Source: Opitutales bacterium
GTDB taxonomy: Bacteria > Verrucomicrobiota > Verrucomicrobiia > Opitutales > JAVBMG01
DNA length: 64,000 nt
Assembly (NCBI GenBank): GCA_031552815.1
Contig: JAVBMG010000005.1
Coordinates: forward strand, 42,406 to 106,405
Direction of reading: 5' to 3'
Numbering within the stretch: position 1 is the first letter of the stretch; every line of letters begins with the position of its first letter. This document shows, in pieces, positions 1-64,000 of the stretch. The notes beneath the pieces are model-generated. The model searched no databases. It was given only the letters and a program-made list of their open reading frames with translations, and had not been told where the DNA came from. The position numbers were made by a program, and so were the translations under genes.

Positions 1-1
1 G

Positions 2-127
2 AAGCATCTTCCGGCTGATTCCGTGAACATTCCCAAGATTTTACATCCCGTCGGAACGTCGAAAGCCAAGTCCGCAGGCTTTCAGATTTTCAAGAAAATC
101 GGGGCAGGCGAATACGAACGCCAATAA
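2..127 (+). CDS. 3' end of a gene entering from the left edge (small protein, possibly FmdB-like zinc-ribbon family)
   Basis: Open frame from base 2 (KHLPADSVNIPKILHPVGTSKAKSAGFQIFKKIGAGEYERQ*), TAA at 125-127, followed by a hairpin and T-tract at 186-217. The family guess is from recollection only. Confidence 0.4.
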   Translation, partial: KHLPADSVNIPKILHPVGTSKAKSAGFQIFKKIGAGEYERQ

Positions 128-185
128 ACTCGCGGTAAGTTTGCTGTCTATCGGATACGATTTACTGCACTTGTTCCTCTACTTG

Positions 186-217
186 ACGGCGGTAGCATCA
201 TGCTACCGCCGTTTTTC
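186..217 (+). terminator. Intrinsic terminator-like hairpin made of two inverted copies of the motif
   Basis: ACGGCGGTAGCAT-C-ATGCTACCGCCGT (13-bp arms, 186-212) followed by a T-run, downstream of the partial ORF ending at 127. Confidence 0.75.
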
Positions 218-392
218 TTAATTAAAAAAAGCAGTTAAGAAAAGTATAAGTGATTCAACTATTTGCGAGACTCAATCGTTATTGTGCATTTGTCGGAGTG
301 AGTTTTTTCAGTTGTTCCTTCGTTGCGAATCCATTGGATATTGATGTTTATATGTTGACCATGATAAGCAAGTTGGAATTATTAAAAACGTC

Positions 393-815
393 ATGGAGAT
401 CGAGTTAGAAGAAAAGAGAAAAATAAAGATCAGAAACCCTCGGGATATTTTTAAAATAATGCGCGAGATTCTTCTTCGCGAAAACAAGATCGATCAGGGA
501 AAAGAACATTTTTGGACTGTTGGATTGAATGGCGCAGGTCGGCTTATGTACATTGAACTTGTCAGCATGGGAACATATAATGAAACCTATGCTGTCCCAA
601 GGGATGTTTTTTCTATCGCAGTTCAAAAGAAAGCGACTCAAGTCATTGGAGTCCATAATCATCCCGACGAAAGTTTGAAATTCTCCAGACAGGATAAGAA
701 GACTACGAAGACCTTGATTGAGTCAGGACGTATACTAGGAATCGAATTTATTGACCACATTATCATTACAACAGAATCGTATACCAGCTTTTGTGAGGAA
801 GGCTTTATGAAATAA
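393..815 (+). CDS. radC: RadC-like JAB/MPN domain protein (stand-alone, no N-terminal HhH)
   Basis: KEHFW, ELVSMGT, HNHP-x6-S-x2-D and IEFIDHIII motifs of the RadC JAB domain; 140 aa. Confidence 0.85.
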   Translation: MEIELEEKRKIKIRNPRDIFKIMREILLRENKIDQGKEHFWTVGLNGAGRLMYIELVSMGTYNETYAVPRDVFSIAVQKKATQVIGVHNHPDESLKFSRQDKKTTKTLIESGRILGIEFIDHIIITTESYTSFCEEGFMK

Positions 816-1117
816 CCTTCATCGCGTGGAAATGAAGCTAACTGATAGTTCGAGTAAGCGACGATAAGCGAAATATGAATTGTGACGCATGGAGTCCTTA
901 TCGGTATTTTGGCGTCCGGATCACGAATAATCCCCGGTCTCTGTTCTGTTTTCTCCCTTTTAATTTACGGCAGACAAATCTGTCATATCTTTTCCCAGTC
1001 TTTAAGTTGACAATCTGCCGGAGTCGTTACGATTTTCCTGCTCGACAATAAAAGAGGGTCGGCGTATTGATTTTATGCCAAAAATTCCTAATTTTCCTAA
1101 CCTTTTCAGGACAATAA

Positions 1118-3019
1118 ATGAGTGAACCATTAAAACACGAGTGCGGGATTGCAGTAATACGGTTGCTTAAGCCGTTATCCTATTTCCAAGAGAAATATGG
1201 AAATCCCCTTTATGCGTATCACAAGCTTTTCCTTCTGATGGAAAAGCAACATAACCGAGGTCAGGACGGAGCCGGTATCGGTTGCGTGAAGTTTAGTGTC
1301 CCGTTGGGGCAACCGTTCATGTTCAGAAAACGCGCGGTTTCGCAGAATTCATTGATGCGTATCTTTGATGAGTCTTTGGCTGATTACAATCGCATGGTGG
1401 CCGACGGTATCATTGATCCGGATTCCCCGGAAACAGTAAAGAAGCACTTTGATTTCGGCGGTGAATTGCTGATCGGGCATTTGCGTTATGGTACCGCCGG
1501 AAACTACGGGGTCAGCGCATGTCACCCCTATTACCGGCGCAGTAACTGGGTGACGCAGAATCTCATGTTGCTTGGTAACTTCAACATGACGAATTCGGCG
1601 GATCTGAACCAGCAGTTGGTTGATCGCGGACAGCATCCGATTTTCGATACCGATACGCAGGCTGTGCTTGAGTCTGTGGGTTATTTCCTGGATGAGGCGC
1701 ACAGTAAAATTTACAAGGAGGTTCGCGGCAGTGTTCCCGGGCATGAAATTCCTTCCATCATCAGCGAACGTCTGGATCCGGCCGGGGTTCTGAAACAATG
1801 TGCTCCAGGATGGGATGGCGGCTTTACGATTGCGGGAGTCATCGGGAACGGCGATTGCTTTGTGATCCGTGACCGTTGGGGAATCCGTCCCTGTTTCTAT
1901 TTCCAGAATGATGAATTTCTGGTCTTTGCGTCGGAGCGCGTTCCGTTGATGAGTGTCTTCGATCAGCCGGCAGAATCAATCAATGAGTTGCCGCCGGCTC
2001 ATGTTTTTGTTGCCAAACGGGACGGCAGCATGAGTTGCATTCCTTATTGCGAGCCCGGTGAAAAGAAAAGCTGTTCCTTCGAGAGCATTTATTTCTCACG
2101 GGGAAATGACCCCGTTATTTATCACGAGCGAAAAGCCTTGGGCCGTGCGCTGTGCGATCCGATATTGAAAGCTGTTGATTACGATCTGGAAAACAGCGTG
2201 TTCAGTTATATTCCGAATACAGCCGAATCTGCCTACTACGGACTTATCCAGGAGTTACGCCGTTTTTATCGCATGCGTATCAAGCGGACCTTGCTGAATG
2301 CTTTCAAGGCAGGCACGCTGACAGAGAAAATGATTGAGGTAGCCCTTGATTACGGGCATCCGCGGATGGAAAAAATTGCGCTGAAAGACATCAAGCTCCG
2401 TACCTTTATTTCCGAGGAAGGACGGCGTGAAACGCTTGCCTCGCACGTGTATGACGTGACGTATGGTGTCGTGAAACCGAATGACAATCTCATCGTGCTT
2501 GATGACTCCATTGTACGCGGCACTACGCTCAAAAAATCCATTTTACGAATCCTGAGCCGGACGAATCCGAAGCGGATAATCATTGCGTCCACGGCTCCCC
2601 AGATACGTTATCCCGACTGCTATGGTATTGATATGTCGGAGTTCGGCAAGCTGGTTGCCTTTGACGCGGCCATTTCCCTGCTTCATGAACGCAGCCTGAG
2701 TTACATCATCGACGACGTGTACAAGGATTGTCTGAAATCCATCGAAGATAAAAACCAGAAGAATCACGTGAAACGCATTTACGAACCGTTTACCGACGAC
2801 GAAATTTCCGCCCGTATTTCCGAGCTGGTCAGCCCGACCAATATTTCCTGGAAAGGTGAAATTCAGTTGATTTTCCAATCCATAGAAAACCTGCATCAAT
2901 GTACATCCTTGCGGGGAGATTGGTATTTCTCCGGCGATTATCCGACGCCGGGAGGAAACAGGGTATCCAATCAGGCATTCATCAACTATTACGAACACAA
3001 AAGCGGACGCGCTTATTGA
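1118..3019 (+). CDS. purF: Amidophosphoribosyltransferase (long form)
   Basis: HECGI catalytic Cys after a short propeptide, QHNRGQDGAG, HLRYGT, PRPP-binding VLDDSIVRGTT, PDCYGID. Confidence 0.95.
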   Translation: MSEPLKHECGIAVIRLLKPLSYFQEKYGNPLYAYHKLFLLMEKQHNRGQDGAGIGCVKFSVPLGQPFMFRKRAVSQNSLMRIFDESLADYNRMVADGIIDPDSPETVKKHFDFGGELLIGHLRYGTAGNYGVSACHPYYRRSNWVTQNLMLLGNFNMTNSADLNQQLVDRGQHPIFDTDTQAVLESVGYFLDEAHSKIYKEVRGSVPGHEIPSIISERLDPAGVLKQCAPGWDGGFTIAGVIGNGDCFVIRDRWGIRPCFYFQNDEFLVFASERVPLMSVFDQPAESINELPPAHVFVAKRDGSMSCIPYCEPGEKKSCSFESIYFSRGNDPVIYHERKALGRALCDPILKAVDYDLENSVFSYIPNTAESAYYGLIQELRRFYRMRIKRTLLNAFKAGTLTEKMIEVALDYGHPRMEKIALKDIKLRTFISEEGRRETLASHVYDVTYGVVKPNDNLIVLDDSIVRGTTLKKSILRILSRTNPKRIIIASTAPQIRYPDCYGIDMSEFGKLVAFDAAISLLHERSLSYIIDDVYKDCLKSIEDKNQKNHVKRIYEPFTDDEISARISELVSPTNISWKGEIQLIFQSIENLHQCTSLRGDWYFSGDYPTPGGNRVSNQAFINYYEHKSGRAY

Positions 3020-3022
3020 ATC

Positions 3023-3571
3023 ATGACGGAAGAAACGGTCAAAATATCTACCGGTGAAATCGCCGGGGCCATTGATAACATGGCATCGGCGATAGCTCAA
3101 AAGCATGCCGCCGTGCAAACGTTGACGCTGGTTGCCATCGCAAATGGCGGGATCATCCTTACTCAACGGTTGTTCAACAGACTAAAGACGCAATTCAAAG
3201 ACCGTATTCATCTTGGTACGATAGACATAACGTTTCATCGCGATGATATTTTCCGGCGGCCCATACCCAAGGCGAGCGAAATTACCGATTTACCGCAGAC
3301 CATCGAGGAGGGTGTTGTTATTCTGGTGGACGATGTGCTTTTCAGCGGACGAAGCAGCCGCGCAGCCATCAACGAACTTTTTGACCAGGGACGTCCCGAA
3401 CGGGTCGAATTGGCCGTGTTCGTAGATCGTGGTCATCAGCGCCTGCCTATCCGTGCGGATTACGTGGGCATAACGCTCAAAACCGATCGGACGGATAAAG
3501 TGCTTGTTCACCTGGATGCTACCGCGCCGGATAACGACAATGTTACGATACAAAAGCAATTAAAGGCATAA
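3023..3571 (+). CDS. pyrR: Pyrimidine regulatory protein / uracil phosphoribosyltransferase PyrR
   Basis: DITFHRDD, VILVDDVLFSGR, VDRGHQRLPIRADYVG; directly upstream of pyrB. Confidence 0.93.
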   Translation: MTEETVKISTGEIAGAIDNMASAIAQKHAAVQTLTLVAIANGGIILTQRLFNRLKTQFKDRIHLGTIDITFHRDDIFRRPIPKASEITDLPQTIEEGVVILVDDVLFSGRSSRAAINELFDQGRPERVELAVFVDRGHQRLPIRADYVGITLKTDRTDKVLVHLDATAPDNDNVTIQKQLKA

Positions 3572-3574
3572 TTT

Positions 3575-4510
3575 ATGACTTGGACACGAAAAGACCTTGT
3601 AGGAATCGAAGAGTTAAACCGCGAAGAAATCGAGTTTGTGCTCGATACCGCGAAGTCATTCAAGAAGGTGCTTGAACGTCCCAACAAAAAACTCCCTTCT
3701 TTACGCGGGAAAACCGTTGTTCACCTGTTTCTTGAACCGTCCACCCGGACGCTCATTTCCTTTGAGACCGCCGCCATGCGGCTCAGTGCGGATATCATCA
3801 ATGTTTCCGGCAGCACGTCCAGTGTGACAAAGGGGGAATCGCTCCGTGACACGGCTGAAAATATACAGGCGCTGAAAGGTGATGTCATCGTGCTGCGCCA
3901 TTCATCTTCCGGTGCCGCCCATTATCTTGCCCGCATCATGCGAATTCCCGTCCTTAACGGTGGGGACGGTTCGCATGAACATCCGACGCAAGCCTTGCTT
4001 GATGCATTTACTCTCCGGGAAAATTTCGGGGATGATCTCAGCAAGCTGAACATCACGATTGTCGGTGACATTCTTTTCAGTCGTGTTGCCCGTTCAAACA
4101 TCTGGTTGCTTACGAAGCTTGGCGCAAAGGTTACCTTATGCGGTCCGAATACGCTTGTTCCGAAGGGTCTTGAAAAAATGGGAGTCCGCGTTTCCCATAA
4201 CCTGCAGGAAGCTATAAAGGATGCCGATGCCGTAATGCTTCTCCGGATCCAGCACGAACGCATGAATGCTTCCTATTTTCCGTCCCTGGGCGAATACAGG
4301 GCGAGTTTCGGGCTGACCCGGGATCGTGTGAACTGGTTGAAGGACAAGGCCATCATCATGCATCCGGGACCGATCAACCGCGGGGTCGAGCTTGACTCCG
4401 AAGTGGCCGATTCATCCCGTTCAGTGATTCTTAACCAGGTGACAAACGGAATTGCTGTCCGTATGGCAGGATTGTACCTGTGTTCTGCCGCTGCCGCACA
4501 GATGGACTGA
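3575..4510 (+). CDS. pyrB: Aspartate carbamoyltransferase catalytic subunit
   Basis: FLEPSTRT, KGESLRDT, HPTQALLD, MHPGPINRGVE. Confidence 0.97.
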   Translation: MTWTRKDLVGIEELNREEIEFVLDTAKSFKKVLERPNKKLPSLRGKTVVHLFLEPSTRTLISFETAAMRLSADIINVSGSTSSVTKGESLRDTAENIQALKGDVIVLRHSSSGAAHYLARIMRIPVLNGGDGSHEHPTQALLDAFTLRENFGDDLSKLNITIVGDILFSRVARSNIWLLTKLGAKVTLCGPNTLVPKGLEKMGVRVSHNLQEAIKDADAVMLLRIQHERMNASYFPSLGEYRASFGLTRDRVNWLKDKAIIMHPGPINRGVELDSEVADSSRSVILNQVTNGIAVRMAGLYLCSAAAAQMD

Positions 4511-4557
4511 TATCCCATGCTACCGTAACAAATAACTACTGCTAATCAAGAAAGCTC

Positions 4558-5853
4558 ATGTCAAAAGTCTTATGGATTTCCAATGGTCGGGTGATTGATC
4601 CGAAAAACAAACGTGACGGAATCGGCGATCTTTACGCCGTGGATGGGAAAATCGTTGCGTCATTGACTGACGAACAGAAGAAATCCGCGGAGAAAGTGGA
4701 TGCTTCGGGGCTTGTTGTCTGCCCCGGGTTTGTCGATATCCATGTGCATTTCCGCGAACCGGGTCAGACGCATAAGGAAAGCATACTGACCGGTTCGGAA
4801 GCGGCTGCAGCAGGAGGGTTTACATCCGTTGTCTGTATGGCCAACACGACGCCGCCCATTGATAATCCCGGTCTTGTCCAATCGCTGAAGGACATTATCG
4901 CACGTGATGCGATCGTGAATGTTTATCTGACAGCAACATTGACAAAAGGCATGGAAGGCAAGGAACTGAGTCCCACCGGTTCACTGAAAAAAGCCGGAGT
5001 GGTTGCCTTGACGGATGACGGGCTTTGCGTGCAGGACAATGAAATCATGCGACGCGGCGTGGAGTATGCGCATATGCACGGATTGCCTGTAAGTGATCAT
5101 TGTCAGGATGTGAGTCTTACGCGGGGCGCTGTCATGCACGAGGGCGATTGGTCCCTGCGCCTTGGTTTGAAAGGTTGGCCCGCTGCCGCCGAAGACCTGA
5201 TGGTCAGCCGTAATATTATTCTTTCGGAATACACGGGAGCGCAGATACACCTTCAACACATTTCCTCGGCCTATTCGGTTGACTTGATCCGCGGGGCGAA
5301 AAAACGCGGTGTTAATGTTACCGCTGAGGCGACACCGCATCATATCACGCTTACCGATTCCTGCCTGAAGGATTACAATACGAATTTCAAAATGAATCCT
5401 CCGCTCAGGACGGATAAGGACAGGGCAGCTTTGATTGCCGGATTGCTGGATGGTAGCATTGATGCGATCTCAACCGATCATGCGCCGCACTCCTTCACCG
5501 AAAAGGATCAGGAGATCGACAAGGCACCGTTTGGAATTATCGGACTGGAAACTTCCTTTGCGGTTTGCATGGAAACACTGGTTGAAGGAAAACATTGCGA
5601 CCTGCCTTTCCTTATCGGCCTCATGACTTGCAAAGCTTCCGAGGTTTTGAAACTGGGAAAAGGCACCTTGTCTGCGGGCGAAGCGGCTGATATAGCGATT
5701 ATTGATCCGGACGAAACCTGGGTATTTGATAAAAGCTCGGTTTTCGGGCGCTCCAAGAATTCGCCGTGGCTCGGGAAGACATTCAAGGGAAGGGTAAAGA
5801 AAACGATTGTCGCCGGGAAAATCGTTTTTGATGGCAACAAGATTATTCGCTGA
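4558..5853 (+). CDS. pyrC: Dihydroorotase (type I, multifunctional-complex type)
   Basis: DIHVHFREPG, LTDDG, KMNPPLR, TDHAPH metal and catalytic motifs. Confidence 0.95.
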   Translation: MSKVLWISNGRVIDPKNKRDGIGDLYAVDGKIVASLTDEQKKSAEKVDASGLVVCPGFVDIHVHFREPGQTHKESILTGSEAAAAGGFTSVVCMANTTPPIDNPGLVQSLKDIIARDAIVNVYLTATLTKGMEGKELSPTGSLKKAGVVALTDDGLCVQDNEIMRRGVEYAHMHGLPVSDHCQDVSLTRGAVMHEGDWSLRLGLKGWPAAAEDLMVSRNIILSEYTGAQIHLQHISSAYSVDLIRGAKKRGVNVTAEATPHHITLTDSCLKDYNTNFKMNPPLRTDKDRAALIAGLLDGSIDAISTDHAPHSFTEKDQEIDKAPFGIIGLETSFAVCMETLVEGKHCDLPFLIGLMTCKASEVLKLGKGTLSAGEAADIAIIDPDETWVFDKSSVFGRSKNSPWLGKTFKGRVKKTIVAGKIVFDGNKIIR

Positions 5854-5856
5854 ACA

Positions 5857-6585
5857 ATGTTACCGCGAAAGCCTGAGAGCAATAACGCATATTACCAGAT
5901 ATTGCTTATTTTTTCGGGGACGCTTGCTGCCATGTTTTTCGGTTTCCTTTTGGGCCGGTTATTCACACCCGGGGGTGAAATCAGTTATGCGGTCTCAAAC
6001 ATGGTAGCGTTTTCGTTTATTCTCTGTTTCTATGTCCTGTTGCACTTCTTTTCGCCGTTTTCCCTTATCAAGTACCTTCAGGAAAAGAAGCTGCCGTTTG
6101 GCAAGGCGCTTTTTTGCGGTATCCTGGGCGGAATCATTGCTTATCCGTTGATTGTGTTTTTATCCGCGGGGGTTCAGGCTGTGCTCGAGACCCCTTTTAT
6201 CAAGGTATTTCTTGAGCGGATCGGCTTGGATGTTTCCTTGCAGGAATCCGTGCTGACAATAACAGAGACAAATGATCCCTGGGTATTGTCATTGATGGTT
6301 TTTACGATCGTTGTGCTTGCTCCCTTGTGCGAGGAAATATTTTTCCGGGGGTGTTTATACAGAATGTTCCGTTCTTATGTGGGCGTTATTTTCGGAGCCA
6401 TACTGAGCGGACTTATCTTCGGCATTATCCATTTTAATCTGGCAGCTATATTACCGCTTGTTTTCTTTGGCATATTTCTTGCCTTTTTATACGAGAAAAG
6501 CGGTGATATACGGGTGCCGATTATTACACATGCTTTTTATAACGGTCTAAGTGTTCTGCTTATGGTTTTCGTCGAAGCAGCTTGA
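5857..6585 (+). CDS. CPBP (Abi/CAAX) family intramembrane metalloprotease
   Basis: Multiple transmembrane segments; PLCEEIFFRG, FGIIH, THAFYN motifs. Confidence 0.88.
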   Translation: MLPRKPESNNAYYQILLIFSGTLAAMFFGFLLGRLFTPGGEISYAVSNMVAFSFILCFYVLLHFFSPFSLIKYLQEKKLPFGKALFCGILGGIIAYPLIVFLSAGVQAVLETPFIKVFLERIGLDVSLQESVLTITETNDPWVLSLMVFTIVVLAPLCEEIFFRGCLYRMFRSYVGVIFGAILSGLIFGIIHFNLAAILPLVFFGIFLAFLYEKSGDIRVPIITHAFYNGLSVLLMVFVEAA

Positions 6586-6706
6586 TAAAGTGATAATTAT
6601 GTTTACTTAAGAAATTAAGGACATTTAATTAATTTTTCATGTAAATAAACAACCTATGACGTATCGGCTTTCCCTTTACCCTTTTTAACAGAACCGATCC
6701 TGACTA

Positions 6707-8371
6707 ATGGAATTTGAAAAAATAACCACTGTTTTTGATAACGAAGAAAAAAGTTTTGCCGAGAAGCATCGTGAAGAACTGGACGGTCATGTAGCGAACA
6801 TGATATTACGTTCTTTGGCCAGTGCACCGTTGAAAAACATCGTGGTGGATCATGCGGTTGGCCGTCGTCCGATCAAGGCAGGCATGTTGTTGGCCCTGGC
6901 ATTGAGTTTTTCCGAAAAGATGAAACAGTTCATCCATTCGGATCGTGTGGGAATTGTTTTGCCGCCGGGAATTCCTTCCATTGTGGTTAACCTTGCGACG
7001 CTATTTGCGAACAAGATACCAGTAAACCTGAATTTTACGCTCGGGCGTAATTCACTGGAGTCGTCCATGCAGATCGCGGGTATAAAGACCGTGATCACGG
7101 TCGATGCCATGCGCGATAAACTAAAGGACTTTCCCTGGCCGAAAGACACGATTGACTTTGTTGGCGTGGTCAAACGTTTCAGCAAGTTCAGTTTGATCAG
7201 GCGTTGCGTATTGGTGAACATGTTACCGGGGAAAATGTTGGCCAGGATTTACGATATTCCCACAACCGGGGGCAATAAGGAGGCCACGCTTTTGTTTACA
7301 AGCGGTAGCGTCGGTGAACCGAAAGGTGTGTTGCTTACGCATCGGAACATCATCGGAAATGTGATGCAGATACTGGATTTGCTTCCCGAAGTAAAATCCG
7401 GTCACAAGCTGCTTGCCAACCTGCCGGTGTTTCACAGTTTTGGATTTACGGTAGGCATGTGTTTACCGCTGATGATTAACCTTCCTCTGGTGACTTGTCC
7501 GTCTCCGTTGGACGTGAAAAAGAATATCAAGGCTATCGCCGAGGATAAGCCAACGATACTGTTGGGAACACCTACCTTTTTGCGGCCATACTTGAAGCGT
7601 GCCACGACCGAGCAAATGTCTCCGATAAAGATTGTGGTGGCTGGCGCAGAGAAAGCGCCGGAAGACCTGATTCAGGCGTGGGAAAAACATTTTTCCTGTA
7701 TCTTCATTGAAGGATACGGCATGACGGAAGCATCACCCATTGTTTCATTGAACCTGTTGACAGAGAAAGACCGCCGGGCTGGTTCTGTTGGCAGAATTTG
7801 TCCCGGTATGTCCGCGCGTGTGGTCGATCCGGAATCCGGCATGCCGCTGAAACTCGGAGACGAAGGTATTTTGCAGATTCATGGCGTAAATGTCTTTGGC
7901 GGCTATTTCCAGGACCCGGAACGAACGATCCAGGTTTTGCACAAGGGATGGTTCCATACCGGCGATTTGGCAAGGATAGACCAGGACGGATTTCTGTTCA
8001 TTGAGGGACGCATTTCCCGTTTCTCGAAAATCGGCGGAGAGATGGTTCCCCATGGAACGATAGAGGAAGCCGTTGTACGTGCCTTAAAGCTTGAGGAAGA
8101 GGAAAAATTGCCCTTGGCGGTAACAAGCCGGCTCGACACGACGAAAGGCGAGGTGCTTGTGGTGTTAAATACTTTACCGGATGTCACGCTTGATTCGGTC
8201 AAGCAGATCCTTTCCGATGCGGGATTTCCGAACCTGTGGATTCCCCGCGAAATGAAGATGGTTCCGGAAATTCCCACATTGCTTACGGGAAAGCTGGACA
8301 TACGGGCCTGCCGGGAAGTTGCCTCGCGTAATGAGGATACGAATGCATCCTTTGAGGATTTGAGCAGTTAA
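6707..8371 (+). CDS. AMP-binding acyl-ACP/acyl-CoA synthetase (like the Aas C-terminal domain)
   Basis: LFTSGSVGEPKG P-loop, EGYGMTE, HTGDLARID, GRISRFSKIGGEMV, TGKLD. Confidence 0.88.
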   Translation: MEFEKITTVFDNEEKSFAEKHREELDGHVANMILRSLASAPLKNIVVDHAVGRRPIKAGMLLALALSFSEKMKQFIHSDRVGIVLPPGIPSIVVNLATLFANKIPVNLNFTLGRNSLESSMQIAGIKTVITVDAMRDKLKDFPWPKDTIDFVGVVKRFSKFSLIRRCVLVNMLPGKMLARIYDIPTTGGNKEATLLFTSGSVGEPKGVLLTHRNIIGNVMQILDLLPEVKSGHKLLANLPVFHSFGFTVGMCLPLMINLPLVTCPSPLDVKKNIKAIAEDKPTILLGTPTFLRPYLKRATTEQMSPIKIVVAGAEKAPEDLIQAWEKHFSCIFIEGYGMTEASPIVSLNLLTEKDRRAGSVGRICPGMSARVVDPESGMPLKLGDEGILQIHGVNVFGGYFQDPERTIQVLHKGWFHTGDLARIDQDGFLFIEGRISRFSKIGGEMVPHGTIEEAVVRALKLEEEEKLPLAVTSRLDTTKGEVLVVLNTLPDVTLDSVKQILSDAGFPNLWIPREMKMVPEIPTLLTGKLDIRACREVASRNEDTNASFEDLSS

Positions 8372-8477
8372 TGCTGGTGTAGGCGGAGCGGCGATATGTC
8401 GCGCGGGTGTCTGTTATTTTTAAGTTTCTTATTTTTTGTGACCCTGTACTGTTGGAAACGAAATTACTTTTGCTTAT

Positions 8478-9245
8478 ATGCCTGATTTTCGAGTATTTGT
8501 GGAAAGCTCTCCGGTTGGCGATATGTTGCAGGTTGGCGAATCGGAAGCGCATCATTTGGTAACCGTATGCCGTGCAAAACCGGATGATACCGTCCGGGCC
8601 TTTGACGGAGCCGGAAAAGAATGGGAAGGTTCTTTGGTTGAGGTCGGAAAACGCAAGGCAAGCATACGGATTAAACAGACGTATACGATTCCGCCCCCTT
8701 CATGCAAAATCTGTCTTGCCCAGGCTTTACCCAAGGGAAAAACCATGGACAGTCTTGTCCGGCGTCTGACGGAAATCGGTATATGGGAAATCCAGCCGCT
8801 GGATACGCGATACAGCGAAGTGCATCTGGACAAAGACCGTCGGGAGAGCAAGACGGAAAAGTGGAATGTGGATGCTCTCGAAGCATGCAAGCAATCCGGA
8901 AATCCGTGGCTGCCGAAAATACTGCCGGTAAAATCCATGCTGCCGTGGCTTGCTGAAAATCCGAAACAGAATGAATTACGGGTGATTGCCAGTTTGCAGG
9001 ACGGTAGCCGTTTTGCTTCTGAAATAATCAATGATTGTCTTGGTGGCTGCATGCCGCAATACATCACACTGCTTATCGGTCCCGAGGGAGATTTTTCCGA
9101 TGAGGAATATGAAGTCGCGGCAAAGGTCGGATTCCAGTCATTGCGGTTGGCGAGACATGTTTTGCGCGTGGAAACTGCCGCTCTTTATGCGGTTTCTGTT
9201 TTTGACCAGGAAATGCAGTGGCGTTCAGGAAAAGTAAACAGTTAA
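8478..9245 (+). CDS. rsmE: 16S rRNA m3U1498 methyltransferase
   Basis: HHLVTVCR, EACKQSG, LLIGPEGDFS, LRVETAA (SPOUT motifs). Confidence 0.93.
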   Translation: MPDFRVFVESSPVGDMLQVGESEAHHLVTVCRAKPDDTVRAFDGAGKEWEGSLVEVGKRKASIRIKQTYTIPPPSCKICLAQALPKGKTMDSLVRRLTEIGIWEIQPLDTRYSEVHLDKDRRESKTEKWNVDALEACKQSGNPWLPKILPVKSMLPWLAENPKQNELRVIASLQDGSRFASEIINDCLGGCMPQYITLLIGPEGDFSDEEYEVAAKVGFQSLRLARHVLRVETAALYAVSVFDQEMQWRSGKVNS

Positions 9246-9333
9246 CTCGGTTTGCTTTGTAAAATAATACCAGCTACAAATAAAGGTTGCGGATGAATAG
9301 TCGGGAAGGATAGAACCTAGATACGTTAATCCA

Positions 9334-11253
9334 ATGGTCTTACTTATCAATAGTTTAGGCTGGTTTGTCCATTTGTTGCCCGACTGCATCATTAAGGCGA
9401 TAGTGTTTTGTATCGGCCGGTGTATATACTATGGTTTTCCCCGCTTCAGGCATACGCTCCTGTCAAACTTGAACCATGCGTTTCCCGAAAGACCCATGTC
9501 ATGGATAAAGGCAACGGCAAAGGCAAGCGCATGCGGTACCGTGGAGATGGGCATGCTGGGGCTGATCGGTTCGCATTACTCTGTAAAAACACTCCGTCGG
9601 CGTTTTACGATTTCTCCCGAACTGGTCAGGATAGCGCATGAGTTTAATACCACCCCACCGGAGGAGCGAATACCGATTTTCGGGTTGGTTCCCCATTTTT
9701 CCCTAATGGAATGTCTTACCATGATACCGTTGCTTGCGGACGAGAAATATAATTTCACGATAGCAACGATGTTTCGTCCCCTGGACAATTCCAAGCTGGA
9801 TGAATATATAAAAAACAGCAGGGAGACATGGGGCGTTGGTTTGCTTTCACGCAGGGAAGGGTTGAACAGGGCCATGGAGCTTCTGAGGACAAAAAATGTC
9901 CTGGTTCTCCTGTTTGACCAGAATGCCGGACGCCGTGGTTCAAGGACATTGTTTTTCGATCAGGTTTGCCCTACCAGCGAACTACCCGGCATGCTGGCAC
10001 AAAAGTTTAAGCCGAGAATACTTTACTTATATGCCAGACGAACAGGGTTTATGCGTGGGGAAGTATGCATGGATTACTACGAGGGCGAAATTTCGCAGAC
10101 TGCGGTGACGATAAACATGAATCGCTGGCTGGAAAATAAGCTACGCAATGACGACTCGTATTGCCGTGACTGGCTTTGGTTGCACCGCCGATGGAAATCG
10201 TACAGGCATACGAAACATATTTTCATGGTCAAGAATGACCGTGACCTGCTTAAGGAATCCTGTGAGGCGTACGGATATGACACCTTGCCAAAGCGTTTCC
10301 GTGTATGGATAAGGATGCCGAATTGGCTGGGCGATGTGATCATGGCATTGCCGCTTATTCAGACATTGCAGAAAATGCGTCCGGACATAGAAATCACACT
10401 GATTGCGCAACCCGGATTCCGTCCGTTTCTGGAACGTGTCGGTATCGCGGACAATATTATTGATTTGCCCAAAAAAGGATGGGGCTATTATCCGTATTTT
10501 TATCGCTTAAGGTATCGTTTTCCCGATATACAGGTAAATTTCACTAATTCGCTTCGCGGTGATTTGGAGGCATGGTTGATCGGTGCCCCATATCGTTTGG
10601 GCATGGTTCGCAAGGGACATCCGCGTCCGCTTTTGCATACGGGTTGGAAAATACCTGATGATCTTGATCTTACAAAGATCCATCAGACATACGTATGGCA
10701 ACAATTCATGGACTTTCATGGAGTGCTCATTCCCTTGGATCTTAAACCGTTGTCATGGGCATCGGGCGATAGCATGGTCGCGGATCGAAAGCATTTTATT
10801 GTAGGGATGATTTGCGGAACGGAGAATATGCCCGAAAAACGTTGGCCGGTGAAACACTGGCGTACGTTGATTGAACAGATTATGGAAGAAAGGCCGGACT
10901 GTGAAATCCATCTGTTTGGGACAAAACGTGACAGGATTATTACGGATGAGGTTGCTGATAATCTCGGTGGTAACATCAAAAACCGTGCGGGCGAAACAAA
11001 CCTTGTAGAGTATTGTGATGCATTGAGGAATTGCACGGTTGTCGTGTGTAATGATACAGGCGGCATGCATCTGGCAAATGCTTTGGGTATTCCGATTGTT
11101 GCCATATTCGGTCCGACAAATCCTGTCCGCACAGGGCCGGTTTTTGATGCGCCGAAGTACATTCTCCAACCTGAAGGCGCCCCGGCGACAGGAGCTGTCC
11201 CAATAGACGGGGTTTCGCCAGAACAGGTTTTATCTGTCTTAAAAACTTTTTAA
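9334..11253 (+). CDS. Fusion of an LpxL/HtrB-type lipid A acyltransferase and a GT9 heptosyltransferase (WaaF-like)
   Basis: N-half: PHFSLME (HxxxxE), FRPLDN, LFDQNAG, WLWLHRRWK. C-half: IRMPNWLGDVIM, KRWP, CNDTGGMHLA, AIFGPT. Confidence 0.85.
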   Translation: MVLLINSLGWFVHLLPDCIIKAIVFCIGRCIYYGFPRFRHTLLSNLNHAFPERPMSWIKATAKASACGTVEMGMLGLIGSHYSVKTLRRRFTISPELVRIAHEFNTTPPEERIPIFGLVPHFSLMECLTMIPLLADEKYNFTIATMFRPLDNSKLDEYIKNSRETWGVGLLSRREGLNRAMELLRTKNVLVLLFDQNAGRRGSRTLFFDQVCPTSELPGMLAQKFKPRILYLYARRTGFMRGEVCMDYYEGEISQTAVTINMNRWLENKLRNDDSYCRDWLWLHRRWKSYRHTKHIFMVKNDRDLLKESCEAYGYDTLPKRFRVWIRMPNWLGDVIMALPLIQTLQKMRPDIEITLIAQPGFRPFLERVGIADNIIDLPKKGWGYYPYFYRLRYRFPDIQVNFTNSLRGDLEAWLIGAPYRLGMVRKGHPRPLLHTGWKIPDDLDLTKIHQTYVWQQFMDFHGVLIPLDLKPLSWASGDSMVADRKHFIVGMICGTENMPEKRWPVKHWRTLIEQIMEERPDCEIHLFGTKRDRIITDEVADNLGGNIKNRAGETNLVEYCDALRNCTVVVCNDTGGMHLANALGIPIVAIFGPTNPVRTGPVFDAPKYILQPEGAPATGAVPIDGVSPEQVLSVLKTF

Positions 11254-11271
11254 CCTGATGAATAAGCATCT

Positions 11272-12849
11272 ATGAACTATCTTCCCATTTACGACAATCA
11301 GCAAACCCTGGCATTTGAAAGCGAATGGATGCAGAAACATCATGTTGATTCGCAGACGCTCGTCGAACAGGCAGGAGAGGGAATCGGGCAAGCCATATTA
11401 AGGGATCTCAGCCAGGTGGCGCTGTCTCCGGACCCGCTTCGTCTCCTATTACTTGTCGGAAACGGTAATAACGGTGCGGATGCGCTTGTGGCGGCGGATA
11501 CGATGGTAAAGGCACTTGGCGGGCGCATGAACATTACGATCATTGCGCCGAAATATAAGAATTTCTCTACGCTGACGAACCTGCTTTACAAAAAACTTAC
11601 GATCCGGTGTTCCGAGTTTCCGTCCCTGAAAATACGTACAATAAACGGAGGCGATTTTTACTCGGAACCGTGGTTTCAACGTTTGTGGACGGTGTGCCTT
11701 GATGGATTGTACGGATTGCGGAGTCCAAAGGACTTGGATCACGAGCACAGTGAGTTGTTGCGTGCTGTGAATGCGCATCCGCGTATCCAGTTTCGTGCTG
11801 CGGTCGACATCCCTTCGGGAGTAAGTGACGAATGCGTGTGTGAAGATGCATTCCGGGCTGATGTTACTTATGTTACCGGCGTGATGAAACGTTGTTTGCT
11901 CGAACCGGGTGTTTCGGAAAAGGTGGGGCGCCTGCAGTTTGTTGATATTCAATTTTTCCTCGGGTTGGATGAAAACAGTTTCGGAAAAACCTGTGTCGTC
12001 GGTGAAGGTATCCTTGGCCCGTTACGCCATTTTCGCCCTGTATTTTCGGATAAGCGTGATTATGGACACGTCCTTTTTGTCGGCGGTTCGCGTGCCATGC
12101 CTGGTGCTGCATTGATGGCTTTGCACGGCGTTCTGCGATCAGGGACCGGTTTGCTTACAGCCTGTGTTCCTGAGACAGTAGCCGGGCATTTGTGCGCGCA
12201 GGTTCCAGAAGCCATGTGGCGGTTTTGGCCGGAAACAGAGGTGGGACAGCTTGCTCTGGAAGGGGTGAATGAACTGGTTCCTTCCTTGTCCGATTATTCC
12301 TCTATCGTGATGGGACCTGGTGCAGGGCGCTCAAAAGAAACGCAGGTATTGTTCGGGGAAATACTTAAACATGCCGGTTGTCCGGTGGTTTGCGATGCGG
12401 ACGCCTTACAACCTTCATTGCTGCCTTTGCTGGCAGAACGTGGGAAGGCCGGATTAGTCACCGTATTGACTCCTCATCATGGCGAATGTAAACGCGTATT
12501 CGGTGATGATTTGTCTCCGGAGGGTATGGCGGAAAAAGCGGTAGCATCAGGATGCTATATTGTCCTGAAGGGACCGCATACGCGTGTTTATAATGCAAAG
12601 GAAGCGGCAATTCGCGAAGTCATTTCTCCTTGGGCTTCACCGGTATTGGCTAGAGGTGGAAGCGGTGATGTCTTTGCAGGATTATTGGGCGGGCTGCTCG
12701 CTCAAAAGCATGAGGATATATTTCATCGGATTTGTCAGGCTGTCTGCTGGCAGGCGGTAGCATCACGGGAACTTGCGTGCTTTCGTGGGGAGCGTGCTGT
12801 ACGCACGACTGATATCCTTGATTGTTTCAGTACGGCTATCCGGAGATAA
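11272..12849 (+). CDS. nnr: Bifunctional NAD(P)H-hydrate epimerase/dehydratase
   Basis: YjeF-N GNGNNGADAL and AVDIPSG; YjeF-C KRDYGHV, VCDADAL, TPHHGE, ARGGSGDV. Confidence 0.9.
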   Translation: MNYLPIYDNQQTLAFESEWMQKHHVDSQTLVEQAGEGIGQAILRDLSQVALSPDPLRLLLLVGNGNNGADALVAADTMVKALGGRMNITIIAPKYKNFSTLTNLLYKKLTIRCSEFPSLKIRTINGGDFYSEPWFQRLWTVCLDGLYGLRSPKDLDHEHSELLRAVNAHPRIQFRAAVDIPSGVSDECVCEDAFRADVTYVTGVMKRCLLEPGVSEKVGRLQFVDIQFFLGLDENSFGKTCVVGEGILGPLRHFRPVFSDKRDYGHVLFVGGSRAMPGAALMALHGVLRSGTGLLTACVPETVAGHLCAQVPEAMWRFWPETEVGQLALEGVNELVPSLSDYSSIVMGPGAGRSKETQVLFGEILKHAGCPVVCDADALQPSLLPLLAERGKAGLVTVLTPHHGECKRVFGDDLSPEGMAEKAVASGCYIVLKGPHTRVYNAKEAAIREVISPWASPVLARGGSGDVFAGLLGGLLAQKHEDIFHRICQAVCWQAVASRELACFRGERAVRTTDILDCFSTAIRR

Positions 12850-13001
12850 CTATGTTGGTTTGAGATAATGAAAATCATCATTTTCAGTAATCATAGAGTA
12901 ATATAGCTGTATCTATATTTGTTTTTTTATGATATTTTAATATGATGATTTGTATTGCAGAAATGGAGCTGGTTAGTAATTTGGTGCGGATCATTTTATT
13001 T

Positions 13002-13775
13002 ATGAAAACTAAGCTAGTGAAGAATTACGCATCAAAAATATTTCTGCTATCGGGGGTTATTAGCCTTTCATCCTCATATCTCAATGCATGGACGGTAAGT
13101 GTCCTTGTTCCTAACACGACGCTTCCGAATTACAGTGCTTACGATGGATCTGGCTATAGTCAGTTCAGAGGGCTTTTGACTGGAGCCGGTTCAACCTTAA
13201 CATCAGGAACTTTGGGGAGTTACATTGCCGATAGCTCAGATGCGGTTATTGTAAACGTTATTGAGAGCGCGCATGAGTATACATCAGCAGAACTTTCTGT
13301 GTTAACTGATCTTTTGAATAGCAATACCCGCATACTTTTATTCGGTGAAAACAGCGGATGGAATAAAAGTAATAGCCAACTGGCAAGCTTGCTTGGCGGG
13401 ATCAGTTCCGATAGTGACGGTTCATTTGTACAGACGGTTTCGAATATCTATCCGTTGATAACGGAAGGGGTTTCCCAAATTGAGATTCCTTATCCGGGTA
13501 AAATTTCACCGAGCGGGTCAAACGGTCTTTCTTTGAGCAGTGATGCGGGAGTTTCATTATGGGGAAATAATAATCATTTCCTTTTGATGATGGATATAAA
13601 CGGATTCCAGGATAGCTACATTCATTCGAGAGATAATTACCAATTAGCCGGTAACATAGCAAATTGGATAAGTGGTGTTGATATTACACCTACGCCTGAA
13701 CCGTCAGCATACGCGATAACGTTTGGTTTGTCCGCACTTGGTATCATTTCTTTGCGCAGACAAAGAAAACGGTAA
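13002..13775 (+). CDS. PEP-CTERM sorting-domain surface protein (start moved to MKTKLVK; upstream ATG at 12942 is possible)
   Basis: Signal peptide; C-terminal TPEPSAYAITFGLSALGIISLRRQRKR (PEP, TM helix, basic tail). Confidence 0.85.
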   Translation: MKTKLVKNYASKIFLLSGVISLSSSYLNAWTVSVLVPNTTLPNYSAYDGSGYSQFRGLLTGAGSTLTSGTLGSYIADSSDAVIVNVIESAHEYTSAELSVLTDLLNSNTRILLFGENSGWNKSNSQLASLLGGISSDSDGSFVQTVSNIYPLITEGVSQIEIPYPGKISPSGSNGLSLSSDAGVSLWGNNNHFLLMMDINGFQDSYIHSRDNYQLAGNIANWISGVDITPTPEPSAYAITFGLSALGIISLRRQRKR

Positions 13776-13792
13776 TCTGCCAGTCTGACATA

Positions 13793-13830
13793 AACAATAA
13801 AGCCCATCGTAGCTGATGGGCTTTATTGTT
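13793..13830. terminator. Bidirectional intrinsic terminator between the convergent PEP-CTERM gene and sufD
   Basis: AACAATAAAGCCCATC-GTAGCT-GATGGGCTTTATTGTT, 16-bp perfect arms. Confidence 0.75.
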
Positions 13831-13951
13831 GTCTGTTATGATATGTAGTTATACATGGAGTAATGGAAGCATGATATACGGCAGTCGTATTATACAGAGA
13901 TCCGGGTCAGTACCGCGAATGAGCGATGGGATAGGCGTATGATGAGTGGCC

Positions 13952-15256
13952 CTATTCTGTTCGCGAATGGAATTTTTCCTGAAGGATATGACGCAACTTT
14001 TCGATCAATGCTTCGTTGTCGAGTTTTTCGATGATTTCCTCAAAGAATCCCATGACTAGCAGTTCATAAGCGCTTTTACGCGGAATGCCGCGTGCGAGCA
14101 GGTAAAACAATTCCTCTGGTTCAAGACTTGCGGATGTGGCTCCGTGCGAACACTTTACATCGTTGGCCTCAATTTCCAGTCCGGGCAGTGAATGTGCCTG
14201 AGCGCCTGGGGACAGAATCAGATTTCTGTTTTTCTGATAGGCATCTGTTTGTTGGGCTCCGACATCGACACGGATTAATCCGGAGAAAATAGTGGTTGCA
14301 TCGTCCATCAGCGCATTCTTGTAAAGCAAGTCGGAGTTTGCGTGCGGAGCGGAATGGATCTGCAGGGTTCTCTGGTCAAATTCCTGTTTTTCGTCAGCGA
14401 CGGTCAGCGCATACATTTTTACGTTGGCTTCCGAACCCTTTATATGAACAAGCTGTTCGGAGCGGGCACGGTAACATCCGAGATGGACACTGAGTGTTTT
14501 TATGTCGGCTGCTTCCTGGGCAATACTTGCATCGATAATAAATGAGAGGCTTTTATCGTTCAGATTCTGAACATTCTTGCGGAAAACTTTGGCTCCCTGA
14601 CAGGCGTGAATGTCACCGACCGCACAAACAAGTGCCGGAGCGGTAGCATCAAGCGACTGATAGAAATCAAGAACGCTTGCGGAACTGTTTTTCTCCGCGA
14701 CAACGAGGGTGTGCGGAAAACTGGCGCTGTTTTTTGCGGCGCTCCAGTGATAGGTGACAAAGGGTTTATCTATGGCAATATTCTCCGGCACACGCAACAG
14801 GCAACCGGAACTGGTGAGTGCACCGTTCAATGCGACAAATTTCTCTGAACCGAGCTTTGCCTTTTCCTGTAAAAAATACTCGGCAATGAGATCGGGATAT
14901 TTGATGAAAGCAGAGCTTATCGGTTCCCATACAACACCTTTTCCCGCCAGTTTAGGGTCCAGATAACTATGCACGAGATAGCCGTCCACAAAAACCAGGC
15001 AACCGGCTGAGTCCTTTGTGAGGTCAGAAGCGGCGATAGCTTTTTCCGCGGTGGCAGGGCTTGGCTTTTCGGCAAGCGCATACTGTGCCAGATCAAAATT
15101 CCTGTGGCTTGAAAATCTCCAGAATTCATCCTTTCTGCCAGGCATGGGCAACTCGAGGAACTTTTCCCATTCATTTTTCTTACGGGCAATGATGTAATCG
15201 TTATCGCCTTGAAGTGTCGCTAGGTGAGACTGAAAAGTACTTTGGTTGGCTAACAT
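13952..15256 (-). CDS. sufD: Fe-S cluster assembly protein SufD
   Basis: DEFWRFS, FDQRTLQIH, TDAYQKNRNLILS, LEIEANDVKCSHGAT. Confidence 0.9.
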   Translation of the reverse strand: MLANQSTFQSHLATLQGDNDYIIARKKNEWEKFLELPMPGRKDEFWRFSSHRNFDLAQYALAEKPSPATAEKAIAASDLTKDSAGCLVFVDGYLVHSYLDPKLAGKGVVWEPISSAFIKYPDLIAEYFLQEKAKLGSEKFVALNGALTSSGCLLRVPENIAIDKPFVTYHWSAAKNSASFPHTLVVAEKNSSASVLDFYQSLDATAPALVCAVGDIHACQGAKVFRKNVQNLNDKSLSFIIDASIAQEAADIKTLSVHLGCYRARSEQLVHIKGSEANVKMYALTVADEKQEFDQRTLQIHSAPHANSDLLYKNALMDDATTIFSGLIRVDVGAQQTDAYQKNRNLILSPGAQAHSLPGLEIEANDVKCSHGATSASLEPEELFYLLARGIPRKSAYELLVMGFFEEIIEKLDNEALIEKLRHILQEKFHSRTE

Positions 15257-15345
15257 GTTTGATCTGTGTATTGAATGAAAATAGGTCGCAATAAGTACCT
15301 AATAAGAAGGCTTTTCTTGCAGGAGCAACTCTTTTTACGGTTTTA

Positions 15346-16254
15346 TTAAACCAGAAGCTGCGGTCTTTCCGCTACATAGTTTCTGATGTATTCCGCAAAG
15401 GCAGTCTTAAGTTTGCGGGTTATCGTATGGGGTCCCAGGGCAAACTGCTTATTGTCAATGGATGCTACCGGCTGGATATCTTGGGTGGTGGAGAGCAAGA
15501 AACATTCGTCGGCCAGCGTTATGTCAGACGGGAGCAGAGTCTTTTCCGTGACTTTGAACGGTAACTTGGGCGCAATATCGCGAAGGAAAATAAGACGTGT
15601 TATACCGGAAAGGATGCCTGCGCTGAGTGGGGGCGTAACGATTTCTTCGTTGATGACGAAGGCAATATTTCTCACGGATGTTTCTGTGATTTCTCCTTTC
15701 AAATTGAGAAAAAGTGCCTCGGTTGTTCCGCGTGCCTCTGCCTGACGGATTCCGAGAATATTGTTCAGATAGTTTCCCGTTTTGAGTGCGGGATTGAGGC
15801 TTTCTATGGGATTCCGTCGCGGATAATCGACGAGCGTTATTGTCATGCCCGCATTCAGTTCTTTTTCGGTGAAATCGTGCACGGGTTTTACCAGAATAAC
15901 CCAGTTTGCGGTGTCGGCGAACTTTGGGAAAAGGCCGATCGTACCGCCGCCGCGCGTGATCTGCAGGCGAATGTACAAATCCCCGTCATACTCCATTTTT
16001 TGACGGTAGCATGATGTGGTTTTCCGTACTTCGGAAAGGGCTGTTTGTTTGTCAAACGGTAGCTTGAACCCGATACCTTGAGCGGTGTTTTCAAGTCTTG
16101 CCCAGTGGTCTTCAAATCCGAAGATGCAATGATCGCAGGTGCGCCAGACTTCATAAATGGCGTCTCCGTAGAGAAATCCGCGATCCAAAGGTGAAATGGA
16201 CGCTTCCCTTGCATCGTGTAAGCGCCCGCAGGTATTTGCCTGAATATAGTCCAT
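15346..16254 (-). CDS. Class IV PLP aminotransferase (D-amino-acid / branched-chain / ADC-lyase family)
   Basis: DRGFLYGDAIYE, HWARL, LKTGNYLNN (PLP Lys), ILSGITR. Confidence 0.88.
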   Translation of the reverse strand: MDYIQANTCGRLHDAREASISPLDRGFLYGDAIYEVWRTCDHCIFGFEDHWARLENTAQGIGFKLPFDKQTALSEVRKTTSCYRQKMEYDGDLYIRLQITRGGGTIGLFPKFADTANWVILVKPVHDFTEKELNAGMTITLVDYPRRNPIESLNPALKTGNYLNNILGIRQAEARGTTEALFLNLKGEITETSVRNIAFVINEEIVTPPLSAGILSGITRLIFLRDIAPKLPFKVTEKTLLPSDITLADECFLLSTTQDIQPVASIDNKQFALGPHTITRKLKTAFAEYIRNYVAERPQLLV

Positions 16255-16486
16255 AGTGAAATCATGATAAGTAATGGTTTGGAGCGGGCAATCTGTTTTT
16301 ATCCGTGCGTATTCACTTCAGGGAATTTTGTTCGTTCTGTCCAAGGTCGCTTTCTTTGTAGGTTAGAATAAATAATACGAGGATTTCGTATCTGACCGGA
16401 ATTCGGCAAAACGTATGGATCTGTGGCTTGGAACGAAATGAAAGGCTTGTGTTTGCAATCAGATAAAGATCGCCATAGTCAGTCCT

Positions 16487-16975
16487 GTGCTTAACGATGT
16501 CAGGCTTATGTGGTATCAGGTAAGCGATTCAGCAATTCACGGAAAAGGGTTATTCGCTGCAAGGCGGATTCCCGAAGGTACGCAAATCGTGCGCTATCGT
16601 GGAGTTCCGATGTCCATGAGGGATTTGGAGGAGAAGCGAATGTGTCCTGACGAAAAAGCGAAGTACGGAGACGGAACGGTTTACCTTTTCATGTTGGACG
16701 ATGCTACCGTGATTGACGGGGATGTTCCCGAAAACGACGCGCGATTCATGAACCATTCATGCGATGAGAATTGCGAGGCTGTTGCGTATGGAGAAGAAAT
16801 CTGGCTGGTTGCCTTGCGTCCGATTGAAGAGGGTGAAGAGTTGACTTTTGATTACGGCTTTTCGCTTGGCGAAGGGTTGGATCACCCTTGCTGTTGCGGA
16901 AAAGACGGGTGTGCCGGTTTTATGGTGCGAAAGGATCTGCGCTGGAAATTCAGACGCATGGTAAGGAAACGGTAA
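16487..16975 (+). CDS. SET-domain protein-lysine methyltransferase with post-SET Cys cluster (GTG start)
   Basis: SAIHGKGLFA, RFMNHSCDEN, ELTFDY, CCCGKDGCAG. Confidence 0.9.
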   Translation: MLNDVRLMWYQVSDSAIHGKGLFAARRIPEGTQIVRYRGVPMSMRDLEEKRMCPDEKAKYGDGTVYLFMLDDATVIDGDVPENDARFMNHSCDENCEAVAYGEEIWLVALRPIEEGEELTFDYGFSLGEGLDHPCCCGKDGCAGFMVRKDLRWKFRRMVRKR

Positions 16976-17004
16976 TGTCGGGTTAGGGCGGTGAAAATAA
17001 AAAA

Positions 17005-17031
17005 GCCGGTAACATTACTGGTGTTACCGGC
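17005..17031. terminator. Hairpin between convergent genes, built from the A-variant of the motif
   Basis: GCCGGTAACA-TTACTGG-TGTTACCGGC, preceded by an A-run that gives a U-tract on the minus strand. Confidence 0.65.
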
Positions 17032-17060
17032 CGGATAATTATGAATGGTGAAGGATACGA

Positions 17061-17786
17061 TTATTGCTGCTGAGGAGTAGGATTATTGCGTTCTCCTCTC
17101 TCTTGTCGGTCACCGCGTTCTCTCCGCCCGCCTTCGCGTCCGCCAAACCCTTCTTTTTCCATGGCTTCACGACGCTCTTCCCGAGATAGTTTTCCGTCGC
17201 CGTCCTTGTCATATTTCTTGACCATTTCGGCTTCGAATTCTGTTCGCTTTTGCTCTCCGTATTCCCGGAAAGCCTGGCGTTCCTCTTCACTGACGACACC
17301 GTCACCGTTAAGATCCATCATCTTTTCAAAACCTTCTCGTCCGCCTTCGCGCATTTTGTCAAACATTGCCCTGCGCTCTTCCGCGTCAATGACACCGTCC
17401 TTATTGGTGTCGTAGAGATCAAGCACGCGTTTATCCACGACCGCAAGGCGTTCTTTCTTGAAATCAACGACAGAGACTTCGCTTTGGCTTTGTTTGAGTC
17501 TGTATTCTTTCCCGTCAATTTCTACGATGGCTTCCTTTGTCTTGGAATCGTAGGCTTTCAGGGTGCAGTCTCCTTTCTTTTGTCCTGGCTTCATCCAGCC
17601 AAGAAGTTGTCCTGAATAGTAGATGGATACTTGCGGTTGATCACCGATTTCCATGATCCCGCGTACTTCGTATTTTTTTATTTCAGCGTCCACCGAAGCA
17701 GGTGGGGTCGGATTTGTCTGCGACCATAAATTCGCTGTGGTTATTGCCAGAGAGGCAATGATTATGGGTAGGATTTTTGATTTCAT
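17061..17786 (-). CDS. Secreted EF-hand calcium-binding protein (start moved to MKSKILP)
   Basis: Signal peptide; three EF-hand loops DTNKDGVIDAEE, DLNGDGVVSEEE, DKDGDGKLSREE; charged Gly/Arg/Glu tail. Confidence 0.8.
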   Translation of the reverse strand: MKSKILPIIIASLAITTANLWSQTNPTPPASVDAEIKKYEVRGIMEIGDQPQVSIYYSGQLLGWMKPGQKKGDCTLKAYDSKTKEAIVEIDGKEYRLKQSQSEVSVVDFKKERLAVVDKRVLDLYDTNKDGVIDAEERRAMFDKMREGGREGFEKMMDLNGDGVVSEEERQAFREYGEQKRTEFEAEMVKKYDKDGDGKLSREERREAMEKEGFGGREGGRRERGDRQERGERNNPTPQQQ

Positions 17787-17845
17787 GGCTAAAAATATTA
17801 ACACCGAGTAACAGATGAAGTTTACAGTGTGACGCAAAAAGTTGC

Positions 17846-17873
17846 TTGACAGCAAGCTTTAAAAACCTAGTTT
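17846..17873 (+). promoter_or_regulatory. Sigma70-type promoter of tRNA-Gln
   Basis: TTGACA (17846-51), 16-bp spacer, TAGTTT (17868-73), 13 nt upstream of the tRNA. Confidence 0.6.
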
Positions 17874-17886
17874 TTAGCCCTTTCAT

Positions 17887-17960
17887 TCCCCGATGGTGTA
17901 ACGGCAGCACAAGTGGTTTTGGTCCATTTAGTCGAGGTTCAAATCCTTGTCGGGGAACCA
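17887..17960 (+). tRNA. trnQ: tRNA-Gln(TTG)
   Basis: Acceptor stem TCCCCGA/TCGGGGA plus ACCA, D-arm TGGTGTAACGGCAGCA, anticodon loop TT-TTG-GT, T-loop GGTTCAAATCC; 74 nt. Confidence 0.96.
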
Positions 17961-17966
17961 TTTCGG

Positions 17967-18000
17967 AACCTTCGGTTAAAAAACCGGGGGTTTTATTTTT
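17967..18000 (+). terminator. Intrinsic terminator of tRNA-Gln
   Basis: AACCTTCGGTT-AAAA-AACCGGGGGTT followed by TTATTTTT. Confidence 0.7.
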
Positions 18001-18091
18001 AATAACGGTAGCATCAAGAAACACCGTTTTTCTTTGTAAAAGTTCCGGGGTGAGGATTTACTCCCAAATAAAATAAAAACCGCGCGGTTAT

Positions 18092-19060
18092 ATGTCCAAA
18101 CGCAAAAAGTCAGATTTGCCCGAAGAAGAAAAAAAGACGACCCTTTACACGATCAAACTCACGGATGAACAGATCAGCAAGCTGGGTGCGTTGTTGAAGG
18201 CGCGCGGGTACACATTTGCCGAGCTTCCTTATGCACGTTTTGCTTATAAAGGGAAGAATGTGAATGTCGTGGCTTACGAAAGCGGAAAATGTGTGGTACA
18301 AGGGAAGGGAACGGAGGAATTTGTTACTTTCATCCTGGAAGGCGAGATTACAGGGGAGGCAAAGTTCGGGTACGATGATGTGCTTCATCCGGAGTGGTTT
18401 GAGACACATGCAGGCATGGACGAGTGTGGCAAGGGCGATTTCTTTGGTCCGTTGATTTCCTGCTGCGTGGTTGCGGACGGTGATATGGTTCGCGAATGGC
18501 GAGAGGCGGGTATCCAGGATTCCAAGAAAATCAGTGACAGAAGCATTCTGAAACTGGAGAAAATCATCCGCAAAACGAAAGGGGTGGTCGTGGAATACGC
18601 GTATTGTTCGATGGAACGTTATAACGATCTGATGTCGAAACCTAAGGCCAACCTCAACCGTTTGCTTTCATGGCTGCATGCAAAATCCTTGAGTGCTGCC
18701 CTTGAAAAACGCATGGTTCCCTGGGGCTTGCTGGACCAGTTTTCAGCACGTGATGAAATCAGCCAGTATTTTTCGATGGAGGGTTTTACGCTGAAAATGC
18801 GCACAAAGGCGGAAGAGGATCCTGTCGTGGCGGCAGCATCAGTCTGTGCACGCGCAGAATTCCTGCGTCAGATGGATGCGCTTTCAAAAATCGCCGGGGA
18901 ATCGCTGAAGAAAGGAGCATCTGCTGCAGTGAAAGAACAGGGGAAGCAATTGGTTGAAAAACTGGGTTCTGACAGGCTTCCCGAATTTGCAAAGATGCAT
19001 TTCCGTACAGCCTATGAGGTACTGGGTCTTCCGGTGCCGGAAAAGAAGCAGTGGTCCTGA
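18092..19060 (+). CDS. rnhC: Ribonuclease HIII
   Basis: N-terminal TBP-like domain (AYESGKCVVQGKG); GMDECGKGDFFGP, IQDSKK, LDQF, VAAASVCAR, KMHF. Confidence 0.93.
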   Translation: MSKRKKSDLPEEEKKTTLYTIKLTDEQISKLGALLKARGYTFAELPYARFAYKGKNVNVVAYESGKCVVQGKGTEEFVTFILEGEITGEAKFGYDDVLHPEWFETHAGMDECGKGDFFGPLISCCVVADGDMVREWREAGIQDSKKISDRSILKLEKIIRKTKGVVVEYAYCSMERYNDLMSKPKANLNRLLSWLHAKSLSAALEKRMVPWGLLDQFSARDEISQYFSMEGFTLKMRTKAEEDPVVAAASVCARAEFLRQMDALSKIAGESLKKGASAAVKEQGKQLVEKLGSDRLPEFAKMHFRTAYEVLGLPVPEKKQWS

Positions 19061-19091
19061 TCTTGCCGTGAAGAAAAACGCACAGGATCGG

Positions 19092-19748
19092 ATGGCTTTT
19101 GATTTGTCGTATCTTGGCGATCATGACGGTATCATCGGGGTAGATGAGGCGGGAAGAGGTTGTCTTGCGGGTCCTGTCGTAGCAGGGGCTGTTTACATCG
19201 CAAAGCATCTTTATGGGGATAAGACGTTTCATAGCGTATTTTGTGCAGTGAATGATTCCAAGCAGCTTTCCGAGCGGAGAAGGGAGATATGTTATGCATT
19301 GATAGAGCAGTGGGCAAAGGACGGTAACATGCGTTTTGCTTCGGGAATTGGCAGTGTTTCAGAGATAGAAAAGCTGAATATTCTGGGGGCAAACAGGCTT
19401 GCCATGCAACGGGCAATCGAAGCGGTTTCGGTATGTCCTGTGGGGGAGAAAATCCTTGTGGACGGACTGCCGCTGAAACCATTCCCTTACAGGCATGAAG
19501 GTATTGTCAAGGGTGACGCAAAGAGTCTGGCGGTGGCCTGTGCTTCTGTTGTGGCAAAAGTTACGCGCGACCGGATGATGCAATTATTGGATGCTGAGTT
19601 TCCGGGATATGGACTGGCTGTGCACAAGGGATATGCTACCGCGGACCATCAGCATGCCATTCTTGAATTAGGAGCAAGCAGCTGTCACCGTGAGAAATTC
19701 TTGCGAAAACTGAAAGTGAAGGAATCGCAAATGGACTTAGGCCTGTAA
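19092..19748 (+). CDS. rnhB: Ribonuclease HII (start moved to MAFDL; GTG at 19068 is possible)
   Basis: GVDEAGRGCLAGPVVA, NDSKQLS, LVDG, VKGDAKS, HKGY. Confidence 0.93.
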   Translation: MAFDLSYLGDHDGIIGVDEAGRGCLAGPVVAGAVYIAKHLYGDKTFHSVFCAVNDSKQLSERRREICYALIEQWAKDGNMRFASGIGSVSEIEKLNILGANRLAMQRAIEAVSVCPVGEKILVDGLPLKPFPYRHEGIVKGDAKSLAVACASVVAKVTRDRMMQLLDAEFPGYGLAVHKGYATADHQHAILELGASSCHREKFLRKLKVKESQMDLGL

Positions 19749-19789
19749 GGCAAAGATGGGGGAATATCTCAACGATACATTGCAATGCT

Positions 19790-20038
19790 TCAGCGCGGCG
19801 TGTTTTTATGTAAGAGCTCTGCGAGTTCCTGAGGTTCTGCGCTGGCAATGGTTTTGCTTTTTCTTTGCAAATCTTCGACCGTTTTCATGACGGTTTCAGT
19901 CATACGGCCATGCGTTTCTTCTGAACCGCCAATGATGGAGAATTGCTCAGCCTTGGTAAGGCGCTTATGACCGTCTTTATTGTCCAGACCAATGCCCAGC
20001 AGATACCCTTGTTTTTTACTGTCCTTATATTCTTGCAT
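19790..20038 (-). CDS. Small hypothetical protein
   Basis: 82-aa ORF with protein-like composition (LLGIGLDNKDGHKRLT...GGSEETH), co-oriented downstream of GH76. Confidence 0.65.
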   Translation of the reverse strand: MQEYKDSKKQGYLLGIGLDNKDGHKRLTKAEQFSIIGGSEETHGRMTETVMKTVEDLQRKSKTIASAEPQELAELLHKNTPR

Positions 20039-20086
20039 GAGTGACTTGGAGACAGGAAATGTGATGTGTTGTTATTTGCAAGATAT

Positions 20087-21178
20087 TTACTTGTTTTCCT
20101 TTTCGTCCAGTATAAGGACTGCCGCTGCCGAAACGATGGCATCCAAGGCGGAACTGTGTATGATTGCGTCGGTTTCCTTGCAGGGTTGATTCCATACGCC
20201 GCCGAACTGATTGTCCGTGTTCTTGTTTTTCCAAATGGCATTGGCATTTTTCAATATGAAATCTCTGTATGCAGGATCCTTGGTGGCGGCATAAAGCAAA
20301 TAGAAATGACGCATAAAAATACCTTTAAACTGAGCCCCGTCGTCTCCCATACGCGGTTCATTGCGTTCGCGCAGGACACCGTCTTCATGAACCATTTTGG
20401 TCATGGTTGTTTTGGCAAGTTCCTTTGCCAGGGTCATGTATTTTTCGTCCTTGGTGTGCTTGTATACGTTAAGAGCTACAGCGATGGCGATTCCTTGGTT
20501 GTATGTCCAATGCTGATTACGATTCGGCTTTCCGTCCTTTTCAAGGCCATCCTCAATGAAATACGACTCGGTATTGATGATTCCTGATTTTTCATACCAT
20601 GCCCATGTCTTATTGGCCCATTCAAGATAGGTCAGCCCATTTACTTTTGTTTCCGGAAGAATCTCACTGAAGCGATAACCGAGAATGATGAAAAGTCCGT
20701 TTGTAATAGCATTTTTGTACTTAACATCTTTTTTCCAGAAAACACCGCCGTTAAATTCGTCGGTCCATCCTGTAGTCATATCCTTGAAAATGAACTCGGA
20801 CATGCGCAGATAGTCAGGATTCTTTGTTAATTCGTAAGCATCCAGCCAGGCGATTGCCCACCAACCTTCGTCGTCATAGTAATCATTAAGGAAATTCTGG
20901 GTTTTTGCTTTTTCAAACGTATTTGCAATGACCGGAAAATAGAGGTCGGATTTTGTGTATTTACTGAAAAGAATGATCGTTGTTAATCCGTTTGCGCTAT
21001 TCCACCAGTTTTTCCAAATGCCGGTATCTTTGTTGTACCATTGCTGGAATGTTTCGATACCAACCTTTGCCTGGTAAATCGCTTCGTCTTTGCCTGGCGT
21101 TTCAGTTTGGGCAAAGCCTGATACCCATGGTAGCATAAATGCCATAATAAGGCAGAAAACTGTCTTTGTTTTTCCCAT
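20087..21178 (-). CDS. Secreted GH76 alpha-1,6-mannanase-like glycoside hydrolase
   Basis: Signal peptide; WWNSAN, YDDEGWWAIAW (catalytic DD), GGVFW, KNAITN, WTYNQG, QFKGIFMR. Confidence 0.88.
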   Translation of the reverse strand: MGKTKTVFCLIMAFMLPWVSGFAQTETPGKDEAIYQAKVGIETFQQWYNKDTGIWKNWWNSANGLTTIILFSKYTKSDLYFPVIANTFEKAKTQNFLNDYYDDEGWWAIAWLDAYELTKNPDYLRMSEFIFKDMTTGWTDEFNGGVFWKKDVKYKNAITNGLFIILGYRFSEILPETKVNGLTYLEWANKTWAWYEKSGIINTESYFIEDGLEKDGKPNRNQHWTYNQGIAIAVALNVYKHTKDEKYMTLAKELAKTTMTKMVHEDGVLRERNEPRMGDDGAQFKGIFMRHFYLLYAATKDPAYRDFILKNANAIWKNKNTDNQFGGVWNQPCKETDAIIHSSALDAIVSAAAVLILDEKENK

Positions 21179-21363
21179 TTCGTGTCTTACAATTTTTAAT
21201 AACCGATCTTCGCGTAAAGTTGCCGTAACTGTTTTTAGTAGTAAACAATAATCATCAAAGTGACAAAAATACGGGCTAAAGCATTGAACAGATAATAATA
21301 TCTATATGCCAAATGCGGAAAGCCAAGTAAAAGGGGAGGGAAGATTGTGAGCAATGCTGTTAA

Positions 21364-22488
21364 TCAATCTTCGTCGGGAACAACGATAAGTTGCTTATCC
21401 TCTATATCTGTACGAACACCGATGGCGGAGACGAGACAATCGAGCGCGGATGTGTGCCGGATGGATGTTGTTTCCTGGCAAGGTTCAGACCAAGGCCCAT
21501 TGAACTGGTTTGTTTTTTTGTTCCTGTTTTTCCAGATCTCGTTGGCATTCTTGATGATGAAATTCTTGTATTCGGGTTTTTTAGTTACTTCATAGAGCGT
21601 ATACAGATGCCGCATGAAGACGCCTTTAAACTGGTCACAATCATCATTAACGCTGCCGTCCGTGAAATCCCGGAGGATTCCGCCTGATGTTACCATGCGT
21701 TTCATGGTTGTTTCGGCGAGTTTTTCGGAAAGGGTGAGGTATTTTTTGTTCTTGGTAATCTTATAGAATTCAAGCGATGCTGCCATGGTGACCCCCTGAT
21801 TGTAGGTAAAGTGGACGTTGATCAGACCTCCTTCGGGTTTCATGGCATCTTCGATAAAGTATTCATTGGTGTTGATCATCCCTGATTTTTCGTACCATTC
21901 CCATATCTTCTTTGCCCAATCAAGATAAGTGAGCCCGTCCACTTTAACGAGCGGTTTGTGTTCATTGAGACGGAGAGCAAGAAGGATAAACAACCCGTTC
22001 TCAATGGCATTCATGTTCTTGTGATCCTTTTTCCAGTAGATTCCTCCGGAGAATCCGGGCCGTTTATCATTTTTTGCATAGCCGTTTGTCATGTCTTCAA
22101 AGATAACCTGAGCCATCTTAAGATAATCGACATTCTTTGTGAGTTCGTATGCCTCAACCCAGGCAAGCGCCCACCAGCCTTCATCGTCATAGAATTCATT
22201 CAGGAATTTGTTTCCCTTATTCTTCTCGAAGGTATTTTTTATTGTGGCTGCATAGCTGCGCGATCCGGTAAATTTGCAATAACGGATGATGGCAGTAAGT
22301 GAATTTGCGCTGTTCCACCATCCGCGCCAGGTTCCTTTATCCTTGTCGTACCATTTGAGCAGCACATCAACGCCGGTCTTTGCTCTTTCTATTGCTTCAT
22401 CGCGCGGACTGCGCATCTGAGCAAGACTCGCTGAAGAAAATATGGCAAAGGTTAGGAACAAAAACAGAATTGTACGGAACTGTCTCAT
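21364..22488 (-). CDS. Secreted GH76 glycoside hydrolase, tandem paralog (start moved to MRQFRT)
   Basis: WWNSAN, FYDDEGWWALAW, GGIYW, FTYNQG, QFKGVFMR. Confidence 0.88.
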   Translation of the reverse strand: MRQFRTILFLFLTFAIFSSASLAQMRSPRDEAIERAKTGVDVLLKWYDKDKGTWRGWWNSANSLTAIIRYCKFTGSRSYAATIKNTFEKNKGNKFLNEFYDDEGWWALAWVEAYELTKNVDYLKMAQVIFEDMTNGYAKNDKRPGFSGGIYWKKDHKNMNAIENGLFILLALRLNEHKPLVKVDGLTYLDWAKKIWEWYEKSGMINTNEYFIEDAMKPEGGLINVHFTYNQGVTMAASLEFYKITKNKKYLTLSEKLAETTMKRMVTSGGILRDFTDGSVNDDCDQFKGVFMRHLYTLYEVTKKPEYKNFIIKNANEIWKNRNKKTNQFNGPWSEPCQETTSIRHTSALDCLVSAIGVRTDIEDKQLIVVPDED

Positions 22489-22502
22489 GATATGATTTGG
22501 TT

Positions 22503-23159
22503 TTAGATTTCCATTCTTTTGGGGCATTTCAAGGCATTGATTCTTTCCATGATGCGGTTTGCTGCCTCCTGATAGCGGTCAGGATGGCTTTCTCCCGGAT
22601 CATATTCAGACGGTAACATAGGAGCTCCGTAAAGAATATCAACAGGATAGAAGAAATTGGGAATCTTCATGTATCTGTTCCAGACTTGAAAAGTGCCAAT
22701 AATCTTTGCAGGAATCACCGCGACTTTTGTACGACATGCCATCAATCCGACTCCGGGTTGGGCGGGTTTAGGATAGCCATCCTCCGAACGTGTGCCTTCC
22801 GGGAACAGAATGAGTCCCTGCTCTTGTTTGAGTAGCCCGAAAACACGTTTCATGGCGGATGCGTCGGAACCGTCGCGATCGACAGGGATCGTATTCAAAC
22901 GGCTTAGCGTCCAGTTGCCGATTTTTGTTTTAAACAGGGTTTTCCTGGCAAAGTAGAATACATCCCGATGCAATGAGGCGCCGAATGCCGGTGGGTCAAA
23001 GTAACTCAAATGATTCCCGGTAAGCAGGTAGGATCCTGTTTTCGGGACTCTGTTCGCACCATAGGATTCGCCGCGGAAAAACAGGCTTAAGGTGGTTCGG
23101 GTGATTGCTACGACAAGTAAATAGATGCTATGCGTCTGTGGCTGCTTATGAAATCTCAT
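22503..23159 (-). CDS. plsC: 1-acyl-sn-glycerol-3-phosphate acyltransferase (start moved to the ATG overlapping the galM stop)
   Basis: NHLSYFD, FFARKTLF, IPVDR, FPEGTRS; ATGA overlap at 23156-23159. Confidence 0.9.
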   Translation of the reverse strand: MRFHKQPQTHSIYLLVVAITRTTLSLFFRGESYGANRVPKTGSYLLTGNHLSYFDPPAFGASLHRDVFYFARKTLFKTKIGNWTLSRLNTIPVDRDGSDASAMKRVFGLLKQEQGLILFPEGTRSEDGYPKPAQPGVGLMACRTKVAVIPAKIIGTFQVWNRYMKIPNFFYPVDILYGAPMLPSEYDPGESHPDRYQEAANRIMERINALKCPKRMEI

Positions 23160-24211
23160 TCTTTTACTGAAAATTTGAATGCCGTGTGCGAGGTGAATGT
23201 TTCGCCGGGACGGAGGATTGTGGAGGGGAATTCCGATTGGTTCGGCGAATTGGGAAAATGTTGGGTTTCCAGGCAAAATGCCTGTTGATTTCCGTACGGT
23301 TTTCCGTTTTTTCCGGTTGGCAGACCTTCAACCCAATTTGCTGTGTAAAGCTGAAGGGATGGTTCGGTTGTGTAGCATTCCATGATGCGTCCGCTTTCCG
23401 GATCGCAGGCTGTAGCAGCCAGTGCAAATTTCCCTCTGTTTGACAACGAAAACGGGTGATCGTAACCGCGGGTCGGAGCAAGTGCCGGATCCTTAAAATC
23501 ACGGCCAATCGTTTTCATCTTTGTAAAATCGAAAGTGGTTCCGTGGACGAGAAGCAGATAGCCCAGAGGAATTTGATTTTCGTCCAGCGGGGCATAGTGC
23601 GTAGCTTCAATTTGTAATTGTTGGTCGAAAACATCCGGATGCCGATGTCCCTGAAGATTGAAGTAAGAGTGATTGGTCAGATTAATGACAGTGGCTTTAT
23701 CGGTAACAGCTTTATACTGTATATGCAGCGTACTGTCATCAGTCAGACGGTAGCATACCTCTGTGTCAAGGTTACCGGGATAACCTTCTTCCCCGTCAAC
23801 ACTATGGCAGGAGAGAAGCAATGAGGGTTCGTTTCCGTCAATGACGTTGGCTTTCCAGAGTTTTTTGTCGAATCCGATACTGCCGCCGTGCAGATGATTC
23901 GGGCCATTATTGACAATGCCACGGTATTCTTTGCCGTCTATGCTATATCTTCCTTCCTGTATGCGGTTCGCGTAACGGCCGATGACAGCACCGAAATAAC
24001 AGGTATTGTACTTGAGATAATCTTCCAGTTTATCAAACCCCAGAACGATGTCAGTTGTTTTCCCGTTTTTATCAGGAACATGCAATTCCGTGATAATTGC
24101 TCCATAAGTGATTACTTTTACGGATATTCCGTCATCATTGCTTAGCGTGAAGATATCGACCGGACGTCCGTCTGGCAGTGTTCCGTAAGGTCTCCGAATA
24201 ATATTACTCAT
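23156..24211 (-). CDS. galM: Aldose 1-epimerase (mutarotase); start moved to MSNIIRR
   Basis: GAVIGRYANRI, NHLHGG, NLTNHSYFNL, YDH, CLETQHFPNSPN. Confidence 0.93.
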   Translation of the reverse strand: MSNIIRRPYGTLPDGRPVDIFTLSNDDGISVKVITYGAIITELHVPDKNGKTTDIVLGFDKLEDYLKYNTCYFGAVIGRYANRIQEGRYSIDGKEYRGIVNNGPNHLHGGSIGFDKKLWKANVIDGNEPSLLLSCHSVDGEEGYPGNLDTEVCYRLTDDSTLHIQYKAVTDKATVINLTNHSYFNLQGHRHPDVFDQQLQIEATHYAPLDENQIPLGYLLLVHGTTFDFTKMKTIGRDFKDPALAPTRGYDHPFSLSNRGKFALAATACDPESGRIMECYTTEPSLQLYTANWVEGLPTGKNGKPYGNQQAFCLETQHFPNSPNQSEFPSTILRPGETFTSHTAFKFSVKE

Positions 24212-24362
24212 GGCGATACACGTTAACATTTTCTTTTTCCGATGGAACAATAATCAGAGAGAAGATGTATTTCATTCGGTTTTGAACGGTAGCCTGACTG
24301 TAGCAGTTCCTCCCATGACCTGTCGTAGCGATACGCGAACCGAGATATGAACGATTCTGCGC

Positions 24363-25508
24363 TCAGAATTTCAGAGGTCTTGCCGGAGTGTCAGGCGTTG
24401 CAGGGGGTGCGTTGGGATCGGGAGGCGGCTGGGCGATCACCGGTTTTGTTTGTTGCTGCGGATGTGTTTTCTCGTACGTTTTCCAGTAATAAAAAATGCC
24501 TTCGGAAAGCGCTTTGACTAGGGATTTCTGATACTGGCTGTCACTGAGCAATGCGCCTTCGGTGGCGTTTGAGAGAAATCCCAGTTCAACGAGAACGGCT
24601 GGGCATTTTGCGTCGCGGAGAACAATAAACCGTTGCCGTTTGACTCCTCTGTCCGGCGATTTGGTCTCAGTGACAAGTTGCCGTTGAATATAATATGCAA
24701 GCACCATACTCCAAGCGTTGTTTTGGTTCCCGTTATAGTATTGCTTGTCCGTAGGTTGAATTGTGTCACGGTTAGACGGGGGATGTCCTTGCGAGGGAAA
24801 CGCAAAGACTTCTATCCCTTTGACAGTGGCATTGGCGGCGGCATTGCAGTGCAGGCTGATGAATAAATCCGCATCGAGTTTATTGGCAATATCAGGGCGT
24901 TCTTCCAATGTGAGGAATTTATCCTGGTTCCGGGTGAGAATCACTTCATAGCCTTGGGCTCCGAGCGACTCTGCAAGCAGGTTGCTGACTTGGAGCGTTA
25001 TATTTTTTTCCTGAAGACCGAGGGTTTTATTTTGTGTCCCGGAATCATGAGCGCCATGTCCTGCGTCGATGATAATGCGGTGCAAGGGCTTCAATGCCGG
25101 ATTTTTTCCCGGAGACAGTATGGGTGATATGCTGTTGTCGTAGTCTGACTTGGCTATATAGAACTGCCCGTTTGCCTTGATGACTGGAAAACTGAATGTA
25201 ACAATGACTCCGCATATTTTCACATCACGGCGATGTTCTTCGCCTGAGATGTTTATTCCTGGACCGGTGATTGAAAAGGCTTTGTCCTTGTCATTATACG
25301 GACTCAGCGAGAGTTTCATTGACTTGGCAATGAGGTCAGCGCAGATGTAGGTTTCTCCTTTGTATACGATTGCCTGGTGTTCGTCGGCAGTCGAGTTCGC
25401 ATAAACAAAAACCCCTGTTGCCAGAAAAAGAGACAACAGGAGCAGTCCAATGACTTTATAAAGACGCCGCATCTGCTTACGGTTCTGATCGTTCTCAATC
25501 TTCTCCAT
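24363..25508 (-). CDS. N-acetylmuramoyl-L-alanine amidase (Amidase_3)
   Basis: IIIDAGHG, EKNITL, FISLHCNA, VLVELGFLSN zinc ligands; N-terminal TM/signal segment. Confidence 0.9.
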   Translation of the reverse strand: MEKIENDQNRKQMRRLYKVIGLLLLSLFLATGVFVYANSTADEHQAIVYKGETYICADLIAKSMKLSLSPYNDKDKAFSITGPGINISGEEHRRDVKICGVIVTFSFPVIKANGQFYIAKSDYDNSISPILSPGKNPALKPLHRIIIDAGHGAHDSGTQNKTLGLQEKNITLQVSNLLAESLGAQGYEVILTRNQDKFLTLEERPDIANKLDADLFISLHCNAAANATVKGIEVFAFPSQGHPPSNRDTIQPTDKQYYNGNQNNAWSMVLAYYIQRQLVTETKSPDRGVKRQRFIVLRDAKCPAVLVELGFLSNATEGALLSDSQYQKSLVKALSEGIFYYWKTYEKTHPQQQTKPVIAQPPPDPNAPPATPDTPARPLKF

Positions 25509-26142
25509 CCATCATATCTTCGTCGCTGTCGTCTTCGAATTCTTCGTCTCCTTGAGAATAGATGAGTTTACGTTTATTTGCCGGCAACGGGGACATGGTC
25601 ATCATAACAAAACGGCCCTGGGCGCGCGGTTCGTGGTCGGGAATGCCAATGTGTGCGAGGTCAGGAGCTACTTTTGCCATCCGTTCGAGGGCCATGGCGG
25701 ATTGTTGCATTTCACGTCCTCTCAGCATAAGAGTGAATTTTACTTTATTGCCAAGATTCATAAACTGCTCGGCTTTGCGCAGCTTTGTCATATAATCGTG
25801 CTGACCAGTGACAAGACGGAATTTTACTTCTTTTACTTTCGTAGCTGTCTGTTTGCTGTCCTTGGATTTCTTTGACTGCTCGTATTTATATTTGCCGTAA
25901 TCAAGGATACGACAAACGGGAGGCCGGGCGGTCGGAGATATTTCAACAAGATCCAGCCCTCGTTTCTTTGCGAGTTCAATAGCCTGTTTTGTCGATAGAA
26001 TTCCGACTTGTGCTCCGTCAGCGTCGATGCAACGGACTTCTTCCGCACGGATTCGTTCATTGATGCGAGTTTGCGGAGTGCCGGAGGATCTCCGGTCATA
26101 TCTATTGTATGGATGATTTCTTTTAGGTGGAATGATTGCCAT
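25495..26142 (-). CDS. infC: Translation initiation factor IF-3
   Basis: RINERIRAEEVR, LDLVEISP, PPVCRILDYGKYKY, KEVKFR, LRGRE. Confidence 0.96.
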   Translation of the reverse strand: MAIIPPKRNHPYNRYDRRSSGTPQTRINERIRAEEVRCIDADGAQVGILSTKQAIELAKKRGLDLVEISPTARPPVCRILDYGKYKYEQSKKSKDSKQTATKVKEVKFRLVTGQHDYMTKLRKAEQFMNLGNKVKFTLMLRGREMQQSAMALERMAKVAPDLAHIGIPDHEPRAQGRFVMMTMSPLPANKRKLIYSQGDEEFEDDSDEDMMDGED

Positions 26143-26325
26143 TAATTCGACTGATTTTTCTCTTATGGTTTATTTTAAACCATGAATCTTAAGAGATTGG
26201 CGAAACTTTGCAGCATTTCAACCATTAAAAGAAAATAAAGAAGGTTTCTGAAGCCGGCTTTTTACTCGCCATTGAGAGTGCTTATGCTTTTTATAGGCGG
26301 ACATTTTTAACATGCATATTATCTT

Positions 26326-28686
26326 ATGAACACGCCAAAGGGAATTCTTCGAGGCTTGCTTTTTCTAATAACGGTTATTTTCGGGTGCAGTGTTTATGCT
26401 GAGGAAAGGAAATCGGGCAGTTTTGTTGTTGAGGGAAAGGAGTTTAAGCTGAACGGCGAAAAATTTGTCATTCGCTCGGGAGAACTGCATTACATGCGTA
26501 TACCGCGCGAGTATTGGAAGCATCGCTTGCAAATGGTAAAGGCGATGGGGCTGAATACGGTATGTGCCTATGTGTTCTGGAATGCCCACGAAGCTCGTCC
26601 GGATGAGTTTGATTTTACGGGACAGCGTGATGTTGCGGAGTTTTGTCGCATGGCTCAGGAACTCGGGCTCTATGTGTTGCTTCGTCCGGGACCGTATGCC
26701 TGTGCTGAGTGGGAAATGGGCGGACTTCCTTGGTGGCTGCTTAAAAAGAATGATATCCGGTTGCGTGAGCGGGATCCTTATTTTCTCAAACGTTCTGAAA
26801 TTTTCCTGAAGGAAGTCGGAAAGCAGCTTGCTGACTTGCAAGTTACGCGCGGAGGCCCGATTATTATGGTACAGGTCGAAAACGAGTACAGCGCCTATAA
26901 GACGGATAAAGAGTATATGCGCGAAATTCAGCGGATGGTATTAGAGGCTGGTTTTACAGATGTCCCTCTCTTTACCTGTGATTGGACATCCAACATGAAA
27001 AACAATGCCTTGGATGATGTATTGCTGACGATTAATTTCGGATCGAACGCGGATGCTGTCCAAATGTTTAAGGCGTATGAAGCATTTCGTCCGAATGCTC
27101 CCAAAATGTGCAGCGAATACTGGTCCGGCTGGTTTGACCGTTGGGGGAATCCGCATGAGAATCGCAGTCTGGAAGATTTGATCCGCAACATGAAATATTT
27201 TGTCGAGAATGATATTTCATTCAGTTTGTATATGGCTCACGGCGGTACTTCGTTTGGTATGTGGGCGGGTGGAAACAGTCCTCCTTATGCGCCGACGTGC
27301 AGTTCGTACGATTATGATGCTCCCATCAGCGAGGCAGGGTGGACGACGCCGAAGTTTTTTGCGGTTCAGGAGCTTATGAGCAAACATTTGCTTAATGGGG
27401 AAAGCATCGGAGATATCCCTGATCCGATTCCTGTTATTGACATCCCGGCTTTTCAATTAAAGGAAGTGGGTTCAATAATGGAGCAGTTGCCTGCGCCTAA
27501 GACTGACGAGATTATCCGGACAATGGAGTACTACGATCAAGGATTCGGATGTATTATGTACAGAACAACGATTCCGGCATCAGCGGTTCGTCGTACGCTT
27601 TTTATCGAAGAAGTGCATGATTGGGCACGTATTCATGTGAATGGAGAGCGAGTAGGAACGATTGATCGCCGTAACGGGAAGAAATCCGTGCAGCTGCCTC
27701 CCAGTGACAGGGAAGTTACCTTGGATATTTTTGTTGAGGCAGCAGGACGTGTTAACTTTGGAGCAGCAATCCATGACAGAAAAGGAATTACACAAAAGGT
27801 AGAACTGATTACCGAAGGTAAGAAAGAGGAAATCTTCGACTGGCAGGTTTATAATTTCCCGTTGGATAATGACAATTATCTGAGAACGCTTAAATTCAGG
27901 AAATCAGATGCCGTGGAAGGGCCGGCTTTCTATCGCGGGACATTTAAGCTCGATACCGTTGGAGACACGTTTATGGATATGAGTACTTGGGGGAAAGGTG
28001 TTCTCTGGGTTAACGGGCACTGCCTCGGGCGGTTTTGGAAAATCGGGCCGCAGCAAACGCTTTATGTCCCGGGCTGTTGGCTGAAGAAAGGAGAAAACAA
28101 GGTTTTGGTTATTGATATTGACGGGCCTGAGAGTCCAGTCATTTCGGGATTGACCAAGCCTATTTTGGATCAGGTGCGTACAGAATCCTTGATCCGTCAT
28201 CGTATTGAGTCGCAGAATCTGGATATTACAGGTGAAACACCGGTCTGTGACGGTAGCTTTGCAAAAGGAAATCAATGGCAGGAAGTGAAATTCCTGCGTC
28301 CGGTCAAAGGTCGTTATTTCTGCCTGGAAGCATTAAGTTCGCAGCAGGGAGACCAATATGCAAGCATCGCCGAGCTGTATATTTTAGGAGAAAACGGTAA
28401 ACCATTGTCCCGCGAGGAGTGGACCGTGGTCTATGCTGACAGTGAGGAGTTGGTGCGAGCGAATAATTCGGCGGATAATATTTTTGATCTCCAGGAAGCA
28501 ACCTATTGGCATTCCGAATGGGGAAACGATAATCCGCCTAAGCAACCGCATCGTGTGATTATTGATATCGGCAGCGAAACAGTTATGACCGGATTTCGTT
28601 ATCTGCCAAGGCCTGAACCCAATAGTCCGGGCATGATCAGGGATTACAAAATCTATGTGAGTGAGACGCCGTTTAAGGGTATTTGA
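26326..28686 (+). CDS. GH35 beta-galactosidase with C-terminal F5/8-type C (CBM32-like) domain
   Basis: SGELHY, GLNTV, RPGPYACAEW, QVENEY (acid/base), CSEYWSGWFD (nucleophile), SYDYDAP, WGKG..WVNG..LGRFW; C-terminal TYWHS. Confidence 0.92.
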   Translation: MNTPKGILRGLLFLITVIFGCSVYAEERKSGSFVVEGKEFKLNGEKFVIRSGELHYMRIPREYWKHRLQMVKAMGLNTVCAYVFWNAHEARPDEFDFTGQRDVAEFCRMAQELGLYVLLRPGPYACAEWEMGGLPWWLLKKNDIRLRERDPYFLKRSEIFLKEVGKQLADLQVTRGGPIIMVQVENEYSAYKTDKEYMREIQRMVLEAGFTDVPLFTCDWTSNMKNNALDDVLLTINFGSNADAVQMFKAYEAFRPNAPKMCSEYWSGWFDRWGNPHENRSLEDLIRNMKYFVENDISFSLYMAHGGTSFGMWAGGNSPPYAPTCSSYDYDAPISEAGWTTPKFFAVQELMSKHLLNGESIGDIPDPIPVIDIPAFQLKEVGSIMEQLPAPKTDEIIRTMEYYDQGFGCIMYRTTIPASAVRRTLFIEEVHDWARIHVNGERVGTIDRRNGKKSVQLPPSDREVTLDIFVEAAGRVNFGAAIHDRKGITQKVELITEGKKEEIFDWQVYNFPLDNDNYLRTLKFRKSDAVEGPAFYRGTFKLDTVGDTFMDMSTWGKGVLWVNGHCLGRFWKIGPQQTLYVPGCWLKKGENKVLVIDIDGPESPVISGLTKPILDQVRTESLIRHRIESQNLDITGETPVCDGSFAKGNQWQEVKFLRPVKGRYFCLEALSSQQGDQYASIAELYILGENGKPLSREEWTVVYADSEELVRANNSADNIFDLQEATYWHSEWGNDNPPKQPHRVIIDIGSETVMTGFRYLPRPEPNSPGMIRDYKIYVSETPFKGI

Positions 28687-28738
28687 TTTATCATGAATGC
28701 TGGCAATCTCTGAACGATAAGTATATCATAACCCTAAA

Positions 28739-29002
28739 CTAATCGAAGAGTCGAAACCCTGGAATGGTCTCGATGATGAACCATGTAGTGAGAATGGTTA
28801 AAATAGCCCAAGGAAGCAGTTGCCTTGCTTTTCTTAGTTTATTGGGTTTTTCGGTTTTTGGTAATGCAACGGTTTTGTGTTGGTCTGAAGTTGCCCGTTG
28901 ATTGCTGTTTGTAAAAATCTCGGGCGGTATCGAGAATTCTTCCCAGCGATGATTTTTTCGCAGGCGTTGTCTTGCTCTCCAGTTTTTAAAGTTTTTCCAC
29001 AT
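28739..29002 (-). CDS. Small hypothetical membrane protein
   Basis: 87-aa ORF with a C-terminal hydrophobic helix (LLPWAILTILTTWFII); fills the gap between GH35 and panB. Confidence 0.55.
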   Translation of the reverse strand: MWKNFKNWRARQRLRKNHRWEEFSIPPEIFTNSNQRATSDQHKTVALPKTEKPNKLRKARQLLPWAILTILTTWFIIETIPGFRLFD

Positions 29003-29056
29003 AAATCCGTTGCAGTCTCTACTGAATTCTTTTTATTCAGGGCTAATAAATTACTT

Positions 29057-29830
29057 ATGTCAAAGATAACGACTGCTTCAATCAGGAAGTTTAAGGGAGT
29101 TCGTCCAATCGTTTGTGTGAGTGCATACGATGCCATAACTGCGCAATTGGCTTCAGAAGCCGGAGTTGACCTGATTTTGGTTGGGGATTCAGTTGGGACA
29201 ACATTGTTAGGCTATAAAACAACTGTTCCTGTTTCCCTGGAGGCTATCCTGCATCATACGTCGGCAGTTTCTCGTGTAAATCCGCAATCCTTGATTGTTG
29301 CTGATTTACCTTTTTATGAAGGCCATTTAAGAGGGGATGAACTTTTCAAAGCATCTGCAAAGTTAATGCAATTGGGGGGTGCTGAAGCGATCAAGCTTGA
29401 GGGAGGTGCTTCAATTTCCGAACAGGTTGCCGATCTGGTAAGCCGAGGAGTTCCAGTGATGGGGCATATCGGTCTCTTACCTCAAAGTTATCATGTACTT
29501 GGAGGATACCGTAAATTTGGGAAAGTGGAATCAGAAAAGGATATCCTGCTCAGGGATGCCTTAGCGTTGCAAGAGGCTGGTGCGTTTGCAATCGTGGCAG
29601 AAATGGTGGATGCAAAACTGGCAAGCGACATCGCGAGAAATCTGGAGATACCGCTAATAGGTATCGGTAGCGGTTCTGATTGTGATGGGCAGATTTTGGT
29701 AAGTTGCGACTTATTAGGAATGACTCCGGGATATGTGCCGGTATTTGTAAAACAATATGCAGATGTGAAGTCAGTTATGACAGATGCATTCCGGAAATTT
29801 GTCTCCGACGTTCAAAACAAGACTTTTTAA
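29057..29830 (+). CDS. panB: 3-methyl-2-oxobutanoate hydroxymethyltransferase (start moved to MSKITT)
   Basis: SAYD, ILVGDSVG, VADLPF, IKLEGG, GHIGLLPQ, IGIGSG..CDGQILV. Confidence 0.95.
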   Translation: MSKITTASIRKFKGVRPIVCVSAYDAITAQLASEAGVDLILVGDSVGTTLLGYKTTVPVSLEAILHHTSAVSRVNPQSLIVADLPFYEGHLRGDELFKASAKLMQLGGAEAIKLEGGASISEQVADLVSRGVPVMGHIGLLPQSYHVLGGYRKFGKVESEKDILLRDALALQEAGAFAIVAEMVDAKLASDIARNLEIPLIGIGSGSDCDGQILVSCDLLGMTPGYVPVFVKQYADVKSVMTDAFRKFVSDVQNKTF

Positions 29831-29856
29831 TATCCAATAAACGAAGACCTACAATT

Positions 29857-30864
29857 ATGAATATTGTTGTTTTAGGTGCAGGAGCATGGGGTACGGCAAT
29901 GGCGATGCATTTACAAAGGATCGGTCATACGGTAACATTGGTCACACACCGTACGGAACACGCTATTCAGATGTTGGAAGACCGGCAAAACAGTCGCTAT
30001 TTACTGGGTCATTTTTTCAATCCCAGTATGCAAATTCATTCCGAATTGAAACCAACATTGCTGGAGGCAGAAATTTTGATGATGGCGGTACCGTCTCACG
30101 CGTTAAGGGAACAATGCAACCGTGTCTCAAAAGATATAAGGGAAGCAAAAAACTTACGTATTATATTGAGTTTATGCAAGGGTTTAGAGCTGGGCACACT
30201 GAAACGTCCATCGGAAATCATGAGTGAAATTTTGCCGAATGTTCGTTGCGGAGCGTTGACTGGACCAACGTTTGCCGGGGAGGTTGCGGAAGGGAAGCCG
30301 ACAGCCTTGGTTTTGGCAACAAATTCGGAGAGCTCCGAGGACGAATATTTCCAAAAAGGGATAAACAATACTTCCTTGCGGGTTTACAGAATAACAGATT
30401 TGACCGGTGCCGAACTGGGCGGATGTCTCAAAAATGTTTATGCCATAGGTTCCGGAATTTGCCAGGGCCTTGGTATTGGGGACAATGCTAATGCCGCATT
30501 AATTACGCGGTCCATGAATGAAATGGTTGCTATCGGGGTTTCACTGGGCGGTAAAGGAGAAACGTTTTACGGACTCAGCGGATTTGGTGATTTAATCGCT
30601 ACGTGTAATGGGAAATGGAGCCGAAATCGTTCATTTGGCGAAGACCTAGGTAAAGGGGTTCATGTGAATGACTTACTAAAACTTGGGAAAACAGTTGAGG
30701 GGTACCGGACCACAAAATCAATTTTTGATATGTGCAAAGAGAGGGGTATTGATGCCCCTATATTGAGCAAACTTTATGAAGTTCTTTATAAAGAAAAATC
30801 GCCGAGAGAAGCTGTCTTTGAGTTAATGACAAGAGCTGTAAAACCTGAGATGTCGAAAAAATAA
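29857..30864 (+). CDS. gpsA: NAD(P)H-dependent glycerol-3-phosphate dehydrogenase (start moved to MNIVVL)
   Basis: GAGAWGTA, CKGLE, GPTFA, LKNVYAI, GFGDLIATC..SRN, VEGY. Confidence 0.95.
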   Translation: MNIVVLGAGAWGTAMAMHLQRIGHTVTLVTHRTEHAIQMLEDRQNSRYLLGHFFNPSMQIHSELKPTLLEAEILMMAVPSHALREQCNRVSKDIREAKNLRIILSLCKGLELGTLKRPSEIMSEILPNVRCGALTGPTFAGEVAEGKPTALVLATNSESSEDEYFQKGINNTSLRVYRITDLTGAELGGCLKNVYAIGSGICQGLGIGDNANAALITRSMNEMVAIGVSLGGKGETFYGLSGFGDLIATCNGKWSRNRSFGEDLGKGVHVNDLLKLGKTVEGYRTTKSIFDMCKERGIDAPILSKLYEVLYKEKSPREAVFELMTRAVKPEMSKK

Positions 30865-31078
30865 TATTACCCTATGTCCTTGATTCTCAAGAACTTAGAT
30901 AAGTTTTGAACGCAGGGTACACTTGGGCGAAAACGGAGTGAAATAGGTAACCCTTTATAAAAGCATATTTTTTAAAAAAAACAAGATATTCGATTGACTA
31001 TTTTCAAGTATGTAGCTTTTTTCAATGGCTGTAATAAGCACCGATCCAGACGACGAATTTCCTACTTTCGCAAAATAA

Positions 31079-34000
31079 ATGAGTTTCCCTGAAGAAAAAA
31101 GCAAAGGATTTGCTCTAATTACTGCAGTTGCCTTGCTGGCATTTGTTGCTCTCCTTGTTGTTGGTTTGGCGGGCATGTTACGGGTTGAAGTGGGTAGCGA
31201 AGTGAGTTCCCGTGAAATCAAAGAGGCTCGCGGAAATGCAGAAATGGCATTGGGTATTGCATTGGGGAAATTGCTAAATCTTGCAGGTGAAGACCAAAGA
31301 GTAACCGCAAATGCAGCCATTTTGGACAGAAACCCGTCAACGGAAATGCCTGACGGCGTGAAGCATCCTTACTGGACGGGTGTCTGGAAATCCTGGGCTC
31401 AGAAGCTTGATGACAGTGGTCCGCGCGATAACATTTATTACGAGAATTCAGATTCTCCTAGCTTGCCGCCGTGGGACTATAAATCCGAGCATAACAAACG
31501 GTTTCTTGGATGGCTGGTCTCATTGAATGATGATCTTACAAGAGGCCGCTCAGGGGAATCGTTATTGAATTTACCATTGACCATATCGGACAGTGATCCG
31601 AATTTTATCGAATTGGTTGGTTCAGGTTCCGTAGGGAAGAATGCCGATCAGAGACTCTATGTTAAGGCAGAAAAAATACCGCTTTATCAATCAGATTCCA
31701 GAAGAAATCCGATTGTTCGCGGGCATTATGCATGGTGGGTAGGAGATGAAGGTGTAAAAGCATCCATGGCCCCGATATGGAACGGTAAAACGGACACGGT
31801 GAATTCTACGGAGCACGCATTGGTTCAAGAGCATATGGCTGCTGCTCCCAGGGTCGGAATAGGTGCGATTTCCGCCATAAAGAACTTGCAGGATAGATCA
31901 AATGACGAGTTAAAGAAATTGTTTACCAGATCCTCCTTGGAGCTGTTTTCCGGAAACATAGAAAGCGCAAAGCAATTATTCCATGATGTTACACCCGTGT
32001 CGTACGGTGTCCTTTCGAATGTACGCAACGGTGGGCTTAAGAAGGATCTGAACCTGTTTCTCGAGCGTAAGCCGCCTGATGTCGATCATGCGCTTATGAC
32101 GCCCTGGTACATTGTCCCAACGAAGAATGATCAGAGTTCTGATTTTCAGATTACCGGGGAGGATTTCTTTGAAGGAATTGAACCGACCGGGATAATAAAA
32201 GCTTCTACTTATGATTTTCAATGGGATGAAACCGGGTCAGGAGGCGATAAAGCAGATCCTGCCAAATACAACAAGCTGGCATTTGCCCCTTGGGGATTCA
32301 TTCATCACTATTATCAATTATACAAGGATATGAGAATGGAACGTGGTCTTCCCATGTTCAGAATAGAAGACCTTAAGGGGAAAGACTCGGAACGTAATCG
32401 CGTGATGGTTCCGCAAGGCGCAACGCGTGATTATATGCCTACGCTTTCAAAAGCGCAGCGTATCTACTCCTATTATACAATGCAGGACGGTACTGGTTTT
32501 AAAATATGGGTGTGCATGGATGTTGTGATCACGCTTTGGAATCCTTACAATGTTGCATTCGATGGACGCGGACAGTATTTCTATTTTAAGAATTATGATA
32601 TTCCTGTCAAAATGACTTTCTTTGCTGATTCGAAGCAAGTCGGTACTGTTCAATACCGGTTCAGGGATTTTATGCAGTCGCCTCCGATCATGGAAATCGG
32701 CTATTTAAGGCCTGGCGAGACAAAAGTCTATTCTCCATTGAAGGTGTATTCAACAGCTTCGGAGTTACAATTCAGGACGGGTTGGGTCAGAGGGAATGGC
32801 ATCCATTTGCCAACAGACGTTACTGTCCCTAACGCAAACAGTGTGGTCGGATGTACGATTGAAGCGGATGTGGCTGCTGGCGGATGGGATTCGATGGCGC
32901 TGCATTTTCCGTGTTGGGTGTTAGGACATGTGATTAGCGGATTCGGAGGAAAGCGTGACTGGGATCGGCGCGGATTATACATGCGACCATTGTTCCTTTT
33001 GGAACAAGCAAATGCAATGGATCGGTTACGGTTAATTTACCCAACGATAAGAAAGCCCAGTTATACGGCATGGGAATTAAGTGGAGAATCAAATGCCATT
33101 CCCGGATTTGTCCAGAACGTTGCACTAAAAACAGCAAAAGGATTTAAACGAACGCCACCTGGCCGTCACTTGGAATTTACGGATGTCACTTTTGGTTTTG
33201 GTAATTGCCAGTTTGATAATGAAAAATCGCTTCAGAATTATCAGTATGAGATAGAAATGCGCAATATAAACAGCTGGGAGGATTCGCCGTTGGTTGAAGT
33301 TTCGTCTCCGGAAGGAGATGGTAATGCTTTGGGAAAAGGAAATAATGGCTATATCGGTGGCGGGCAGGATGCGGCAAACGGTCAACCTTTCTTTGTTTAT
33401 TCGGAGTTGCCTACGCAACCGCTTATATCGCTTCCTCAATTAAGGCATGCACAGATGATCCGTGCTGAATACGATTTTGACATGGTTCAGCATGTCAAGG
33501 GAGGGGGTATCAATGGTGTTGGTAATAAAGCGGATGTTCCAAGTTCGGAAAACACAAAGAATTTCCCATTTGCGACATTCCTTGTAGGAAATTCTCAAGC
33601 GCATCCTTACATAAAATCAACCGCATTGGAAACTACCATCAAATCAAAACGGGTGAAGAAGGATTATAAGTATTATGCGAATCACGTTCTTTGGGATAAT
33701 TACTATTTCTCGGCAATGGCTCCGCAGGATTCTGTGTTCTTTGATTCCAAACGCTCTCTGAATCAGGTGGTCAGCGATTTCTTTGATGGGAAAAAACCAT
33801 TGGCTAATCCCCGGTTTATTCCCTATGTAACAGAGAGTTTAAATGTTAGTCGGATTAATCCCGATAACGCGGATGCTTATCGCGAAATTGCGCAATGGCA
33901 GTTGGTTAACGGATCATTCAATATTAATTCAACATCCGTTAATGCATGGAAAGCCATGTTAGCCAGTTTGCATGGGCAGACTGTTCCTGTTATTGATGTT

Positions 34001-34669
34001 AAGGAAAGCAACCCTTCTATTAGTTTACGGGAGGTTGATGGATATCCGGTCAGTCGCATCACAACGCCCGGTGGTGATACGCCTGACGAAGCAGGTGACC
34101 GCGATCTGTATTGGAGAGGATACCGTTCATTAACCGAAACCCAAATCACAGAGTTGGCGGAACGTATTGTTGAGGAAGTAAAGAAACGTGGTCCATTCCT
34201 GAGTTTGGGTGAATTCGTAAACAGGCAGGTTACGAATGATAAAGAACTGGCTGTCTGCGGGGCTGTACAGGCCGCAATTAATGCAGCCACATCAATCAAT
34301 AATACTATTTCGAGAGCAGGTCGCACCGCAAATTGGAAAGATGTCGAATTTTCGGAGGCAGCTCAGGGCCGGACAACCGCCGGAACCACAGGATGGGTAA
34401 ATCAGGCAGACATACTGCAACCAATCGCTCCGGTTATATCCGCTCGTTCAGATACATTCTTAATCCGTTGCTATGGCGATAGTGTTGATATGGACGGGAA
34501 TGTAACTGCGCGGGCCTGGGCAGAAGCTGTTGTGCAACGTGTTCCCGAACTTTTTGATACAGGCGTATCATTGCCGGAAGAAGCGCCGAGAGTAAGTTCA
34601 CGTTTAAATTCATATAAACGCGCATTCAAGATTATTTCTTTCCGTTGGCTCTCGCCTGATGAAGTGTAA
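31079..34669 (+). CDS. Large prepilin/PilX-like N-terminus protein, resembling Verru_Chthon cassette protein A
   Basis: KG|FALITAVALLAFVALLVVGL type IV prepilin-like cleavage site without Glu5; YAWWVGDEGVKA, GGLKKDL, FNINSTSVNAWKA, GPFLSLGEFVNR, SDTFLIRCYG, FKIISFRWL; 1196 aa. Confidence 0.72.
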   Translation: MSFPEEKSKGFALITAVALLAFVALLVVGLAGMLRVEVGSEVSSREIKEARGNAEMALGIALGKLLNLAGEDQRVTANAAILDRNPSTEMPDGVKHPYWTGVWKSWAQKLDDSGPRDNIYYENSDSPSLPPWDYKSEHNKRFLGWLVSLNDDLTRGRSGESLLNLPLTISDSDPNFIELVGSGSVGKNADQRLYVKAEKIPLYQSDSRRNPIVRGHYAWWVGDEGVKASMAPIWNGKTDTVNSTEHALVQEHMAAAPRVGIGAISAIKNLQDRSNDELKKLFTRSSLELFSGNIESAKQLFHDVTPVSYGVLSNVRNGGLKKDLNLFLERKPPDVDHALMTPWYIVPTKNDQSSDFQITGEDFFEGIEPTGIIKASTYDFQWDETGSGGDKADPAKYNKLAFAPWGFIHHYYQLYKDMRMERGLPMFRIEDLKGKDSERNRVMVPQGATRDYMPTLSKAQRIYSYYTMQDGTGFKIWVCMDVVITLWNPYNVAFDGRGQYFYFKNYDIPVKMTFFADSKQVGTVQYRFRDFMQSPPIMEIGYLRPGETKVYSPLKVYSTASELQFRTGWVRGNGIHLPTDVTVPNANSVVGCTIEADVAAGGWDSMALHFPCWVLGHVISGFGGKRDWDRRGLYMRPLFLLEQANAMDRLRLIYPTIRKPSYTAWELSGESNAIPGFVQNVALKTAKGFKRTPPGRHLEFTDVTFGFGNCQFDNEKSLQNYQYEIEMRNINSWEDSPLVEVSSPEGDGNALGKGNNGYIGGGQDAANGQPFFVYSELPTQPLISLPQLRHAQMIRAEYDFDMVQHVKGGGINGVGNKADVPSSENTKNFPFATFLVGNSQAHPYIKSTALETTIKSKRVKKDYKYYANHVLWDNYYFSAMAPQDSVFFDSKRSLNQVVSDFFDGKKPLANPRFIPYVTESLNVSRINPDNADAYREIAQWQLVNGSFNINSTSVNAWKAMLASLHGQTVPVIDVKESNPSISLREVDGYPVSRITTPGGDTPDEAGDRDLYWRGYRSLTETQITELAERIVEEVKKRGPFLSLGEFVNRQVTNDKELAVCGAVQAAINAATSINNTISRAGRTANWKDVEFSEAAQGRTTAGTTGWVNQADILQPIAPVISARSDTFLIRCYGDSVDMDGNVTARAWAEAVVQRVPELFDTGVSLPEEAPRVSSRLNSYKRAFKIISFRWLSPDEV

Positions 34670-34702
34670 GCAAGTAACTGTATAACGATAATTACGATCA
34701 AG

Positions 34703-35398
34703 ATGAAGAAAATTATAAGCATTATATTGGGATTGTCTTTTTTATTTTTGACGACGCTGCTCTCAGCGCAGACGATGTTTCGTGCTATCTGTTTTAAGCC
34801 TATAGACGGATTGGAATCTGTTTACATAAAGCACGGATCGGATCTGGTTGAAATAAAGCTGCCTACGGATTCTTTTTCTTCTCCGGAAAAATATTATGGA
34901 AGCAGTCCGGTCATATTTTATAAGCAGGATATGAAGGATGGACGTCCTGTCGAAACCGCGATTGCTGAGGCGACACTTCCCGAAGGAGTCAAAAATGTTA
35001 TTTTTCTTTTCATACCGTCGTCTGAAAGCGAAGCAAAAAGCGGACGGCTTTATCAGGTCATTGTCATGCCGGAAGATGATTCTAATTTTCAGGAAGGAAC
35101 TGTTCGGTTTGTGAATCTGTCCCCTAACGCATTCAAGGCAAAAATAGGTGATCAGGAATTAGTGGTAGGTTCCAGAAAGATATCGACTTTCAAACCCGAG
35201 AAAATCCCTCTTACCTTGTCGGTTTCATTGACATATAAGGAGTCGAATGATGCCAAAGAGTGGAGACCGCTCAGTTCCACGAATTGGTCGTTTACCGCAA
35301 GGAGACGCGTTTTGCTTTTTGTTTATTATGATGAAGAGGATGAGTCGATGAGAACAAAAGGTATCTCAGACACGATTGGTCAACGTAGAAATCAATAA
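34703..35398 (+). CDS. Secreted hypothetical protein (cassette partner, beta-rich)
   Basis: Signal peptide; VRFVNLSP motif; lies between the prepilin-like gene and the giant autotransporter. Confidence 0.7.
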   Translation: MKKIISIILGLSFLFLTTLLSAQTMFRAICFKPIDGLESVYIKHGSDLVEIKLPTDSFSSPEKYYGSSPVIFYKQDMKDGRPVETAIAEATLPEGVKNVIFLFIPSSESEAKSGRLYQVIVMPEDDSNFQEGTVRFVNLSPNAFKAKIGDQELVVGSRKISTFKPEKIPLTLSVSLTYKESNDAKEWRPLSSTNWSFTARRRVLLFVYYDEEDESMRTKGISDTIGQRRNQ

Positions 35399-35455
35399 GC
35401 ATAAGCGTTTCATACTAATAATTTACTATTTCAAATTTCCCGATTTATAACTCTC

Positions 35456-38400
35456 ATGAAAAATAAAAATATTTCCCGCGCCTTTATCAAAAAAGCATTC
35501 ATTCTTCCGGCAATTCTAGGTTCGTTTGTTTCCATAAAAGCGGCAAGTCTGATATGGGATGCGAATCCTTCTAATCCGGGTGTTGATGATGGAAGCGGGA
35601 TATGGGGAGCGAATAACAATTGGCAAAGCTATCCGACTTTGGGTACACAGACTACTTGGTCTGACGCCGGATATGATGTCGTTTTTGGGAATGGCGGTAC
35701 TGCCGGTAATGTGACCATTAATTCTGATGATACGGGTAATGGTAATGGTGTCCGTTTGGTGAATTCCATTGTGTTTGATAGTGTCGGCAGTGGGTCTTAT
35801 AACATTGCGGGTGGTCGTTTACTGTTTGCCCAGAGAAATGCAGTGATTGCTGCAAAGACTGGCGTTAATGCGCGCATTAGCTCGGCAATCCGTCAGTCAG
35901 GTGACTTATATATCGGTTCTGTTAATTTTACGGGGACAGGAGCGGAGGGCAGCATTAATACAGGTTTTCTCGGGCGTGTCATATTAACGCAAAGTCTTTC
36001 GTCGCTTTCCGGTTCGCTGAAAATCCGCGGCGGAGTGCTTCGTTTGCCGACGGTTTCTTATCTTCCATCCGGATTGATAGACTTTAAATCGAATCTAACC
36101 GAATATGCTATTCTGGAAACAAGCGGCAAGTTGACAAGGGCAATCGGTACATCTGCGGGTAACATCAATATGAGCGGGGGTGTTGCCGGTTTTTCGGCAG
36201 TCGGGGGAAAGCTGACCATTGAGTTGGCGACTAGTAACATTATTTTAAACGGAGCAACGGGAGCTAATTGGTTATCGGATGCGTTCATTTTTAATACGGA
36301 TATGGCCGATAGTGTTCTGGAGGTTCGTAATAATATTGATATGTCGACAAAGGATCGTTCTATAACGGTTAATTCGACAGCGCCGGGAACCGAAGTGATA
36401 TTGAGCGGCGCACTAACCAGCAATGGGCTTGATTTCACAAAGAAAGGTGCTGGGACATTAATATTATCAGGCGGGGGATCAAATAAGGAACTCTTGTTGC
36501 AAGTGGCAGAAGGTACGGTAGTTTTGGAGAAACAGTCTTCTGATACCGTATACGCCATCGGTGGGATTAAAAACATTGCATTGGGTGCAACTGTGAAAAT
36601 CGGTGACAATGCATCCGGAGGTAATCAGATTGCAAATATAAAAACGACGGATGAGTGGGGATCGGTCAGAATGTCGGGTGGTACACTTGATTTAAACGGG
36701 CATAGCGAAGGTTTCGGCTTACTTGGAAGACAGACGAGCGCTACGGCAAGTACGGGTATAATTACAAGCAGCAGTCTTGGCAGCATTACTTTGACTTTGG
36801 GTGAAGGGGATCGTGGTTCAGAAGCTCACTATGCCGGATTGATTGAGGATGGAGTAGGGGTTTTATCCTTAGTCAAGTTGGGTACAAATAAACAGTTCCT
36901 GTATGGTACGGTAAGTCAGGTAAATACGTATACAGGGCAGACAGAGGTCAGAAGCGGAACGCTTGCCTTGGCCAGATCGGGTTCTACCGGTACAATTACA
37001 GATGTTATTTCCAGCAATTCAAACTTTGTGTTAAAGGGAGGTATTCTGGATATTGGAGCCAATGTCGTTCAGACATTCAAGAGCATTCAAATGTCTTCGA
37101 ATGCGACAATCAGCGGAGACGGAACGGCTGTATTTACCTCATCGGCCCCCAATCTTCAGATTGATGGCGTATTGAATGTAAAAAACATCATCAAGAACGA
37201 TGCCAATACATTAACCCTTTCGTCTCCCCTGAGTAAATATACAGCTTTAACCATAAATGGGGGTGAGGTTGTTTCGAAGGGAATGCAAGCGACTACGCTG
37301 ACTATAAACAGCGGTAAACTGACGATTAATATTGGTTCAGGTCTCTGGGAAGGACAAACCAAAGGCAGTTGGAACAGCAGCACAACCGCGAATCCTAAGA
37401 CTGCGATAAAGACGCGGTTCGATTATAGTTTAACGACGGATAACAATGTTTATAAAGGATCACAAACTAATGCAGATCAGGTTCAATGGATTTATTCCGG
37501 TTATCTTTATTTAAGTGAAGCAAAAACATTTAAGTTCATTAAATCTTTTGATGACTATGTATTCCTGAAGATCGGAGATACGACGATTGTTAACAATAGT
37601 GCCTATAAAGAAACGCCGGTATCTAGTCCCATTACATTCCAGTCTGGATACTACGCAATCGATGTTCGGTTTGGTAATGATAGCGGTGGGGTTGGTCCTG
37701 TAAAAACAGACGGTACGGGAGGCCTTCTGCCCGGTGGTTTTGCCTTGGGTTATAATACGGATGGGTCAGGTACTTTTTATGAATTTTTGCATGATCCGTC
37801 AAATGGCATCTACTTTACGACAGCAGCGACCACGGCTACATTAAACCTTTCCCCTTCCTCCGAAATTGCTGTGACGGGATTGGGAATCTATCAGGTGACA
37901 ACAGCGGTCAAAGATGCCATTGTTGGGACTCCCGGAGACCTCATAAAAACAGGGAATGGTTTGTTGATACTGGCTGGTAATGGTTTATCGCATACTGGTT
38001 TGACCGAAGTCAGGGAAGGTACAGTCAAAGTGTCCGGGGATATCAATAATGTTCAGACGAGTTTTCAGGTCGATGCAGGTGCCAGTCTGGAATTTGAATC
38101 AACGACTGCCAGGACGCTTGCCAAAGCGATTACAGGACAAGGTACTGTGGTAAAGAGCGGAAGCGCAAACTTTACCTTATCAAATCTGACTGCTTTCACA
38201 GGAGACGTTCTGGTCAAACAGGGATTGTTGGAAATCACGTCTTCGACCCAAGGGAACATTACCGTCTGGTCCGGTGCCCAGTTGAAAGGTACAAATATGA
38301 CGTTAAACAACGGTATATTGACAGCAGGTCGTCTGAGTACCGTTACTCCCGGAGATGATATTATCGGGAATGTTTCCATGGTGGGTTCAAGTCTTGTCGT

Positions 38401-41400
38401 CGGTTCAAACAAGGGAACGATTGATACGTTGACTTTTAAGGATACATTGGCTCTGACAGGAACTGCGATTCAGATTGATTTTGCCAATGGAGGAACGGAT
38501 ACCATTCATGTAAATAACCTGGATATTTCTGGTGGCAGTAACATATTCCGTTTGAAGATTGATCCCAATATTAATCCGGCGACATTGCAAGGATCCTATA
38601 CGTTGATGAGTGTCAGTGGAACACTCACGGGATCACCGTTGGGTGGTATTACCATGAATACGCCTCGTGGAACTTCATTCTCATACGATACGAATTCGAA
38701 GAGTTACATTTTCAGTATCACAGGGCAACTGGGTTATGTAAAATGGACAGGTATTTACGGAAATACCTGGGATGTTCAGAATACGGAAAACTGGCAGAAT
38801 GTTTTGAGCGGAGGAGCTGATAAATTTTATAATGCAGACTTTGTCCTGCTTGATGATTCTGCTGTACGGAAACAGTTAATACTTGCGGAGAATGTTACCG
38901 TTTCTTCCATGACCGTGAATGCAGATCTGGATTATATCATCAGCGGGTCTCATTCCATATCGGGGGATACGCTCGTAAAATATAAGAACGGCACACTGTT
39001 TATAAAAAATGACGGAGCTGTTCATTTTGATGAAATCGAAATTAACGGAGGAACCGTCAGTATTGATGTATCGACAGGTATAACGAGTTCCTTGGATTCA
39101 GTTACCTCAAGAGCAACTGTTATTACCGGAAGCGGAACTTTTGAAAAGACGGGAGAGGGAACGTTAATTCTGTGGGGAAATAATACTTATGGAAATACGG
39201 TTATTAAAGGCGGTACGTTGCAGATCGGAAATGGAGGAGCTGCAGGGACCGTCGGACGTGGTTCGGTTTCCATTGCACAAAATGCTGCGCTGGCCTTTGA
39301 TCTGAGCTCCGCGGATGGGGTTGCTCACGGCGATATCAGCGGCGCCGGTAGCGTGATCCAGAGAGGTAGCGGAGCGATTACCTTGGATAACGCAAATACC
39401 TATACAGGTGGGACAAGAATTGAAAGCGGGAAAGTGTATCTGACTCAGTTCAGCGGAACTCTGAATGGTTTGGTTTCAAGCTCGGTAGGATCGGGTGTTG
39501 TCAGTTTTGTCAATAATGCAGGAGCGATTTCGTTTGAAAAAGCTATCGGCTCCGATTGGGCGGACGGAATTGTGAACTCAAGTAAATCACCTGATTTCAC
39601 GTCCGGGACCGGGACAGCGATCGCTTATGCACAAGGAAATTTAAGCAACGATATTTCATTGGCAACCACTTCTTCCGGAGTAGGTTCTGTGTTGATTGAA
39701 AGCGGTAATGCGCAGACAACCTCTGCCAGTATGTTTGATTTCAATCCGGATACCGGTGATTATGAATCCATTGCGTATACAGTGTCTGTTTGGACTCAAG
39801 CCAATTTGACAGGGAAAATTTCAGGAGGTAACAGTGATTTGATCCTTGAGATTGGAAGTTCAGTGAGTCAGGGGAGAGGTGTTATCGGACTATTAAATCA
39901 GGACAATGATTTTTCCGTAAGTAAAATACGCATAAGCGGTGGTTCTCTGTTAATTACGGCAGACGGTGTTTTGGGTGCGACAACGAATCAGTTGGAACTT
40001 GCTGTGAACAGTACTCAGTATGGAGGACTTATTTTTGGTGCTGACAATATCGTTCTTGATGCGGCTCGTGGTATTAATGTAAGTGCCAATACCCGAATTG
40101 ATACAAGTAACCAGGATCGTGGTGCTTATACCGGTACTATTTTAGGGGTGATTACCGGCGCCGGCGGTATCATTAAGGAAGGTTCCGGAACATTGATTCT
40201 TGCTGCAAATAGCAGTGCTTACACCGGTTCAATCACTGTAAATAACGGTAATTTGCAGATCGGAAACAGTGATTCTGCCGTTGCAAGCAACTTGGGAACA
40301 GGTCCGATAAAATTAGTCGGGGAAGGAACGAATTTGATCATCAATAGCGGAGACACCACGATAGCCAATAATATTGAAGGAGTTGGTTCGCTTATACAAT
40401 CAGGGCCGGGAGCAACAACCCTTTCCGGGAATAATACCTATAAAGGAGGTACTACAATTACCGGGGGCACCTTGGTAGTCGGATCGGGAACTGCTATTCC
40501 GACAACAACCGCGTTGAATGTCGTATCAGGAACGTTTGATGTGAACGGACATAGTGTGACTATAGGAAAGTTGAGTGGAAATGTCGGCAGTATCATTATC
40601 AACAACGGTGGAGCTGCGGGAACACTCACTGTGGCTAATCGTAGCGATAGCATTTTTGGCGGTAGCATCAATGACGGAAATTCTCAATTGTCTCTTACCA
40701 AAAGCGAATCCGGTACCATGGTTCTTTCGGGTGTAAATAATTACACGGGACAAACGACGATTGTTGATGGCTCATTGTCATTGGCTGTTGATAATGCGAT
40801 TTCAGGAACATCAAAGGTCAGTATTACGGGATCCGGTGCGTCGTTATCCATCGGGGATACTACGCAGGTGATTAACAATGTTGAGATAGCGGCCACAACC
40901 GGTGGTAGCATCCAAATGCTTAACGGTGGGAAACTAACGGTCCTCGGGACATTGGATTTTGGGTCGAATAATGGTAGGATTATTGATGTTGGGATCGGAT
41001 ACCGTTCAGATTCCAAAGCTATACTTGAAGCTGTTCTTTCCGGAAGTGGTACGATTACAAAACAGGGTGCCGGGACATTGGTAATCCAGAATGCGGGAAG
41101 TTCGTTAACGGGTTCATTCGCGATTAACGCAGGTGTTGTTGAAGTTGAACACTTGAATGCTCTCGGAACAGCAGCAATATCTATTGGTAGTGGAACCTTT
41201 CGTTACACGGGGGCGAGCGCAAATATTACGACGCTTAAGACTATCGATACCTTTACTTCGGACGATGCCACGATTGATGTTTATAATGCGGGTACGATAC
41301 TAACAATTACCACATCTATCAGCGGCAAAAGTCTTAATAAGGCCGGTGCCGGAACTTTGGTTATTAACGGTGCAGCGACTTATACGGGAGCTACTGTTGT

Positions 41401-44400
41401 CTCTGAAGGGACTTTGCAGATTGGGACAAGCGGAAGCTTGCCTTCAGGAACAGCACTCGTGGTTCAAGGTACAGGTGTGTTTGATCTAAATGGTATTCCG
41501 AGTCTGACTGTTGGAGCTCTTTCGGGTAATTCTATACTTGGAGTGGTTACGAATAGCTCTTCCTCAATGAGTACATTGATTGTCGGATCGGCGGGTGGAG
41601 ATGATTCTTATTATGGCCAGATTACAGGTAATGTTGCCATTGAAAAAGATGGCGCTGGAATGTTGATTCTTTCTGGTAAGAATACAAATACCGGACCTAT
41701 TACCTTGAAAGACGGTATTCTCAGAGCAAGCGAAGGGATGGGACTTTCTGCAAACGGAGCATTGGTTATTCTTAACGGGACCTTGGAGAGTCGTGGTCGT
41801 TTGGTCAGAGATTTAGGAAATGGTGCCGGTCAGATACAACTTGGTGATGCTACTTTCTTTGCTTCAAATCCGAATGCTACCATAGGATTTGCCGCTGTTG
41901 GCGGCAGATTGATTGTGAATGTTGGCAATGATGTCGGAAATGATAGACGCCTGTTACGATGGGATCCAAGTAATCCGGCTAATACAGATGTTTTCGCTAA
42001 GGAAATCGTTTTGGGTTCAGTAAATGCCGACAACATTGTCGAGGTAAGGAATGACATTGAGATATTTGGCAATGACCTGACTCTCAATGTTGTTGATAAT
42101 CAGAACAGCAGTTCTGATTATGCAATCGTTTCCGGAAGCATTAAAGGAACAGGAAATGTTATTAAGGAAGGTTTGGGCAAACTGGTCTTCACAGGAAGCC
42201 ATATCGGTGGAACCAGTACCTATACGGGAGACACATTGATCAAGGGAGGTACTTTAGGTTTGGCTGTGAGCCAAGCGTTGTCTGATTTGTCTGATATATA
42301 CATCTATGGTGATGTTGTTGTGACTGATGCGGATGGTAATAAGAAAACATATGCAACCGTGCTTGATGTGGGAGGCACGCATCAGAAATTTGCCACCTTA
42401 AACCTGTCAGACGGAACAAATCAGGGAGGCTATCTGCAATTCTCCGATGGAGGTGTAGTTGAAGCCGGAACGATAAACGTAATGAAGCCGGGAACAGCGG
42501 ACGGGCGTCGTTATGTTTCGGTAATCGATGGTAAGGCGTATTTGAATGGAACGATAGTTGGCGATTCAAAATTCGTTAAGAAAGGAATGGGAACACTTGT
42601 TTTGGGAAATAGTGTGAATACCGGTTTTACAGGCGGTATGGCGATTGATGCAGGTGTTCTGGAAGTCGCTCAATTACTTTCTCTGGGAGTTGGTAACATG
42701 GAAATTGGAAATGCCACCTTCCGTTATACAGGAATTTCTGATAATTTGGGGTTACTTGGCGCGTATGCATTGCAATCCGAGAATGCGACCATTGATGTGG
42801 TCAACGCAAACACCAATCTGACGGTTACTTCTGTTATTGGTGGCGCGAGTTTTACCGGAATGAGCTTGGTTAAGGCAGGTGCGGGGACACTTACCCTTGC
42901 TGGTGCCTACACAGGAAGTGAATCCATTGCTGCAGGAACGTCATTTGCTGGTGATATACTTGTAAAACAGGGTATTGTAAGACTTGGTGCTGATAATGCA
43001 TTGCCTGAGACGGCAGCCATTAATGTTGAAAAGACAGGAACGTTTGATCTTGCAGGACATGATGTTGCCGTTGATGACTTAATCGGTGTTGGCTCGATTA
43101 CAAACAGTTCGTCAACAGAGGGAGTGTTAACGATCGACCGTGAGAGCGGAAGTACAACAGGCGGAGAATTTTTTGGTTCTATTTCCGGAATTATTACTCT
43201 TGTTAAAGAAGGTACAGGCGTGATGACATTATCTGGGAATAATACCTACTCTGGTAAAACCATAGTTAAGGAAGGTGTATTCCGTACGGAAGGAAGAGGT
43301 CTTTCCCGGTCAACCCAGATCGTGTTGCAAGGAGGGGCTTTGGAGTTTGTTAAGCCGACAACGAAATTTACGCGTAAGATCGGTGACGGTAGTGGTGCTA
43401 TTAAATGGATGGACGAAAGCAATCCATCCAACCCGGTAGATGTTTGGTTCTCTGCCTCAGGAGGTAAGGACTATACACTGCAAATCTCTCTGGATAACGG
43501 TGCGGCTTTACATTGGGATGATTCGCGCGGATTCCTCATCGGCAATAGTAAATTGATTTTTGGTTCGGAAGTCCAAGATAGTTATATTGATTTCCAGAAC
43601 GCTTTGAATTTGGGTAGTGTGGATCGCACGATTGTTGCTTATGGAAATTCTGACCCGAATGTGGTCTCGGATGTGTCCACGATGAGCGGATTAATTTCCG
43701 GAAGCGGCGGAATTATAAAAACGGGAGACGGAACGCTTCGCCTCTCACATACAAGCAATACCTACACCGGTCCGACAACGATTAAGGAAGGTGTTCTTGA
43801 AATCGTGCGTATCAATGATGGATACGGGTATAGCAGCTTGGGCAGGGTCAGCGATTATGCACAGAATATAGTCATTGATGGCGGTACATTACGGTATGTG
43901 GGTACGGGAGAGGCTTCTGACAAAAAATTCTCTTTTGGTGTGGGAACAGGAGGCGGTCGATTGGAAAGTTCGGGAGTGACAACGGCAGATAGTACGACAG
44001 GACTTGTTACGGCAAGCGGTTCGCTCCGTCTGGACTCAGAGATGGAAATCGCATTCATTGGATCAGGCGCAAGAACGCTTACCTTGGGCGGAAGCAATAA
44101 GGGACTGAATGAATTGGGTAATATTCTGGGCAATGACGGTGGTAGTTCCCCGACATCCTTGGTTAAGGATGGCGAAGGTAAATGGTATTTAAGCAGTGAA
44201 CAGAATTCGTTCTCCGGCTCTATTACGGTTACCGGCGGATGGCTGAAATTTAAAAACTCCAATGCAATGGGTAGTTCCAGTTCGTGGAATATTGACGGAT
44301 GGGCTGTTTCTCATACTGAGGAGAAGGGCGGTTATATTGATTTGGAATCAGTAGCCGTACAAAAGGTTGCATTCTTGCCAATTAACACAACGGTCAGCAG

Positions 44401-47400
44401 TGGATCATTGGTGAATACGGTTCAAAATGGTCAAATCGTGATTGAAAAGAGCACGAATGAAGTTTTCCATCTGGGTACAGGTAATCAGGTTTATCAGCAA
44501 GGCGGATACACTTATTTCCTGGAAAATGCCAGTGTCGCTAACAAGCGATGGGCGGTTTACTCAACAAGCGACATAACACTTGTCGATAGCAGTTCCAGCA
44601 GCGCATTCTGGTCAAACACATTGGGTGGACAAATCGGTATTTCCAGAGCAGGCGCTATTTCGACGATTCAAAATGGTACTGTTCAGAGTGGTGATAAACT
44701 TTTCCTTATGGATGGTGGTCGATTGATTACGGCTGATTTCAACAGGTATAATTACATCAATACATCGGGAAGTGAGGTTTTACCTTCGGATAATCAACTA
44801 GTAGCTTTCGAAAATGGTTCAAAGGCTTATTATAGTCTTGGCGATAAAACATTTTATAATGCGCAGAATGTTTCCTTGGTTACCAGTTCAGGAGTAAAAC
44901 AATCTTACGATACCAGTAAGATCGGTACAGGAGATGATGCTTTAAGCGTACTGACTTATGATGGGGAAACAAAGGCCAGTCTCTATTTCAGTAACGGCAA
45001 GTTGGCATATGACGCAAAACGTGCCTATTATAACAACGGAACAGATATTGTAGAAGTGCAGTTCAATGGTTCCGGTGACCTTTATTATACGGTACATAAT
45101 GATGTCACGGGTTTGGATGAACAGGTGATTGTAAGTTCTTCTGATGCGGCCGGAAAGGTTTTCCTCGAGGATGGAACAGCTTTAGTTGCGGAAAATAGCA
45201 GCTTCATGTATACGGATACTTCGGGCAATTCTGTTATATTGGACACTGTTGCAGGAAAGAAGGCATTCGTAACAGAATCTGATCGTGTACTTTCAAGCAA
45301 TGACACTGTTTTGACATGGAGTTCTGCTTTAAATACGATTAATTCTTCTTCAAGCGGTTTGTTCTCCATAGGAGAGAATTATGACAGCAGTAATGCCATA
45401 AAGGTATCGAACGGGACGCTTACGGTTCAGGATAATATGTTTGTTATTAACCTGAATAGTCCTATCGGCATCATGTCGACAAAAACGGTTGTTGAGAACG
45501 GAGTCTCGGTCAGAAAGGATGCTTATGAGAATGTAAAGACGATTTCGCTTTCTGCGGCTCAGATGGGATTATTGGCCGAAGGCAAGGATGTTATCCTTTC
45601 GAACAAAATCGCCTTGAAAGTGATTGATGATCAGATTGTCGCCCGTGAGATTGCAACGTTGGACACAGTAAGCAAGATGGTGGTGGATACGGATACAACA
45701 GAACTCTATACAACCGTAAATGCCAATATCAATATAGGCGACTCTTCGGGTATCGGAGCTATAAATGTGGATAGTACGACAACGGGTTCCCGTCTTATTG
45801 TTTCGGGAGATCATAGAGGCGGTACTTTGGTTAAGTATGGATCCGGCGAACTTGACTTGCGGTTGACTTCGCAAGTGGATGATAACGCGCTTACATTCAA
45901 TGCCCAGGGTGGAACCCTTATTTTACGTAACTATGCAGATTCACCGATCTCGCAGCACCAATCTTATGCAGGCATCAGTGATATTGCTGATGGTGCGACG
46001 ATCCGGTTGACGTCGGTTAATACCGGTGCCGTATACAATGGTGTATTTAAGGATGGTGCCAGCGTGAACATGAGCGGCGGGTCAATCTATATTGATTCCG
46101 GTATTGTGGTTCCTGAGGACAATGTTTACGTGATGAATTCCGTGACGTTCACACAGAGAGAGAAGATAAAGACACTGACAGGATATGGAAATATTATTGG
46201 TGTTTTCAATCCTGACCAGGTACACGCCTGGGAGCATAGTGCAATTGAGGTCGAGGATGGCTATTTCGCAGGCTCTATTTCCGATCAGACATCAAAAATG
46301 TATTTGATCAAAACAGGACCTGGAACGCTTGTCCTTTATGGAAACAAGGTGAACAAGCCCTCAAGTGCCGATGATTATACGATTGGATTGGAGAATGACC
46401 AAACCTTTGTCTACAGGAAAACAGAAGATTTCTCCAACCAAAACACTTATTCGGGCGGAACGTTCCTGCATGGCGGCACTATTTCTACCTATGGTAATAA
46501 TGTTATGTCTGCCCGGACAGATTTGATGATTGTTCCTGATGCAAGCGGAAACAATGGCGGGATGTTTAAGCTTAACGGATTCACGCAGACCCTAAACCGT
46601 GTGGAGATGAATAATCGTGGCACTGTCGGATTTACCGGAGGTATTGATCTCGGTACAGGGGGATATTTGAATGTTGAGGAAATGATGGTGCTTCAAGGTG
46701 GTACGCTGATTTTGGGAAGTAACAGCGGAAACGTTGAGTTGGATGGTGGAAAGCGTATCTTTAAGTTAGCCAGAATAAATGCCGAGTCTACCAACTATCT
46801 TGATGTGGTTGTATTAACAAGCAACTCACTGGATGAAGTCGGTGGTATCTTGCAGGTTGATTCCATTCAGCAGATCAATAGTGTGATTGATTTTGGTAAC
46901 GGAACCGGCTATGTCGAAATTCTGAAGGATCGCTCAGAAGTGCTTGGTTCAATGGCCAGTGCAAAAACCGTGCGTGTCGGTGAAGGCAAGGATGTTTATT
47001 TCCAATCCTTCAAATATACGGATGTGGGTGGCAGAGGCCAGTTATCCATTCAAAACATGATAAAGGATGGAAGCGGTACTTTCATTCTTAAAAAGAATCT
47101 GGCATTTAAACCAATTCTTCAGCAGGACTCAAAAATCAAGGTATTGGAAGGCACGATCAAGTTGGCAAATATTTCCGATTATTCAGGTGATAACTTAAGT
47201 TATCCAAAATCTGAAATCGAAGCTATGTTTACCAAGGAAACCAGAACCGTGTTGGATCTGGATAGTCTTGCTGTAATCAAGGTGAATGTTAAGGGAAATA
47301 CTTACAAGGCGGTCAATGATAGTGTTCTCGACCTGAATAACACATATCAGTATGTCGATAGTCTGATTATTGAAAAATATGCTTTTGATCAGTCCACAGG

Positions 47401-50320
47401 GTTGAGATCGACAGACTTGCTTACTAAGGCACGTATTCGTCTCGGCGGTGCTAATGGTAAACTGGAATGGAATATAAATAACAGTTCAATCCAGGGAGGT
47501 ATAATTGATCTGGATAACTACAGCAGTTATACGCACCAGGAAGGTGCTTGGTTTAGCCAAGTAGATTTGGGTACAGGTGGTAAACTTTACGTTAACGATC
47601 TGACTTATTGGGGCAAGCAGACGGTCAACTTTGGCGACGGAACCGGTCGGGTGATTGTTGCGAACAGCGGTGCAAACGAGATATCGGGAACACTGATTAA
47701 TGACACGAGTGGGACGATTACTTTGGATGATGTCTTTATCTTTGCAGATGGACTTTCTCATAGTTTCAACCTGCTTGATTTCACAAAGGCCGGATCCGGT
47801 GCTATCCTGTTGGGGGATAATGTGAATATTGCTGCAACAGGTGATATTGATATCCAGGGAGGTGCCTTGATCATTGCCCAAAGCGGTTCCGGAACACTCG
47901 TATTGGATCGGACTATTACTGCTTCAAAGGATCCGTATACGGAGGAATCAACTGGTATGCTGGTTCAGCAGGGCGACAAAGCGTTGCAACTGATGGGTGA
48001 GGAATCGAATGAACATCTTACACTGCTGGCATCTAAAGGCACGGTTATCTTTGATAAATTCGAGGGTAAGGACGCTGCCGAAAAGGTATATATTGATGCA
48101 AATGGAAAGGTAGTTCTTAACGGAAATCAGCAGATTAACGACCAAGGCTTCATTTCCATGAATGGCGGTGTTTTTGACATGAATGGAAAGTCGGAAGTCG
48201 TTGCTCAATTGTGGTCAACGAACAGCGCAAGTATCGTGACTAACGGCAGTACGGAGACAAGCACATTGACGTTGGGTAACACCGTTGCAGAAGACAGAAA
48301 TAAGGATACGATTGATTACTTTGCAGGTTCTATCACAAGAGGTGCCGGTGATATCAGTATTGTCAAGGAAGGTGCAGGTACCTTGATTTTGGCCGGCGAC
48401 AATACTTACAGCGGCGGGACTATGATCAAAAATGGTACCGTCTACATTACCGAGTCGACAGGTTTGGGTGATGCCAGCGTCGCAACGAACGTACTGTCAT
48501 TCCGTGCTACAGGAGATGATACCGCAACGCTTGCTGTGTACGGGACGGAAGATATTATCTTAAAGAACAATATTGATATTCAGGGAACCGGTTACTTTGA
48601 CATCGGAAGTACGGTTACGTTGGAAGGTCAGTTCATTTATAATGGATCAAAAGATGTTTCAACGCTTGTCAAGATTGGCGCAGGAACACTGATATTTTCC
48701 GATATCAGCAATGAAACATTCAATGGTGTCATTGATGTGAAGGAAGGTATTCTGATTGCAAACCGTCACGTTGGTATCGTTGATATCAATATTTATGACG
48801 GCGCTACGTTGAAAGGCAGCGGATCGACAGCAAGTATCATGACCGTTGAAAAGGGCGGTATCCTGAGCCCGGGCAACTCGGTCGGTAAATATACGGTTGG
48901 GGAACTGTATTTCAATGAAGGTTCCATATTTGATGTGGAAGCTGATGCATTGAATATTGACCAGGTTTACTCACTGGGTGATGTGGTTATTGCCGATGGT
49001 TCCATTCTTAAGTTTGTCACAATGGCGGATCTGTTCCAACGTAGTACTGTTTATGATATGTTGATCGCTAACGGTAGCGTGGAACCTGCAGATCCTGATA
49101 AATCCATGTTCACCGATCCTGCAAACGGATTTGATTTGCAGTACGATTTGGCATTCTTCAATGCAGGATTGATTTACAATGATACAACCGTTCAGTTGAA
49201 ATTGGATCGTGTCAACTATGCAGATTTTGCTGATCGCAAGAGCGAACGCGCAGTCGGTGGCGCCTTGGATGCAATCCATGACTGGTTGCTTGATGCGTCG
49301 AACCCGAGCCCGGATGCGGATATGAAGACGATTATCTCAAACTTGGCTCCGTTGACAAAGTATCAGGGACATAAAGCCTTGCAGGCTCTCAGTGGTTCGA
49401 TACACGTACAAGGGCAGCAAAGCCGCTGGTTTGCAAGTGAACGTTTCCGTGAGCAGGTCAGTGATCGCATCAGCAAGTTTGATCCGTATGATTTTGAAAC
49501 AAAGGAATCAATGTGGGCCCATACCTTCGGATACATGGGTGATGTCGATGATGATAGCACGAATATCGGTTATGATTATAAAGGTGCCGGTGTCGTAGGA
49601 GGTTATGATCATCGTACGGATGATGGCGGTGTCATGGGAATTGCGTTCTATTATGAAGATGGACAAGCAAAGACCAGTCATGAACAGTCCAAGATTGATG
49701 ACTTCCGTCTTGCCGGTTATTTGGGCATGGAAATCGATGAGTGGACGCTTGTTGGTAGCGTGACGGGAGGTCTTCAACAGTATGATACATCACGTACGAT
49801 CCAGTACGGTTCCATGAATGCACGCAAGGCAACGGCGGATTATGACGGTTACTCATTTACATTGAGTGTCGATGCGGGTTATGCGCTTGACGAGGAATGG
49901 ACATTGATTGGCGGTCTTGATCTTGAATATCTGACACGCGATGGTTTCAAGGAAAAAGGAGCTGGCGCTGCGGATGTTAATGCAGACAGCGATGATCAAT
50001 GGGGCGTAGCAAGCCGTCTCGGATTCCGTTATACCATCAATGGATTCGAAGATGATTCGGAAACACGTGTTTATCTGCAAAGCTTCTGGAAACATCGTTT
50101 CAACAAATACGATGACGAAATGAATGCTACTTTGGCAGGAGGTTCAGGTTATGACTACAGCGTAAAAGGACCTAAGCTGAAGCAGGACTCATTCATCATT
50201 GGACTTGGCTTTGAAAGTATGATTACGGATGATGTAACCTGGTACGGAGACGCAAACGCGGAGTTTTCGGGATCAACAACCGGATTTGGCGGTAACATCG
50301 GTATCCGTTACAACTGGTAA
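35456..50320 (+). CDS. Giant autotransporter adhesin (4,954 aa) with about 25 passenger-associated (PATR) repeats, a PA14-like domain and a C-terminal beta-barrel
   Basis: Signal peptide; recurring K-x-G-x-G-T-L-x-L...N-T-Y-x-G-x-T-x-V/I-x-x-G-T-L; PA14-like segment about 37340-37815; barrel from about 49500 (WAHTFG...GYDH...) ending in GIRYNW. Confidence 0.92.
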   Translation: MKNKNISRAFIKKAFILPAILGSFVSIKAASLIWDANPSNPGVDDGSGIWGANNNWQSYPTLGTQTTWSDAGYDVVFGNGGTAGNVTINSDDTGNGNGVRLVNSIVFDSVGSGSYNIAGGRLLFAQRNAVIAAKTGVNARISSAIRQSGDLYIGSVNFTGTGAEGSINTGFLGRVILTQSLSSLSGSLKIRGGVLRLPTVSYLPSGLIDFKSNLTEYAILETSGKLTRAIGTSAGNINMSGGVAGFSAVGGKLTIELATSNIILNGATGANWLSDAFIFNTDMADSVLEVRNNIDMSTKDRSITVNSTAPGTEVILSGALTSNGLDFTKKGAGTLILSGGGSNKELLLQVAEGTVVLEKQSSDTVYAIGGIKNIALGATVKIGDNASGGNQIANIKTTDEWGSVRMSGGTLDLNGHSEGFGLLGRQTSATASTGIITSSSLGSITLTLGEGDRGSEAHYAGLIEDGVGVLSLVKLGTNKQFLYGTVSQVNTYTGQTEVRSGTLALARSGSTGTITDVISSNSNFVLKGGILDIGANVVQTFKSIQMSSNATISGDGTAVFTSSAPNLQIDGVLNVKNIIKNDANTLTLSSPLSKYTALTINGGEVVSKGMQATTLTINSGKLTINIGSGLWEGQTKGSWNSSTTANPKTAIKTRFDYSLTTDNNVYKGSQTNADQVQWIYSGYLYLSEAKTFKFIKSFDDYVFLKIGDTTIVNNSAYKETPVSSPITFQSGYYAIDVRFGNDSGGVGPVKTDGTGGLLPGGFALGYNTDGSGTFYEFLHDPSNGIYFTTAATTATLNLSPSSEIAVTGLGIYQVTTAVKDAIVGTPGDLIKTGNGLLILAGNGLSHTGLTEVREGTVKVSGDINNVQTSFQVDAGASLEFESTTARTLAKAITGQGTVVKSGSANFTLSNLTAFTGDVLVKQGLLEITSSTQGNITVWSGAQLKGTNMTLNNGILTAGRLSTVTPGDDIIGNVSMVGSSLVVGSNKGTIDTLTFKDTLALTGTAIQIDFANGGTDTIHVNNLDISGGSNIFRLKIDPNINPATLQGSYTLMSVSGTLTGSPLGGITMNTPRGTSFSYDTNSKSYIFSITGQLGYVKWTGIYGNTWDVQNTENWQNVLSGGADKFYNADFVLLDDSAVRKQLILAENVTVSSMTVNADLDYIISGSHSISGDTLVKYKNGTLFIKNDGAVHFDEIEINGGTVSIDVSTGITSSLDSVTSRATVITGSGTFEKTGEGTLILWGNNTYGNTVIKGGTLQIGNGGAAGTVGRGSVSIAQNAALAFDLSSADGVAHGDISGAGSVIQRGSGAITLDNANTYTGGTRIESGKVYLTQFSGTLNGLVSSSVGSGVVSFVNNAGAISFEKAIGSDWADGIVNSSKSPDFTSGTGTAIAYAQGNLSNDISLATTSSGVGSVLIESGNAQTTSASMFDFNPDTGDYESIAYTVSVWTQANLTGKISGGNSDLILEIGSSVSQGRGVIGLLNQDNDFSVSKIRISGGSLLITADGVLGATTNQLELAVNSTQYGGLIFGADNIVLDAARGINVSANTRIDTSNQDRGAYTGTILGVITGAGGIIKEGSGTLILAANSSAYTGSITVNNGNLQIGNSDSAVASNLGTGPIKLVGEGTNLIINSGDTTIANNIEGVGSLIQSGPGATTLSGNNTYKGGTTITGGTLVVGSGTAIPTTTALNVVSGTFDVNGHSVTIGKLSGNVGSIIINNGGAAGTLTVANRSDSIFGGSINDGNSQLSLTKSESGTMVLSGVNNYTGQTTIVDGSLSLAVDNAISGTSKVSITGSGASLSIGDTTQVINNVEIAATTGGSIQMLNGGKLTVLGTLDFGSNNGRIIDVGIGYRSDSKAILEAVLSGSGTITKQGAGTLVIQNAGSSLTGSFAINAGVVEVEHLNALGTAAISIGSGTFRYTGASANITTLKTIDTFTSDDATIDVYNAGTILTITTSISGKSLNKAGAGTLVINGAATYTGATVVSEGTLQIGTSGSLPSGTALVVQGTGVFDLNGIPSLTVGALSGNSILGVVTNSSSSMSTLIVGSAGGDDSYYGQITGNVAIEKDGAGMLILSGKNTNTGPITLKDGILRASEGMGLSANGALVILNGTLESRGRLVRDLGNGAGQIQLGDATFFASNPNATIGFAAVGGRLIVNVGNDVGNDRRLLRWDPSNPANTDVFAKEIVLGSVNADNIVEVRNDIEIFGNDLTLNVVDNQNSSSDYAIVSGSIKGTGNVIKEGLGKLVFTGSHIGGTSTYTGDTLIKGGTLGLAVSQALSDLSDIYIYGDVVVTDADGNKKTYATVLDVGGTHQKFATLNLSDGTNQGGYLQFSDGGVVEAGTINVMKPGTADGRRYVSVIDGKAYLNGTIVGDSKFVKKGMGTLVLGNSVNTGFTGGMAIDAGVLEVAQLLSLGVGNMEIGNATFRYTGISDNLGLLGAYALQSENATIDVVNANTNLTVTSVIGGASFTGMSLVKAGAGTLTLAGAYTGSESIAAGTSFAGDILVKQGIVRLGADNALPETAAINVEKTGTFDLAGHDVAVDDLIGVGSITNSSSTEGVLTIDRESGSTTGGEFFGSISGIITLVKEGTGVMTLSGNNTYSGKTIVKEGVFRTEGRGLSRSTQIVLQGGALEFVKPTTKFTRKIGDGSGAIKWMDESNPSNPVDVWFSASGGKDYTLQISLDNGAALHWDDSRGFLIGNSKLIFGSEVQDSYIDFQNALNLGSVDRTIVAYGNSDPNVVSDVSTMSGLISGSGGIIKTGDGTLRLSHTSNTYTGPTTIKEGVLEIVRINDGYGYSSLGRVSDYAQNIVIDGGTLRYVGTGEASDKKFSFGVGTGGGRLESSGVTTADSTTGLVTASGSLRLDSEMEIAFIGSGARTLTLGGSNKGLNELGNILGNDGGSSPTSLVKDGEGKWYLSSEQNSFSGSITVTGGWLKFKNSNAMGSSSSWNIDGWAVSHTEEKGGYIDLESVAVQKVAFLPINTTVSSGSLVNTVQNGQIVIEKSTNEVFHLGTGNQVYQQGGYTYFLENASVANKRWAVYSTSDITLVDSSSSSAFWSNTLGGQIGISRAGAISTIQNGTVQSGDKLFLMDGGRLITADFNRYNYINTSGSEVLPSDNQLVAFENGSKAYYSLGDKTFYNAQNVSLVTSSGVKQSYDTSKIGTGDDALSVLTYDGETKASLYFSNGKLAYDAKRAYYNNGTDIVEVQFNGSGDLYYTVHNDVTGLDEQVIVSSSDAAGKVFLEDGTALVAENSSFMYTDTSGNSVILDTVAGKKAFVTESDRVLSSNDTVLTWSSALNTINSSSSGLFSIGENYDSSNAIKVSNGTLTVQDNMFVINLNSPIGIMSTKTVVENGVSVRKDAYENVKTISLSAAQMGLLAEGKDVILSNKIALKVIDDQIVAREIATLDTVSKMVVDTDTTELYTTVNANINIGDSSGIGAINVDSTTTGSRLIVSGDHRGGTLVKYGSGELDLRLTSQVDDNALTFNAQGGTLILRNYADSPISQHQSYAGISDIADGATIRLTSVNTGAVYNGVFKDGASVNMSGGSIYIDSGIVVPEDNVYVMNSVTFTQREKIKTLTGYGNIIGVFNPDQVHAWEHSAIEVEDGYFAGSISDQTSKMYLIKTGPGTLVLYGNKVNKPSSADDYTIGLENDQTFVYRKTEDFSNQNTYSGGTFLHGGTISTYGNNVMSARTDLMIVPDASGNNGGMFKLNGFTQTLNRVEMNNRGTVGFTGGIDLGTGGYLNVEEMMVLQGGTLILGSNSGNVELDGGKRIFKLARINAESTNYLDVVVLTSNSLDEVGGILQVDSIQQINSVIDFGNGTGYVEILKDRSEVLGSMASAKTVRVGEGKDVYFQSFKYTDVGGRGQLSIQNMIKDGSGTFILKKNLAFKPILQQDSKIKVLEGTIKLANISDYSGDNLSYPKSEIEAMFTKETRTVLDLDSLAVIKVNVKGNTYKAVNDSVLDLNNTYQYVDSLIIEKYAFDQSTGLRSTDLLTKARIRLGGANGKLEWNINNSSIQGGIIDLDNYSSYTHQEGAWFSQVDLGTGGKLYVNDLTYWGKQTVNFGDGTGRVIVANSGANEISGTLINDTSGTITLDDVFIFADGLSHSFNLLDFTKAGSGAILLGDNVNIAATGDIDIQGGALIIAQSGSGTLVLDRTITASKDPYTEESTGMLVQQGDKALQLMGEESNEHLTLLASKGTVIFDKFEGKDAAEKVYIDANGKVVLNGNQQINDQGFISMNGGVFDMNGKSEVVAQLWSTNSASIVTNGSTETSTLTLGNTVAEDRNKDTIDYFAGSITRGAGDISIVKEGAGTLILAGDNTYSGGTMIKNGTVYITESTGLGDASVATNVLSFRATGDDTATLAVYGTEDIILKNNIDIQGTGYFDIGSTVTLEGQFIYNGSKDVSTLVKIGAGTLIFSDISNETFNGVIDVKEGILIANRHVGIVDINIYDGATLKGSGSTASIMTVEKGGILSPGNSVGKYTVGELYFNEGSIFDVEADALNIDQVYSLGDVVIADGSILKFVTMADLFQRSTVYDMLIANGSVEPADPDKSMFTDPANGFDLQYDLAFFNAGLIYNDTTVQLKLDRVNYADFADRKSERAVGGALDAIHDWLLDASNPSPDADMKTIISNLAPLTKYQGHKALQALSGSIHVQGQQSRWFASERFREQVSDRISKFDPYDFETKESMWAHTFGYMGDVDDDSTNIGYDYKGAGVVGGYDHRTDDGGVMGIAFYYEDGQAKTSHEQSKIDDFRLAGYLGMEIDEWTLVGSVTGGLQQYDTSRTIQYGSMNARKATADYDGYSFTLSVDAGYALDEEWTLIGGLDLEYLTRDGFKEKGAGAADVNADSDDQWGVASRLGFRYTINGFEDDSETRVYLQSFWKHRFNKYDDEMNATLAGGSGYDYSVKGPKLKQDSFIIGLGFESMITDDVTWYGDANAEFSGSTTGFGGNIGIRYNW

Positions 50321-50342
50321 TCGAAAATATAATATTCTTTTC

Positions 50343-50370
50343 AAAGGCCCGCTTAACAGCGGGCTTTTTT
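50343..50370 (+). terminator. Intrinsic terminator of the autotransporter gene
   Basis: AAAGGCCCGCT-TAAC-AGCGGGCTTTTTT. Confidence 0.8.
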
Positions 50371-50445
50371 ATGAAAATTTAATTTGAATTCCTTTTTTTC
50401 ATCCGCATCCTTTTACCATTGGAAAATTCAACACTATAACAAGTC

Positions 50446-51312
50446 ATGCAAATTTACATTAACGGTAAATTCTTCTCCAAGGAGAATGCAACAATATCAG
50501 TTTTCGATCATGGGTTGCTTTATGGCGACGGTATTTTCGAAGGTATCCGTATTTATGATGGTTGCGTGTTCCGATTGGATGAGCATCTTGAAAGATTAGA
50601 GTATTCCGCAAAGGCTATTATGTTGGCATTGCCATGGTCTCGTCAGGAGATCAATGACGCTGTTTGTGAAACTTGCCGCCGGAATAATCTGAAAAACGGA
50701 TATATTCGTCTGGTGGTTACCCGTGGCGTAGGTTCATTGGGGCTTTCCCCAAAGACCTGTTCAAATCCGCAACTGATTATTATCGCTGACCAAATCAAAC
50801 TGTATTCGCAGGAACTTTATGACAAGGGTTTGAAGGTGATTACTGTTCCTACCCGTAGGAGCAATCCCGCTGCCTTACCGCCGATGGTCAAATCATTGAA
50901 TTATTTAAACAATATTCTGGCAAAGATCGAAGCGCAGATGCACGGATATGAGGAAGCATTCATGTTAAATGACCAAGGCTATATTGCCGAATGTACAGGC
51001 GACAATGTTTTCATGATCCACAAGGGGAAGCTGGTGACCCCTCCGTCTTCGGCGGGCGCCCTTATCGGTATAACACGACAGGCCGTTCTTGACGTTGCTC
51101 ATGAGTTGGGAATAGCGGTTGAGGAAAGGAATCTCACGCGATACGACGCATGGAATGCGGACGAATGTTTTCTTACAGGAACGGCGGCGGAGTGTATTCC
51201 GGTCGTCGAGATTGATGGACGCAAGATCGGAATAGGTGTTGCGGGAGAATTTACCAAGAAAATACTGGATGCTTTTCGCCATCGGGTTAGCAAGGAAGGC
51301 ACAATGATTTAA
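50446..51312 (+). CDS. ilvE: Branched-chain amino acid aminotransferase
   Basis: SVFDHGLLYGDGIFEG, VKSLNYLNNI, ECTGDNVF, LIGITR, TGTAAE. Confidence 0.93.
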   Translation: MQIYINGKFFSKENATISVFDHGLLYGDGIFEGIRIYDGCVFRLDEHLERLEYSAKAIMLALPWSRQEINDAVCETCRRNNLKNGYIRLVVTRGVGSLGLSPKTCSNPQLIIIADQIKLYSQELYDKGLKVITVPTRRSNPAALPPMVKSLNYLNNILAKIEAQMHGYEEAFMLNDQGYIAECTGDNVFMIHKGKLVTPPSSAGALIGITRQAVLDVAHELGIAVEERNLTRYDAWNADECFLTGTAAECIPVVEIDGRKIGIGVAGEFTKKILDAFRHRVSKEGTMI

Positions 51313-51317
51313 CAGAT

Positions 51318-51345
51318 ACGGTAGCATTATGCTACCGTCTCTTTT
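51318..51345 (+). terminator. Motif-pair hairpin filling the ilvE-mcsB gap
   Basis: ACGGTAGCAT-T-ATGCTACCGT then CTCTTTT, immediately before the mcsB ATG. Confidence 0.65.
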
Positions 51346-52416
51346 ATGGACGTCTCAGAACTCATTGCACAAAAACCTTATAGCATGGGAATCGAGGGCA
51401 ATTCGATTCCTGTGGTTCTCAGTACACGGATTCGATTGGCGCGGAATCTGTCTGCCTTTTTCTTTCCGGGGTGGGCAAAGGAAGACCAGCGTAATCAGAT
51501 TTTTTCCTTGTGTACGGAAGCGCTCAGGGGAATAAACGCACTGAAGAAAGGCGTGAGTTTCAGGATAGAAGATATCAGCGAACTGGACAGACATATTCTT
51601 GTTGAACGCCATTTGATCAGCCGTGAATTGGCCCAGTGTCAAAGCGGATGCGGTGCTGTAATCAGTTCCGATGCCAATTGTTCCGTGATGATTAATGAAG
51701 AGGATCATCTTCGTATTCAGATGTTGAGGAGCGGATTTGAGTTATCCAGCGCCTGGCGTTCCATGAATGCCTTGGATTCGAAAATAGAGGAAAAGCTGGA
51801 TTATGCATTTTCCTCAAAACTGGGATATCTGACCGCATGTCCTACGAATCTTGGAACAGGATTGCGTGCGTCAGTGATGTTGCATTTACCGGGATTGGTT
51901 TTTGACGGGCTTATGGAAAAAATTATTCGTTCCGTGAATCATCTGGGAATGACAGTCCGCGGACTCTTTGGCGAAGGTTCTGATGCTACCGGGAATATTT
52001 TCCAGATATCGAATCAACAGACGCTTGGAGAAAGCGAAAAGGACATTATTAAACGCCTGCATAATGTCCTGTCCGTCGTAATCGAAAAGGAAACCGAGGC
52101 GAGGCAGCGTTTATGCGAAAATGCGCCCAAATCACTTTATGATAAGATCGGTCGGGCTTACGGTATATTAACCCATAGTCACGAATTGTCTTCAACTGAG
52201 GCCATGAATCATCTGGCATTGATTCGTCTGGCTGTGGATTATGGATTTATACCCGGAGAAAAACGTGCGGATATTGATCGGCTCCTGATCCAGTGTCAAC
52301 CCGGCCACATTGCCCAATTAATGGATAAAAACACCTCTCCCGAAGAACGGGATGGTTACAGGGCGGATTTCATGCGGAAGGAATGTTCATTGATTCCCGA
52401 ACCGCAATTCGTTTAA
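51346..52416 (+). CDS. mcsB: Protein arginine kinase
   Basis: STRIRLARN, LVERHLIS, INEEDHLRIQ, GYLTACPTNLGTGLRASVMLHLP, FQISNQ. Confidence 0.93.
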   Translation: MDVSELIAQKPYSMGIEGNSIPVVLSTRIRLARNLSAFFFPGWAKEDQRNQIFSLCTEALRGINALKKGVSFRIEDISELDRHILVERHLISRELAQCQSGCGAVISSDANCSVMINEEDHLRIQMLRSGFELSSAWRSMNALDSKIEEKLDYAFSSKLGYLTACPTNLGTGLRASVMLHLPGLVFDGLMEKIIRSVNHLGMTVRGLFGEGSDATGNIFQISNQQTLGESEKDIIKRLHNVLSVVIEKETEARQRLCENAPKSLYDKIGRAYGILTHSHELSSTEAMNHLALIRLAVDYGFIPGEKRADIDRLLIQCQPGHIAQLMDKNTSPEERDGYRADFMRKECSLIPEPQFV

Positions 52417-52425
52417 GATGCTTTC

Positions 52426-52725
52426 ATGAAGATTGCTTATACGACTGTGGAGAATAAGTCGCAGGCGCTTTTCTTGGCTGAAACGATTATTGATAAACGA
52501 TTGGCGGCATGTGTTCAGATCGATGGACCCATCCTTTCATGCTATCGCTGGGAAAATAAAAGGGAGGTTCAGGAGGAGTATAGGCTTGTGATCAAATGCC
52601 TTGCTTCCCAGGAAAAAGAGCTGAGTGATTTTATTCAGAAAAATCATCCGTATTCCTGCCCGGAATGGGTGGTTGTTTCGGCCGAATCCGTTTCTCCAAG
52701 CTACCGTGGTTGGGCAAGCTTGTAA
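52426..52725 (+). CDS. cutA: Divalent-cation tolerance protein CutA
   Basis: LAACVQI, YRWE, E-Y-R-L-V-I-K, HPYSCPEW. Confidence 0.92.
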   Translation: MKIAYTTVENKSQALFLAETIIDKRLAACVQIDGPILSCYRWENKREVQEEYRLVIKCLASQEKELSDFIQKNHPYSCPEWVVVSAESVSPSYRGWASL

Positions 52726-52773
52726 CCGTAAAAACTTGCTAAGCGAACCCGCGCCCGTATCTTTTGGATAAGC

Positions 52774-53031
52774 ATGATAAGGCAAATACTGAAATTCTTC
52801 ATTATCGGTATCGTCGCACTGGGGACGATAGCTTTTGCCTTTTTCAGCCTTTTGTTCGGAGGAGTTGTATTGTTTTTATCAGGCCTGTTCGGTTCGAGGA
52901 AGAATCAGTCCTACGGAAGGGAATCCAAGGAGGAGACTGTTCCTGAACCGAGTGCTGAAGATGCTGAGGAAAACAAAGGCAAAGTACGCCGGGTACAACA
53001 CTATAATGGCGATGACATCATTGATGTATAA
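52774..53031 (+). CDS. Small membrane protein
   Basis: Long hydrophobic N-terminus and acidic tail ending DDIIDV; lies in operon position. Confidence 0.65.
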   Translation: MIRQILKFFIIGIVALGTIAFAFFSLLFGGVVLFLSGLFGSRKNQSYGRESKEETVPEPSAEDAEENKGKVRRVQHYNGDDIIDV

Positions 53032-53042
53032 CCCGTCACGTT

Positions 53043-54458
53043 ATGCCGCGACACCTTCTTTATTTATGCTTTGCGTTGGTTTGTCTTTTTCAGGGATGTG
53101 CGTCGTATACGGAAAAGTCGGCGGCTCTTGTTAATGCATGGGAACGTGGGGATTTGAACAAGGCGAGCAAGTTGGCGGATGATCTGCATGCCGATAGTCC
53201 GGAGCGTGACAGGTTGCTGACAGCGTTGGAAAGCGGTTCCGTGAAGTTGGCCGCTGGAAATCTGGACGGTAGCATCAGTGTCTTTAATGAAGCTGAAACC
53301 CGGATGGCAGACTACGATGAAAGAGCGAAGATCAGTGTATCGGGGGAAACCATGTCACTCTTTTATAATCAGACGATCTTACCCTACAAGGGGTTCGATT
53401 ATGAGAGGATTATGGTTAATGTGTACAAATCCCTTGATTATATGCAAAAGGGCGACATGGAAGGGGCGAGGGTTGAATTGCGCCGTGCTTATAACCGTCA
53501 GGTGGATGCCGTTGAAAATAACAGAAAGCGCATTTCCGGCGAAATGGATGAGATAAGGCAGACCCAGAAAAAAAGTGCCGAAAACGGCACCAGTTATGAT
53601 GCTACCCGCGCAACACAGGACCCGGAAGTGAAGCGGCAACTGGAATCCATTTACGGGGATTTGAATACGCCAAGCCCATATGGTGATTATGTGAATCCCT
53701 TTGCGGAATATTTGCGCGGCATATTTTTGATGTGGAACAGTACGGGGGCTTCCGATTCTGAAACAGCAAGAAAATCACTGGAAAAAACAATAACGCTGGT
53801 TCCGAATAACTCATATGTATTGGAAGATTTCAAAAGAATGAATTCAGGGCAGACGGGGGAATTTCCGAATTCGGTTTATGTATTGTTTGAAACAGGAATG
53901 GCACCGACCCGTGAGGAAATGCAGATAAATATCCCATTGTTTGTTGTGACAGACAAAGTGCCGTATGTGGGTGTGGCATTACCTGTACTCAAGCCACGCG
54001 GTAACTTTGATCCCCAATTATACGTTAACGCGGGAGGGCAGGTTTATACGGCTGAATTGATTGCCGATATGGATGCTATTATTACCCGTGATTTTAATAA
54101 CCATTTGACGGTGGTTGTTCTCCGTTCAGTGCTGAGTGCGGGAGCTAAAGCTACCGCTCAGTATTTTGCAACCCGTCAGATCAAGGATGATGACTGGCGC
54201 CTGGTCGCAAACATTATCGGGATGATAGCCCAATGGTCGGTGAACAAAGCTGATCTGAGGAGCTGGCGTACTTTGCCTAAACAGTTTCAGATCTGTCGTG
54301 TAGCCATGCCCGAAAATATGCAGATTGGGCTTGCGGTATCACGAACAGGAGAGACAATTAATGTGAATTTACCAAAATCAAAAGCATGTATCGTTTATGT
54401 TAAGAGCATAAGCAACAGAAGTCCGCTTATCGTCCAAACCATTATTTTGAAACCATGA
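53043..54458 (+). CDS. COG3014-like lipoprotein (TPR-like; lpoB-operon associated)
   Basis: Lipobox LFQG|C; Y-x-G-x-x-YERIMVNVYK..Y...GD..GARVELRRA; ADLRSWRTLP; ATGA overlap with the next gene. Confidence 0.78.
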   Translation: MPRHLLYLCFALVCLFQGCASYTEKSAALVNAWERGDLNKASKLADDLHADSPERDRLLTALESGSVKLAAGNLDGSISVFNEAETRMADYDERAKISVSGETMSLFYNQTILPYKGFDYERIMVNVYKSLDYMQKGDMEGARVELRRAYNRQVDAVENNRKRISGEMDEIRQTQKKSAENGTSYDATRATQDPEVKRQLESIYGDLNTPSPYGDYVNPFAEYLRGIFLMWNSTGASDSETARKSLEKTITLVPNNSYVLEDFKRMNSGQTGEFPNSVYVLFETGMAPTREEMQINIPLFVVTDKVPYVGVALPVLKPRGNFDPQLYVNAGGQVYTAELIADMDAIITRDFNNHLTVVVLRSVLSAGAKATAQYFATRQIKDDDWRLVANIIGMIAQWSVNKADLRSWRTLPKQFQICRVAMPENMQIGLAVSRTGETINVNLPKSKACIVYVKSISNRSPLIVQTIILKP

Positions 54459-54880
54459 GAACAAGAAAACATATAATTGGCATTCTTTTAGCAAGCCTTG
54501 CATTACTCGGATTCAGCGCATGCACGACCGTGAACACGATAGAAAATGAGGATAAGGTTGGCGAACGTCACCCGATCAAGGATAAGCGTGTGACTAATGA
54601 TTCAAGCCTGGATGGTATCATTGAGTTTGTCGGACTTATTGAGGGAGACCAAGACGGATACAGAAAAGTACAATTGGATATTCGTAGCGTGAAAAGCAAG
54701 GACTACAACGTTTCCTATAAGATTGATTGGTATGACCAGAACGGATTTCTCTTCAAGAATCCATCGGATGGCTGGCAACCGTTGCATATTTACGGAGGAG
54801 AAATCAAAAGCCTTCTGTTCCTTGCGCCAAGCCCACGTTGCAAAGATTTTCGTATAAGCTTCATCGAATCACAACAATAA
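54455..54880 (+). CDS. ycfL: YcfL/DUF1425-like lipoprotein
   Basis: Lipobox FSA|C; YKIDWYDQNG, APSP..KDFR; between COG3014 and lpoB. Confidence 0.75.
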   Translation: MRTRKHIIGILLASLALLGFSACTTVNTIENEDKVGERHPIKDKRVTNDSSLDGIIEFVGLIEGDQDGYRKVQLDIRSVKSKDYNVSYKIDWYDQNGFLFKNPSDGWQPLHIYGGEIKSLLFLAPSPRCKDFRISFIESQQ

Positions 54881-54912
54881 CTGACGGTAGCATAGAAATC
54901 ATTTAACAAGAT

Positions 54913-55491
54913 ATGAAAACGATGTCCAAATACAGTTTCCTTTTCGTCTCGGCCGTAGCATGCGGTCTCTTCTCCGCTTGCTCAACCCCGGCAAAATACG
55001 TTGATGCAAACAGTCCCGAAGGTATTGTCAGCATGGACCAGATTGATATTCAGGATTGGTCCCTGGCGGCGGATTCGATGATCCATTCGATGATTGATAC
55101 GGGTGTCGTGAACCGTGTTCCCGTAAAGCCTGCGATTCTCGCGATCAGTCGCATGGTTAATAATACAAGCGAGCATGTGGATGTCGATTTGCTGACAAAG
55201 AAGATCCGTACTTCCTTACTGAAAACCGGCCAGGTTGAAACCACAATGATGGTTGGCACTACGACAGCAGAGGATCCGCTGGCCCAGGAACTTGTAAACA
55301 AAGAGAACGTACGTAAGCCCGATTTTATTCTTTCAGGGAAAATCATTGAGGCAAATGCGCGCGCCGGAAAGATCAAACAGGTTTCGTATGTCTTCCAGAT
55401 GACATTGACATCGACCGTCAGCGGAAATGCAGTTTGGGAAGAGGAAAAAACTATCAGCAAACAAGGCTCGGAAAATACTGTTGGCTGGTAA
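54913..55491 (+). CDS. lpoB: Penicillin-binding protein activator LpoB-like lipoprotein
   Basis: Lipobox FSA|C; NNTSEHVDVDLLTKKIRTSL, PDFILSGKI, YVFQMTL..GNAVWEEEK. Confidence 0.82.
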   Translation: MKTMSKYSFLFVSAVACGLFSACSTPAKYVDANSPEGIVSMDQIDIQDWSLAADSMIHSMIDTGVVNRVPVKPAILAISRMVNNTSEHVDVDLLTKKIRTSLLKTGQVETTMMVGTTTAEDPLAQELVNKENVRKPDFILSGKIIEANARAGKIKQVSYVFQMTLTSTVSGNAVWEEEKTISKQGSENTVGW

Positions 55492-55508
55492 GTAAATGTG
55501 ATTTGCAC

Positions 55509-55543
55509 ACAAAAGGCGGTAGCATGATGCTACCGCCTTTTGT
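55509..55543. terminator. Bidirectional motif-pair terminator between the convergent lpoB and ECF operons
   Basis: ACAAAAGGCGGTAGCAT-G-ATGCTACCGCCTTTTGT, 17-bp perfect arms with U-tracts on both strands. Confidence 0.8.
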
Positions 55544-55568
55544 ATATCTATTGCTTCGGAATGACTGT

Positions 55569-55940
55569 TTATGAGCGACCAGATTCAAGTGAGGATTCGT
55601 AATTCTGCCATTGTTCGCAGAAAAAATAAAAAGCAACTATGATCAAAAGAGGCATGGCATAAGAAACAAATGGAAAAATGTTTTGCAGGTAGTTTTGAGT
55701 CGGATAGCAATGTTCAAAAGAAGAAAAGTCCATACTCAGGCATACGAATCCGATAATGTAAATTAACATCACAGAGGCCATTATTGCGAAAAGACGGTTC
55801 CGTTTTTTTCGGGCGAGTATAATGGCATTTTGGACTTTGATGGCTTCCATAACGGCTTCCGGGAATTCTTCAGGAGCGTCCAGTTTGCTGTTTTGGATCA
55901 ATACGAAAAGTAGTTTATCTGATGAAGGATCGTTGTTCAT
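55569..55940 (-). CDS. Small membrane protein, candidate anti-sigma factor
   Basis: Overlaps the sigma gene stop (ATGA); APEEFPEAVM soluble N-terminus plus two TM helices. Confidence 0.6.
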   Translation of the reverse strand: MNNDPSSDKLLFVLIQNSKLDAPEEFPEAVMEAIKVQNAIILARKKRNRLFAIMASVMLIYIIGFVCLSMDFSSFEHCYPTQNYLQNIFPFVSYAMPLLIIVAFYFFCEQWQNYESSLESGRS

Positions 55941-56506
55941 AGTAAATAGGCGGTTTCTTGTCTTAGATGGAGTTTGAGCTGTTCGTGGAAGTGTTTACGT
56001 GCGCGGAACAGTTTTACTTTTATATTGGATTCATTCAGTCCGGTGATTTCCGCAATTTCAGAAATCGAACATGATTCCAGATAATAGAGAGTCAAAAGAA
56101 CGCTTTCGTCCGATGGGATCAAATCCAGAATATCTTGGGTGACTTTCTTGATATCGGCAATTTCAAGAATTTTTTGATAGTTGTGCTCTTGGATAAAGTC
56201 ACCAGGCGTATCGTCGGTATCATGACTTTCCGCAAAAAACCGATTGGATTTGGAGCGGCACTTCATCATGGCGGTACGGTAAACGATACGGAAAAACCAT
56301 GTCGAAAATTTTGATTGTTTCTTAAACGAAGAAAGCCCTTTGTAAGCGTTAAGAAACGATTCTTGCACCGCATCTCGTGTGTCTTCATGATTTCTCAAAA
56401 CACGAAAGGCGATGGAAAATGCCATATCCTGATATGCGGTAACAAGCAATGAAAACGCGTTGACGTTACCATTGAGGACGGCAGCTATGATTGAGCTTTC
56501 GTCCAC
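55937..56506 (-). CDS. ECF RNA polymerase sigma factor (GTG start)
   Basis: DAVQESFLNAY, FSTWFFRIVY (region 2); LYYLESCSISEIAEITGLNESNIKVKLFRAR (region 4.2). Confidence 0.93.
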   Translation of the reverse strand: MDESSIIAAVLNGNVNAFSLLVTAYQDMAFSIAFRVLRNHEDTRDAVQESFLNAYKGLSSFKKQSKFSTWFFRIVYRTAMMKCRSKSNRFFAESHDTDDTPGDFIQEHNYQKILEIADIKKVTQDILDLIPSDESVLLTLYYLESCSISEIAEITGLNESNIKVKLFRARKHFHEQLKLHLRQETAYLL

Positions 56507-56508
56507 GT

Positions 56509-56943
56509 TTATTCGACATGATTTACTGTTGGATCGTCTGTTTTGCTTTTACGCTTATCGTCCGGCGTAAAGATTGCACTGACAAGAAGCCCAAGCCCAC
56601 CCAATGTTAATGCGGATATACAGATAATGATACCGGCCTTCGGCGGGATGCATTGAAAATATTCGCTTACAAAAAATCCTATCATTGCGCCGATTCCGAG
56701 ACCGAGCATCAAAGAGCCCCTGCGAATGATTGTGGCCCTGCGGGTCGTGGGTTCTTCGATGATCATCCCTTTGTCTATCATCATCATTTTTTCTGTATGT
56801 TTATTTTTAAGATAGGCCAGGGAAAAACGTATTGCGCATAAAATAGGAAGAGCGATGGCAAAAATAAAAAATGAAGCGATGGCAAAAAACGGAATCATGA
56901 GGGCTAATTCTTCAGTACTTAAGAATGCGAGAATGTTTAACAT
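56509..56943 (-). CDS. DUF6249-like membrane protein
   Basis: N-terminal TM, KHTEKMMMIDKG, then GSLMLGLGIG and a C-terminal TM; upstream of the ECF sigma gene. Confidence 0.65.
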   Translation of the reverse strand: MLNILAFLSTEELALMIPFFAIASFFIFAIALPILCAIRFSLAYLKNKHTEKMMMIDKGMIIEEPTTRRATIIRRGSLMLGLGIGAMIGFFVSEYFQCIPPKAGIIICISALTLGGLGLLVSAIFTPDDKRKSKTDDPTVNHVE

Positions 56944-57075
56944 AATAAATCGGGTTAAAAGTTAATATTTGCGTATAAGGATAAGATGCAACGAGAAGGA
57001 ATTGGGTTACAAAGATTTTGATGGGTAAAGAGATATTGGATAATTTGAGAAGCAATACGTGCAAAACATGTGTAT

Positions 57076-57116
57076 ACAGATAAGGGCGGTAGCATTACGC
57101 TACCGCCCTTATCTGT
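57076..57116 (-). terminator. Motif-pair hairpin immediately downstream of recJ
   Basis: ACAGATAAGGGCGGTAGC-ATTAC-GCTACCGCCCTTATCTGT, 18-bp perfect arms, 6 nt from the recJ stop; weak U-tract. Confidence 0.7.
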
Positions 57117-57122
57117 TAAATG

Positions 57123-58859
57123 TCATTGTGATTTTTGGGACAAACGCCAATCAAGTACTTCGATTTGCGGAATTCGTTTTCCGTTCCAACGGTTCCATCC
57201 GATTTTTATTGCAAAATCTGTAGGCTTATTTACCGGAGGTTTATTTTTCCCGAAATGCCAGGCTACGCAGGAAATATACTCGTTATTCGCACAACGGATG
57301 GAGAAGCGGCAATGAGCATTGTCGCGGCCGAAAATCAGAGGATCGCGGTCAAGAAGTACATTGTGAATGCCCAGTATGGGTTCAGGGTTGGCCTGTCCGA
57401 AAGGATGCAACATGGAGAACTCTTCCAGAATGGTTGTTCCCAGTTCCTTCTGATCGACCCAGGCGCTGATTTCCAATGTCGGTGTTGGCAAAACACCGTT
57501 AAGCGCTTTGGTAACAAGGTCTTGAAAACGTTCCTTGAATGCGTCTACCTTTGATCTGTGAACAGCTATGCCGATTGCCATCGGATGTCCGCCCCATGCC
57601 TCAAGAAGGTCAGAGCATTGGGAAAGAATTTCCACGAGATTCAGCCCAGGGATGCTACGGCCTGAGCCTTTTGCCATGTCGCCTTCGAGTCCGAGAACAA
57701 TGCTTGGCCTGTGGAAACTACGGCAAAGCTTACCCGCTACGATGCCAACGACACCCGGGTGCCAGGATTCGCTGAAAATAACAAGGCCCAGTTTTCCTTT
57801 TTCCACCATGTTACCTGCTATTTTGAAAGCCTCATCGGAAATGGTTTTTTCAATATCCTGACGCTCCCTGTTCATGTCCTGCAATGCGGTAGCAATTCCC
57901 AGGCAGTAATCATAGTTCGGGGAAAGCAGCATATCTATGGGGAGTTTTGCGTCGGCGAGCCGTCCGCTTGCGTTGATGCGGGGGCTCAGTTTGAAAGCAA
58001 CATCATTCGGAAGTACTTCCTGTCCGGCGTTCATTCCCGATACATCAAAAAGCGCATGCAATCCTTGGCGCTTTGTATTTTGCAAACGCATCAACCCGTA
58101 ACGGGCGAGAATGCGGTTCTCGTCGAGAAGGGGCACGAGATCGGCAATGGTTCCCATGGCAACCAGATCAAGGTATTCTTTCAGAGACAAAGTGTGGGCG
58201 GTATCATTTCCCTGATTACGCAATTCCTTGAGCAATCCGTGAACCAGCTTGAAAACCAATCCTACCGTACAGAAATTTGACCAGGGTTTTCCTTCGCCGT
58301 CCCAGACGTGGGGGTTGATAAGGATACAATCCTGCGAGGGTGATTCCTTGGATTGGTGGTGATCAACGATCAGTACATCAATTCCTTTCTGCCGTAAAAA
58401 CGCAACTTCCTGCGAGGAATTCGTTCCGCAATCCAAGGCTATCAAAAGATCCGGTTTTTTGCGTTCAAGCACTCTTTCAAGAACCGCAATGGAGAGTCCA
58501 TATCCTTCTTCCATGCGTAAAGGTACAAAATACTCAGGACGCAGGCCAAACTCCCGGAGAATGCTGACAAGAAGGGTCGTGCTGGTGACGCCGTCCACGT
58601 CATAATCGCCGATGATATAGACCATTTCACGCTTGTGAATTGCTTCAAGCAAACGTTTCACGGCAGGGCGTAAACAGGATATTTCGAAAGGGTCTTTAAG
58701 ATCCTGCAGTCGCGGCTGCAAGAAGTGCTTTGCGGATTCGACGGTCTTGATGCCGTTTCCGGCGAGCAATGTAGCAAGGATTTTGCTTGAGCCTAATCCC
58801 TGCTGGAGAATGTCTGTGGTTTGCTGACAGACATTCTTAGTGATCCAGTGCGTATCCAT
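57123..58859 (-). CDS. recJ: Single-stranded DNA 5'-3' exonuclease RecJ
   Basis: GDYDVDG, RMEEGYG, LDCG, VDHH (DHH), GTIAD, PRINASGR, GSGRS, GGHPMAIG. Confidence 0.96.
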   Translation of the reverse strand: MDTHWITKNVCQQTTDILQQGLGSSKILATLLAGNGIKTVESAKHFLQPRLQDLKDPFEISCLRPAVKRLLEAIHKREMVYIIGDYDVDGVTSTTLLVSILREFGLRPEYFVPLRMEEGYGLSIAVLERVLERKKPDLLIALDCGTNSSQEVAFLRQKGIDVLIVDHHQSKESPSQDCILINPHVWDGEGKPWSNFCTVGLVFKLVHGLLKELRNQGNDTAHTLSLKEYLDLVAMGTIADLVPLLDENRILARYGLMRLQNTKRQGLHALFDVSGMNAGQEVLPNDVAFKLSPRINASGRLADAKLPIDMLLSPNYDYCLGIATALQDMNRERQDIEKTISDEAFKIAGNMVEKGKLGLVIFSESWHPGVVGIVAGKLCRSFHRPSIVLGLEGDMAKGSGRSIPGLNLVEILSQCSDLLEAWGGHPMAIGIAVHRSKVDAFKERFQDLVTKALNGVLPTPTLEISAWVDQKELGTTILEEFSMLHPFGQANPEPILGIHNVLLDRDPLIFGRDNAHCRFSIRCANNEYISCVAWHFGKNKPPVNKPTDFAIKIGWNRWNGKRIPQIEVLDWRLSQKSQ

Positions 58860-58885
58860 TGCCCAATTTCACTCCCGAAAAATGC

Positions 58886-61459
58886 TTATTGCTTCTTGCT
58901 GGCCTTGCTGCCTGATTGCCATTCGTAACTCGGAAGTATATCGTGCGTTTCTTCCACGTGGCGACGGTTTCCTTTGTGATACCAGTAGAAAACCGGAGCG
59001 GCGATATAGATGGATGAGAACGTTCCCGTGATAATACCCATTGAAAATACGAATGCGAAATCTTTGATGATTCCTGTTCCGAAGAAGTACAAGGCAAGTG
59101 AAGACGCCAAGGTGGTCGAGCTTGTAAGAATGGAACGTACCAACACATGGTTTGTAGCAAGGTTGATGACATCATAAAGACTCATCGTCGGATTCATCTT
59201 CAGTTCTTCGCGGATACGGTCAAATACGACGATGGTGTCATTGATGGAGTAACCGACAATCATTAATACTGCGGCCACCATCGGAGAACTGAATTGTCCG
59301 CCGTAGATCACGAAAATACCGATGGCTGTAAGTATATCGAAAACGGTTGAAACCACTGCGCCGACACCATATCCCCATTCAAACCGGAACGCGATATAAA
59401 GCAATATGCCGGCAAGAGCAAGCACCATGGAGTAGAGTGTATATGTCGCAATCTCATTACCGACGCTTGGCCCGATCTCCGATTTTGAAATGACTTTTAA
59501 GTCAGCTTGCGGGAATGTTTGGACTAAAGCGCGGATAGTCTTGTCCGATTGTTTCGGAGGCGTTTGCAACTTCATCTCTTCAACTTCTGAACCGATAGGC
59601 TTCTGATAAGTGACAGTTATTTCACCGAGATTCATTCTTGAATTCAGATCATCAATGCTCGCTATTTCGATTTTATGATCCTTGTTGAAACTCATGACGA
59701 CTTCATCACCACCGGTGAAGTCGACACCGAACATACGATCAAATTTGAATCCGAAAGCGACTACGCCGGCAATAACAATGGCCCATCCGATTCCGAAAGC
59801 AGCTTTCCGGTATTTCATGTAGTCGAATTTGAATTTGTTCGTGAACTTGACCAGCAAGAGTTTGTGCGTGATATCGAAGTGCACCAACAGCTCGGTCAAT
59901 CCGCGGGAAAGCACGAGCACGCTGAACATGGAGGAAATAACACCGATGGTGAGCGTAACGCCGAAACCTTTGATCGGTCCGATACCCATCCACATAAGGA
60001 TGACACCGATGATCAGGGTGGTAAGGTTTGCGTCGACGATGGTTGAGAACGCTTTGTCAAAGGCGGCGTATAATGCCGTCTTTACGGATTTTCCGGCATT
60101 CAATTCTTCACGCATACGTTCCATGATGAGGATGTTACCGTCAACAGCCGTTCCTGCCGTGATAACGAGTGCCGCAATACTTGGCAGGCTCATGGTAGCG
60201 CCAAACATGGCGAGCGTTCCCAATACGATGATTACGTTTACGGCAATGGATATAACCGCAATGATTCCGGAAATACCATAGAAGAAAATCATGAAGACAA
60301 CAACCGCACCGACACCGTAAAGACCGGCTTGAATGGATTGTGAAGCTGCTTCTTCCGCAAGTGTCGGTCCGATTTCACTTTGTTCTTCGATAACCAGTTC
60401 AAATTCGAGCGGGTTGTTCAGAACGTTAGCGAGCTCTTCAGCTTCACGGGTCGTAAAGTTACCGGTGATTTGCGCGTTTCCTCCGGCAATTTCATTTTGA
60501 ACGGTGGGAGCGCTGTACAGTTTTCCGTCAAGCACGATAGCGAGTTGTCCCGGGCGACCGCCGCGCCGTAAATTTTCATCGGCAATACGTTTGGTGATTG
60601 CAGCAAATTTATCCGAACCTTCCTTGGTGAATTCCATCAGAACTTCCGGAGCCCCGTATTGGCTTTGTGAAGCGCGTGCACGCTTGATAATGCTACCGTC
60701 TGTCTCCGGCTTTATTTTGACAAAGTAAGGGTAGCGTACGAGCTCACCGGTTGTCTTATCTTCATCTTCCAGGACCTTGATTTCGTAACCGACAGGTGTT
60801 TCAACGCCTGATGAAGGATGAAGGGTTGTATGTACCAGGCGGAATTCCAGTTTAGCCGGTTTTTTTACCATATTGATGATTTCCGGGTCATCCTTGGTGC
60901 TGGCTCCCGGAATCTGGATCTCAATACGGTCTGCGCCTTTTGCGCGGACGATGGCTTCGGCAATGCCGAGTCCGTTAATACGTTCGGAAAGAATGTTGAT
61001 AGCCTGGTTAAGGTTTTTTTCTTTCTTAACCATTGCTCCGTTTTCCTCGATGATTTTATCTTCTGCTCTCAGCGTCACGGAAATACCGCCTTTAAGGTCT
61101 AAACCGAGCTTCAGTTTACCTTTGGAGCTTCTCAGGAGTTCCTGGAGGAGAATGTTGTTACGGGTACGAAGGTTTTTAATGTCGTGAACCTTGATCTGGG
61201 GAAAGAATTTTGAATAGTCAATCTGTTCGATTTCACCCAGATCGCGCAATGCTACCAGCAGGGCTTTCTGTTTTCCTTCGTCGTCCTGTTGTTCTTTGGC
61301 TCTGGCTACCAGTTGTTCAAAAGCCGTTTTTTGGTCCTGGGCTACCTGGTCAAACAAATAGGATTCAAAAGGCCGATCCTTGATCGGGATCATTGCTGAG
61401 ATGGCAAGCAGTAAAACAACTGCTGTTAGTACGAGTCTTCCAAAAATGCGGCTACCCAT
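58886..61459 (-). CDS. secDF: Fused protein translocase subunit SecDF
   Basis: LGLDLKGG, AIVLDG..SAP, GPTL, AVDGNILIMERMREE, IVDAN; SecF part GVDFTGG, GYSINDTIVVFDRIRE. Confidence 0.96.
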   Translation of the reverse strand: MGSRIFGRLVLTAVVLLLAISAMIPIKDRPFESYLFDQVAQDQKTAFEQLVARAKEQQDDEGKQKALLVALRDLGEIEQIDYSKFFPQIKVHDIKNLRTRNNILLQELLRSSKGKLKLGLDLKGGISVTLRAEDKIIEENGAMVKKEKNLNQAINILSERINGLGIAEAIVRAKGADRIEIQIPGASTKDDPEIINMVKKPAKLEFRLVHTTLHPSSGVETPVGYEIKVLEDEDKTTGELVRYPYFVKIKPETDGSIIKRARASQSQYGAPEVLMEFTKEGSDKFAAITKRIADENLRRGGRPGQLAIVLDGKLYSAPTVQNEIAGGNAQITGNFTTREAEELANVLNNPLEFELVIEEQSEIGPTLAEEAASQSIQAGLYGVGAVVVFMIFFYGISGIIAVISIAVNVIIVLGTLAMFGATMSLPSIAALVITAGTAVDGNILIMERMREELNAGKSVKTALYAAFDKAFSTIVDANLTTLIIGVILMWMGIGPIKGFGVTLTIGVISSMFSVLVLSRGLTELLVHFDITHKLLLVKFTNKFKFDYMKYRKAAFGIGWAIVIAGVVAFGFKFDRMFGVDFTGGDEVVMSFNKDHKIEIASIDDLNSRMNLGEITVTYQKPIGSEVEEMKLQTPPKQSDKTIRALVQTFPQADLKVISKSEIGPSVGNEIATYTLYSMVLALAGILLYIAFRFEWGYGVGAVVSTVFDILTAIGIFVIYGGQFSSPMVAAVLMIVGYSINDTIVVFDRIREELKMNPTMSLYDVINLATNHVLVRSILTSSTTLASSLALYFFGTGIIKDFAFVFSMGIITGTFSSIYIAAPVFYWYHKGNRRHVEETHDILPSYEWQSGSKASKKQ

Positions 61460-61486
61460 AAAAAGGAGTGTGGAGGTTAAAATAAA

Positions 61487-61834
61487 TTAGGCTTTTTTCT
61501 CGGAGTCTTCGTCCTTGTTGACCTTGATCTTTACGAAAGCCTTGGCGATTTCAAACTTGGTGTTATCCGCGGTGCGGATAATGAAACGGTCGTCTTTCAC
61601 ATTCGTTATGGTTCCGAAAATACCGCCTTCCGTAAGCACATCGTCGCCGGATTTCAGCTCATTGATCATTTTCTGGTGTTGCTTTTGCTGCTTGTTTTGG
61701 CGTCCGCTCATGATAAACATGAAGCCGATAAGAAGCAGGAGCGGAATCATCATCATCCAGGGACTGCCTTGTCCGTTTTCTGCAGCCTGTTCCGCCAAAG
61801 GAAGGAAAGAAAAATCAAAGTTCATAAATAGCAA
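61487..61834 (-). CDS. yajC: Preprotein translocase subunit YajC
   Basis: Single TM, RQNKQQKQHQKMINELKSGDDVLTEGGIFGTI; upstream of secDF. Confidence 0.95.
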   Translation of the reverse strand: MLFMNFDFSFLPLAEQAAENGQGSPWMMMIPLLLLIGFMFIMSGRQNKQQKQHQKMINELKSGDDVLTEGGIFGTITNVKDDRFIIRTADNTKFEIAKAFVKIKVNKDEDSEKKA

Positions 61835-61953
61835 TATGTTTTAAAGTTCTTATTCAAGCTTTTCGACCTTAAAAGGCAAGCAGATTGTCCATGCTACCGC
61901 GCTTTGCGGAAGGGTTGGCAATGCGTAAGCAATCAATGGGGAATCAGCTTTTT

Positions 61954-62514
61954 TTATTGTTTGCTTATCAGGAATAATTCGGGGGAGCGGCGGACAAGTG
62001 TTTTTGGGGCAAAGTGTTGCCCTGAATATTGTTTTATCAGGGTCAGAAGGAACGGTGCAATGGATTCATGTTCGATCAATCCCTCCGGGTGCCCCGGATA
62101 AGTCATGACACTGAGAAAACCGTCAGGTTTGATAAGTTCCCATGCCTGCATGAGGGCATCCAGAGTTGTTTCTGCCTTCGTCGTGATTTTATGGTTTCCG
62201 CTCGGAAGATAGCCCAGATTAAAAACGGTGGCATGAATATTTTCCGGATAGTGTAACGGGAAATAGTGTTTCAGATTTGCGTGCGTGTCGCAGAGTAGTG
62301 TGGCACGGGATATCATCCCTGCGGCTTCCAGGCGTTGAACGGTAGCTTGGATGGCTTCGTCTTGGATATCAAAGGCAAACACTTTAGCACCCTCTCCGAC
62401 GCATTCTGCTAATATCAGAGTGTCATGTCCATTGCCGGCGGTAGCATCAATGACCGATTGTCCCGGTTGGATGTGCTTACGCCAGAATGCATGGGCAATT
62501 TCGGTCAGGCGCAT
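61954..62514 (-). CDS. Class I SAM methyltransferase of the YtqB/MnmM (PF06962-like) family
   Basis: VIDATAGNGHDT, FDIQ, FNLGYLPSG, YPGHPEG. Confidence 0.82.
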   Translation of the reverse strand: MRLTEIAHAFWRKHIQPGQSVIDATAGNGHDTLILAECVGEGAKVFAFDIQDEAIQATVQRLEAAGMISRATLLCDTHANLKHYFPLHYPENIHATVFNLGYLPSGNHKITTKAETTLDALMQAWELIKPDGFLSVMTYPGHPEGLIEHESIAPFLLTLIKQYSGQHFAPKTLVRRSPELFLISKQ

Positions 62515-62519
62515 TGGAT

Positions 62520-63353
62520 TTAAAGATAATTATTCAGAAGAAACCAGGCATCCTGGGGAATTACTTCCGGTCGGGCGGTACGATCCAGTCCCCATGACGA
62601 GAGGGATGCTATCCATTCGGGAAGACGCGGAAACGCTTCGGACTGTTGCTTACAGAGTGAACCGATTTGCTTTCGCCGTTGGGTGAAAATACGACGAATG
62701 AGATTACGTGCGGTTGGAGAAAGTGTTCGCGGTTGCTTTTTTCTTTCAAGGTGCAATAGCATACTGTCCACTCCCGGGACCGGATAAAAACATTGGCGTG
62801 CGACAGGATGAACACCGGATTTTTCGTAAGCAAGGCTGAGAAAAATGGTGATCGGGGAATAATGCTTATGACCGACTTCAGCAGTGAAGCGGTCTGCGGC
62901 TTCCTGTTGCAACATCATAACCATCGTTTCAGGAAGCGGTCCGCCAAGAATTGCTTCGAGCCAAGGCGTGGAAATCGCATAGGGTAGGTTGGCGACAATT
63001 TTGAAGTTGGCGGTATCCTGGGGTAAATCGCCTAAGGGAAAATCCAGCGCATCGCCTTCCCTGAGATGAAAAGTGGCAGGGTATTTGAGGCAGAGGGAGG
63101 AACGAAGGTATGCTGCCAATCGGGGGTCGAATTCCACCGCATAGACGGTACATCCGGCTTCCAGCAACGCACCGGTCAGGGTTCCGAGCCCGGGGCCGAT
63201 TTCGAGTACGGTGTCGCCGGGATGGATATTTGCCAGGGCAAGTGACTTTCTGACGATGTTGCCGTCTACCAGGAAATTCTGTCCGAGATTTTTATTCGGA
63301 TGATGTCCTAAGGTTTCAAGGAGCGTTTTTGTCTCTGTTGGCGATAGCGGCAT
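62520..63353 (-). CDS. rsmA: 16S rRNA m6,2A1518/1519 dimethyltransferase
   Basis: KNLGQNFLVD, EIGPGLG, ANLPY, MLQQE, FYPVPGVDS, FTQRRK. Confidence 0.95.
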   Translation of the reverse strand: MPLSPTETKTLLETLGHHPNKNLGQNFLVDGNIVRKSLALANIHPGDTVLEIGPGLGTLTGALLEAGCTVYAVEFDPRLAAYLRSSLCLKYPATFHLREGDALDFPLGDLPQDTANFKIVANLPYAISTPWLEAILGGPLPETMVMMLQQEAADRFTAEVGHKHYSPITIFLSLAYEKSGVHPVARQCFYPVPGVDSMLLHLERKKQPRTLSPTARNLIRRIFTQRRKQIGSLCKQQSEAFPRLPEWIASLSSWGLDRTARPEVIPQDAWFLLNNYL

Positions 63354-63438
63354 GGCGAAAATCAGACAACAAACAATACGGAATGGATTTCAGAAGCAAT
63401 AATAGATTCGATGAGATACTTGCGCATTGGGAAACGAA

Positions 63439-63476
63439 AATAAAAAAGACGGTAGCATGGTGATGCTACCGTCTTT
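63439..63476 (-). terminator. Motif-pair intrinsic terminator of tsf
   Basis: AAAGACGGTAGCAT-GGTG-ATGCTACCGTCTTT (14-bp arms), followed on the minus strand by a T-run; 17 nt after the tsf stop. Confidence 0.8.
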
Positions 63477-63493
63477 GTGAAAATGCTGATTAC

Positions 63494-64000
63494 TTACGCT
63501 CCTACCTGGAAGCGGGCAAAGCGGCGAATAACAGTGTTTTCCCCCATTTTCGCAATGAATTGCGTAAGGTAATCTTTCACTGATACGTCCTGGTTTTTCA
63601 CGAAAGGTTGTTCAAGGAGGCATACGTCCTTGTAGTATGCGTTGAGTTTTCCTTCCACGATCTTTTCGATCGCCTGAGCCGGCTTTCCTGCTGCCTGGGC
63701 TGCTGCGATTTCGCGTTCTTTTGCAATGATGTCCGCCGGCACTTCCTCGCAGGAAAGATAAATCGGGCTCAAAGCTGCGATGTGCATGCAGATATCGGCG
63801 CAAAGTTGCTTGAATTCTTCATTCTTTGCAACGAAGTCGGTTTCGCAGTTGATTTCGACAAGCACGCCTACTTTTCCGCCGAGGTGGATGTAGGAGTGTA
63901 CGAGTCCCTGTCCGGCGTGGCGGCCTGCCTTTTTGTCAGCTGTGGCCACACCTTTTTTGCGGAGAATCTCAATTGCTGCTTCAAAATCGCCGCTGGCATC
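63494..64000 (-). CDS. tsf: Elongation factor Ts (short form; 5' end lies outside the window)
   Basis: [42 protein letters not shown]; the frame stays open to the window edge. Confidence 0.96.

Follow-up and report, generated by a model that had tools for sequence, protein, structure and literature searches.

Six hairpins in one stretch of verrucomicrobial DNA carry the same short word, or a close variant of it, in both arms of their stems, and this raises the question of what such structures do and how they came to be built alike. The stretch analysed, referred to as the window, is 64,000 nucleotides long. Its host is an Opitutales-like member of the Verrucomicrobiota with a genome of 2.49 Mb, whose RecJ, SecDF and McsB proteins find their best named homologues in Opitutales, Opitutaceae and other Verrucomicrobiota at ~50-60% identity. 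The window contains 33 copies of the word GGTAGCAT where shuffled sequence predicts 1.0, and the genome holds 1433 copies of this 8-mer (751 on the + strand) and 1316 of the 9-mer form. The extended form of this hyper-abundant word is G-R-CGGTAGCAT, in which the R position is degenerate. Most copies stand singly, and 81% fall within called genes. A preliminary description of the window had suggested that the hairpins are terminators constructed around a fixed word core. This proposal agrees with their placement at gene 3′ ends, with the side on which the T-tract lies, which tracks transcription, and with the co-variation of their arms. At a probability of roughly 0.8, the hairpins are Rho-independent (intrinsic) terminators, some of them bidirectional, with stems made from a pair of word copies in inverted, mostly head-to-head, orientation.

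Six word-bearing hairpins in the window

All six hairpins are present where the preliminary description placed them, and each is a single strong RNA fold of -15.8 to -35.2 kcal/mol (z = -4.6 to -9.5) that was equalled in none of 200 shuffles. The shared core that had been claimed, GGTAGCAT-N1-4-ATGCTACC, is matched at 191-207, 51320-51336, 55518-55534 and 63451-63470, four occurrences against 0 expected in the window. A fifth hairpin, reported to have one mismatched arm, reads GGTAGCAT TA CGCTACC at 57088 with the mismatch in the 3′ arm, and the sixth is indeed the A-variant, CCGGTAAC...GTTACCGG at 17005-17031. The hairpins had been located just after stop codons or between convergent genes, and all six lie 6-58 nt past stop codons. 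Their outer arms differ, as had also been noticed, and the differences consist of the co-varying R of the extended word (GGC/GCC vs GAC/GTC) together with A/T tracts.

The first hairpin (185..221, + strand) has the sequence GACGGCGGTAGCAT-C-ATGCTACCGCCGTT followed by TTTCTT, folds at -23.5 kcal/mol and is a predicted word-pair terminator; its stem region (185-213) lies 58 nt past the stop of a small zinc-ribbon ORF (127) and upstream of a RadC-like gene (393-815). The A-variant pair (16993..17032, - strand) reads GGCCGGTAAC...GTTACCGGCT and has UUUUUUAUUUU on the minus strand (-17.4 kcal/mol). It is 30 nt from both stops of a convergent gene pair, a SET-domain gene (16487-16975) and an EF-hand gene (17061-17855), and belongs to a group of ten A-A variant pairs in the genome. 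The word pair at 51318..51348 (+ strand), ACGGTAGCAT-T-ATGCTACCGT then CTCTTTTATG (-15.8 kcal/mol), occupies a spacer of 33 nt that separates a class IV aminotransferase gene from an arginine kinase (McsB-like) gene, starting 6 nt past the aminotransferase stop, and its tail overlaps an ATG at 51346. A predicted bidirectional terminator (55503..55549), ACAAAAGGCGGTAGCAT-G-ATGCTACCGCCTTTTGT with -27.0 kcal/mol, separates a convergent LpoB-like gene (54913-55491, + strand) from a small membrane-protein gene (55569-55940, - strand); 18 nt separate the stem (55509-55543) from the LpoB-like stop and 26 nt from the other. The most stable structure is an 18-bp hairpin (57076..57116, - strand, -35.2 kcal/mol) in which one word is complete and the other carries a single-base difference, 7 nt past the recJ stop (57123) and before a DUF6249/ECF-sigma operon. 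The last predicted word-pair terminator (63434..63476, - strand), AAAGACGGTAGCAT-CACC-ATGCTACCGTCTTT then TTTATTTTCG on the minus strand (-21.0 kcal/mol), follows the tsf (EF-Ts) stop by 18 nt and precedes ksgA/rsmA.

A consensus terminator scan ranks word hairpins first and third in positions 1-20000 and in the top three places in positions 44001-64000; the hairpins at 185..221 and 55503..55549 are top matches. A U-tract is present in five of the six. The exception is the recJ hairpin, the sole one missed by the consensus scan, and because it is without a canonical U-tract it may be either terminator-like or a hairpin protecting a 3′ end. The window also contains word-free structures for comparison, namely a terminator-like hairpin between convergent genes (13793..13840, + strand, AACAATAAAGCCCATC...) and a canonical terminator (50343..50370, + strand), GCCCGC-TTAACA-GCGGGC then TTTTTT, after a 4954-aa autotransporter gene. 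In the word hairpins the base of the stem is formed by GRCGG, the GC-rich 5′ end of the word, and adjoins a U-tract that lies outside the word. The opposite end, CAT, closes a 3-nt loop, which in the commonest form is U-N-A.

Word pairs across the genome

Exact copies of the 8-mer lying no more than 10 nt apart form 28 head-to-head pairs, against 0.73 expected, together with two tail-to-tail and two direct ones. Taking 7-mer arms raises the number of exact pairs to 46, every one intergenic, with 3 to 15 nt between the arms; in 31 of them the form is CGGTAGCAT-N-ATGCTACCG, a near-perfect 19-21-bp palindrome. When one mismatch is tolerated, 72 intergenic word hairpins are found, and 40% of all non-genic copies of the word sit in hairpins. 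These 72 are distributed over convergent (30), co-directional (41) and divergent (1) regions. Relative to the baseline of 197, 834 and 238 such intergenic regions, convergent regions are enriched (p = 3e-7) and divergent regions depleted (p = 1e-5). Stems lie a median of 21 nt from the stop codon.

The T-tract lies on the side predicted by gene direction in 57 of the 72 hairpins. In ++ regions ten hairpins have only a T-tail and none only an A-tail, and in -- regions the corresponding numbers are 0 and 14 (p = 5e-7). Single words within genes have flat flanks, with A at 21-30% and T at 20-33% from -15 to -3, so the tails belong to the terminators and not to the word.

The preliminary description had called for the fraction of terminators that carry the word. 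By simple heuristics of our own for both gene calls and terminator scan, 218 post-stop terminators are predicted genome-wide; the exact word occurs in at least one arm of 48 (22%), and allowing one mismatch raises this to 69 (32%). Word density in these 218 hairpins is 11.1 per kb compared with 0.58 per kb genome-wide, a 19-fold difference. The 69 word-bearing candidates have a median of -16.6 kcal/mol and are similar to the word-free ones in free energy, tail and stop distance. In co-directional regions the ratio of sense to antisense candidates is 34:1 for the word-bearing and 117:27 for the word-free class, the latter containing an estimated ~20% of false positives.

The two arms co-vary. 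Across the R position the pairings are A-T in 36 cases, G-C in 21, G-T in 8 and A-C in 0 (p = 7e-11), and 57 of 71 pairs are homotypic for the word or its variant where 36% is expected. Between the terminators that follow paralogous giant autotransporter genes there is a compensated GA/TC double indel. Such co-variation could alternatively arise from quasi-palindrome correction at the DNA level. The strand asymmetry of G-U over A-C, a test for pairing at the RNA level, is 43:12 overall but is confounded by the T-tails and was therefore set aside as evidence; within the core it is 11 vs 7 and not significant.

Stabilisers, protein sites and mobile repeats

Hairpins at gene 3′ ends might protect or process RNA, acting as mRNA stabilisers and not as polymerase stops. 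This is improbable for the set as a whole and applies most readily to the ~20% that are without a U-tract, as a clear tract is absent from both sides in 15 of the 72. The recJ hairpin at 57076-57116 belongs to these: it is very stable, yet it is followed by AUACACAUGUUUUG and is not called by the consensus scan. Against a general stabilising role, most of the 72 have the T-tract just where the direction of the gene predicts it, and the strength of the tail is equal in word-bearing and word-free terminator candidates.

A second possibility is that the palindromes act on DNA, as binding sites of a protein dimer or as cruciforms. The near-perfect palindrome of the commonest form would suit such a site, positions 2 and 4 of the loop are conserved (31/31 and 26/31) though unpaired in RNA, and the wobble test described above gives no proof of selection on RNA. 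The conserved loop bases are, however, the end of the word and are likewise conserved in the 1055 single 9-mers within genes. Spacing as variable as that seen between the arms is a misfit to the fixed geometry of a dimer, the single hairpin in a divergent region leaves promoter regions almost empty, and T-tract polarity agrees with the direction of transcription. An operator or cruciform is thus disfavoured by the variable spacing and the near absence from divergent regions, and seems very unlikely.

Least credible, and rejected here, is a REP/REPIN- or MITE-like palindrome spread by a RAYT/IS200-type transposase: the intergenic palindromes do exist in dozens of copies and the genome encodes one Y1_Tnp (RayT-like) protein (C1:13043-13717; PF01797, E = 3.9e-12), but a genome-wide search for a dedicated transposase with identical flanking copies found this sole RayT-like gene beside a different repeat (CCCGAGGRCKGGYGCGCTCC, 5 copies) and no word hairpin, the hairpins share the word alone and differ in outer arms, loops and flanks except after paralogous genes, and the orthologous site in a sister lineage holds a lone arm, neither an empty site nor a full element. 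The earlier conclusion that the hairpins are not copies of one mobile element stands, given that the word is mostly a single intragenic copy.

With transcription predicted to end at these hairpins, their origin may be pictured as follows. A force that acts specifically on this word, most probably biased DNA uptake like that of USS and DUS, would spread it through the genome. Because a terminator stem would tolerate any sequence provided that its arms pair, a single word already in place could become a stem once it acquires a complementary copy. Selection for termination would then keep the pair.

The sister lineage and known paired-word systems

The same word is found in a sister lineage (run SRR26434396) that was reached through SecDF (75% identity) and McsB (68% identity). 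The only orthologous site recovered there is the aminotransferase/McsB spacer, which contains a single 3′ arm and no hairpin; the particular hairpin at 51318 is thus not essential. The retention of the 3′ arm alone suggests assembly in place, with a single word gaining its second arm. No paired hairpins occur in 25.7 kb of sister DNA where ~0.7 would be expected, a number that is uninformative either way. The word is absent from the six contigs of the nearest RecJ relatives (51-54% identity). An exact-pattern scan of genome contigs with GGTAGCATNATGCTACC gave at least 113 scattered single matches in unrelated taxa, at about chance level and with no enrichment of the word there. A metagenome scan with RCGGTAGCATNATGCTACCGY returned 19 contigs, none word-enriched; most of them carry an unrelated operator-like palindrome beside gene starts and are high-GC contigs from peat and soil metagenomes.

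Paired-word terminators are a classic hallmark accompanying DNA uptake sequences, and to our knowledge they have so far been documented only in Neisseriaceae and Pasteurellaceae. What is new here is the presence, in an uncultured verrucomicrobial lineage, of an architecture like that of USS and DUS that has similar statistics and uses an unrelated word. The hairpins thereby strengthen the case for a word-specific process in this lineage, probably self-biased DNA uptake, and the case for a wider distribution of sequence-specific competence than has been assumed. The genome encodes a ComEC-like protein of 546 aa (PF03772, E = 2.6e-47) that has no beta-lactamase domain, and DprA (PF02481, E = 4.5e-77); both genes occur widely in bacteria with no known competence. 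Tentatively, the word may be an uptake signal of independent origin in this PVC-group (Opitutales) lineage and its pairs, assembled in place, a third convergent co-option of such a signal into terminator stems. In practical terms, the hairpins mark the ends of operons in a genome without experimental annotation.

Among known systems, the REP/REPIN-RAYT elements of E. coli and Pseudomonas resemble the present hairpins as short intergenic palindromes that are often located at gene 3′ ends. REPs can serve as terminators or mRNA stabilisers. Unlike the word, most of whose copies are intragenic and which is all that the hairpins have in common, REPs are extragenic and conserved over their full length.

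A close likeness is that to the Pasteurellaceae USS (AAGTGCGGT) of Haemophilus influenzae, Pasteurella multocida and Mannheimia succiniciproducens, close inverted pairs of which form terminator stems (Kingsford et al. 2007, PMC1852404). Applied to USS and DUS terminators in that study, these tests had the same outcome, and the share of terminators bearing the word ranged from 16 to 57%. Like the present word, USS is a 9-mer with ~1400 copies per ~2 Mb genome, in both orientations and mostly intragenic. It is carried by 16-29% of high-confidence terminators (PMC1852404), compared with 22% here for the exact word, and 29-42% of the intergenic USS considered lie within terminators (PMC1852404), compared with the 40% given above for all non-genic copies. 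The differences are that the host described here is from another phylum, outside Neisseriaceae and Pasteurellaceae, and has an unrelated word whose uptake role is putative; that its extended word is without A/T-rich flanks; and that the orientation bias is stronger, at 28:2 as opposed to ~2:1 in H. influenzae.

The DUS of Neisseriaceae (GCCGTCTGAA ... TTCAGACGGC) shares with the word the preference for one head-to-head configuration, 226:5 in Neisseria. It is, however, present in 54-57% of Neisseria terminators, whereas the word is present in 22-32%, and 81% of the intergenic DUS considered are found in terminators, about twice the share seen here. In Neisseria the tails come from the AAAT of the extended DUS, and this accounts for the bias there. 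As the word described here supplies no tail, a likelier source of its orientation bias is that this arrangement puts GRCGG, the GC-rich end, at the stem base. A word without an A/T extension also makes this lineage a cleaner test case than the classic uptake-sequence systems, since its U-tracts are attributable to termination alone and a caveat that Kingsford et al. needed arguments to set aside no longer applies.

The repeated word and the hairpins of the window

The 8-mer GGTAGCAT is present in 33 copies in the window (C4:42406-106405), against 1.0 expected. In the whole assembly (2.49 Mb, 47.4% GC, 17 contigs) it totals 1433 copies (751 on the + strand), and the commonest 9-mer is CGGTAGCAT with 1316 copies, followed by the variants CGGTAACAT (n=591) and CGGCAGCAT (n=386). 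Genes called by our own heuristics contain 81% of the 8-mer copies. Around single intragenic copies the consensus extends to G-R-CGGTAGCAT-(not A)-(not T) and the flanks are otherwise flat, indicating that the word lacks any A- or T-rich extension.

Inverted pairs of this word form the palindrome GGTAGCAT-N1-4-ATGCTACC, found four times in the window against 0 expected (186-212, 51318-51338, 55509-55543 and 63445-63476). The sequence shows a fifth hairpin (57076-57116) with the 3′ arm ACGCTACC, one mismatch away, and a sixth (17005-17031) made from the variant CGGTAAC, in agreement with the shared core and A-variant of the preliminary description. Its placement of the hairpins just after stop codons or between convergent genes also holds, all six lying 6-58 nt past a stop. 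Each folds as RNA into a single dominant hairpin (-15.8 to -35.2 kcal/mol), with no shuffled sequence as stable. A consensus terminator scan ranks them first and third in 1-20000 and as the top three in 44001-64000, the exception being 57076-57116, which is without a U-tract.

The hairpins at single gene ends follow a small zinc-ribbon ORF, a class IV aminotransferase gene, recJ and tsf; another follows an LpoB-like lipoprotein gene convergent with a small membrane-protein gene. The A-variant hairpin separates a SET-domain gene (16487-16975) from a convergent gene for a multi-EF-hand protein (17061-17855), both domain types being more typical of eukaryotes. The zinc-ribbon ORF (1-127, FmdB-like, CxxC, stop at 127) is absent from the gene calls, and a RadC-like JAB-domain gene (393-815) lies 3′ of the same hairpin.

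Word pairs and predicted terminators across the genome

Exact 8-mer pairs within 10 nt are head-to-head in 28 cases, with 0.73 expected by simulation, tail-to-tail in two and direct in two. With the 7-mer arms CGGTAGC/GCTACCG and a loop of 3-15 nt, all 46 exact head-to-head pairs are intergenic, and permitting one mismatch gives 72 intergenic hairpins. These occupy 30 convergent, 41 co-directional and one divergent region, compared with 197, 834 and 238 among all intergenic regions (convergent enriched, p = 3e-7; divergent depleted, p = 1e-5), and the median distance between stop codon and stem base is 21 nt. A T-rich flank is found downstream only in 10 and upstream only in none of the hairpins in ++ regions, and in none and 14, respectively, in -- regions (polarity p = 5e-7). 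Since the word has no A/T extension of its own, the tails are attributable to termination. Exact tail-to-tail pairs, intergenic in 10 of 11 cases, also look like terminators, with the T-run directly 3′ of ...CGGTAGC.

The genome-wide core fraction proposed in the preliminary description was obtained with our own heuristic scan for a hairpin plus T-tail no more than 150 nt past a stop codon on the same strand. Of its 218 candidates, 48 (22%) have the exact 8-mer in one or both arms, a number that rises to 69 (32%) when one mismatch is tolerated; the top stem 8-mer is ATGCTACC. The word reaches 11.1 copies per kb in candidate hairpins, compared with 0.58 genome-wide and 0.62 in other non-coding DNA, and 40% of non-genic copies (109 of 270) fall within hairpins. 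Folding energy, tail strength and stop distance are alike in word-bearing and word-free candidates. In co-directional regions, sense and antisense candidates number 34 and 1 with the word versus 117 and 27 without it, making the word-bearing class the cleaner one. Convergent enrichment, tail polarity, co-variation of the arms and the terminator share all back the earlier proposal of terminators built around a fixed word core. Judged from sequence, the window hairpins are probably (about 0.8) intrinsic terminators whose stems consist of inverted copies of a lineage-specific word resembling an uptake sequence.

Stem constraint, alternative readings and origin

At the R position the arms pair as A-T in 36 hairpins, G-C in 21, G-T in 8 and A-C in none (p = 7e-11), and 57 of 71 pairings of word and variant arms are homotypic (36% expected). 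In 31 hairpins with an ATNAT loop, position 2 is T in all and position 4 is A in 26. As the full word is kept even where pairing does not need it, structural and word-specific constraints seem to act together. The G-U versus A-C strand asymmetry, a test for RNA-level selection, is not significant in the core (11:7), and the overall 43:12 is confounded by the T-tails and carries no weight.

The terminators that follow the paralogous autotransporter genes of 4100-4350 aa are distinguished from one another by a compensated GA/TC double indel. The giant family (4100-4950 aa, near-identical C-terminal beta-domains) has one member in the window (35456-50320) and paralogues at C13:19863-32402, C13:34419-46820, C5:83262-95756 and C5:97974-111023. 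Downstream of each of these four lies a paralogous word-pair terminator; the window copy has a word-free one instead (50343-50370). Directly upstream of the window copy, 31079-34669 encodes a 1196-aa protein whose N-terminus has a weak match to Verru_Chthon cassette protein A (TIGR02600, E = 5.6e-6, far short of the cutoff).

The tail-less hairpins, some 20% of the total and including that of recJ, could plausibly serve in RNA stabilisation. The dimeric protein site or cruciform offered earlier as an alternative for the palindrome is opposed by the variable arm spacing, the near-absence from divergent regions and the tail polarity. A mobile REP/RAYT palindrome is rejected: the search for a dedicated transposase found one RayT-like Y1 gene (C1:13043-13717, PF01797, E = 3.9e-12), but no word hairpin flanks it, its flanking repeat is a different one, CCCGAGGRCKGGYGCGCTCC, with five copies in the genome, and most word copies lie in genes. 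Three CCCGAGGRCKGGYGCGCTCC copies adjoin that gene (C1:13043-14200) and the others lie at C5:52932 and C8:63899, an arrangement resembling a small REP/RAYT system with no connection to the abundant word.

RecJ, SecDF and McsB have their best named homologues in Opitutales, Opitutaceae and other Verrucomicrobiota, with identities of just ~50-60%, and the word is absent from six contigs of the nearest RecJ relatives (51-54% identity). It is the top 9-mer of a sister lineage in Logan run SRR26434396 (SecDF 75%, McsB 68% identity; 8 copies in 16 kb), where the aminotransferase-mcsB gene pair is also present. At the site orthologous to 51318-51338, the 3′ arm ATGCTACCGTC is kept, ACGAAAAAAAT replaces the 5′ arm and no significant fold is found (-8.1 kcal/mol, z = -0.5). 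This one site speaks against a palindrome inserted ready-made and is consistent with a pair that was assembled, or has decayed, around a single word already present. For the arginine kinase (McsB-like) gene (51346-52416), the public call (343 aa) begins 13 codons downstream, and the sister-lineage alignment favours ATG at 51346. With that start the U-tract of the 51318-51338 hairpin falls right on the start codon, and the hairpin might function in translation or attenuation.

The palindrome ACGGTAGCATAATGCTACCGT, which matches the hairpin core by coincidence, recurs beside gene starts on high-GC contigs from peat and soil. It repeatedly adjoins CTGACTCAT, the reverse of the ATGAGTCAG gene start (metagenome contigs L119, L121, L122, L125, L126, L130 and L134-L137 and Acidobacteriaceae/Terracidiphilus loci), and looks like a conserved operator of that clade.

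Comparison with uptake-sequence terminators

The genome encodes a ComEC-like channel (PF03772) and dprA (PF02481), which are needed for DNA uptake and are not diagnostic of competence. The sole ComEC-like gene (C10:286961-288601) is short (546 aa), with a Competence domain and no C-terminal metallo-beta-lactamase domain.

Word-pair terminators are a known type, predicted here in a new phylum. The same tests were run on Neisseria and Pasteurellaceae by Kingsford, Ayanbule and Salzberg 2007 (PMC1852404), who found the uptake sequence in 54-57% and 16-29% of high-confidence terminators, respectively. Pairs in both groups are enriched between convergent genes, with A-/T-tails tracking gene direction; inverted pairs are biased 226:5 in N. 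meningitidis and ~50:25 in H. influenzae, and terminators contain 81% (Neisseria) and 34% (H. influenzae) of the intergenic words considered (PMC1852404). The present system resembles Pasteurellaceae in the share of terminators with the word and of non-genic words inside hairpins, and Neisseria in the orientation bias of its pairs. We infer that the head-to-head preference brings the GC-rich GRCGG end to the stem base, beside the U-tract. For Neisseria and Haemophilus, the extended motif is a confounder when tails are attributed to termination (PMC1852404), whereas the word described here supplies no tail.
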